Positions 1 to 64,000 of a DNA stretch of 64,000 nucleotides are shown piece after piece. A program made the position numbers and the translations under genes. The notes below the pieces were generated by a model. The model saw only the letters and a list, made by a program, of their open reading frames with translations, had not been told where the DNA came from and ran no database searches. How positions within the stretch are numbered: position 1 is the first letter of the stretch; the number at the start of each line of letters is the position of its first letter. Source of the DNA: Neoechinorhynchus agilis (lineage: Eukaryota > Animalia > Acanthocephala); the NCBI GenBank assembly GCA_051530055.1, contig CM121343.1, forward strand, positions 94,389 to 158,388, read 5' to 3'.

Positions 1-1010
1 AATCATCGCAAACCTACTAAATCCAGCCATTTGACTGACCAATTTGTCGAGTCGTTCGACCTAATATATTCGTTTTGATGAGTGTTTTGAGTTAGAGTGC
101 GAAACAATTCTGAAGAAGGCTAGCGGCCGAAAATTCAATTCGCCAATCCTACAATAAATGTGGAACTTATATTCAACTTACTTTTTCGTGGTCATTATCA
201 AACAAATGTAGAAATGAGGCCTGAGTCCCTGTGGTTCCTTTGACTCCAAGGAATTTTAAAGAATCACGGACTCGTTGAAAGTTCTCTAGATCCGTTACAA
301 GATCCTGGAGCCACATACAAAACCTTTTTCCAACCGTTGTTGGTTGAGCAGGCCTGCATCGAATCGTAACGAAAAATCAAGATCATCTTTGAGTTACATA
401 CTGCATGTGAGTATATCCCAATGTTGGAACACATCGATAACTTACACTGAGGCATGCAAGTGTACGGATGCATTTAGCGAGCTTTTTGGATAGAAGCTGC
501 AAAAAGAGTACAATAGGACCAAAAAAAGAACATACCTTCCTTAAAAGAATGTTAAAACCATCACGAATCGCCATTAGATCCTAAAAATGAATGTAACTCT
601 ATCAAATAGTCCATTTTTGGGCTCACTCCGTTATCGACCACAAACGCTGAGGTGGCACCCAAGTGGATTATTGGAGCGGCTCTCGGACACGCCTTTGAAA
701 ACACGGCAATGTGAGCCATCACATCATGCCTACGTTTCTGTTCTTCTACTCTAGCGGCTTCGAAATCAATATTAGTCAAATTTGATTCCATCTCAGCTAT
801 CTGCTCGTCGCTAATTCGAACACCCAGTTGCTTTTCGGCCTTAGCTAACCAAAGCCATAACCGTCGCCAAGTAGAAAATTTCTGAGCATCACTGAAATTT
901 CTTGACATTTCAGCGCTGCAGTACCGAGAAACTAAAGGAGTTCGATATTTCCATACTTCTTCGATCACTGCTGTATCCCTTTGATTTTCAACCATGGTAA
1001 AAGCACTCAT
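1..1010 (-). CDS. ADSL: Adenylosuccinate lyase, 5' portion (at least 5 exons; continues beyond the left edge)
   Basis: Spliced translation gives [86 protein letters not shown], the eukaryotic ADSL N-terminal half, with GT-AG introns. Confidence 0.96.
106..140 (+). ncRNA. Minimal type I hammerhead ribozyme motif in an ADSL intron (antisense to ADSL)
   Basis: AAUU-CUGAAGA-A-GGCU(agc)GGCC-GAAA-AUUC-AAUU: intact core, 4-bp stem I, 4-bp stem II, palindromic AAUU stem III, UUC cleavage triplet. Confidence 0.75.
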
Positions 1011-1753
1011 CCGAGTCTGAAAAAAAGATCAACACTATGAATTTACCACTCAGTCGAATTCTAAAAGACCTTTAAAGGAAAATCGTTTTCGAAGACATTC
1101 TATGATCTTACCAGTTCGAAGGACTTACCTCGTGGATATTCGGACAGCTTCCCCATTTCATCAAAAAATCCCCAACTCACTGATGCTACTCCGGAAGTCT
1201 TACAACTCACGATAATTTTGTCAAATGAAAAAGCGCCATGAGTTTAAATTTATTTGAACTCATGGATTATTGGTGCTTAGATGGATTTCATTCGGCATTG
1301 AGCTTTTTGGTCGCAGGACCTCGAAGATGCAATCAATCACGAAATTTTTGTTCCATTCACATTATTCCGATAATCTGCTTTCGAAAACACGAATTGAACA
1401 CCTCGACAAAGTCTTTAATGGAAAAATCGTCAAAGTCTTAATATCCGAAATCGAAGGAGAATCGTAGGAATCTTATAAACCTCAAAATCTATCGCTCTCG
1501 GTCCAATCTTGGAAATGGATCCAGAAAGATTTATTACAGATCGCTCCACAAATTTACAGATGATGGAATTAATTTGAGAAACTTTTACTCGAAAGTATGA
1601 AAATTATAATATTTTGTTGCATTTTTTTGTTTGAAAAATAAATTTCTTATTTAAAGTCCTCGACTTGACATTGCTGATGTGTCACGGTCCCTCGAGATCT
1701 GGTCTCAGGGAAAGGAATTGTCCCGAACACCATTTCGCCGCGGCCACAGCTCC

Positions 1754-2170
1754 GTGAGTTTGCAATAGGGTTCGGCCCTGAGCCCATTCTTGTTCACGAT
1801 CGTAACGTCCTAGGAAATGCGGAAAGAGAAATGAACCCGCCATGGACGATTTGGTACTCACAGCCATGGACGCGCTCAGAAATTTGCTGGGGAACAGCGA
1901 TTAGAAGGCAAAGGATTGAGAATGAGCAGGCAAGGAACTCAGACCGAAAAGATCTTCAAATATTTGGGCAGCCTGTTGAACATGCAATGTGAGCTCGAAC
2001 CAGAGATCGGACAACTGGAGGAAGACAACAGGCATCCTTTGCGATAAGCGTCTTTCGAACAAGCTCAAACGGCGGATGTACAGCGACCCGCCATGATCCA
2101 CGGAGCAGAGAAGTGGGATACGAAGAAGGAAGACGTTCAACGATTAGCCGTCAACGAAATGCGGATTGTC
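1754..2170 (+). mobile_element. Decayed RTE-clade non-LTR retrotransposon reverse-transcriptase fragment
   Basis: Collinear RT motifs with stops and frameshifts: VSLQ*GSALSPFLFTIV, DDLVL, FKYLGSLL, WRKTTGILCDKRLSNKLKRRMY, RPAMIHGAEKWDTKKEDVQRLAVNEMR. Confidence 0.85.
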
Positions 2171-4475
2171 GATCCGAAAGGCCATTAAGGAAGCTGCCGA
2201 ACAATCACAACGTATGGGTAATGCGGATTATCTCCTTCGAATGAAGTTTTCTAAAGCGCTAAAAAGCAAACACTTTGACTGATCTCATCTATTTATGATT
2301 GCGAAAACGGACGTATCGATTGTCTCCTTTAATTATTCATCTCGACTACTACCATAAATATTTTAGAGAAATACAATGTTATGCAACCGAATGTTTGAAT
2401 GGAATTTTCCAAAGACAATATGAAATCTATTTGTATATTTTATTAAAAAAAGATGGTAGTAGGAGATAAACAAGCCCGGTTGCGTTCTTGTTGAACTTTA
2501 CTCATGTGAGGAATCATGGGTTTGAATTTTATTCAGATTGGAAATCATTTTATGCGAGTAGGCCTCAAATCGCTGAAATTGTGAATTACTTGAACAGCGT
2601 AATTTTTTAACCCATAAATAATAACAAACATTTAATAATAAAGTGATTTGATACCTGTCGATGATAGGAGAATATATAACTCTTTTTTTCTGTAAATAGA
2701 AGAGTTCCAGAAAAAATATGGGACAATGCAATGAAATATCGGGATTTTATCATATCCGAACTTTGATATTTTATCAGTCATCGACGTGGTTTTTCAACTG
2801 ATGTCCGAAGGATATGGAAATTGTAAATGGTACCACTCGTAAGTTGTTGTGTGAGGTCTAAATCATGATTATTTTTAAGGTTTGATTGAGTAACAACAGT
2901 ATTTAGCTTTTGAGGCGAACTATATTGACTGCACAACGAAGAAACTTTCGACTTGGAGGAGTTTGCTCGTGCATGAGATGATGTGATTAAATCATTCTAG
3001 TTTGGCAAATTTTAATTCGATGAGTTCAGTTGTAGAGCCATGTAAATCTGCAGCCAAATGGTCTGATTAAGATTGAAGTATCTTTAAGGATTAATTCATT
3101 TCGAAACTGAGCACCAACTTTTTACCACGAAAAGTTCTATCCCACCTATTTTAGCATAAAATCGCAGGCGGATTATGAAATAAGAACGTAAAAGGTTCTT
3201 TAACTATACTTTATTTCGACTATTTAAAAAACTTAACATATAAATGGCAGTACGCATTCCAATCTCCCTTTTGCGTTGTTCTATGATTAATATAATCTTC
3301 ATTTATTTTCGGTTATAGCTCAAAAGCACATTTGTTGACTACCGAAATTTTGATGTGCATACCTCAGGGTGGAGAAAAGTTATAAACAACATTAACGAAA
3401 TTCTTTAACATTCTAAATTCATGTATGCACCATTTTGTAACCTTCAAGGAATTTTTTTCAGTTGTCGAAATGCTGTTTTTCCAATCATCGATTGTAATTT
3501 TGTTCCAATTTTCATTTTTTTACGATAGAATGAAATTTATCAGGGCACTACACGACTTCGTTTTCATTTTTCGCATCAGTGAGTCCGTTGATGCTGTTTT
3601 TGTAGTCTAAATTTAAATTCCACGAGTACAATTTACCCAAGTTCCGTTCGTGCCATAAAAGAAGTAATATTCTTCAACATGTAAAGCGAAATTCTTACTC
3701 TCAGGTCTTGTATGATTTCGCTTTTTAAATTTTTTACACACTCTAACCAATTTTTTACCAAAAATGTAGTATTGATTCATGAATTAGGACTAGTATTCGT
3801 CTGGCTTAATCACGGTAACTCTCCACCTCAAGCACTCTAAATTCTAAAGTATACTATTTGGCATTTTTGAGCCTTGTTAGTAATGAATTTTTCTTAGTGG
3901 TGGGTTCTCCCTTTAGCACTCTTATATTTAATGTATACTTTTAGCATTGCATGCCACCCTAATCGAAACGGTTTCAAAAAAGTTATGTGCCGCCATAGTG
4001 AACTGTGGTGGCTGCCATGCGACTGTTGAGATACCGTCAAGAGAAAAATTTCGTAATCAGTAAGACCAATTATGGCAGTAAAAGGACTTTAAATTTTAGG
4101 AATCAATTTTTACCTCTTTTTATGACAAGCGAAAATTGAGGCTGGATGCTAATGAGTTCGAACAACATTAAAGCTTATTCTAGCTCTTTTAAAATCTCGT
4201 ACCGTAAATTTAAGTAAAAAAGACTGTCTTATGTGTGTGTTTTCGCTTTTCCCCGCTCTTTGACCAGTGGTTTCTCATCACATCTTGATATTAGATAGTG
4301 GATACTGGCCGGAATAATGTCATTTGCTGATGATTTTACGGAATTAAATAAATCACAATTGCCACAATCGAGAAGAGATGCCATCAATTTGTCGGCATCC
4401 AAGGAGGTATTCCTTACTCATGCTCTATTGAAAATGAAGGAAGCTAAAAAAAGGTAAAGAAATTAATCATTATTG

Positions 4476-4701
4476 TTTCAATTTCACCTAGCGATATTCA
4501 CTCAGAAAATTGATTTATATTGAAAATTTTCGGCCTTTTCGTTGGCCTTCTTCAGTCAGATCTAGAATGTTTCCGAAGAAAAGTTTCTAGTAAGCTTTGT
4601 AAACTTTTCTTCGGAAACATTCTAGATCTGACCAACGAAAAGGCCGAAAATTTTCAATATAAATCAATTTTCTGAGTGAATATCGCTAGGTGAAATTGAA
4701 A
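4476..4701. repeat. Fold-back (long inverted repeat, ~105-bp arms, 14-nt loop)
   Basis: Arms match almost perfectly. The right arm lacks 9 nt (TGAAGAAGG) present in the reverse complement of the left arm. Confidence 0.9.
4521..4558 (-). ncRNA. Minimal type I hammerhead motif in the left arm of the fold-back
   Basis: UGA-CUGAAGA-A-GGCC(aacgaaaa)GGCC-GAAA-AUUU-UCA: intact core, perfect 4-bp stem II, only a 3-bp stem I. Confidence 0.62.
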
Positions 4702-5316
4702 AAATTAAAGCTAAAAAAAGGTTCGTTATTCCCCCCGATTCGAAAAAACAACTGCTACTTGGTCTTTTTTTGCGTAAATTCACTCGCTTCCATCCAGGAA
4801 AAACAAAAAAAAATCAGAAATAACTCATTCTTTTACTCTAAGATTTTTCGCCCATCCAATGTGCCATAAACCCACCACCAATGAAAGAGAAGGTTTTGAT
4901 GTTTAGCATTCTGGGAAATCGTTCGTAGTCCTACAAGTTTCTAAAACACTTAACTTTTCTCATATAGACGGTTTTGCTGCATGTGATAGAAGTTGCATTT
5001 TTTGCACCAGAATGCAAAGCTCTCAGTTGTGTTCCATGTATTGTAACACTAAAATGCGAGAAGCTTCAACCATCGATTCCGTGTGTCATATATGACGCCC
5101 CCGAGGAGCCCGGTTCCGTCGTTCTGGTACACTGATATTGTCACTGAGCTCCGCAAAGATGGTGATGTCTTTGTAAATTCAGATTACAAAACTAAAGTTT
5201 CTCGATTGTGATCCGCTTTGGCAAAAATCGACCTAAAAATTCACGCACTACAGGAAAAGCGTTTACTTTTTTTTCTCATAAAATATCCATTTTCATTCGT
5301 TCTACTTAGAAATCGA

Positions 5317-19258
<13,942 letters not shown>

Positions 19259-19924
19259 ACCAATGGTTTTTAAATTTAGTGGACAAATTTTCTTTTAATA
19301 ATTTACGAGCCGTTGGTGAATGTAAATCATCCTAAGCGTGGTTGTTGTATAAAAGTAATTGAACAGTTGTCAACTAGTGGTGCAGATATTTTATGCACAA
19401 GCTCAGATTCAAGTGCTTCTGATCCATAAGATACAATTTCGAATGGAATGCGTGCTCAAATAAATAACCCATATTTGCGGCGCGATTAGGGACATTAGTC
19501 ACGTTCTATAGCATCTTTAGTTGCACTTTGCGAATAAAAGGTGTACAATTGCTATAACTATTTGAGGAATTTTGTAATTGATGTGCTGTCTGGCACAAAA
19601 TATTACCTTCCTAAATCGCCGAAAACTGACGGGTTCTTTAGGGCTTAACCGATGAGACATAAACCATACAATGGTGTAAGCATTCGAAAGCATGCTTTTA
19701 AGAGAAAGGGAAAAGAACTTCCGGTGGAATGGTCTTCAACTATAAAGACGAGAAATGATTGATTTTCCCCCGGAAAGAAGTTCGAAATCATCTTCATCAT
19801 AACGCACAGACATGAAAAATGTTGCGTTTACGAGACAGTGAGTATCGTCCATATAATCCGTTTCTCTACGTGATTGAATGTAAGTTTTTCTGATTGAAAT
19901 CCACCAAGCAATTGCATGCTGTGG

Positions 19925-20926
19925 CTAAATTACATACTGCCCATATTTCCACGGCTCTGATAATCTTGCAAAAGTCTCATCTTTTAACTTTTTAAGATTA
20001 TGAATAAGTCGTTTTGAATTATCGGCTGTTGATTTTGTGTTAGCATATTCAGTTTTTAGCTTCTCCAATCTTGGAATAACGCCTGCTTTGTCCATCAGCA
20101 TTTCAACTCGGGAGTGCTCGGCTAAATGACTAGTGTTTAGAATAGAGTGTAAAGTTTCACTATTAATATCCCGAAGATCATATCCTGTCTCAACTTGGTC
20201 CTCGGCCTTCCAACAAGCGGGCTTTTGATCTGCTCGTTTGATTAGATATTTGTATCGATTCTTAACGGAATCCGCTTTCACCTTTTCATGTCTTATGTAT
20301 GACTGCCCATAATAACCTCTTGGATTATCAGATTTGTTCAATAACATTGTTCTATAGCGAACGTCCATTTCAACATCGTCTCTTGCGGTGTTATAAAATT
20401 CATATGTTCTTGGTGATCTGAATCTTAAATTCCGTAATGCCCTTTCATAGTCAAGTTGTCGAAATTTGGCGCTAAGGGCACCGACCCGCTCTAGGGAATC
20501 GGCATACCGCCAAATGTGATTGTCAGAAGGACCATAGAAAGGATAATGTGAGCCAACGGACGCTGATTTCAAATAAAACGATGGGCTTCGAGTTGACCAA
20601 CCCCCATACGGATAATAGGTAGTGTGTGGTACTCGGTGGTACCAGTAAGAAGGAGTAAAGTAGGTTTTTCTGGCGGATCCAAAGTAGATGGGTGTTCTTC
20701 GTCCGATTCGCTCAGTGTAGCGGTCGTATACATCATAGTCATAAGTTCCGTATGGAACATAGGGTGTAGATGACCGTAGATGACCGAGGAGATAGCAATA
20801 CGAACTTCTGCCAGGTTCGACAGATCTTGATCTTTGAAATAGGTTGTGGCCGTCGCTACTGGCATGATATGCACCGCTTCCGTAAAATCCGGCGCCGATG
20901 AATGGACTGGCACTTCGGGCTCGCAT
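19925..20926 (-). CDS. Uncharacterised 333-aa Tyr/Arg/Ser-rich protein with RxxSxxP motifs
   Basis: Long single-exon ORF with a strong pyrimidine acceptor upstream (5'-UTR intron, ~20982-21232). Motifs RARSASP, RSRSVEP, RSSTP; helical C-terminus. Confidence 0.7.
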   Translation of the reverse strand: MRARSASPFIGAGFYGSGAYHASSDGHNLFQRSRSVEPGRSSYCYLLGHLRSSTPYVPYGTYDYDVYDRYTERIGRRTPIYFGSARKTYFTPSYWYHRVPHTTYYPYGGWSTRSPSFYLKSASVGSHYPFYGPSDNHIWRYADSLERVGALSAKFRQLDYERALRNLRFRSPRTYEFYNTARDDVEMDVRYRTMLLNKSDNPRGYYGQSYIRHEKVKADSVKNRYKYLIKRADQKPACWKAEDQVETGYDLRDINSETLHSILNTSHLAEHSRVEMLMDKAGVIPRLEKLKTEYANTKSTADNSKRLIHNLKKLKDETFARLSEPWKYGQYVI

Positions 20927-22108
20927 TGCTGGCGATCGGTGATAAAGAAAAACTCTAGAAGTGAGATGCTGTCTGGCACTCTGAAAGCGAGGGGGGGAGA
21001 ACAGCGACAGATGATAAGAGTCACTGATCTTTTCAGGAGCAATTCCAGTGGCGTGGTTATATGCCTTCCATTTTCAGCACCACCCAGCACTCGCTCACAT
21101 ATGTGAGCAGCATGCTTTGCATACGGGTTTTTTGAACCGACGTATAGTAATCGGATCCCCGCGTGGAAAGGTGCTGGTACTACAACTGAGATAAAAAAGA
21201 CGATGCGAGACAGAAGAGAACTGGTGCTTATACCTGAGTATTTTCGGCGCACAAGGGTTCTTCTTTTGTTTGAGATCCTCTTGTTAGTGGCGACAGCCAA
21301 GTGTATTATCGCGACAGCTATTTCGAAAAGGTGTCACATGCAAAAAAAAAGACTGACAAGGAAAACCCTAAGAAACAATCGATACCGAATTGGTATAATA
21401 TAGATTATAGGCTAAGAGTCGAACTTGTACATAGCGGATCAAGTGACCAATGTTCCATTTTCGTTGGAATGTGCTAGAGAATCAAAGTGTCAGACAGCTC
21501 GATGTGTGTATCATCGGCTCTATCTAGTAGACTCAATCTATATATCACGCCGCCCCGTTGAGTTTCAAAACATGATTAAAAGTGTTAGATACCCACGCAG
21601 CAGATCGAACAATCCACATGGAAGTACAGGATTTGTCACACTCTCTTGTTGAAGAAATTATCTCGAATACGTGCTATTAAAACTTAGTATACAGTGTTCG
21701 TTAGAATCCGGTCGACCGTTTTCAACAGTTCTCCAAAAATCTGTACGTTTTTGTATGTGTCGAAGTTAGCTTCTTTGTTCCTAAAATTGGAGCTTGTTAA
21801 AGAGCTTTTTACGAGAATTCGAAATGTAACACATTTAATATTTTCCCCTATAGAAATACCATTTCTAAGAAAAGCATAGAGAACATCTTTCATAGCAGAC
21901 GAGGCTTCGTTACCTTGCCTTTTTCCAATATTATCTCTAACCTACAATAAACTGTTCAAATAACATCTTTTTTTCTCCTATCGATTATGCTCGCCAACAG
22001 AAGTGGATGTATTAATGTTAAATTTAAGTAAAAATAAAATCACCGACATTTTCATCAATCAAACTCCCAAATAATTTTAAAAGGGTGTTGCTGATTCTCT
22101 GAGTGAGC

Positions 22109-23202
22109 ATGCAATTGACTTTATTAACATTGCTGATCAATGCAATACATGGTTTATGCATCGAATTTCAATATGAATCGAGTTTGTGTTCAATAAATCT
22201 GCGATGGTAAATTCACTTTTGGTATAGTAGGAAAAAACGATTTCTTGGAAAGGTTTGGACATTTTCTCAAACAACAAGCACCCGATATGAAAAGTGAGTG
22301 GCTACTTTCCGGTTTTCGTCGTTTTTTCAATCAATGCAACAGGATGCCCATATCCCGGTGGGCAGTTTATAAGTGGATTCTGCTACTACCTAAGCACGTC
22401 GATTCAACGTTTAAATTCTTTAAGTAAAAAAAACGCTTCAGAGCAGCCTTGTTCATTGATTAACGGAACAGCTGCTGCCGTTATGAATTACAAGGACATG
22501 ATTGTTTTGGTCGATTGGATTCGGAAATCAACCCTGCAGCAATCTGACGACGCATATTTCGTATCTTCACAAACCCAAGGAAAATTCTTGATGTCTTTAG
22601 ATCTAATTGACGGTATAAACATTACCAATATATCTTTAAAAAAGAAAAGTCCAAGTTTAGGAAAACTCCATTGGATAAATGGCGATGAAAAGATTAGAGT
22701 TGATAAATATGATGCTTTGAAATTCGTTTATTCATATGACCGTGGGACACGATTACTCTGTCCAGCCTTAGATATCCCAACGGATGAAAACGAAGAGCCA
22801 ATGTTTGTCACTGTAAACTGTGCTAACAAACAATTGCCAACAATCTGTAAAACTCGTCAGTGCAATTCATTTTGAATCGGCTTAAATTTAGTGTGTTTTT
22901 TCTCTTTCTATAGTGGTAAACCCTTGTTATAATAATCCGTGTGGAACTGGAAAATGCTTAAATGTCTTCAACAAATATAAATGTATTTGCCCACTTTTTA
23001 GAGCGGGTGTTCATTGCGAGAAATGTAAGTATTATATTGATTTTTTTGTGCCAGACATTCGTGCTTGTCACTTTTAGACAGCCAAGATGCCATTCAGACA
23101 TTGATCAGCCTTGGATTAATAATATTTGGACTGATTGTTATTTTAGTAAAGGAAATTCAACACGTTCTTCAAGTATGGAAAGCAAAAACTGATCAAGTGT
23201 AA
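22109..23202 (+). CDS. Type I membrane protein: signal peptide - C-type lectin domain - EGF - TM - short tail (5 exons)
   Basis: Exons 22109-22151, ~22228-22293, 22343-22855, 22914-23024 and 23078-23202 join in frame: MQLTLLTLLINAIH; CPYPGGQFISGFCYYLS..LHWING..NCANKQLPTICK; NPCYNNPCGTGKCLNVFNKYKCICPLFRAGVHCE; TLISLGLIIFGLIVILV; ends KTDQV*. Confidence 0.85.
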
Positions 23203-24711
23203 GAATGTCCTTCGCATTTTTTTCAACATCGATTCATTAACTCACTAGTTTATAGGATTTTTAACCGGAGTGTTTTCGTGGGGTTTTTTTGTAAATCGAA
23301 ATTAAACCATAGGTTATCGACGATTTAAACCTATAATGGACCAGAATACATCTCTAGACTTTCGAGAAGTAGTGAATTTTTTGATCACGTGTAAAATTGC
23401 AGTATATCTAAAAATTTATGTTAAAAACGAGGAGTTTATACTGCAGTTCCCAGAAAATACGATTGTATAGTTTTCATAATTGAACAAAGTTCATAATCGG
23501 TTATTTATATTCTCATGTTCTTGAAAATCCCTTTAAATAAGAGCGGGGCAGTAAATTACAACGGTCAAAAGTCCACTATATTGAACTTGTTCAAAAAAAG
23601 AAGAATTTCATCTACCTTTAGAAGACAACTAGCCGTTGTACTACTCAGAGTAGCAATATAAAAAGGTTACCTAATAACTTTGAAGTTAAACGCAAATTTC
23701 GTCTAATTGTCACCAGGAAAACTCTGGTCAGCGCCGAACGCCCATGACCGTACGTTTAAGAGTTTGTACATCTTTCTGGATCCTTAGATCCCCCGAGGAG
23801 GCGCAAACTCAAAATCGGGCAGCCGCCTGGTTAAAAAAGTAAAAAAAAATATGTATAAATTGCAATCGATATTGATTTAAACGGAGACACGGGAATGTTG
23901 GTTACGAATTAAAGTTTGAGTTTGACACTGTATGGACACGCCCATCAAGGATACTTAATAGCCTTTCGTTTCGTCCGCTCATTATCAGATGCGGCGTCCA
24001 TTTCACGTCTTGCTTCGTCTGTCGCTTTGATATCCGAGCTCCAGGTACCGCCATCTAAAATTATGGACATTTTATGTTAAAGATCGATGAGAAAGGAGTG
24101 GTGGACTTGGTGATCTCTCGATGAAATGTGTAGGCGAAGAAGGTGTTGTTCGACTACAGTATCAGCAGATGTGTTTATTGAGTAAATCGAATTGGGAAGG
24201 ATCCACATCAATAAATTCCCTAAGCAGACAACAAAATCAGGGTTATTTCAAGTCTCTTTTAATCAGACGGCTGAGATTGATTCGGGATGTGACAATATTA
24301 GACTTCCGTCCTCGGTCGCTGCATGCACCACGGCTCGTTTATTGACACCCTCTGTGCCGCCCCTCTGGTTTCAACAACACTTTTGCGTCCGCCTTGTGTA
24401 CTCGAGAATAGACACATTTAACTTATTAACACGCACTATTGTGCCAGTGGAGAACCGTGTTTAAGGGGTGTGGAGTCTCGTATCCTGTTTTTGATTGAAA
24501 TTTGCTTTAATTTACTCCTCCTCTCCAACCTCTTTCATTTGCCGTCACAGTATTACACCGATTTCCTCCTTTTAGACCGCTTTCTCCAAAGGAAAACATC
24601 AATGATCGTCCAACCAACCTGAATTTGCCGCTCAACAACTCCAATTGCATCTCCAAATTGATCAAAAGAGAAACCTTTTCGTCCTCACCAACATCTTCTT
24701 CTTCTACCGAC

Positions 24712-27174
24712 ATGATCCAGCTACAAAAATTGCCTCGAAGCTTCTCACAATTCTCAACATCACCAATCGCAATAAATCTACTTGGTATTCAGATTAAAAA
24801 AGGAGACAACATCGGCATCAACATGCTCTGTCGAGATCCAAAAAAGAAACAACAAATGAAAAATATCCGTATCTGGTCTCACTTGTATACTCTTACAAGC
24901 TTCTTTTTTACACTTGTATCGATCGCAATGACTGCACTGTCGAATTTGTACATCCATTACTCACGTACGTCCGCTTCCAATAAGCTCAGAATAGCAATAG
25001 TCCAATCATTTATAATGAACGATTCTAGCTACTCTCGATTCTATAGAGTGCTGGATGCGTATGAAAACAACACTATCTGTGGACTCTTTAACCTAAAAAC
25101 TCTTGATCGTCTCTATAAAATTCCAGCCAGTAAACTAACAATTCCGTGCTTCATAGCGCTCAGCATTCTCACTATTATTCTAAGTCGTCGCAAGTCCTGC
25201 GGATGGTTCTGTGGTGGATACGTATCGATGCCGACTGTCTATAATCCGTTTAGTAAAGTCAATCGTTTTGAATCAGCAAGTGTCTTTGGAATCCTCGCTG
25301 TCGAAGTAGTTCACATCTTTGACGAATTTGTCTTTAATACTACAAATTACGTTAGTTATGGTCCACTCCTCGATCTGTTTAAACAAACCGGTCTCGTCGT
25401 TATGATCGGAGCTCGGTATTTCCCAATACTTGCAGCTCTTGAACTCGACCCTCCAAGTTTCGTTTGTTTTGGATTATCCGCTGCCTATGTATGGTTAGAA
25501 ATATATTGCAAAATGGCACTCGACGCATATTGTCCACCGAGAGTATCACTTCATATCAGCCAAGCTAAACTCGATCTCATCGCTCAGTCATACATGAACA
25601 AACAGTCGAATAACATGTCCAAAAATGGTTCGTACCATTCAACAAACCAAATGGATATTATGAATTTGTGGAATTTATTATGGCTATCTCACGATTCTAT
25701 AAGACTGAACATATTTAAACAGCTTCCATATTATTTCTTCTCATGTTTCTTGGCTGTAAGACTAACCTTGAAATTCGTCCTCGCCGCTTGCGCTAAAATT
25801 ATCAGGCTTAAAAATAGACGGACACAAGGAAATAGAGAATATTCTAAGATGCTAAATTCAACGACCATGCAGCAGCACCTTGCATCACATAGCAATGAAA
25901 TGAATTACGTCCAGCAACTTTTCCAAACAAGGTCACATCAGAGAACGGAATGGACGGCATTAAGTGGAGTCATCTCACTGGCCAAATTTGTTTATCCGTG
26001 GAACTCGTATTTCTCCTTTTCAAAACAAGTCGTCAATGTTTACATCATTGCGTTCACCCTAATCTATTACTTTACATTCTGGACGATCGAGAATTCCGAA
26101 CGTATTGTTGACCATGCTTTTAGACTCATACACCTCGGTCTGTTGTACACCTTTAGCCAAAATCCATCCAACGGCGACCTAACGTCCATTGCCGATCTTA
26201 AAAATAAAGCACAATATCGCATCGTCGAGGATTTAAGGATTATATCATCCATGACTGCTATTTTCTGCTGTTTTCAATTGTTTTTCGGGCTGAGACGATT
26301 CCAAAAACAAATGCTTTCCGCTTATAAAGGCAAATTCGATTCGATTCCGCCTAGAAGAAGGTTCAAAAACACGACAATATTATCGAAAGCCATGCATTAT
26401 CCAGGATACATGATTGGATATCTTATTTGGGGATACCTGTTTATGCTTGTTATATCGTTTACCATATTTGTTCTATTGAAGAATGTCGTTAAATTGACAG
26501 ATCTGATAGAAGCCCTGGCTCGATGGATCATTCCAATGCTCGTTCTACTCCTGCTAAAGTTAGTTCTCATCAAGATCTTGAGTAAGACTATTTTTACTCA
26601 AGATAGCGGTCGAAGTCTAGCTCTCAATAATACAAAATTTCTTTACGTATTTAACTACTTCAACTTCTTCTTCGATTGCTTCCTCGGTCTTCTCATGTGC
26701 ATATCAAGAGTGTCTCAAGCTTCCATTGCTGCTATATTACTGCTGTCACGACTCGATCAAAGCATGTTTGGAAGAGGTCTTGAGCTTTACGACAAAGGAT
26801 TCACCGCTTATGCTTGCTGGGTTCATCTTGAATCGGTACAAACACATCCCGTTCTTATCGTGTTTTGTGAAGTTGTTCGGTCGAAAATAATACTCCGCAG
26901 GGCTCATACATCACGATTGCTGGTTGAGTTCGACTATAAAGGCAGCGCTGCAAGTCTACAGGTCTACAAACAAACCATTGGATTGGAAATGGTAAAATAT
27001 ACTCGGAAACAGCGTGCATCTTTTAAATATTCATTGTTTCTGCTACTAGCCAAGAACCCATGGCTAACACAATTCAGAAAGCATCGACAAAAAGTAAATA
27101 AAAGAAAATCACGGTACACCTTAGAGGATACTTGGACGAGAATCAAAAGTGCTACTGCATTGTCCATCTCATAA
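24712..27174 (+). CDS. STRA6: STRA6/STRA6-like (RBPR2) multi-pass membrane protein, single exon
   Basis: ~820-aa multi-TM ORF with family motifs VYPWNSYFSF, HYPGYMIGYLIWGY, FNYFNFFFDCFLG, DKGFTAYACWVHLESVQTHPVLIVFC and LLLAKNPWLTQFRK. First ATG at 24712 (the ORF track starts at TTG 24625). Confidence 0.85.
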   Translation: MIQLQKLPRSFSQFSTSPIAINLLGIQIKKGDNIGINMLCRDPKKKQQMKNIRIWSHLYTLTSFFFTLVSIAMTALSNLYIHYSRTSASNKLRIAIVQSFIMNDSSYSRFYRVLDAYENNTICGLFNLKTLDRLYKIPASKLTIPCFIALSILTIILSRRKSCGWFCGGYVSMPTVYNPFSKVNRFESASVFGILAVEVVHIFDEFVFNTTNYVSYGPLLDLFKQTGLVVMIGARYFPILAALELDPPSFVCFGLSAAYVWLEIYCKMALDAYCPPRVSLHISQAKLDLIAQSYMNKQSNNMSKNGSYHSTNQMDIMNLWNLLWLSHDSIRLNIFKQLPYYFFSCFLAVRLTLKFVLAACAKIIRLKNRRTQGNREYSKMLNSTTMQQHLASHSNEMNYVQQLFQTRSHQRTEWTALSGVISLAKFVYPWNSYFSFSKQVVNVYIIAFTLIYYFTFWTIENSERIVDHAFRLIHLGLLYTFSQNPSNGDLTSIADLKNKAQYRIVEDLRIISSMTAIFCCFQLFFGLRRFQKQMLSAYKGKFDSIPPRRRFKNTTILSKAMHYPGYMIGYLIWGYLFMLVISFTIFVLLKNVVKLTDLIEALARWIIPMLVLLLLKLVLIKILSKTIFTQDSGRSLALNNTKFLYVFNYFNFFFDCFLGLLMCISRVSQASIAAILLLSRLDQSMFGRGLELYDKGFTAYACWVHLESVQTHPVLIVFCEVVRSKIILRRAHTSRLLVEFDYKGSAASLQVYKQTIGLEMVKYTRKQRASFKYSLFLLLAKNPWLTQFRKHRQKVNKRKSRYTLEDTWTRIKSATALSIS

Positions 27175-28779
27175 TATCAGGCTTTAAAGTTTGTAAGGGT
27201 GGCTTGATTGTGTAAAAAAATGCAGCCGTCTTCGATTGTTGGTATTCGAGCTTCCTTAGTCAATACTTTTTTCATTAGGTTACCCAATGAAACATTAGCG
27301 TATCGCGATAGGTTCCAGCAGTACCCGTGCAAATATATTCCTTAGACTACAATCTTAAAAAGAGAAACGGCTGAACTGACTCGGCCGATAAAGTTTCAAA
27401 CTGAATCCACTACTCTTCAACTGCTGCTATAGGAGAATTTTTATATTTTTTGCAGCCTAAAACAACAAATTTGACAAACAATAGTACCAAGTTTCAACAG
27501 GTTTGTTTAAGCCCTCGATGTTCCTAATGGATCGACGTGTGCAACGAATTTGACGATTTAGCAGTTCAAATAGAAAAAACGATAGTTCAAGGCTCAAAGA
27601 GTCTGGCTGTGGGCTCTCCCAAGTGGTCTTTATTCGTTGTAAATTCTGGGCCAAGAACGAAAACAAATTTTAAGATTTCAGCGTTCAAATGCACTACTAA
27701 AACGGTGGTGTCAATCTTCAAAAAGTCTGATTGAGCAGATGCTAATAAATGTTCTCCGCTAAAGCATTTGTTAACATTACAAATTTGAATTAAATACCCA
27801 ATGTTTGCTTTCGTCCAGAGTTTAACCAAAGGTTCGGTACCATAAATCCCAGAAAAGACAGCCTCTTGATGTATCGAATACTTTGATACTGATATAATTA
27901 GGCCATAATTGGTTGTCATCGATTGTGAAATGATGATTGATATCTTCCATTCAATTATCGGAAAAACCATCGTGCTCATGTTTCACTAGCACGCCTACCA
28001 GTTTTCTTAAGAACATTTAGTCGGGGGTAACGGAATTTCTGAACACCGCGCTCAAAGTATATCTTTCATGCAAATCATCCGTTCGGTTTGGAAACATTTC
28101 TCGTTCGGATAAATCGTCCGGTTATGTTCTAATCTACTTTAAAGTCATTATAAAAAGGTTGATACGTTTTACAGCAAAGAGAAGATATGCAATTGAAAGC
28201 ATTACACTTATTTTAAATTCGCGACAACTATTGCTTGTACATTTAATTGCTTATCTTACAGAAATATGCATTATCAAGTTCCTTTTAAGATTACATATAG
28301 GGAAATTACTAATGATAGTGGAAGCCTTTTTCCAGATAAAAGACAGTAGAAACGCATTTAGGCTTTATCGGATTTCTAAAGACTTGCATGAGTTTAATTG
28401 AGAGTCTAACAACACCTTCTGCTCTACGTTAAAGATCGAGACAAAATCCTTCAGGATTATAATCGCCACAACTCTACAACGTAAAATCAATCGGATGCCT
28501 GGTCCTCTAGGATTGCAGAAAATAAGCCTTGGAAAATCATCGAGTTAAACTCGAGGATCAGAAGCGTTCAAACAGGTTTGTGGCAGATCTGGGCTTTTAG
28601 AATAGGAGACATCGAGGACAGATTAAAGATCGATTTGTGTGGCCATACATGCAAAAGATAAAAAAGAAGAAGATAACATTACACCCAATGCAGAAAAAAT
28701 AGAAGGAATAAATTAGCCGATCTCAACTTTTTTGTTTTTAAACGCAAATGCCTACAATAGGAAATTTTATTTCCATCAA

Positions 28780-31736
28780 TTACTTTAATCTTATTAAAAG
28801 TTTTCTTTGCAGTCTATGTTGCAGCTCACCTCTCCTAATCATTGTGTGAATGACCTTGTAAACCATCTTCTCAGAGTGGTTCTAAAAAAATCAGTTTTAG
28901 AATGTGTTTAAATATACGGACTTTAAGTGATGCTTTCTTTAAATGTTCGAGTAAAAAAGGTCAAACCAAAAGTGTGGATGGTTGAATAAGAAGAAGGCGG
29001 GGCAGCATCACTAAAGTACATACTTGATGGCAAAGGAAACAAGTACCTGTTTGACCAAATCATCAACGATGGTCCTCTCGGTCACTTGGGAACCGACCAG
29101 GAACCGGCGTTTTATCTGCCGCTCAATACGATTCAAAGATTCCATTTCTTCACCCGTCGTCATTCCCTCAATCCCAGGTACGCTTCCTGACACCGCTGCA
29201 CTGTAAGTAGATACGACGAACAACCGAATCGCTTCGTCCACATCTCGACCAGTGGCAACATTCGACATTCGCATGCGTGCCAGAGCCTCTGATATCCTTA
29301 TTAGAGCTTCCAATTGTCTAAAGACTGGATTTTAGGTCGCATTGATTATTTTTGTAAAACAAACCTCACTGTAATTGTTATACTCATACGCCGTCCAATC
29401 TTTAATTCATGACTTAATGCGCCACTTCTCATCAAAACATATTGATTCCGTATAAGAATTTATCTCGAATAGATTGAAATTCAAAAAAATAACCATTAAA
29501 AATAGATTTTCACAAAAGCGTTTCGCTAGCATCATAGAGTTGACAGTTTTCGACGTGATTTAGCTTCAGATGAACGAAATAAGTCTAATTTTTAAGCATT
29601 GAAAAATGTTCTTAGGGGATTAGATAATGTTGTAAACCGAGACTGGGCATAAAAAGGGCAATGGATTAAAGTCTCCAAAATAAAAATTTGTACGAGATTA
29701 ATTCACTTAACCGTTCGCATGCTTCAGCATCCAATCTTGGAGACACGTGACTAAAAGGGCATTGTAGTTTTGTCCAAAAAAAGGGTGACATATTACCTTC
29801 TGCAATAGGCTATATATTTTCTAAACATATTGATTGATAACTGGGTTATCGTTTCATTTTCCTGCAGTTGGTTTATTTCTTTAGTCCCATCGACCGGATC
29901 TTTATTGTTTTCGGTGGTTTTATTAGAGACTGGTCCAGTCATATGAACCTTTATGACATGACGAGCCATTTCCATGTCTCGTTCATCATCATGGTCGTCT
30001 TTCATGATGAATATCATGTCGAATCTGGACAAGATGGTCGGCATAAAATCAATATTACTTTCTCCTTTGAGGTCATCCCATCTTCCATAAACGCTATTAG
30101 CAGCAGCAAGAACTGAACATCTAGTGTTCAAAGTGGACGTTATTCCCGCTTTAGCGATACTTATTGTTTGTTGTTCCATCGCTTCGTGAATGGCAACTCG
30201 GTCGTCCTCACGCATCTTATCGAACTCGTCGATACACACAACTCCACCGTCAGCTAAGACCATTGCACCGCCTTCCACGATGAAATTAGAAGTTTGACTA
30301 TCACGAACGATAGCTGCAGTTAATCCTGCAGCACTACTTCCTTTCCCTGAAGTATAGACGGCAATTGGAGCTACACGTTCCACGAATTTAAGCATTTGAC
30401 TTTTTGCAGTCCCTGGATCGCCTATTAAAAGAAGATTAATATCGCCGCGACGATATAGTCCATCCGGGAGACACTTTCTAGCGCCCCCAAACAAAAGACA
30501 AACGATTGCTTTTTTGGCATCATCCATTCCATAAATAGACGGAGCAAACGAACGAGTCAATATTCCATACACATCGCTGGAAGCAGCAATTTTCTGGAAT
30601 GCCTCAACATCTTTAGGATTAAAATCGACAACTGCTCCAATTGTATTATTAAAAGCCCCACCGCCAGCGTTTCCATCATCATCGTCTACTTCGCCATAAG
30701 TATGAACTTTCAAACCAAGAACCCGGAGATATGGTGGTCTAATACCAACGTTCGCTTTTACTTTAGCTGACTTGGTGGGTTGGCTAATAGCCGCTTTCCG
30801 GATAGAATATATACCGACGGCACTAATTCGGTTACCAGGACTTACACGATTAGCGAGTGTTCGGTCGCAGTATAGCAGCAAATGCCTCGGCATTTCACCA
30901 GAAGGGACATTTTCCGGTAGATCTTGGAGTTTTAGCATTTGATAATCCAGATAATCGCATTTATTGGGAAGTATAAAATATGGGTCCAATGCACACCCCG
31001 TTTGTGACATGGCACATCTTCTAGGAAGTTGGCATCCGTCCAACCCGGGTTTTATATAAATATTGGACAAGGTGGATCGGCAGCTTCGACATTGTGCCGT
31101 AATTCGTATAGCTTTTGAACGCACGTTGGTCGCTGAGATCACTATTCCGGTGATTTTGACTAGACTTGCCATATTTTCAGATTTTATATTTCTAATGCTT
31201 TGGATCGTCCCTTGTGTCCAATTCAGAGTAACTTGAACGGCTTTATGTACGTCATATTGTTCAATCTGTTGTTGATCTTCGTCCATTTCGAAATCTTCTT
31301 GAGGTTCTAATGTTTTATCGTCATCACTTGACCTCATAACTTCACTGACTATTAATCGACTAGCCTCTTCCATCGCTGGAACGACATCCTCCGGATGTAA
31401 TGTTAACAATTCATAGAATTCCTTATCAAAAGAAGCCAAATCAGTCAACTCGACATGTAAAAACCGCATATTACTAGCTATGTTGTTCTTTAAAGCTTTA
31501 CGGTATACAAAATGACCACTACGATTAAATGTCCGGATAAATGAACTCATTCGCTTCTCAATATCCACCTTATTAACGGCCGAATGCTGACGATAAGCAT
31601 CATGTCTTGAGTCCATAAACCCCGCTTCCACTCCACTGTCAACTGCCATCGCTCCACTTCCTACGTCCTGATAACTCTCCGAAACATAAATACCACCCAT
31701 GTCCAATCCGGTTCCTCCTGTAAATATACCCGACAT
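28780..31736 (-). CDS. MCM5: DNA replication licensing factor MCM5 (5 exons)
   Basis: Walker A GDPGTAKSQMLK, IDEFDKM, SRFD arginine finger, zinc-finger cysteines; C-terminus PRLDAEACERLRNQYVLMRSG..ITVRQLEALIRISE..RRGELQHRLQRKLLIRLK*. Confidence 0.97.
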
Positions 31737-31812
31737 TTTTTTCTATAGGTCCAACAATGGACAGCGCCCATCCATTCCCTTAAATAAATGTACAGAGAAA
31801 GAATGGGATGAA

Positions 31813-31820
31813 TGACGTCA
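31813..31820. promoter_or_regulatory. CRE/ATF palindrome TGACGTCA 77 bp upstream of the MCM5 ATG
   Basis: Perfect 8-bp palindrome in the short unique stretch between the MCM5 start and the satellite. Confidence 0.3.
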
Positions 31821-31821
31821 C

Positions 31822-34800
31822 CTCCGTCCTCACGTTATGTCGAGAACGTTGAGAGTTTGTGAGGTTTGGTCTCTGCTAGGTTCATTTCAAGTTATGATAT
31901 CCAAGAAGATTGGGCAGTATGGATCCAATCACAGGGAATCAATATTACTTTTAATCAAAATATTCGGTAAAGCTTATAAATACGATCTCCCACGTTATGT
32001 CGAATTATTGAACAAAATGCGGGTTTTCGAAGTGGATTACGGGTCCCGTCGAGTAAGGGAACGTTGGTGGTTATTGTTTCTAGGAGAGTTTGTGAGGTTG
32101 GGTCTCTCCTCAGGTTCATTTCAAGTTATGATATTTAAGAAGATTGGGCAGTATGGATCCAATCACAGGGAATCAATATTACTTTTAATCAAAATATTCG
32201 GTAAAGCTTATAAATTCGTCCACACGTTATGTCGAATTATTGAACAAAGAATACGGGTTTTTTCGAAGTGGATTACGGGTCCGGTCGAGTAAGGGAACGT
32301 TGGTGGTTATTGTTTCTAGGAGAGTGTGAGTTATAGTCTCTCCTCGGGTTCATTTCAAGTTATGATATCAAGAAGATTGGGCAGTATGGATCCAATCACA
32401 GGGAATCAATATTACTTTCAATCAAAATATTCGGTAAAGCATATAAATTCGTCCTCACGTTATGTCGAATTATTGAACAAAGAATACGGGTTTTTTCGAA
32501 GTGGATTACGGGTCCGGTCGTGTAAGGGAACGTTGGTGGTTATTGTTTCTAGGAGAGTGTGAGGTTGGGTCTCTCCTCAGGTTCATTTGAAGTTATGATA
32601 TCCAAGAAGATTGGGCAGTATGGATCCAATCACAGGGAATCAATATTACTTTCAATCAAAATATTCGGTAAAGCATATAAATTCGTCCTCACGTTATGTC
32701 GAATTATTGAACAAAGAATACGGGTTTTTTCGAAGTGGATTACGGGTCCCGTCGAGTAAGGGAACGTTGGTGGTTATTGTTTCTAGGAGAGTTTGTGAGG
32801 TTGGGTCTCTGCTCAGGTTCATTTCAAGTTATGATATCCAAGAAGATTGGGCAGTATGGATCCAATCACAGGGAATCAATATTACTTTCAATCAAAATAT
32901 TCGGTAAAGCATATAAATTCGTCCTCACGTTATGTCGAATTATTGAACAAAGAATACGGGTTTTTTCGAAGTGGATTACGGGTCCGGTCGAGTAAGGGAA
33001 CGTTGGTGGTTATTGTTTCTAGGAGAGTTTGTGAGGTTGGGTCTCTCCTCAGGTTCATTTCAAGTTATGATATCCAAGAAGATTGGGCAGTATGGATCCA
33101 ATCACAGGGAATCAATATTACTTTCAATCAAAATATTCGGTAAAGCTTATAAATTCGTCCTCACGTTATGTCGAATTATTGAACAAAGAATACGGGTTTT
33201 TTCGAAGTGGATTACGGGTCCGGTCGTGTAAGGGAACGTTGGTGGTTATTGTTTCTAGGAGAGTGTGAGGTTGGGTCTCTCCTCAGGTTCATTTCAAGTT
33301 ATGATATCCAAGAAGATTGGGCAGTATGGATCCAATCACAGGGAATCAATATTACTTTCAATCAAAATATTCGGTAAAGCATATAAATTTCGTCCTCACG
33401 TTATGTCGAATTATTGAACAAAGAATACGGGTTTTTTCGAAGTGGATTACGGGTCCCGTCGAGTAAGGGAACGTTGGTGGTTATTGTTTCTAGGAGAGTG
33501 TGAGGTTGGGTCTCTCCTCAGGTTCATTTCAAGTTATGATATCCAAGAAGATTGGGCAGTATGGATCCAATCACAGGGAATCAATATTACTTTTAATCAA
33601 AATATTCGGTAAAGCATATAAATTCGTCCTCACGTTATGTCGAATTATTGAACAAAGAATACGGGTTTTTTCGAAGTGGATTACGGGTCCGGTCGTGTAA
33701 GGGAACGTTGGTGGTTATTGTTTCTAGGAGAGTGTGAGGTTGGGTCTCTCCTCAGGTTCATTTCAAGTTATGATATCCAAGAAGATTGGGCAGTATGGAT
33801 CCAATCACAGGGAATCAATATTACTTTTAATCAAAATATTCGGTAAAGCATATAAATTCGTCCTCACGTTATGTCGAATTATTGAACAAAGAATACGGGT
33901 TTTTTCGAAGTGGATTACGGGTCCGGTCGTGTAAGGGAACGTTGGTGGTTATTGTTTCTAGGAGAGTGTGAGGTTGGGTCTCTCCTAGGTTCATTTCAAG
34001 TTATGATATCCAAGAAGATTGGGCAGTATGGATCCAATCACAGGGAATCAATATTACTTTTAATCAAAATATTCGGTAAAGCATATAAATACGTCCTCAC
34101 GTTATGTCGAATTATTGAACAAAGAATACGGGTTTTCGAAGTGGATTACGGGTCCGGTCGTGTTAAGGAACGTTGGTGGTTATTGTTTCTAGAGAGTGTG
34201 AGGTTGGGTCTCTCCTCAGGTTCATTTCAAGTTATGATATCCAAGAAGATTGGGCAGTATGGATCCAATCACAGGGAATCAATATTACTTTTAATCAAAA
34301 TATTCGGTAAAGCTTATAAATTCGTCCTCACGTTATGTCGAATTATTGAACAAAGAATACGGGTTTTTTCGAAGTGGATTACGGGTCCCGTCGTGTAAGG
34401 GAGCGTTGGTGGTTATTGTTTCTAGGAGAGTGTGAGGTTGGGTCTCTCCTCAGGTTCATTTCAAGTTATGATATCCAAGAAGATTGGGCAGTATGGATCC
34501 AATCACAGGGAATCAATATTACTTTCAATCAAAATATTCGGTAAAGCTTATAAATTCGTCCTCACGTTATGTCGAATTATTGAACAAAGAATACGGGTTT
34601 TTTCGAAGTGGATTACGGGTCCCGTCGAGTAAGGGAACGTTGGTGGTTATTGTTTCTAGGAGAGTTTGTGAGGTTGGGTCTCTGCTCAGGTTCATTTCAA
34701 GTTATGATATCCAAGAAGATTGGGCAGTATGGATCCAATCACAGGGAATCAATATTACTTTTAATCAAAATATTCGGTAAAGCTTATAAATTCGTCCACA

Positions 34801-35720
34801 CGTTATGTCGAATTATTGAACAAAGAATACGGGTTTTTTCGAAGTGGATTACGGGTCCCGTCGTGTAAGGGAACGTTGGTGGTTATTGTTTCTAGGAGAG
34901 TGTGAGGTTGGGTCTCTCCTCAGGTTCATTTCAAGTTATGATATTTAAGAAGATTGGGCAGTATGGATCCAATCACAGGGAATCAATATTACTTTTAATC
35001 AAAATATTCGGTAAAGCTTATAAATTCGTCCACACGTTATGTCGAATTATTGAACAAAGAATACGGGTTTTTTCGAAGTGGATTACGGGTCCGGTCGTGT
35101 AAGGGAACGTTGGTGGTTATTGTTTCTAGGAGAGTGTGAGGTTGGGTCTCTCCTCAGGTTCATTTCGAGTTATGATATCCAAGAAATTGGGCAGTATGGA
35201 TCAGTACGGGAATCAATATTACTTTTAATCAAAATATTCGGTAAAGCTTATAAATTCGTCCACACGTTATGTCGAATTATTGAACAAAGAATACGGGTTT
35301 TTCGAAGTGGATTACGGGTCCCGTCGAGTAAGGGAACGTTGGTGGTTATTGTTTCTAGGAGAGTGTGAGGTTTGGGTCTCTCTCCTCGGGTTCATTTCAA
35401 GTTATGATATCCAAGAAGATTGGAGCGTGTGGATTAATCACAGGGAATCAATATTACATTATCAAATATTCGGTAAAGCATATAAATTCGTCCACACGTT
35501 ATGTCGAATTATTGAACAAAGAATACGGGTTTTTTCGAAGTGGATTACGGGTCCGGTCGTGTTAAGGAACGTTGGTGGTTATTGTTTCAAGAGAGTGTGA
35601 GGTTTGGTCTCTGCTCAGGTTCATTTCAAGTTATGATATCCAAGAAGATTGGGCAGTATGGATTCAATCACAGGGAATCAATATTACTTTCAATCAAAAT
35701 ATTCGGTAAAGCATATAAAT
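31822..35720. repeat. Satellite array, 234-236-bp unit, ~16-17 copies
   Basis: Unit gggcagtatggatccaatcacagggaatc... recurs at 236- or 234-bp spacing (32611, 32847, 33083; 33500, 33734); edge copies are more diverged. Confidence 0.97.
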
Positions 35721-36270
35721 TTCCTCCGTTTCAATGCAAAGGATTTGTGATTGGGAAAGGTCGCAAAAGACGATGATAAAGTAAAGCTTGAGTAAAATTT
35801 AGAGAGATCGAGCGAAGGGATTCCTAAATGTCCGAGGTATTTGAAGAGGTCGATTTTAAAGGTATTGCGTTTGAGGGAAAGTGTAATGTGCGGATCCCAT
35901 TTTAGGTTTGATTGAAATTGGAGACCCAGAATCATGAGAAGGCGATTCGTTGGATGTCATTTGAAGGATCGGGTGAATGAGGGGATCATTTCGAAACATT
36001 TAGGAAAATTCAGGTAGAATTTGTGATTGGTGTAGAAATCTTTAAAGTTGATGATTTCGTTAGATGTTAAGGAGAGGGAGAGGTGGAAGTGTGATTGAGT
36101 GATGGGGTAAGAAAAGTTTAGAGTGTGATGAGAGAAAAGAAGTGGTGACAAGACGGAACCTTGAAGAACTCCTTTGGTGATCGAGGAGATAGAACGGCAG
36201 TGAATGTGTTGTTTGCGATTGTGAAGATAAGATTCGAGCCAGTGAATCTGCCACGAATTTAGGCGTCAAA
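35690..36270 (-). mobile_element. Decayed L2/CR1-group LINE RT C-terminal fragment running into the satellite
   Basis: KFVADSL (degenerate YxDD motif), YLNFPKCFEMIPSFTR, ILGLQFQSNLKWDPHI..LFKYLGHLGIPSLDLSKFY are collinear, with frameshifts. Confidence 0.75.
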
Positions 36271-36692
36271 AGGAATTTTATGAATATTTTAATGGTAAAA
36301 TAAAGGTGTATATTTAAAAATTGGGACGGAAATCGTTCCTTTATTTTGGATTTGGAATGAATTCGGGTTCACCAAATCGCAATATTGTGGATGATTCCTG
36401 AATAAAACCGTCTTAGTTTATAAATTGCGTCGGCTGCATGAACAATCCTATGTGAAATATTTGCGTTTTAAATCACTAAATAAAATTTTAGAGAATTTGG
36501 ATTCATGATAATGTTTGGTAATGATGAAATAAAAGCCTAATATATCTCATTTTTTAAAACATTATCTTCATGTCATTTTGATGAACGCTTTGTAGTAATA
36601 TTCATTTTCCTTATTAAAACTAAAGTTCATTAATTGTGAGTTTTCATCAACATAATAGACAATTTTTCAATAGACACAGCAAATGCCCATAT

Positions 36693-38853
36693 TTACGAGC
36701 GGTGGCGACAATGTTTGCATTGGCAAACGCACAGTTCCTGATAAATGTGTTGTACGTTTTTACAATCATTATTCTCGAAATCCGCGTCTGAATCGAGGAA
36801 TATTTCGTTCGTTACGTCCATGTTCATCGTTTTCGTGAGTGGGAGCGCAACTGGAGGAGCGAGGGATTGCGGTCGAAGGAAATGGCACGATGCACCAGAA
36901 TCTCCATTAACGAATGCAGGGGTCGACGCGCATCCAATGGAGTAGCTGGTCATGAGTACGTGAGGTTCATGGTGGTACCGAACATCGCAATCTACAAGGT
37001 TTCGACTGGAGGAATACGTCTTGAGCTTGTACCGAGTTTTCAATACGATTATGAATGTGATCAATAATAGAACACAGACAATAGCAAGTGGATAGACAGA
37101 CTTTTGAGCCATTTGACGAATATTCCCGAATCTTTCAACACGAACCTCGTCCAGGACTTTAGTACAATGCTTGTTTGATAATCGATGATCGGTCAACGTC
37201 AGGACGCATGCTCTACAGTTGCCATGAGTGACATTCATTATTTTGTACTCACGGTTGTTAGCTTCAACACGATATTGCATAGTTTGCTTCCCTGGAACCT
37301 GTATCCAGACAAAAAACTCCATTACCTTATCCGGATTTGCGATTTCCCAAGACACCGTGACAATTTCATTCTTATCTCGAGTAGCTTCCAACTTTATAAC
37401 ATGAGGAAATGAGCGATGCTCTTCTGAGCAATGATTTCTGATTAGTTGTGGGATCTTTTGCAGACGAGTTCCACGTAGGCTCCCGGGAGTACGGCATATT
37501 GAATCTTGTAATAAATGCAGCACCGCTAATGAATTGTTCAAAAATGCCAGTAGGTCACAAGCGCAGTGAATTGGGTTTTTATCAAGTAATATGTTTTTTT
37601 CGATTCGACCAGCCAAATTGCTCAAGCGGCGGATATTCAATTGACTTAGCAAGTTGTGACTCATGTTGACTATTCCAATCTGACATGTCTTTTCAATGTT
37701 CGGAAGTGATTCCAATCGATTATGACTTATATCGAACATTTTCACGGAAACCATATGAGCAAATGTGAGCTTCCGTATAGAATTGCTGCTTAAGTTAAAT
37801 AAATCAAGTGATTTCAGGTTCTTGAACGTTAACGGATCGACATTTCGCAGACCACCTAAGCCCTGGTTGTCAAGTCTTATTTCTGTGAGATTTGTGCAAC
37901 AATCTTTGAAAGGGCTCCCGTTGAGATGTGTAATGAGGTTTTGAGAAAGGTCAAGTTTCTCTAGCGACTGAAACGGAAGTAGGAGGCATGGGGATATTTG
38001 TTGGATGTAATTATCCCGTAAAAACAAAGTTTTAAGGGTTGAGTTCATTCCTGCGTTGCATTTTCCATTCGAAGAAATCTGTGGTAGAGCTCTAATATGA
38101 TTATGAGATAAGTCTAGCACTTCTAACCGAGGCCAAAGGTCTAGTTCGTTGACAGCAGTAACAGAATTATGAGATAGATTAAGCGTAATAAGTGATAAAC
38201 AGGCTTCATGGAATTTTTTGACATTTCATTCATAGTTCTCGACCCATGACGAAGATTAGGTAGAGAGCGGTGAACGTATTGTAGCTTAGATCGATGTGTT
38301 CAATATATTTGAACAATTTTAAAGTTCCTGCTTCAAATCCTTGTACTCCACAACGATTTATAATAAGCTGTCTAAGTTTAAACGATCGGCTAAGAAGTGG
38401 GTGGCTGTTGGACCAGAACGGAATTTTTCCACTTGTGATCGTTAAATATTTTAGCGCAGGCAGTATTGGAAGTGTGGGTGTTTCGACGTCAGGGTCGAAA
38501 TCGATTGCCAAATACTCAAGTGATTGATCAACACCACTGAATGCCTCGCTATCCAGTTGCTTGATTGGATTTCCATTTAAGTGTAAGCGTTTTAAAGACT
38601 GTATACCATTGAATCCGTGTGCGCGGGACGATGTAATAAAATTGTCACTTAGTACCAATTCGTCGCAGACTGATTGGAATTTAGAAAAATCGGGAATGGC
38701 AATCAAGTTTTGTTGTGCGCAATTTATATAATTTATATTATCCTCTCGAATACCAAAAGTGCAAAAATCCGTGAAGGCACCGTCGAATTGCGATCCGGTT
38801 GAGGAAACAGCGGTTAGTGCGATCAATACAACAGACGTGGTCACTGGATACAT
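36693..38853 (-). CDS. LRR-FN3 type I transmembrane protein (signal, LRRNT, ~14 LRRs, LRRCT, FN3, TM); two ORFs joined by a 40-nt intron (38204-38243)
   Basis: Signal MYPVTTSVVLIALTAVSS; repeated LxxLxLxxNxI; NPIHCACDL..C cap; FN3-like VTVSW..Y; TM YPLAIVCVLLLITFIIVL. The GT-AG intron restores the frame and a 24-aa LRR period. Confidence 0.88.
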
Positions 38854-40784
38854 TCATTCAATGTCTTGAAGGTTGAATATAAGTTGACACTGTTTAGATC
38901 TGGAGGCAGAAGCATTGAAGTTGCTGGCGCATGAAGTGACAGGTCTGAAGGAGAGATATTAGAGGTATAAATATATTGATAAATCGGTCAATGGTGGTGG
39001 TGGTAATAATGCTGCGATCAATGGTTCTTCTCTAAAAAGCACTGTAATTATATTTTCTAAAATAATAAGAGAAAATCAATTGGGCAAGAGCGACTCTATG
39101 GAGAGGAACAAATTTATGTTACAAGTCAACGGGTTGTTGATTTTGCAAATTATTTGCGGCTGGCTGATTGGTGGATTTTACAGTGTAAGATTAGTAAGGG
39201 TTGTTAGCGATGTGGTGTTTTGCTTTGTCGACTGTAATCTGATAATCTTCTACACATATTCCCCCCTCCGGTCTCAGAATTCATGCACGTGGTTCCAATC
39301 AATGTGCTAGTGCGAGACGGGAGAATACGGACTAGAGAAGACATTTCGATTCCAATGCATCGCAGACTGCTGCGCAAGTGTGGACAACAAATAATGCATA
39401 CAGAATGAAAGAAAAGATCGCGACAAATTCTAATTGCTCCAGCGATGTCTTTTAGACTATTGAATAAAAGGAGAGCGAGGGAAGTGTATCGGGTATAGAG
39501 CTCTGGTTATGCATTTTAATCCCGATTCCTTCCGCATGACAGACAAGTGCAAGATGATTAGCGCTGATTTCGCTGTCCCTTTCCCTATCTCGTGCCTCGA
39601 AATGATTACTGCTACACAAGCATCTACACAGCAGTAGCAACAACATTGGCATCCAACGGCACCGCCAAAAATATACATGTATTATTATGCACGGCTTATT
39701 TACTTTTGTCAAGCCAAATATACCGTGAAAATGATGTCCTTGAACAGAACTTGGCTCAGATATGCAACAAAGAAAACACAGCTAAGGACACTTCTTCGTT
39801 GGAATTAAAATCAGTTTTAGTGGCAATGGCATTTGAAAAGTTCATGGAGACGATCCAAAGAAGCAAAACAACAAGCGTTCCAGGAACGACAAAATGGATT
39901 TCTCTATAATTTGAAAAGTACTCTATAGAAATTATTTCCCATTGGTGTCAAGAAAATCTTAATATAAAAGGACGCCGATGTCAGTAATCACGAAATACAA
40001 GTTGACACCATACAAAAGCGGTTCTCGATCTGGACGTGGCGTTTATTGCTGCGACAGCCGGTGCACCGGGTGCTTATAAGGAGACCAGATTTGGTTTACA
40101 CACAAGGAGAGATAGCAAAGGTTTAGAGTAGAAGGTCCACTGTTGGAAACGGTCGATGTAAATATAGATACCATGGGTCAACAGTGAGACGACCACGAAT
40201 AGCAGGGTTGAAGAATCAAAGATTTGCACAAGATAATCTCCTGGTCACCTGTGGGCTCTGCACAAGGAATTGTTTGCACACGTTTTACTGCCACAACTAA
40301 CAATTGAATCTGACGGTGGCAAGATCGCGGCTTTTTTTCCTTATCGTTTCAAAATATTGTGCTGACCAATCAGAGTCAAGATGCTGCGCTGTTTGCGCGC
40401 TGGTTGGTCGATTTTTCAAAAGATTAAGGTCTCATTACTCCTCTAAATTTTTGGTAATATCAAATAGGTGTTATTCTTGGATATTCTAAGAGGCGAGTCG
40501 TCACGGTAATCGGTAATGCAATTATGGGCAAAGCGTACACATACTGCATGTGTAATCGATCGTCACAGGATTTATGTGTCCTAAACGACGGAATCCTTGT
40601 CTTTGGTGGCTATGATTTATATGGCGATCTCAAACACAACAAGAAAAGCATTCATGCACGATACACCTTATGTTTATTTATACAAATGAAAATTATCCAC
40701 GGAATCGCTTTTCACTCTTTGGAAGATTGATCGAATAGATTGAGTGTGAGAGATTCACTTTGCAGCAACATTTAGCTTACAAAA

Positions 40785-43700
40785 TCAATAAATCCATTTA
40801 GCCGAAACCCACTGGGGTCCGGTGTAGAATTTCTTTTCTAAAATCGCCCGTAGCTTCGCCACAGTCTCGTCGATATCAATATTGACAATTGTTATGTCGA
40901 AGAGATGCCCGTACATTCGCTGCAAAAGCTCGCTTTCCCGAACCAATCTCTCCAGGCAGTCGTCGTCCTAAATAGTCGGAGAAATTTAATAGCCTCTAAA
41001 GTGCTTCTACCCTACACTCGCTTCTCGAATGCATCGAATTTCAGCTAGCACAGGTGCCGCAATAAATACAATTATTGGCGCAAACTCAGCTGATCGGAGA
41101 ACTTTTAAGGCCTGAGGCTCAACGTCAAGTACGGCCATCTTACTGGGCACGCCATTAATTATTGACCGAATCGTATCTAGTTTGGTTCCGTACATTGCGT
41201 GTTCGTGTGTACCATACTCTAAGTATCCATTCTTTGCAATATCCGAGAGCATTTCATCCGCTGTCACAAACCAGTATTTTTTCCCGTTCTCCTCCGAACT
41301 CGGCATTAATCGAGTCGTATCTAAACATGCCATTTTCCAATCAAAATAACGAACGCCATCGTAAGCTCACGTGGAATCGGATACGCATATCTATCAGGTT
41401 GTGATGATATTAACGTATTCTTTATATGTCGCCTACCGACTCCATGAGCACCTAAGAAAAAGTTACATAAGAAGCTAATAGTAAACTAACCAAGCAAAAC
41501 AACGGTCTTCCAATCAAAGGTTTCAACCCGCATCACCTCTTCGTATGTAGGAATGTCTAATTGCTGAAAAATCGCATTATGTTTCGTCAAATATTTATCC
41601 TTGTATTTCCTCCTTTTCAAGAACATCCCACAGTTTCCTTGGAAAACAGAGACGACACACACTGAGAACTGAAATGGCTGCTTAACTTACCATCCTTTGA
41701 TTTTTGGTCCTGCGAACTTTTGTCAGAAGATTCGTTAGCACTCCGCCATTCCTGCAGCTCAGGACTAGGGATTAATCCACCAACTCCAACCACATCATCG
41801 GGATCCATGGGACTATCTGAATCTACGGTCAAATCCGCAGTAACTTTACTAGCTTGCCACCAATTATAATCATCTTTTGATAATACCTTTAAACAAAGAC
41901 TATCGACGCATTTGATGCATATTTTACTTACTCTAAGGACATCTCCAATTTTAAATGCGATTCCAACTCGTGGACACGGATTGTGTGGGTCACTCATTGG
42001 GTCGTAGTTGAACATGGCTTTAATGAACATCTATGAAATATTAATTATTTATAAGGCCAATTTGGGAATTGTTTACCTGACACGGTAAATTAATTTGAGT
42101 TCGATTAGTAGGTAGGATTTTGAACGAGATATTCCCTCTTGCGTGCTGAAGTCGCTCTTGGATTGTGTCTATTTTAGTTGCCATTAGCGGTATTCCATTT
42201 ATTTCTCTTATCTCATCTCCGACTTGAAGAATTCCTGTTCACTGCTTTAGCATAACTGTCAATATAGTGTGGAAGGCGCCTTACCTTGCCGGTGGATTAA
42301 ACCACCGTGAATTATTCTTGATATAATACATCTATCATCAGTCATTTTTACAGCAATGCCCTAACATACTCGCTTCATTTAACTGTCAATGACAAACACG
42401 TACTAGTACCAATGGTTCATCGGTCCTTCGTTGAAATAGAACAAGTCTCATTTCTTGACGATTGCTTCTTGGCGTGATTACGGCGTTAATATTGTCGTTA
42501 TTGTGGCCCCAAGGCGACTCATGAAGCTCAGGCTGCATATCTTCTTCTTCATCATCATCATCGGGAACATGTGAAACCAATAAATCATTGCTTGCTTGTT
42601 CACTCATTTGTCTGTGTCTAGTAGAACTTCCCAAATTCGCGATCGCACGTGCGATTTGCAGGACAGCCTAAAAAATATCGTTGTATCGCATTCTAATACA
42701 CTGCTGATGAACCTTCATATTTGATTGAATTTTGCGTATTTCCTGTACGAACAGTGGATCCATGTTTTGAAGAGGTAATGCTTGGAGACATGCCATAATG
42801 ATCTAAATGGAGAAACAATTATGACCTTGTTGAAGCGTTTAAAGTTCCAATTTTTATAAAAGACGAACCAATTTTTTACTTACCTACCTTATCGGCACAA
42901 AGGAGCTTTGTATCATCAATCGCACTAAAACTTTCCTTTGCGCAGAAAACGTCGAAGTAACACTGTAGAAAACGAATAACTTTTTCGAAACAATGACCCG
43001 ATTTTGAATACTGACATTCAAAACTTTGCGAAGTTGTGAATTTGAGATTAACTTTGTGTAGTGACGCCCCGAACAAATATAAGGATATTCGATGTACTGC
43101 AAATCGTCCAAACTGTCCGTTATGACTGATATAGCTAATATAATTTTTTGAAGGCGAATTTGGTTACTTTGACGAACCTTGATTTAACGACTCAATTTCA
43201 TCCGAATGAAGATTTGTCAAATCATCATGCATTTCCGTAGTTGACAATATAGCAGCCTATATTAAGAGTTAAAATGGATTTTGAAGGTAACACCTTGTCC
43301 TGCCTTAAGTTTACGTAAACGGTTAAATTTCACCAGTTTTTCGATTGCTTGCGGTAAATGCACTTTGGGTGCAAAGAGAATGCGTTGCTGAAAATAAAAA
43401 TAAAAAAAAGATAGACATGCATATAGCTAACCTTTATCCATGGATGATTTAAAGCATCACTCGGGAGCAAACGTTTTTCTGGATCGATCTCAAGCATACC
43501 CCGCAAAAGGTCTTTAGCTGCATCTGATATACTTACAAACAATTGAGAAGTTTCCTATTAAAACTCGTGAAACGCAAGAAGTATTTATTCATGGACTTGC
43601 CGGTAAAACCCTTTCGTTACTTATACGTTTAGCACTCCGACTTATTGGGAAATAGGGCAAACAACCCGACAGTAAGAGATGAAGAATAACTCCAAGTGAC

Positions 43701-44657
43701 CATGAATCTGCTGCAAATCCATAGTATCCCCTGGTTAATACTTCAGGAGCCATATAGAGTTTTGTACCGGCTTATTTTTCTTAGGGTAATAGAGCACTTC
43801 AAGCAACCAAAATACCTGATATATCATCGTTTATTGTTTGATCTTCAGAAATAATCGTAGCAGAACCAAAACCTCCTAGTTTCACAGGCACCGATCCATC
43901 AGCGTTGTCGCACAAGAGAACACAATGCGGCTTGAGATCTCGGTGAATGACATGTAGCTTATGACAATGTGCTAATGCTTCAAGTAGCTGTCGGAAGTAA
44001 TGGCTGCAATTATTTAATTAAAAGAATGTTTTAGACTTCAATGTATATAGGAACCTAGTAACTGCCTCACTGTAGATGAATCCAGATTTGACCCTTGCCA
44101 CAATTTCAGAGCATACATCCGTACCCTGTATTCTTATTTTTGGAAAGGAAATTTACGATATTATGTCCATTTTCCAAGAAAACTCACAATTCGAAAACCA
44201 TATAAAGTACTTCTTCATCTTCAAAAGTCTCTATCAACTGAACAATATGAGGATGCTTGAGTATACTGCATATCCGTGTCTCAACCCGAATCGCTTTATG
44301 ATGACATTGCTTTTGGTCAAAAAGGAAAAAACTTAAATGGATTTACCCTGTAAAAGTTCCGAGTGGATCGGATTCCGCTTCAATTGTCCCACTTGAACAA
44401 TTTTAACTGCATACGACGTCCCTGAAGTTACATTGACACATCGTCTTACAGTACTGAAAGGTCCTCTAAAAAGGCCATCAACAATAGAATCGGTATTTAA
44501 GTTTCATAGAAAGGCACCACCTTCCGAGTAGCTCAAGAAGCTGATATTGATTTCTAAACTCGTGTGAGGGTTTCGCTCGACATTGCGAAAGTAATGCCTT
44601 AGTACATCCAATGTCCACCGTCCTCACATGCAAGTTTCCTTCGCTAACTGTTGGCAT
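40785..44657 (-). CDS. CASK: Peripheral plasma membrane protein CASK / LIN-2 (CaMK-like, L27, PDZ, SH3, GUK); start approximate
   Basis: [27 protein letters not shown] (GFG for DFG), SH3 [42 protein letters not shown]-terminus [10 protein letters not shown]. Confidence 0.94.
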
Positions 44658-44849
44658 TGTATCTAAAATCGGGAATGATCCCAACTTTATATCTGGATGA
44701 GCAGATTCATTCACATTCAAAATGGAATGAACTCTATTCTAGCATTTCCTGCACACTACCAGCGGCGATAAATGGAGAAAAAAGACTCGTAAGTTCAACG
44801 TGGTTTTAGGAAGTATAGTAAGTTTAAATTGACTTGGTTTCGCTTTCAA

Positions 44850-45970
44850 TTAGAACTCATGGTAACCTCCGAAAATTGAGTTTTGAGCCCAAGACCACGC
44901 TGAATGGAACCTTGCACACTAAAACATCCAAATTTCAGCGGCATGATTTCTGACGCTGTCTTGTTAATGTAAATCTTGTCTTCATAGTACTGAGAGTAGA
45001 ACTAGACAACTAAACCGATGCTGCTGCCAGTGTATGCATCTACCACCACATCCACTATCAGGGCGTGCATGTGAAGAGAGAAGCGTGTGATGGCACAATT
45101 TCGTCTGCCACCAAATAAGTCTTTACTGCTAAAGGAACAAGAAGTATCTTATCCAAGAGGCTGTTGACCGTTTATCTTTCTTTAGATTTTCGTTTAAAAC
45201 GAAGTATATAACCAAGTCTACGCTAATCTCTTCGATTTCCGCCCCTACTTTGTAACTATGATAGAAATGTGTTAGCACGTAATGAATTTATCAATATCGA
45301 TGATATCGTAATGTCTTTAATTGCCACAAGCCAACCTAATGTAACGCAACCAAGCGGCTAGTCTGCCTATCTTTATTAGAAATGCTTCAGTAGTCGCCTA
45401 ACCTAGTTTATTAACGCCATACATTTTAGGTTTAAAGAAGTTGCTCATGGATATATTTTATTTGGTGATTAACAAAAAATAGAAATTTCATATCATTGTC
45501 CTCGGGGTTAATTTGATTGTATGTTGGCGAATCCTTGTCTTCGGTGTTGTCGATAACACCAGGGACAGGATTCGTCAATGTACAATAGAAATTGTTATTC
45601 CCTTTCAAAAGTCACCTGAAAGATTTTTTAAATCCGGTGAAAGGGATTCTTAACAAACAAAATATACATTTTTAGTCCGTGGGGATGACCACAATGTATT
45701 TATGAATTAATATTCCCCTCAGCGCACGACTCCTTTCCCCAATGGCAGCGACTTACTGCTACTATTTCTTGATCTTCTCGCTCTGTGATAAGTGCCCGAC
45801 TCTCTTTTGACTGGAGTACTCAGACTCCATAAAAATGCGTTTATAACTACAACAACCAGTAATATTAAATCAGACCTTGATTCAGGCGTATATTTAGAAT
45901 GGGGCATTTTCTGATTCGGTGTCTCCATATCGTATAGCCCAAATCGTGAATTAATGGGAACTATACACAT
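44850..45970 (-). pseudogene. Possible decayed PAP2/lipid-phosphate-phosphatase (PLPP4/5-like) pseudogene
   Basis: Collinear but broken motif echoes: hydrophobic LILLVVVVINAFLWSLSTPVKR, NPFHRI*, TTEAFLIKIGRL, TFLS..HS, SWIRYFLFL, ITR....H..VDVVV..GSSIGLVV*FYSQYY. Confidence 0.3.
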
Positions 45971-47711
45971 TTGGATGGCAATCCAATTTTCGACCCGGAA
46001 ATGTGATATACATCTTAACGTGACCTATTTCGGTAAATGTCTTATCCCAGTTTTTGTCCCTGTGATAAAAATACCATCATTTTCGTGCTGCTTTACCCAT
46101 CCAGATATATAGAACACTCGTATCACTCACTTGATGGTCTTTTTTATTTGGTGATTAGAAATAGAGATTTATTTATTGATTCCCTTTCACACAATATGTC
46201 GTCCGTCTCGTCGGACGTCTTCAGGTTGTACGTTGAAGTAACAAACTTGCGAAACAAAAAGTCAATATTGTGTAAAAGGGAATCAATAAATTAATCTCTA
46301 TTTCTCATCGCCAAGATCCTTATTCAGCGGAGATATACTTATCTGTTAAGCTTATTGAAAGTCTTTAAATTTATACTGCCTTTTCATATTTTAACAAATA
46401 ACCGCCATAACCTAAAATCCGCAATTTTAATCAGTGAATGTTCGCTTCCAGATTATCATTTCCCGAGGGAAATTTATTCGTTTCATTAGAAAATCCATCG
46501 TATCCAGACAGTTCAATTATGCTGCTTCGTGAATTTCGAATGGGATGGAATTCTTATTAAATCTATCTAAAACGCATTAGTTTAAACGCATTAAGGATTT
46601 AGCTTCTTGAAACGGAAGCGAGTATCAAACTCCTTTCTGGTATGTTTCATCAGCGTCGCACCAACTGAGGTTTCAGTGGTATTGCCACTTAAGATTAATT
46701 TTAAATCGGTTCAGGAATTTGAGTTCCGCCCACTTATTCGCGAAATAGTTTTATATTTAGTAGTTTGCATATTTCAGAAAAATTATTCGACAAACAATTG
46801 AAAAATTGAGCCATATATTTTGCAGCTTGTGAGTATCGAAGGGATGATTCGAGCGGAAAAGGTGACAGGAAACGTTCGTTCCCTTGGGTATTCATTTCGG
46901 TGTATTTTCGAAACGTAATTTCTGATGCAACGATATCGATAATTTCGATTGCATATCAACTTGCGATCAGCGCCCGCGGAATAGCACACACACAAAATGC
47001 TCTAGTGGCGTTTTTTTAGGAATTTCGGAATGTCTCTCAAATAGCGTAATATGGATGGCTAGATGGATGAATCGAACCTAATGTGTCATCTTGTCTTACC
47101 AAATAATGATCGAACTAGGGACTTGACTCTTAAATTAATTTGGTTTCTTTGTAGGTTTTCGTTTTTACTAATAAGAAGTATAGATGCATTTTCTTTTTAA
47201 GATTACTCTTCAATATTGTTTATAATACAATAAGTCCTTCGATTTTGTCATCCGATGAAAAGGCTGATTAAAATTTCAATTTTAAAACAAATCAAAGATC
47301 AGATTTCTTACTTGAATATAAACATTTCTTTACTTTTAGCAGCTTTGATAATCAATTTATTGCTGATATTTTTGCAATGGAGTGCAAAGCATTACTACGA
47401 TAAATTTTTTATTGGTTGTCGCCGACACATTTTAAATTCGACCCAGGAAAATAAACCTTTTATTGGATCATCTATATACTGGATCCTTTAAAAAATAAAG
47501 TATTATTATCACAATTTGTAATTTATATGCTATCTTTTCAAATGCGTTTTCTTAGTAGGGTTATTTAAAGCAATAACTTTTCGATTTCAGTACGATAAAA
47601 GGACAATGTTATTCATTTGGAGTCGCTGCGTTGTCAATGAGTTTGTATCTGACCTTTAATGTATTTGTACCTTAAAATCATCGATAAAAAATCCTTCGGA
47701 ATAATCAAATT

Positions 47712-47797
47712 AGAATTATGGTGAGCATACTCACGGGCATGACATATTTTATTAACTTGAAATATATCATGTCCGTGAGTATGCTCACCACCATTCT
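47712..47797. repeat. Short hairpin with an 18-bp perfect stem
   Basis: tggtgagcatactcacgg (47719-47736) pairs with ccgtgagtatgctcacca (47773-47790), extended by catg/atat. Confidence 0.8.
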
Positions 47798-49143
47798 GAT
47801 GCCTTAAAATTCGCAGATAAGGATGAAATCAAAAGACCATTAATTATAAAATTGGTATTCAAACGATGAATTTTTCATAATGCTTTTACGCATTTGATGG
47901 CCCGAATCACTAAGAAAATAATTGTCCTCTGAACTTGAAATACATGTTTAAAATTAAAGCGCAACTTCTGCAATTCATCGATGCTCAATCATTACTTTTT
48001 AACCACAATTTATATGAAATATTCAATTTAGACAGTTTGGTTTCCAAAGGTCGAGTGTTGCTGGGGCTACCTTTAAGTTAATGACATTTCTTGAAGTTCT
48101 TGCCCTTTGAATTGGCGTCGCTCGACTTTTCTAGGATTCCAGTTTCAGTCTAAAGATCACCGCTAGATTGTGTAGCAAATAGATATTTGAAAATTGTAAG
48201 GTGTTGTTCGTCTTTTCATGATATTTTCATCAGTGACATGCCTTGGTGTATATTTAAGGTATTTGCAATAGATTTTACTATGTTTGCTGATTTTTATTTT
48301 GTTAAAAATGATTCGAAGCTGCTACTAACTTTACGACTGTTTAAGCAAATTTCACCAAGTAACCCAAGATGTGGCATAATTTGTGGTTTTAATTATAATT
48401 TATCTTGGCTAAATATTGACCTCAGTAAATCTAGCAATTTTACTTACTTAAATATTATCGCTTGAATCTTATGCTTGTAACGGATAAATCGTCTTGTTCA
48501 CAAGCCTATCGCTAATTTGTGTTCTCAAAGAACTGTCTTATTTTTCTAAAATCATAAAACGCTGAACAAAAACAAATCATAGTCTTTAAACGAGATAATA
48601 AATTGTAAGATAAAAATTACTCGCTGAGCAGTGAACATCGGAAGCGACCGAGAAGAGCACGAATATCGCTTTGTAGCAATTTGCGACGCTATATTTTAAT
48701 CTACTTGGTCCATTCGCATTTCTATATGGGTTGTTTGGAAATTCTGAGCAACCATTTTTTAAACCTTTGTTTCCGTTTTATCGCAGATCGTCAATGCTCA
48801 AGATTCACCATGTCATTTTGTCTGAACGTCAATATGATAGATGAGATGCAAAATTTTTGTGTAGTTTTCAGACTACTTTCATAAAAGTACACAGATCCTA
48901 GATGGATTTGTTCGAATGTTTCGGTCTATTCAAAAAGTGTTCGAATAAAATTGTTGAAAACACCAAGTCTTAAAGTTGTTCTTTTCCTCACATAAAAGAT
49001 ACTCTTACCGCTTAACGTCTTCTAATGAATAATTTCGAATATGCATCTTAGAATGATATTATGGAAAGCCTCTATTCCCAACACTGTCATGTTTTATTCC
49101 AGATTTATTATCGAACGGAAAATGGGTGTTTTATTTATTTCTT

Positions 49144-49182
49144 ACTTCAAATTTTCGACGCCTTGCGTCTTCGTCAGGAAGC
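49144..49182 (-). ncRNA. Minimal type I hammerhead ribozyme (left arm)
   Basis: GCUUC-CUGACGA-A-GACGC(aag)GCGUC-GAAA-AUUU-GAAGU: 5-bp stems I and II. Confidence 0.8.
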
Positions 49183-49329
49183 TTTTCTTCGGTTATCTGA
49201 AAAGGAATCAGAGGAGGGTTACGAGCAGCAAGGACGGACACAACGAGGCAGAGGGGATGCTCAATAAGAGGGATGAGCTGACGGACAGCGTTGCCCTCCG
49301 CTGATTCCTTTTCAGATAACCGAAGAAAA

Positions 49330-49368
49330 GCTTCCTGACGAAGACGCAAGACGTCGAAAATTTGAAGC
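49330..49368 (+). ncRNA. Minimal type I hammerhead ribozyme (right arm)
   Basis: GCUUC-CUGACGA-A-GACG(caaga)CGUC-GAAA-AUUU-GAAGC: perfect 5-bp stem I. Confidence 0.8.
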
Positions 49369-49850
49369 AATAAACAAATAAAACACCCATTTTCCGTTCG
49401 ATAATAAATCTGGAACATCTTAGAGTGCGTTTGCGATGGTCTACTTGCTTTTATAATTAAAAAATTGATACCATTTTCAATAGGTGATTGCAGCTTCATT
49501 TTTGAAACGAGATGAAACTATCTCGTTCCATGACATAAAGCTTATAGATCGAACCCAATAAGATTCGGGCAGGTTTATATGGTGGATTCGCGAATACCGT
49601 AGGACTTCGTACGAATGCTCAACTTGGTATAGGAATTTCTACGCTGTTGATTTCAGGACTGAAGCTTAACATAAAACATATTTTTAGTATTATACGAAGG
49701 TCACATTCATTACACGATCCGTTGACTTCCATTGTGCTGCTTTCGGCATTAACGTACACTCAATCGTCTGTCCAGTTTTGAAGTATGCATGCTTACAATA
49801 TATTTAATGCAAATCAATGATGAAACAACAACAATCCTCGGTTTGTTCGG

Positions 49851-51842
49851 TTAGAAAACAAGAGGATAACTCGCCAATGATGCAACTCCGCACATATTTC
49901 TCCGGTTCCTTGCGAATCGTATGTATCCGTTTTCGCCCCAACGTCTACCCCAGCTATGGAATTGTAGTGAAAATACAAGGTTTGCGGCATAAGTACACAA
50001 CCTGTTCTTTATTATCCAGTAGTCAATGCCTCTTTCCCTGCCATAACCAACTATAACACCGCTATGATCGAGAATGTTCCGGGTGCAATTCTCTTCAACA
50101 TAAATGCCTGCATAATAGTCGCATTAGTGGTGTTTTTTTCAAAAAATTTCGATATTTGCCTCCTTTATAGTATCTAAAACTTCTCTGACGACCATCAAAT
50201 GCTGAAGCAACTGGACCAACGTATACCAAAGTCTCTTTCAATTTGAGCTCGTTTCCGGCTTCGAGGTCTATCCACTGTGTTACAGTGGCGCCAACACTAT
50301 AGGGATTGTATCGGCATGCACCTTCCTAGGCACAAATACCAAAAACTAACTCGAATTCTATTTAATCCATCTTTCATCGTCTACTGGCGGTTTTGAGCTA
50401 AGTGCATCTAAGTCGACCACCGTTTGAAAAAAAACTCATTGAGCTCGATTAAAGTTTTAAGATGGCTGACGCTTTACGGATTCTCAAACAATGGCCGCCC
50501 CAATAAAAGTACGATGCTTTTGCTCAAACCCTCCAGCGTCCAATGAATTAGAAAATCTATTGATTGCTAATAAAAAAGAAACCTTTGCTTCATATGGGTA
50601 CACTTTGTCCGTATTGATACCTTGATTGTCTCTTACATAGTGAAAAGATGGATCGATAAATCCGCCGTTGCAACCATGATTTCCGTATCCTTTGCTGCAA
50701 TCGATAAGTTGTTGTTCACTGAGATCGAGAAGTTTGCCAACACGTCTAATGTTCTGTATTTCAATCACTGCAACTGCCGTGAATGCCCAACATGAACCAC
50801 AGTTTCCTTGATATTTTACAGATGAAACAATTCCGTAGTCACGCCAATCAATTTCATCGGGCAATTGCACATCGTATGCTCCAGCCCGTTCTTGTTTTCG
50901 ATAACGATACTTTGGTCGACGGAGTTGCCGACGACTAATTCGTGATTGATCGATAGGCGGAGATATCTTTGCAATCTCAACTTCTGTCTAAAACAAAAAT
51001 CTATGGATATTCAGTTAGAGAGTGCGACCAACGTGACCACTTGGTGACATGTGACCGTCTTTCCCCGTTGCGATTTGGTTGAGGATATAATACTTTGAAC
51101 CAGTACAAATCGCTCAATTACATACAATAATCCACATAAAAAAAGTATGATGTTGACAATACCCCTTCTAAAATAAGGTTACTGTCCTTTGGGCTAGTCG
51201 GTCATCAGCCATATTCAAAGGCTGATGCTATTGAGAGCAACCGGATAAATATGCGAACTATTTAAGAGCTTATTATGGTTTGGTAAATTTGTTTGAAAGG
51301 TCACAAATCACGACTTGAGCAGTGGGCACTACAGTCCTTTGTAACGCATTCTCTTACAAGGTCAGCAAATTCATTTAGAGCTAAATAATATGTCTTTAAA
51401 CAATGTCGATAGTCATTATTGTGATTCTCAATGTATTGCATAGGACAGGGATCATGACAATCTTCAACGCAACTCCGATTCTATGATTCCTATCATAGTG
51501 GAAGTGAAAATTTTGTACCGTTTTTGTTCCTCCTTTGGATCATCATAGTGTTTATCTAGTCAAATAAAGTAAAATGTTTTTTTTAAAAAAAGGAAGCTGA
51601 CCGTATTTTTGTTTGAATCCTAACCATGAGAGGGTCTTTGGTTTTGCATCACCGTTGTCAACACCGGGAATTGTTCGGTAGCATCGAGCCCCCATTGGAT
51701 ACGAGCTTTGTTCCTTCTTAGCAGCTATAACTTGATTTATATGGCATAATAAGAGAAAAATTGTGATTGGTCGGTAAGCGTGAAACTTTTCGCGGTTCGG
51801 TAGAGCCAATAGGAGTTCATTTGGACTTGCCGCGGGACCCAT
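49851..51842 (-). CDS. Cathepsin L-like papain-family cysteine protease (I29 propeptide interrupted by a 55-bp insertion)
   Basis: [21 protein letters not shown] (Cys), [21 protein letters not shown] (His), [14 protein letters not shown] (Asn); propeptide [37 protein letters not shown]. Confidence 0.9.
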
Positions 51843-52601
51843 ATTTGTAGGAGACTTGTGTTTCTACAAGAGAGCGATTTGTCGATCTGCGGGGTGGAGA
51901 GTTCAGGATATCAGGCGTAAACCTGGCCTCTCTCCCGTCAAATGGATCCTTTGTCGTATTTGAAAAAAGGAATCGACAACAACGACGCACACACACACAA
52001 TGATGATAGTTTGCACTGAGAACTCCCATGAGAAAGTGGCACGAGTTCTTTATTAGATGGAAACGCAACCGCACGTGGAGGTTGCCACCACCACCACCAC
52101 CACCGACTCCGGAGCAGTACGCGCGACGAAGTTGTGTGTGTGTGTGTGGCACGGGAAACGAAGTTTGTGTTCATCAGACGACGGTTCAGCGGTGCTGATT
52201 GGCGTTCAAAAATCGTAAAAGGTGCACGCAAGATGTCACTTCAGTGAGTGCTGCTGCTGCTTCAGGTTGCAATTGTTCTATCTTCGCGATATGAAGTGCA
52301 TCCATGCGTGCACTCGAGGGAAACGCATTTCGCTTGTACGCCATGATCTCCATGCTTTTAATTAACTCTTTTATCGGCCTAATTGTCCTTCAGAGGAGAT
52401 TACATGATTTATCGCCGTGTTAAAAAAACCGAACACTAAACGGAAAATGTACGTGTAGGCCGCGATCTATTTGACAAGCTTTAGTGGCAACATCTCGCTC
52501 CAAAACGTATTATTTACGAGCCATCGTCAAATTAGATCAACATATGGCGAACAGTTCAAAAGATTCCAGCACTGTGGTTCATTCACGAAAATCGCGTTAC
52601 A

Positions 52602-53559
52602 ATGAACACACCTTTTTACGCGTTTACTTTAATAATCGTTTGTGTCCTTGCTCAAACACGTTCTAGTAATACTTTTCCGCGCTTTTTAGGTCCTCGTTGG
52701 ATCTAAAGCTGACCACCAATCGGGATCCTCGCCAAATGTCAAAACGAACGCACACAGTATAACACAAAAATAACTCAAATATTCTCTCTCTTAAATTTTT
52801 GTTTTATAAGGCACGATTGAGGAAATAAGATTTTGCCAACAAAAACCTATAGGAGCGAATTGTGGTAAGGGACCTAAAAAGCATTGGACGTTCGATCCAG
52901 CGACACTCATGTGTTCTCGATCGTTGTTCAAGTGCTACAAATATGGATTCAGTACGGAGAATGAATGCATCGAAAAATGTGGGAAGCTAAATTGGAAAAA
53001 GAGTAAAAGAACATTTTTTTTGCATTCCATCCTGCATTCCAGTGGTCCTTTAGAAATATGCGTTAAAAGCGCTATTCCCGCTTGTCGTAAAAACGAAACT
53101 CGATGGTCCTATAAAACTGACTTGGCTATTTGTTCACCATCCACGAAAGGTCAATGTTCAGGAGTTTTAAACAACTTCCAAACCAAAGACCAATGCGACG
53201 CTGTGTGTGGAGTAGGCGCCAGTACGGTCAATGCAACAGGTTGTTTGTATTTTAGTTCGCCAATAATTCCTACAAAACTCACAGCATTGTGTAAGCTTCC
53301 ACTAAAAGTTGGTGCTTGCAAGATGCGGATAACTCGTTATTACATGAACAAGCGCGGGCAATGCCGAATGTTTACGTTCAGTGGATGCGGAGGCAACGGG
53401 AATAATTTTTTCAGTCGGATTCAATGCAAGATCATTTGTGAGAAATATGGACTAGTAGAGAAAAGTAAGGATTGTTTACGTTATGTTGATAGCACTATTG
53501 GTTTAGGATTTTTCCTTCTAAGGATAATCGATGCTATAGCATCTCACTTTCAAGGTTGA
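52602..53559 (+). CDS. Secreted protein with three tandem Kunitz/BPTI domains
   Basis: Signal MNTPFYAFTLIIVLVGSKA (exons 52602-52637 and 52690-52756); three 6-Cys units; domain 3 canonical (CKLPLKVGACKMR..FTFSGCGGNGNNF, P1 Lys), domain 1 atypically spaced. Confidence 0.85.
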
Positions 53560-54260
53560 CAAAGCGGTTTTTTTGTCTAGTTGGATGAAATAACCGTTTT
53601 TGTTTTTGAGCAACGGCGGAAAACGGAATCTGAGTCATTTTATACACACGCACACACACTGCATTACTAGGTCCAGACGATCGTTAAAAAAACAATGTAG
53701 CCTGACCTTTAAACTTTTTTTTACTCAATGACAGCCACATTCATTGTCAAGACACATTACTTCAAGCACCGTCACCCATACATTTCTCAAAATAAAAGGG
53801 AGTGCACCGGTTTGTGGTTCCTGAACTCAATCACTGCGAAATGTATTCTTCCTATTTACTACCAGGCGTAAATCTATCATCATCATACGGTTCAAAACCA
53901 GGTTCAAGCCAGGCTACTGCATTTCTCAGAAACTATGTTGTTATGCTCCCTCCTGGACGACCAATTTTCGGTGGAACAACGTATGTATTACTGCGTTCCC
54001 ACTAAGTGGCAGTCCTCTTAAATCATGTAAATTCAGATACGTGAGTGTGCCTTCTAATCCATCGAACTACATGAAGCAGAGGTCGGGTTTCAATCGGTTT
54101 GATACTCATGCGACACAGGAAAATGGGCCTCTAATAAGGATGGCCTTCTTACCACAATAATAAAAAAAATTAGCGTATTTATACGTCTGATTTCTGTATC
54201 GTGGAATAATTTATCTTTAATGAGTTAATGGATTGTTTTCAGCCTTTCATAACAAATTTT

Positions 54261-54299
54261 AGGCCGACATTTCGGAGTTTTATTCCTTCTTCAGGGCCC
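54261..54299 (-). ncRNA. Minimal type I hammerhead ribozyme, left member of an inverted pair (54261-54383)
   Basis: GGGCC-CUGAAGA-A-GGA(auaaaac)UCC-GAAA-UGUC-GGCCU, GUC triplet. The partner at 54345-54383 (+) has C3 changed to U and a stem I mismatch. Confidence 0.78.
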
Positions 54300-55101
54300 T
54301 GAAAACATGCGACAAAAAAACTTAGAAACAATCGCGTGTTTTCAGGAACTTGAAGAAGGAATAAAACTCCGAAATATCGGTCCAAGGCATCGGGTGAACA
54401 TTTAAGCCAAACTAATGTTACTCTGGACTCTCAATTGACATCCACATACTAATACATTGGTTGTTATTTGTGAATCACATGATCCATCAAAAAATGCCTA
54501 GAAAGCAATTGGTTACGAATTTATTTACAATGAGATTTACTACAATATGGTATCTTAATTTCATTCTTCTGATAGCCCAGAAGTGAAAGGGACCTCCCTC
54601 ACACGATAGTCACCGGAGTTTGATGTTGAAGCAATGAAGGAGTGGAATAGTTCCTGAGATGGTATAGATTTGATGGCCTCTCCATCAGATAAGCCCGCCA
54701 AAACCGCCAACCCATGGTTATCATATGAGTACCCCCCCCCCCAAAGACCACCATTTGCCCTGAACCAGTAACGATAGGCTTCAACGTCCTACTCATAAAA
54801 TGTTGTAGTAATGATAGCGAACTCTTGCTTGTCACTTTGATCAAACACGTCCCGTAAAGAATGAAACGTAGTCCTTCCAGCTGACTCGACGGCATACAGT
54901 TCCTCGATGAGGATCGGGTTCCAGATAGTCAGCACCAGATTAGCCGGTTGATGAGGTGCATTGATTAAATTTCAGGACAGTGTGGCAGCTATCCTACCAT
55001 CCATACGATGCGTCCGAGTTTATAATAATAACACGTTTATTTGTGAGTTAACAAAGCAAAGGACTCATGTATCTTTGGGTTCTCAAGAACACTCGAATTC
55101 G

Positions 55102-55170
55102 TAGGAGAGATTGTTAGGTTGGGTCTTCCCTCCGGTTCATATTAATTTAAATTTTGATGACCAAACAGAT
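55102..55170 (+). repeat. Diverged solitary fragment of the 235-bp satellite unit
   Basis: taggagagattgttaggttgggtcttccctccggttcat resembles taggagagtttgtgaggttgggtctctcctcaggttcat. Confidence 0.6.
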
Positions 55171-55235
55171 CTTGAACGTTGTTTCGTTTTTATGGTGGAA
55201 TTGTTTTAGTCTGTTCACTGTGGTTCACTCAGTTA

Positions 55236-55440
55236 CCATCGTCGAAAGGACGGATACAGCGTTCCCCTTGCAAAGCTGGACTTATGTTTGGCAGAAGAAA
55301 TTATCCTGTCTTCGGATCGTCAGTGATTTGTCTGAGTCTTTTAGACATTTGTTTGACCAGGTCCTGCGCCGCGGTTCCGAACGACCGTAGCGTCGCAGCG
55401 CCAACGAAAACGAAATAATGATTTCGACCCGGGTCCAATT
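55236..55440 (-). mobile_element. Decayed CRE-clade non-LTR retrotransposon 3' end
   Basis: HYFVFVGAATLRSFGTAAQDLVKQMSKRLRQITDDPKTG*FLLPNISPALQG parallels the C-terminus of the intact fragment at 58545-58985. Confidence 0.6.
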
Positions 55441-57414
55441 GTTTCGTCTTTTTGCGATCCTCTTTCTAGCAACACAATACCTTTTGGAGGTATCTTTTGT
55501 GACCATGATTTCCAGAACTAGATAAATACTCAATTATATAGATAAGAAGGGATTAACTTAGACGAATACAGCAGCCACATGAATTCAAGGCAATTACTTT
55601 ATCCGCTACAAACGATTCTAACAAGCACGTGAATTTTATACCTTTGAAAAGTACCTTCCATTGCAGCTTAGATGTTGAAAACAAGATTAATCCACGGGCG
55701 GTGTTGAAAAGGCGATGGATGCAAGGAAATGATGGAGAGCATCCTTCTAAAATAGTGTTGTCCTTTTGGGAGATAAATGAAGTTTAGAATCAAAATCATC
55801 GTTTCAGCGGAGAAAAGTAGCGTATGAACTAAGAAATGATTTATGCGAATCGCTGCAAAAATGGTGTAAAAAATTATTTTAAATAAAATGTTCCTTTCGT
55901 AAATTCATGCTGCAATCGGTAAAATTGTGCCAACCTGGATGACTAATTGCAACGGTAAGAGGAATTCAATCACTGAAACACGTTATCAAGGAAGCTAATT
56001 CCTAAGAAATTCTCAGGCGCCGTGTGCATTCTTGAAGGCGAAAATTGGCTGTGAGGCTCGATTTTCGTTTAATCTTAGAGGGAGTTCTGAAGATGAAACC
56101 CGAGGAATTATAGTGTTTTTAAATTTACTCTATTGCAAAGAATAAAAACCAATACCCAAATGGCGTTTTTAAAGTTATCGAAAATTGGTTTATAAACCTG
56201 TGCTTTCATGGTTCTTAAGTCTCGGATATAAAAAGAGTTCTACACAATACCACTGTTTTCTGGTTGATAGTATCTAAAGTAAGAATTTACGATACGTGCT
56301 ATCGCAAGTAAACAAAACATTCTTTTTAGAGCAATAAAGTACAATTGGACTCTAATCAAATCGTTTAACTCCTGACAAAACAAACAATGACCCAGTGTCG
56401 GGATAATAATAACACTTTCTATTCAGTTTCCAATCGGGATTTTCCACATTAGAAAACCTTCCGCTGTTCCTTGCTGCATTGATACACGATATTGATCATA
56501 AAAGACGGTAGTTCATTGGATTGAGTTCTACGATATCTAGTCCCTGTTTAAAGTTAAATAGGGCTTTTCCTTGTAAAAATGTCTCAGATAACGACAATCC
56601 TTAATTCGTATCATTATTTTTCCTGGTTAGAGGTGCGCAAATTGCAGATTTAACTATATCGACCTCTCTTCTTCACTATTCTACTTTGTCGTTAATTCAA
56701 AATCGTCTTCGTCTCGGCTATTCGATAAGTCTCGCAGTCCTTGGTAATGGCGGGTTTCTCCCATGCGAACTGTCCAAGGAGGAGCGGTTCAAACAATGAT
56801 AAAACCGTGATGGAGAACTACAACTCATCACTCTCGTGGAAAATTCTACTTCGCCCCAAAGGGGATTTTCGAATGATAAGGCAAATGACGATCGATGCTG
56901 TAACCGTTGGGCAAAGAGCAATCACGATCAATACTCAAGTTGATTTTACACTGAATATCCCATATAAATGACCTGAAAATTGAATTGTTCGTGTATTTAT
57001 AAGGCGGATAAATTGAAGTAATCTATTAATTCAATCGGAAATTTCAGCACTATAAAAAAATAGAAATTATTGATGCGGACGAGAAGTCCAAATTTCAAAT
57101 AGCAGACATTTGAGCGTTTTAAATGCAACTCACCTCCAGAGCAAATTATGCATTAGAGCGCATAAAATTATGAGCCAGGTTACTACATCCCGAGTCCTCG
57201 TCTAAGGCGACGGCATGAAGCCACACCGATCTCTTTCTTCAGAGAAGTTATTGAATCACTTAGACTCTGGTCAACTGGAATTTAGCCCTGAATCCCTGCT
57301 TCAGGGTGGATGGGTTCGATTCCACGATCGCCAATGACGCACAACCAAAAAGGAACGAACTACTGCTGAAGGGAGCACCGGGGGAGGTATGTGAGGATCG
57401 CGAGGGATGCGTAC

Positions 57415-58050
57415 AAAACCCCGGATTTATCCTAAATGAACCTTCCCAAAATCGATTTATTTATTTTTGTAGCCTAAATTTCTACAAATTTGCATTAGAT
57501 TTTTAGCTCTTGCGCTGGATATAGAATTTGTGGGATCTCAAAACGTTTAAAGCTTCGATTCCGGCATTTGTCTCATAACAAAACCGGGAAAGTTTATTTT
57601 TAGTGCTGATGATATTTTATTCGCGTTTTTTAGAGAATAAAAAATAGAAATTATAACATTACCGATTAAATCGATAACGATTAAAAAGTTTTCAAAAACG
57701 CCGATAGATATCGTCTTCGAAAAACCCCGGATTTATCCTAAATGAACTTTCCCAAAATCGATTTATTTATTTTTGTAGTCTAAATTTCTACAAATTTGCA
57801 TTAGATTTTTAGCTCTTTCGCTGGATATAGAATTTGTGGGACCTCAAAACGTTTAAAGCTTCGATTCCGGCATTTGTCTCATAACAAAACCGGGAAAATT
57901 TATTTTTAGTGCTGATGATATTTTATTCGCGTTTTTTTAGAGAATAAAAAATAAAAATTATCGCATTACCGATTAAGTCGATAACGATTCAAGAAAAAAA
58001 CCCGGTTGTATCCTAAATGAAACATTCCTAAATCGATCCATTTATTTTCT
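57415..58050. repeat. Tandem duplication, ~306-bp unit, two copies plus a degenerate third start
   Basis: aaaaccccggatttatcctaaatgaa at 57415 and 57721; degenerate at 57997. Confidence 0.85.
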
Positions 58051-58495
58051 TGAATGTTTTGATCCTCGAATACGTCTTGCCAACTGCAAATCTTTGGGTA
58101 TGATGGTAACTCTTTTCGCATGGATTGCGCAGATTTGTGTCTTCGAAGCTGCCATCCAAAAAATATTCCGTTGCCTCTTTCGGGAGCGTAAAGCGCAGCC
58201 CCTTGCCAGCGCATCAGTACGGAATGCTGGCTATCTCTCTTGCGAGTCGCTGGATAAGTCGACGGCTTATCAAGAGGTCCGTCGATCGTTTCAAACGTCT
58301 TATCTCCTTATTTGCCACTGTCCCTGGCTTAAACCTGTACTTCTTGCGCGTCTTAGTCTTGATTGTCGTCTTTGCTTGCTTGTCTGGACTACCACGTTGC
58401 GGAAGGACACTTCCCGTCGTTTCCTCAACAGTCGGTTGCTTATTGGTCATTGTTACTTTTGTTGCTACTTTAACTAAAAAAGGATTTTTGTACAT
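58042..58495 (-). pseudogene. Histone H3-variant / cenH3-like pseudogene
   Basis: [31 protein letters not shown], in-frame TGA in loop 1, [20 protein letters not shown], frameshift, then [23 protein letters not shown]-tail unrelated to ARTKQTAR; no introns. Confidence 0.88.
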
Positions 58496-58544
58496 TTAAA
58501 ATGTCAGCATTTCTGATTCAATCTTTTAGTTTTCATTATATCCC

Positions 58545-58985
58545 TCATTCCGCGCCACTCCAATGGGCCGTTGTTATCACGCTTGCCGTGTTGCCCCGTT
58601 GAATAGCCACACTCAAGCGTTGGATGAGGTAGTTCCTTTGTCTGTGATCTCCGCTGGCTTTTATGAGTAGTCGACCTATCTCCGCGCAAAATTTCATCGC
58701 CGAAACTCCAAACGCCCCATTTGTCTCCACACCGAAAGGAAGGAATAGGTGAGTCTTTTCCAGCTCAGCGTATTTCGCTGTCTTCCTCCTTTCGACCGCC
58801 GTCGCAGCTCCTCCCGGTCCTGATATTGCATCACTTCGGTTGGAGGGTGCTAACGAATCGACGCATGTGGCGTCCCAAATAAGGCATTTTCCTTCTTTCC
58901 ATGGGAATATGGTCATCCCATCGGGACGTTTGCCATCTGAGCGACACAGGTGGTTCGGCTCTATGACGATATTTTCGTGTGCGTA
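58545..58985 (-). mobile_element. 5'-truncated CRE-clade non-LTR retrotransposon, restriction-like endonuclease domain
   Basis: EPNHLCRSDGKRPDGMTIFPWKEGKCLIWDATCVDSLAPS..FLPFGVETNGAFG..QRLSVAIQRGNTASV (PD-(D/E)xK-type RLE). Confidence 0.85.
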
Positions 58986-59309
58986 ATTAAACCTGTTTTT
59001 TCTAACAGGAAGTCGGCGATCCAGCTGTGTTTATGGTTAATATTGTATTAAGGTTTTTATGTTCAATAAAATGTGCCTAATTATTTGGGTCTGATCATTT
59101 CTGCGTATGACGATCTTTATATTGTTTCAACCTCATTTCTCAGAAATAAGTGTCTTAGTGTACTTAGCTGAAATGAATAAGTTGATTTTGTTTATCATGG
59201 TTTCTCTCATGATTAATACTGCACACTTTGTTAGCTCTCCGGAATAAAGACTGTACGTAATTTAATGGCTTGAGGCGAGTTGGTTTTCCACGATGTGATT
59301 TACCAACAG

Positions 59310-59576
59310 ATTCCAAGTTTCCGGTGTATGGAAGTGTTTACTTGACGACCTGTTTTCTTCACTCAAACGTCGAGGATAGTTTTTGTCTTTGTAAGAGATT
59401 GACCGTTGAGTTGTCTTGTCTTTATTGTTGAATAGATGCGTGGATTTGAGCACGCAGAAAACGTCGTCGACGTATCGCGACCATTTTATCAGAAATTCTA
59501 CTATAGACTTAATGCTCCCAATTCGACACGTGAAGATCCGCTAATGCGTACCCTAAGGGGACCCCACCGCCACTCC
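59310..59576 (-). mobile_element. Penelope-like element RT remnant
   Basis: GVAVGSP/PLGYALADLHV..WE, WSRYVDDVFCVL, LDV*VKK..NTSIHRK, with frameshifts. Confidence 0.8.
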
Positions 59577-59611
59577 GTCAATTTACTCACATATTAAAAA
59601 ACTTACAAACA

Positions 59612-59653
59612 ATCGCTGAAGAAGATCCGAGATAGTGGATCGAAATATCCAAT
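59612..59653 (+). ncRNA. Minimal type I hammerhead motif between two Penelope remnants
   Basis: AUCG-CUGAAGA-A-GAUCC(gagauagu)GGAUC-GAAA-UAUC-CAAU: perfect 5-bp stem II, AUC triplet, one stem I mismatch. Confidence 0.75.
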
Positions 59654-59945
59654 AAAATCTTAATTTCATTTATTTTCTCCTATCGACAAATAACAATGAA
59701 TTATCTTTTCAACAATTTTCCCAATGACCAGGCTGACTTTCTATTTGTCGAATTTAGAAATTTCCGTCGACTGATAAAAAGTCGAAATTCTTCGCATATT
59801 TTTAAACGTGGCCAAAAAGTAATCGAAGTCCATGTCGGTTTTTTTAATTAAGAGGATTGAAAGACTATTGGATTTTATGATTTTTTTAAGAAAATCAAAA
59901 TTTTTGCTTTAAGCAACCGATCGTTCTAAATTAAATTTATCAATA

Positions 59946-60545
59946 ATGGATAAAATAAGCGCAGTCCAATCTTTATTCCGAGGAGCTACCAAAGCCTGCA
60001 ATATTGATCATGAGAGAAACCGTGAGATCGATAATATCAGTAACGTGTTTAAAAGAAGGCACTATCCGGATTGCACTATACGACAGGCCGACCTTATCGA
60101 CCTAAACCCAGCAGTGGTATTCATTCGATCTGAATTCGTTGATGATTTTTGCTCTAATCTTTTACGCTGGACACTTGGAAATTTAAAATGCCCGGCTCGC
60201 CTATATCACAAGAGAACCCCGACAATCACGGGCATCTTTAAAAGAAAACCTCAGAAAAATGCAAGTTCGGATCTTGTATACCGCGCATAAATTGACAAAA
60301 GAGCTGTTCAAAAAATTACAAACAGAGGAATTGGAAATGATCAAGTACAAAATCGTGCTCCACCGCCTGTATACGATTTGGCATTGCTAGAAAAGGATGA
60401 TGTGAACACCGCAGATTTCTTCAGAATGTGAAAGTATCGAGCGCGTCCTCGGAATAAGTGAGAATGGTCAAGCTCCACAGGTCGAGTTGAGAAGAGTTCC
60501 AGGATTATAGAACAAGCGTTTGTGTGATAATCTCAATCAGATCAG
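59946..60545 (+). mobile_element. Penelope-like element thumb/linker remnant leading to the GIY-YIG region
   Basis: KISAVQSLFRGATKAC..EIDNISNVFKRRHYP..TITGIFKRK..SSDLVY*, followed by a degenerate endonuclease C-terminus. Confidence 0.6.
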
Positions 60546-61380
60546 AGTTGAACAGGTAGCTTTGACTGCGATTGATCTAATTGGTTTTGTAAGTATTGAA
60601 ACTTTAGGTTAACCGATCGGTGATTTAAGGGTTTCTATCATCCAAAAACGAACCCAGTCCATTGTTTCTGCGTTCAAGGATCCCGCGACTGCTTTATAGA
60701 TAATCATTAGGCTAATCTCTCACTATCCAAAACAAGTCTAAGATTATACTCCTTAGACATTGTACCCAGTACCTCGCTCTGGATGTTTGGCATTACCTGT
60801 CCTTTAGCAGTATCTAAAGTTTCTAGCCGCTTTTCTGACTACAGTGTCCATAAGTTGTTCGGCTACATCACCATTTCGCTCTAAAACGCTGACTGCTATG
60901 TTGGATAAGGGAGATTAAGGTGATTGAACTTTTTCTCTTTTGAAAAATTATTATGCTTTTTTTAATTGACGCACAAGTATTCCGCTCCTTTGTATTCTCA
61001 GGGAATTAAATTTCGAACTTTAAACGCGAGTCGCATTATTTTTAAATTGATCATATCTAAAATTGCAGTCATCTATTGATTGTCTATAATCTGCATTCTG
61101 GAAAATTGTTCGATGATCACAATAGACATCTCTAGAACGCTTCTTAAGAAAATTAAACTATGGTGGATGGAATTTCAAACATGTATTAAGCTTTACACTT
61201 AATTCATTCAAAATGTTAGATTTGCTGCCCTATTGAACGTAACGGCATGATATTCTAGCGTGTAATTTAAATTTAAAAGCCTTCCACAATCAACCATCGT
61301 TATTATTATGACTTTTATTAGAAAAAGTCTAAACCCCATGCTGACATATACAGCTTTGAATTATATAAAGTCTACGGTTT

Positions 61381-62418
61381 TTAATTTTTCTCTGAAGTAG
61401 CCTCTTGTGCAGGTCCCATTGCCATTCGCTCCCTTGCACATTTTGCCATGTAGTCGTCCAATTGTTTGTCGAGAAACTCCAATGTCACGCGAGGACGTTT
61501 TCTGATCGGACAATCATTTTGTGGCTTCGACTCTCTTTTTCTACCTTGCTGGAATCTATTGAACTCGGACGACCACGGTCTTGTTTCACTCTTTTGGCGA
61601 TTGTCCTGTCTTCTTTGTGCCGATTCACCAATATTTAATTTGGTAGCCTCTTGTGCAGGTCCCATTGCCATTCGCTCCCTTGCACATTTTGCCATGTAGT
61701 CGTCCAATTGTTTGTCGAGAAACTCCAATGTCACGCGAGGACGTTTTCTGACCGGACAATCATTTTGTGGCCTTGACTCTCTTTTTCTACCTTGCTGGAA
61801 TCTATTGAACTCGGACGACCACGGTCTTGTTTCACGCTCTTGGCGATTGTCCTGTCTTCTCTGTGCCGATTCACCAATATTTAATTTGGTAGCCTCTTGT
61901 GCCGGTCCCATTGCCATTCGCTCCCTTGCACATTTTGCCTTATAGTCGTCCAATTGTTTGTCGAGAAACTCCAATGTCACGCGAGGACGTTTTCTGACCG
62001 GACAATCATTTTGTAGCCTTGACTCTCTTTTTCTACCTTGTTGGAATCTATTGAACTCGGACGACCACGGTATTGTTTCACGCTCTTGGCGATTGTACTG
62101 TCTTGTTTCCCGCCAGTAATTTCGATATCTTTTATAATTTCGGTTGTGTGATGGCGGTCGATAATTAGAATTTCGATTGGCTCTCCATTGAAGTTTATAA
62201 AAACTACTTTCATTATCTTGGCGTCGCCGGCTAACATTTTGTGAGTGCCGTGTTAAGTGATCGCCTCTACGCTCGAAAGCTGGCATTTGATTTCGGTCTC
62301 TGTTGCGTGGTTGGTGATAGTTTGTTGACTGTCGATTAGTTTCGATTCGATTTGAACGTGACCAAGACTGTTTTGATCTCTTGAAGATTGGTGAGTGATC
62401 ACTGATTCGCCGTTGCAT
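61381..62418 (-). CDS. Arg-rich 345-aa protein with three 82-aa (246-bp) repeats, each with a CHTOP/ALYREF-type UAP56-binding-like motif
   Basis: Single-exon ORF; three in-frame copies of PRVTLEFLDKQLDDY(M/K)AKC at ~61441, 61687 and 61933; R/N/Y/Q-rich N-terminus. Confidence 0.7.
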   Translation of the reverse strand: MQRRISDHSPIFKRSKQSWSRSNRIETNRQSTNYHQPRNRDRNQMPAFERRGDHLTRHSQNVSRRRQDNESSFYKLQWRANRNSNYRPPSHNRNYKRYRNYWRETRQYNRQERETIPWSSEFNRFQQGRKRESRLQNDCPVRKRPRVTLEFLDKQLDDYKAKCARERMAMGPAQEATKLNIGESAQRRQDNRQERETRPWSSEFNRFQQGRKRESRPQNDCPVRKRPRVTLEFLDKQLDDYMAKCARERMAMGPAQEATKLNIGESAQRRQDNRQKSETRPWSSEFNRFQQGRKRESKPQNDCPIRKRPRVTLEFLDKQLDDYMAKCARERMAMGPAQEATSEKN

Positions 62419-63471
62419 CTCTCTTTAAGTTGTAAAATATCGCAATTGTTATCGATAGACGTTATATTCGAAGGAAGGAGATACGATCGTGGGTTTGTTC
62501 GAACTGTTAATAAATAGTAAACCGAAGCTGTTGATAAACTTATTTGTTAGTGTTAGGCTCGCTTCTCACGTTACCACGTGATCATTTCTATTGTTAGCTG
62601 CCTAATAAATATGCCTTTTAATTGCTGTTAATTAGAGAACATCATAATATTTATAGAGTTTTACGAGACCGATAATTTTTACTTTGATATTACAAGCGAT
62701 TGACTTGTTTGACTATCTGATAAATTTTTGCTGGCAGCGCTCCCAAGCCAAAAGCGTATAGTCCTCATGCCATAGATGTTTTTAGGAGTGCCAATACCTT
62801 GAAGTAATGGAAATTTACTTAAAAGGAGGACAAATGAAATCAGCAATCGATGTTCGTTAAAGATGAGAAAATCGATACCTAAAGCTCTATAGGTACGTTA
62901 AAAATCCAGTTTCATTAGATTGGGGTCCGAACATATCGGAAAAGTTGACAATATAATTAAAGTTCGATCGTAACTATTTTATCGTCACGTTTCCTGTAGA
63001 AAAATTAGCCGGAAAGGATGAATAGAACGCCAAGCGACAAATCTTCAACTGAAGCTGTCCGTGCAAGTTACCAGCTTAGCAAGGCAGTGGATAAATGTCG
63101 CAAGTTCTTAAACCATTCGTGAGAGAACTCATGTTTTAAAGCCATGATTAGCTTTAGAGCGTTAATCAATTTACACGCTACACTTTGTCGACTAATGAGT
63201 CGTTTTTGCATAATTTTGGAATCTTATTCCGTGGCGGTTAGTATTTGTTACTGATTTATTGAAACCTTTGCTTTGTAGCCAGCCAAATTAAAGTCACATC
63301 CAAAACTGCAATGACCAATATATTCGCAGTCGCAAACACATAGCGAAAAGTTCACCAAAGCGATTCTCCACCATTTCAAAAGACATCAAATTATGTTTCA
63401 TCGCAGAAATTCTTAACCGTGTTAGCAACATTCTATTTATTAAGTGTATAATTCTAACAAAAAGGTTATAT

Positions 63472-64000
63472 TCAGTTTTCATGTTCCCGTATAAGCCTCT
63501 TCACAAAACTTTCTCCTGCAGGATCTCTTCCTTTCCCGAATACTCCTTTGAAAAGGAATTCCTTGTTCCTAATCCTCATGAAAACGTTTCTAATCTTGAA
63601 ATGTTGTACGTCCCATTTCATATATTTTGGTTCGCTAATTCCAATAATTATATCATCGGTCTCAGGGTACTCTTCGACGTCTTCACCGCTCAGAGAATCT
63701 GCCGAATCAATTGTTATCCTTTCACTTTTATCAATTTCTACTTTTTCAATACTTTCTTCACTTATATCACCAATGTCACTGTCTTCTATCTTGTTTTGCA
63801 TTGAATCTTCTAAAGACAAGTCACTACTATTTTGATTCATCGAGTCTCCAACACGAGTCCTGGCCTCCATCCTTCCTCTAGTTAAAGTTTCTATCTCGTT
63901 AGATCCATCGATATCACACGTATCGATTGAAGAGACGCTTACAAGGTCTTCCTCCATATCCTCTAACATTCTTCTATTTGAAATTAGTACCTCATTCATT
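63472..64000 (-). CDS. Acidic protein, 3' part; divergent TFIIA large-subunit (alpha/beta)-like C-terminus; 5' end outside the window
   Basis: Long D/E-rich stretch, then ETDDIIIG..FKIRNVFMRIRNKEFLFKGVFG, alignable by eye to the TFIIA C-terminal beta-barrel (DTENVVVC..FHLKDGIMNLNGRDYIFSKAIG). Confidence 0.5.
   Translation of the reverse strand, partial: MNEVLISNRRMLEDMEEDLVSVSSIDTCDIDGSNEIETLTRGRMEARTRVGDSMNQNSSDLSLEDSMQNKIEDSDIGDISEESIEKVEIDKSERITIDSADSLSGEDVEEYPETDDIIIGISEPKYMKWDVQHFKIRNVFMRIRNKEFLFKGVFGKGRDPAGESFVKRLIREHEN

Follow-up and report, generated by a model that had tools for sequence, protein, structure and literature searches.

The DNA analysed here, which we call the window, is a stretch of 64,000 nt from Neoechinorhynchus agilis (Acanthocephala; GCA_051530055.1, CM121343.1, positions 94,389-158,388). 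It contains ion-channel exons, an adenylosuccinate-lyase exon on the minus strand, tandem arrays of 168, 234, 246 and 336 nt, a putative fragment of a reverse transcriptase (RT) gene, and dispersed minimal hammerhead ribozyme motifs. The motif-bearing loci and the RT fragment are listed below, with the match to the search descriptor in parentheses.

102-147 (110-140), plus strand: intact minimal hammerhead, 37.8 bits
4472-4705: head-to-head inverted pair (4.5-kb pair), arms 4472-4545 and 4632-4705, 99% complementary, central hairpin 4552-4635
4521-4558 (4521-4555), minus strand: intact hammerhead in the minus arm of the 4.5-kb pair, 51.1 bits
11837-11950, minus strand: intact minimal hammerhead at 11881-11927 (11881-11920) with a 51-nt tail, 48 bits
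13020-13143, plus strand: decayed copy of the 18.6-kb family, core lost (A-UGAUGAUGAA ... GGUUCGUAGAAC)
18528-18746: head-to-head inverted pair (18.6-kb pair), arms 18528-18602 and 18624-18698, 96%
18620-18659 (18624-18659), plus strand: intact hammerhead in the plus arm of the 18.6-kb pair, helix III ACGU
18571-18602, minus strand: hammerhead in the minus arm of the 18.6-kb pair, A9 to G
46162-46300, minus strand: near-intact hammerhead at 46193-46224 with a 31-nt tail, A14 to C, 37.9 bits
49097-49415: head-to-head inverted pair (49-kb pair), 127-nt arms, 94% identical, 65-nt centre, 52-nt tails
49144-49182 (49144-49177), minus strand, and 49330-49368 (49335-49368), plus strand: intact hammerheads in the two arms of the 49-kb pair, 50.9/51.5 bits for the two arms
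54259-54385: head-to-head inverted pair (54.3-kb pair), 48.2 and 42.7 bits
54261-54299 (54261-54294), minus strand: intact hammerhead of the 54.3-kb pair, helix III AUGU
54345-54383 (one-mismatch match 54350-54378), plus strand: mirror hammerhead of the 54.3-kb pair, C3 to U, helix I weakened
59245-59594, minus strand: putative decayed RT fragment, interrupted by stop codons and a frameshift (IDGVAVGSP*G..., RYVDDVF, ILDV*V...TSIHRK)
59608-59660 (59616-59650), plus strand: hammerhead with intact core, 44.5 bits

Detection and covariation of the hammerhead motifs

We searched the window with a neutral descriptor that comprised CUGANGA, zero or one extra nucleotide, a helix II with a minimum length of 3 bp, GAA, a self-complementary tetrad of the form A-NN-U, and H (not G); helix I was left unconstrained. 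The search gave exactly eight intact sites, the same eight that a preliminary description of the sequence had listed. As the sites at 49144 and 49335 are the two arms of one inverted repeat, the eight sites represent seven sequence families. In dinucleotide-preserving shuffles of the window (n = 300), the mean number of matches was 0.04 (maximum, 2); thus, the observed excess is about 200-fold. When one mismatch was tolerated, only three more sites appeared, at 18571-18602 (minus strand), 46193-46224 (minus strand), and 54350-54378 (plus strand). They correspond to three of the four degenerate sites proposed in the preliminary description (18565, 46190, and 54345); the fourth, at about 57070, is not supported, as it departs from the core at several positions and stayed under 10 bits in our covariance model. 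The three are read here as mirror arms of intact hammerheads, which that description had not noticed. The covariance model gave 38-51 bits for the 11 copies and at most 17 bits for all other sequence in the window.

The core boxes CUGANGA and GAAA and the non-G cleavage-site nucleotide are intact in eight copies and carry one substitution in the other three. An extra unpaired nucleotide lies between A9 and position 10.1 in all 11 copies, though the descriptor also permitted none (all eight descriptor matches came through the one-nucleotide option). The closing pair G10.1-C11.1 is G-C in 10 copies and G-U in one, and helix II is 3-6 bp long. The motifs have no helix III loop; the tetrads (15.1-15.2-16.2-16.1) are self-complementary (AAUU in four copies, AUAU in four, ACGU in two, and AUGU, a wobble variant, in one), and helix III is predicted only in a dimer. 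The extra nucleotide and the four-nucleotide palindromic or wobble helix III had both been claimed before, and both recur in all the copies. The copy at 106 consists of helix I AAUU/AAUU, CUGAAGA-A, helix II GGCU/GGCC, and GAA-AAUU-C. Helix I is 7 bp long in the copy at 11881 (helix III AUAU), and in the copy at 59612 (helix II 6 bp, helix III AUAU) the contiguous helix I is just 1 bp.

In the alignment of the 11 copies, helix I, which had not been imposed, was paired in 76% of the cells, and each of its five pairs showed compensatory changes; helix II was paired in 95%, with such changes at three of four pairs, so that both sides changed at eight of the nine pairs. Overall, 84.7% of the cells were paired versus 50% in shuffles; the covariation score was 0.84 versus 0.23, and none of 500 shuffles reached 0.84. 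RNAalifold independently predicted the same helices I and II. As judged by folding only, four of the eight intact copies had a monomer minimum-free-energy structure in which helices I and II form and the core is open. The window carries several hammerhead families that differ by compensatory changes in both helices, as had been proposed from inspection of stems I and II.

The covariance model also recognized motifs in a second acanthocephalan, Pomphorhynchus laevis, whose sequences were kept out of the training. The P. laevis MCM5 locus contains, within introns, an inverted pair at 16584-16635 (minus strand) and 16670-16721 (plus strand), and a further intact hammerhead lies at 24130-24179 (minus strand). 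These motifs scored 30-38 bits and also have the extra nucleotide between A9 and 10.1. The model had no match in the N. agilis MCM5 region.

The Rfam hammerhead models (Hammerhead_1, Hammerhead_3, Hammerhead_II, HH9, and HH10) gave no match in the whole window at the gathering score or at E values up to 10, and likewise none at E up to 10 in a 351-nt slice with two intact copies. This silence could suggest that the motifs are chance matches of a permissive pattern in AT-rich DNA. However, the Rfam hammerhead models include a helix III hairpin, which the minimal class by definition lacks, and so their silence is expected. The excess over shuffles, the consistency of helix I pairing and of the extra nucleotide, neither of which was imposed, the covariation, and the transfer of the model to a second species refute the explanation by chance, to which we assign a negligible probability.

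Anatomy of the copies and the adjacent putative RT fragment

The copies are short 3'-terminal fragments, in which the minimal hammerhead follows upstream sequence of between a few and about 65 nt, and a tail of 5-95 nt extends beyond the predicted cleavage site. Four loci are full head-to-head inverted pairs and two more have shorter inverted partners; almost every locus that is readable on both sides has an inverted partner. The 5' ends differ from locus to locus, as is expected from truncation, and the ends of the four inverted pairs showed no target-site duplications. The plus arm of the 4.5-kb pair lacks the 10 nt CUGAAGAAGG. In the case of the 18.6-kb pair, the tail of the plus arm, and of that arm only, is longer by about 50 nt, and the tail and extension of the 13-kb copy are 88% identical to 18678-18746. 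The hammerhead at 11881 has, on its upstream side, an inverted copy of the last part of the tail, 13 nt long (GAGTATGTGGAAG / CTTCCACATACTC), and an inverted tail copy of 36 nt, truncated within helix III, precedes the 46-kb hammerhead. The similarity between the arms of the 54.3-kb pair stops about 5 nt past the cleavage site. The central hairpin of the 4.5-kb pair gave miRNA-like Rfam matches below threshold.

The RT fragment is arranged head-to-head with the hammerhead at 59608, with 13 nt between its 5' end and the hammerhead. It is the top match of the whole window to a profile of a Penelope-like element (PLE)-type RT family (E = 1e-3 window-wide; 4.5e-6 with the two frames joined). The profile was obtained by means of a lure sequence written by hand, and the fragment was recognized through this profile only; a word-indexed protein search and a phmmer search of representatives returned nothing for it. 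In members of the profile's family, a GIY-YIG-like motif (VVYKFSCGRCNATYYGETCRHL) follows. The C-terminus of the reference element, which is truncated, was not assigned to GIY-YIG by Pfam; therefore, the PLE identity of the family rests partly on reading of the motif by eye. With this qualification, the fragment at 59245-59594 appears to be a heavily decayed PLE-type RT fragment.

PLE insertions are known for 5' truncation, an adjacent inverted 5'-truncated copy, and a tail at one end (PMC8557442), the tail being 30-40 bp long (Craig et al. 2021, PMC8557442; Frangieh et al. 2024, PMC11167929). In vitro, the protein of an Anolis element cuts and extends both strands and initiates reverse transcription internally, downstream of the hammerhead (PMC11167929). 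We consider it likely, with a probability of roughly 0.8, that the copies in the window are short 5'-truncated insertions of hammerhead-bearing PLEs, or of RNAs mobilized by the PLE RT/endonuclease, and that they are probably inert relics. By analogy with the Anolis element, the enzyme would nick and prime on both target strands, reverse transcription would start a short distance downstream of the hammerhead, and two truncated cDNAs joined head-to-head would give an inverted pair; insertions would thus often end as such pairs. The window contains no full-length PLE (an RT plus GIY-YIG open reading frame flanked by pseudo-LTRs), nor any copy with the open reading frame or direct pair of pseudo-LTRs; therefore, no hammerhead family could be mapped onto the pseudo-LTR of an autonomous element.

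That most loci are inverted repeats around a short centre, and that 46162-46300 resembles a MITE with 36-nt terminal inverted repeats, would also suit foldback or MITE-type DNA transposons whose terminal repeats happen to contain hammerhead-like sequence. However, the arms of separate loci have only the ribozyme core and the covarying helices in common, and no terminal-repeat sequence. The arms are of unequal length, an extended tail or a deletion of 10 nt can be confined to one arm, target-site duplications were not seen, and one partner arm is the RT fragment. Inverted 5'-truncated partners are documented for PLEs (PMC8557442), and we regard a DNA transposon origin as very improbable.

Decay of the copies and their relation to host genes

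The three substitution-bearing pairs show about 10 substitutions between arms in about 118 nt of hammerhead, and about 5 in about 150-250 nt of flanks, both being small counts; the 4.5-kb pair has in addition one 10-nt deletion in the hammerhead core. The ribozyme region within pairs is mutated at least as much as the flanks, a feature that had escaped the preliminary description, and this points to decay, not to a maintained ribozyme population. Of the four full pairs, three have core-inactivating changes in one of their arms, and the fourth has non-core changes in both hammerheads. All hammerhead pairs in the window are inverted, with no direct tandem. The intact copies on the same strand are at least 4.9 kb apart and their helix III tetrads are mostly incompatible, so that a cleavage-competent dimer cannot form in cis. 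As they lack both a tandem arrangement and a partner on the same strand, and bear core mutations, the copies are probably inert relics. The hammerhead would be selected in active master elements, where tandem copies would allow two motifs to share helix III and cleave, possibly aided by the element's protein; such selection would explain the covariation between families.

The copies had also been thought to colonize host introns. This applies to those at 11881, which lies between ion-channel exons, and at 13020, and probably to that at 106, immediately left of the adenylosuccinate-lyase exon, whereas the remaining copies are intergenic or unplaceable. The position of several copies between or beside exons would fit ribozymes that the host maintains and that act in cis on pre-mRNAs of the resident genes. 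However, the copies at 106 and 11881 (intronic) and 4521 (upstream) are antisense to the neighbouring gene, the changes in the four full pairs give no sign of constraint, and monomeric minimal hammerheads were inactive in published work (PMC4209133). Moreover, the positions are not conserved, as motifs occur in the MCM5 introns of P. laevis but not in the MCM5 region of N. agilis. A host function of this kind is therefore hardly credible.

The preliminary description further suggested non-autonomous, possibly retrozyme-like elements. On this reading, small retrozyme-like or SINE-like units would themselves be transcribed, self-cleave, perhaps circularize, and be copied by PLE enzymes. The units are indeed very short (about 75-220 nt) and non-coding. 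The 18.6-kb and 13-kb loci have the hammerhead, a few upstream nucleotides, and the long tail in common, which suggests that a short unit was copied more than once, and a published proposal derives animal retrozymes from PLEs as non-autonomous elements (bioRxiv 10.64898/2026.07.22.740005). The 168-nt and 336-nt tandem arrays faintly resemble hammerhead tails. However, the best model score in the four arrays was 13.3 bits (inside the 168-nt array), below threshold, and the hammerheads themselves are never in direct tandem, with distance and tetrad mismatch barring a dimer in cis. The 5' ends are locus-specific, as truncation predicts, and the seeming junction common to the 13-kb and 18.6-kb loci is not statistically significant. 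The loci bear the signature of PLE insertions instead, and we consider the retrozyme-like explanation unlikely. We put forward with similar reserve the speculation that, in acanthocephalans, the head-to-head unit of hammerhead and tail (about 150-320 nt) has itself become a propagating, non-autonomous foldback mini-PLE, for which a minimal hammerhead with a 30-95 nt tail would be sufficient for the PLE enzyme. Such units would seed new satellites (compare the faint tail-like similarity of the 168-nt and 336-nt arrays) and, when transcribed from introns, would yield long hairpin RNAs that feed small-RNA pathways.

Comparison with known hammerhead-bearing elements

Schistosoma Sm-alpha elements are SINE-like, and their canonical hammerhead, which has loop-loop contacts and a hairpin at helix III, is recognized by standard models. 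They resemble the present copies as abundant, dispersed, short hammerhead retroposons in the genome of a parasitic worm, but the motifs in the window match no Rfam hammerhead model.

Metazoan non-LTR retrozymes consist of units of about 170-400 nt that are repeated in direct tandem, each with a hammerhead, and they yield circular RNAs (Cervera and de la Peña 2020, PMC7229834). Their hammerheads, which work as dimers, resemble those of the window in being of type I and in their weak, palindromic helix III, and a derivation of retrozymes from PLE pseudo-LTRs has been proposed (bioRxiv 10.64898/2026.07.22.740005). In contrast, the hammerheads of the window are never in direct tandem, and its arrays have no recognizable hammerhead.

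Compared with described PLE insertions (PMC8557442, PMC11167929), the strong 5' truncation, the head-to-head copies, the 3' end tens of nucleotides past the hammerhead, and the one-arm extension (18.6-kb pair) are alike, whereas the extension here is about 50 nt and the 54.3-kb copies end about 5 nt past the cleavage site.

The closest counterparts are the minimal hammerheads of metazoan PLEs (Cervera and de la Peña 2014, PMC4209133), the kind to which the preliminary description had assigned the motifs. They lack a loop on helix III, which can form only in a dimer through the self-complementary tetrad 15.1-16.1, and they have an unpaired base between 9 and 10.1 and a conserved G10.1-C11.1 pair. 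They lie in the pseudo-LTR of an element encoding RT and a GIY-YIG endonuclease, and self-cleave as dimers or tandems but are inactive as monomers. Many divergent covarying families exist, mostly as dispersed single copies, and dual motifs were reported on opposite strands, 100-700 bp apart (PMC4209133). Minimal hammerheads are also the subject of Lünse, Weinberg and Breaker (RNA Biol 14:1499), as cited in PMC6765202. The motifs in the window agree in being type I without a helix III loop, in the tetrad, the base after A9, G10.1-C11.1, and the short helix I, and also in their divergent, compensated families, dispersed copies, and opposite-strand pairs. They differ in helix II, which is 7-8 bp in Schistosoma versus 3-6 bp in N. 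agilis, and in the extreme shortness of the units, with an inverted partner at almost every locus that is readable on both sides. Craig et al. only mention hammerhead-bearing PLE families in P. laevis (PMC8557442), and we found no published description of these motifs in N. agilis. Thus, the motifs are of the already described PLE kind, and what is new is their acanthocephalan host, N. agilis.

Number, chance level and covariation of the hammerhead motifs

The preliminary description listed eight intact hammerhead cores in 64 kb and four degenerate copies (at 18565, 46190, 54345 and ~57070), and all twelve positions were read on their respective strands. For the count, we used a neutral descriptor composed of CUGANGA, zero or one extra base and a helix II (3 bp or more, closed by a loop of 3 nt or longer), followed by GAA, an A-NN-U segment with pairable middle bases, and a cleavage-site base other than G; pairing in helix II was imposed, and helix I was counted but not required. 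In the 64-kb window, the descriptor matched exactly the eight sites described as intact, and every one of them used the one-extra-base option, as claimed for the nucleotide after A9. By comparison, 300 dinucleotide-preserving shuffles of the window, the frequency control suggested earlier, gave a mean of 0.04 matches and a maximum of 2. The motif observation is correct and well above chance. When one mismatch was permitted in the conserved positions, only three more sites appeared in the window:

18571-18602, minus strand, A9 changed to G
46193-46224, minus strand, A14 changed to C
54350-54378, plus strand, C3 changed to U

Three of the four proposed degenerate copies therefore stand, as single-mismatch sites; the fourth (~57070) has several mismatches, was recovered by neither the relaxed descriptor nor the covariance model described below, and was rejected. 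The sites at 49144 and 49335 belong to a single inverted repeat, one on each arm, so the eight intact sites represent seven sequence families.

The 11 sequences aligned cleanly in MAFFT, and 84.7% of the paired cells in the alignment were complementary, versus 50% when the partners were shuffled. Changes on both sides were found at all five pairs of helix I and at three of the four pairs of helix II, whose closing pair was G-C in 10 copies and G-U in one, and an independent RNAalifold prediction gave both helices as well. Stems I and II thus keep their pairing while differing in sequence, as had been proposed. A covariance model built from the alignment and run with filters off scored the 11 sites at 38-51 bits and the rest of the window at 17 bits or less.

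Inverted pairs and their probable decay

The motifs were not solitary. A repeat finder resolved four loci as head-to-head inverted repeats with the ribozymes facing outward, and nearly every copy had a head-to-head partner, including some shorter ones:

4472-4705, both strands, inverted pair with 74-nt arms (99% complementary) and a central hairpin
18528-18698, both strands, inverted pair with 75-nt arms (96%)
49097-49415, both strands, inverted pair with 127-nt arms (94%)
54259-54385, both strands, head-to-head inverted pair
46162-46300, shorter inverted partner, a 36-nt inverted tail copy broken off inside helix III
11837-11950, shorter inverted partner, a 13-nt inverted copy of the tail end

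The copies end shortly past the cleavage site, with tails of about 5, 31, 43, 48, 51 and 52 nt, and upstream of the ribozyme they retain between 0 and about 65 nt of sequence, depending on the locus. The plus arm of the 18.6-kb pair extends ~50 nt beyond the minus arm. At 13020-13143 lies a third, decayed copy of this family with the same extension (88% identity), which shows that the extension genuinely belongs to the element. A composite foldback unit joining the 13-kb and 18.6-kb loci at a common junction was also considered and rejected (the left-arm alignment scored 37, whereas shuffles averaged 28.7 and reached 46). The centre of the 4.5-kb pair is a perfect 31-bp hairpin (4552-4635), for which Rfam returned MIR7696, mir-4659 and mir-722 at 43-53 bits, all below gathering.

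Comparison of the two arms within each pair dates the changes to the time after insertion. The 49-kb pair has 2 differences in the ~39-nt ribozyme versus 3-5 in 88 nt of flank; in the 18.6-kb pair, all three differences, A9 to G among them, lie within the ribozyme; the 54.3-kb pair has five in the ribozyme, including C3 to U, and one in the flank; and the arms of the 4.5-kb pair are identical save for a 10-nt deletion that removes CUGAAGAAGG. From this distribution, the ribozyme is unprotected relative to its flanks, the numbers being small and the direction consistent. The covariation stems from the variety of the master elements and not from selection on the copies in the window.

The nearest same-strand copies are at least 4.9 kb apart, and most neighbouring copies differ in the self-complementary A-NN-U tetrad of helix III. 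To judge from the sequence, the copies in the window are unable to build in cis the intermolecular helix III on which this class depends. Homodimer folding with RNAcofold gave only trivial domain-swapped duplexes, a result silent on the active dimer. The best explanation is that these minimal hammerheads (min-HHRs, which have no helix III loop) are truncated 3' ends of Penelope-like elements (PLEs), mostly deposited as inverted pairs and now decaying.

The retrozyme-like elements envisaged earlier found no support: there are no direct hammerhead tandems, and a search of the 168-, 234- and 336-nt tandem arrays gave no recognisable hammerhead, only a faint likeness to hammerhead tails. The 168-nt array (6991-8747; about 8 units, the array beginning with a 107-nt variant) has internal palindromic arms, and one arm, ...CCTCCTTCGAAATATTTCCAATAAATC, resembles the 3' half and tail of the copies at 59612 and 11881 (GAAAUAUU + CAAUAAA). 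It has no intact core and a model score of only 13 bits; this satellite may have descended from a PLE 3'-end inverted pair. The 336-nt array (14182-16301; 5.6 units, 97% identical) has a 60-nt inverted arm pair per unit and a weak blastn likeness to the element at 59612 (65-67% over about 95-110 nt, E about 2e-4). The 234-nt array (31793-35721; 16.5 units, 96% identical), directly upstream of MCM5, shows a strong GC skew of +0.27 and open reading frames through the repeats.

Reverse transcriptase, host genes and the Pomphorhynchus laevis locus

A motif scan of the six-frame translation gave one reverse transcriptase (RT)-like site at about 59.5 kb on the minus strand (IDGVAVGSP*G...RYVDDVF). 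This fragment had no scoring match in a word-indexed protein search, one low-complexity match only in phmmer against 1.8 billion representatives, and no match to Pfam RVT_1. A lure sequence modelled on a common PLE-like invertebrate family combining RT and GIY-YIG matched 2,895 real proteins with up to 86% identity. In one genomic example from this family, the RT runs on into ...VVYKFSCGRCNATYYGETCRHL..., a GIY-YIG-like motif; Pfam recognised RVT_1 in this example but did not call GIY-YIG at its truncated end. Only with an RT profile derived from the lure (built from 120 listed matches of the 2,895) was the 59.5-kb fragment recognised, as the best match in the window (E=1e-3 over 2,130 windows); with its two frames joined, it reached E=4.5e-6 and was colinear over motifs B to E:

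59245-59594, minus strand, PLE-type RT fragment, its truncated 5' end 13 nt from the hammerhead start at 59608(+)

The junction is head-to-head, with one long arm, and this adjacency would be a direct link to PLEs within the window, supportive rather than conclusive. The covariance model gave no hammerhead in a reference PLE locus, which thus offers no independent link between RT and hammerhead.

A LINE-type RT remnant at ~39200-39800 on the minus strand (...KGVLQGSVLSPLLF...; Pfam RVT_1 E=0.0055, below the cut-off) was not matched by the RT profile and is unrelated to the PLE-type fragment. An intact 161-aa open reading frame (ORF) at 58548-59030 on the minus strand contains ...AVERRKTAKYAEL...FLPFGVETNGAFG... 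and presumably resembles a domain of other invertebrate retroelements; it was rejected as the missing endonuclease, having neither a GIY-YIG motif nor a Pfam match. Two overlapping ORFs at 57969-58495 on the minus strand encode a divergent protein resembling histone H3 (Pfam Histone E=1.4e-9), which is a variant H3 or else a pseudogene with a frameshift, and a 306-nt direct repeat (57415-58048) lies immediately to their left.

The host genes, identified through Pfam or by inspection unless noted, include:

29793-31736, minus strand, MCM5 ORF of 647 aa, 100% identical to Neoechinorhynchus agilis MCM5
176-1028, minus strand, adenylosuccinate lyase exons
about 5.2 to 17 kb, plus strand, voltage-gated cation channel exons

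The others are a STRA6-like receptor, an LRR protein, a CASK-like kinase, cathepsin L, a Kunitz protein and a FoP/CHTOP-like protein. The last (Pfam FoP_duplication E=8.6e-12) has, at 61397-62134 on the minus strand, three in-frame tandem repeats of 246 nt (82 aa), whose DNA identity of 88-98% suggests recent exon-internal amplification. The 64-kb window has 13 recognisable hammerhead copies, a locally high density. They occur only in its gene-poor parts (0-19 kb and 46-60 kb), mostly within intronic and intergenic DNA near gene-dense regions. Colonisation of host introns, as proposed earlier, applies to the copies at 11881 and 13020, between channel exons, and the copy at 106 lies beside a lyase exon; the others are intergenic or unplaceable.

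The MCM5 locus of P. laevis (WNNJ02000644.1, 36.5 kb), which was left out of model training, contained:

16584-16635, minus strand, and 16670-16721, plus strand, inverted pair, the mirror arm with G10.1 changed to A
24130-24179, minus strand, further intact copy

All three copies have the extra base, their tetrads are AUAU or AAUU, and the intact arm of the pair has a 47-nt tail. One family resembles the N. agilis copy at 11881 in helix I and tail (AAUUG-CUGAAGA ... GAAAUAUU-CAAUU), whereas helix II differs. The locus also has a Naiad-type PLE fragment (31447-32731, minus strand) in an intron of a SUI1-domain gene, in the order N-terminal GIY-YIG (Pfam E=2.4e-5), Cys-rich linker and RT start, and a LINE with an EEP endonuclease and RT at about 5.7-8.4 kb.

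Comparison with known Penelope-like elements

Cervera and de la Peña defined the min-HHR as a type I motif that lacks a loop on helix III, has an unpaired base between positions 9 and 10.1, conserves the G10.1-C11.1 pair and is palindromic at 15.2-16.2 (PMC4209133). They described numerous divergent families with compensatory changes and thousands of copies per genome, mostly single motifs that they ascribed to truncated PLEs; a few are located in pseudo-LTRs of full elements, and some are 'dual' on opposite strands, 100-700 bp apart (PMC4209133). The copies in the window show all of the sequence-level features of this definition, and their identification as Penelope-type minimal hammerheads is correct. 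Rfam hammerhead families gave no match at the gathering score, at E up to 10 over the whole window, or on a 351-nt slice, which is uninformative because the class lacks helix III. For annotation, min-HHRs thus escape Rfam, their inverted pairs imitate microRNA precursors (as in the hairpin at 4552-4635) and MITEs, and an intact-looking core does not imply an active ribozyme.

According to Craig et al., PLE insertions are strongly 5'-truncated, often adjoin an inverted 5'-truncated copy and carry a 30-40 bp tail at one end, and P. laevis has hammerhead-bearing Neptune and Penelope/Poseidon families plus the hammerhead-less Naiad (PMC8557442). Frangieh et al. found that purified PLE protein nicked and extended both DNA strands, with reverse transcription beginning at an internal position of the RNA, some 90 nt downstream of the hammerhead cleavage site, and that the hammerhead cleaved only with protein and was dispensable for insertion in vitro (PMC11167929). 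Together, these results predict the pattern observed in the window: short 3'-terminal fragments with the ribozyme close to their 3' end, paired head-to-head and occasionally extended on one side. We found no prior description of these elements in N. agilis in the literature; they are of a known kind, and N. agilis becomes the second acanthocephalan in which Penelope-type minimal hammerheads are catalogued. The regularity of the partners is a genomic footprint that agrees with the nicking and extension of both strands observed in vitro for an Anolis element, so the N. agilis genome could serve to test this model against natural insertions.
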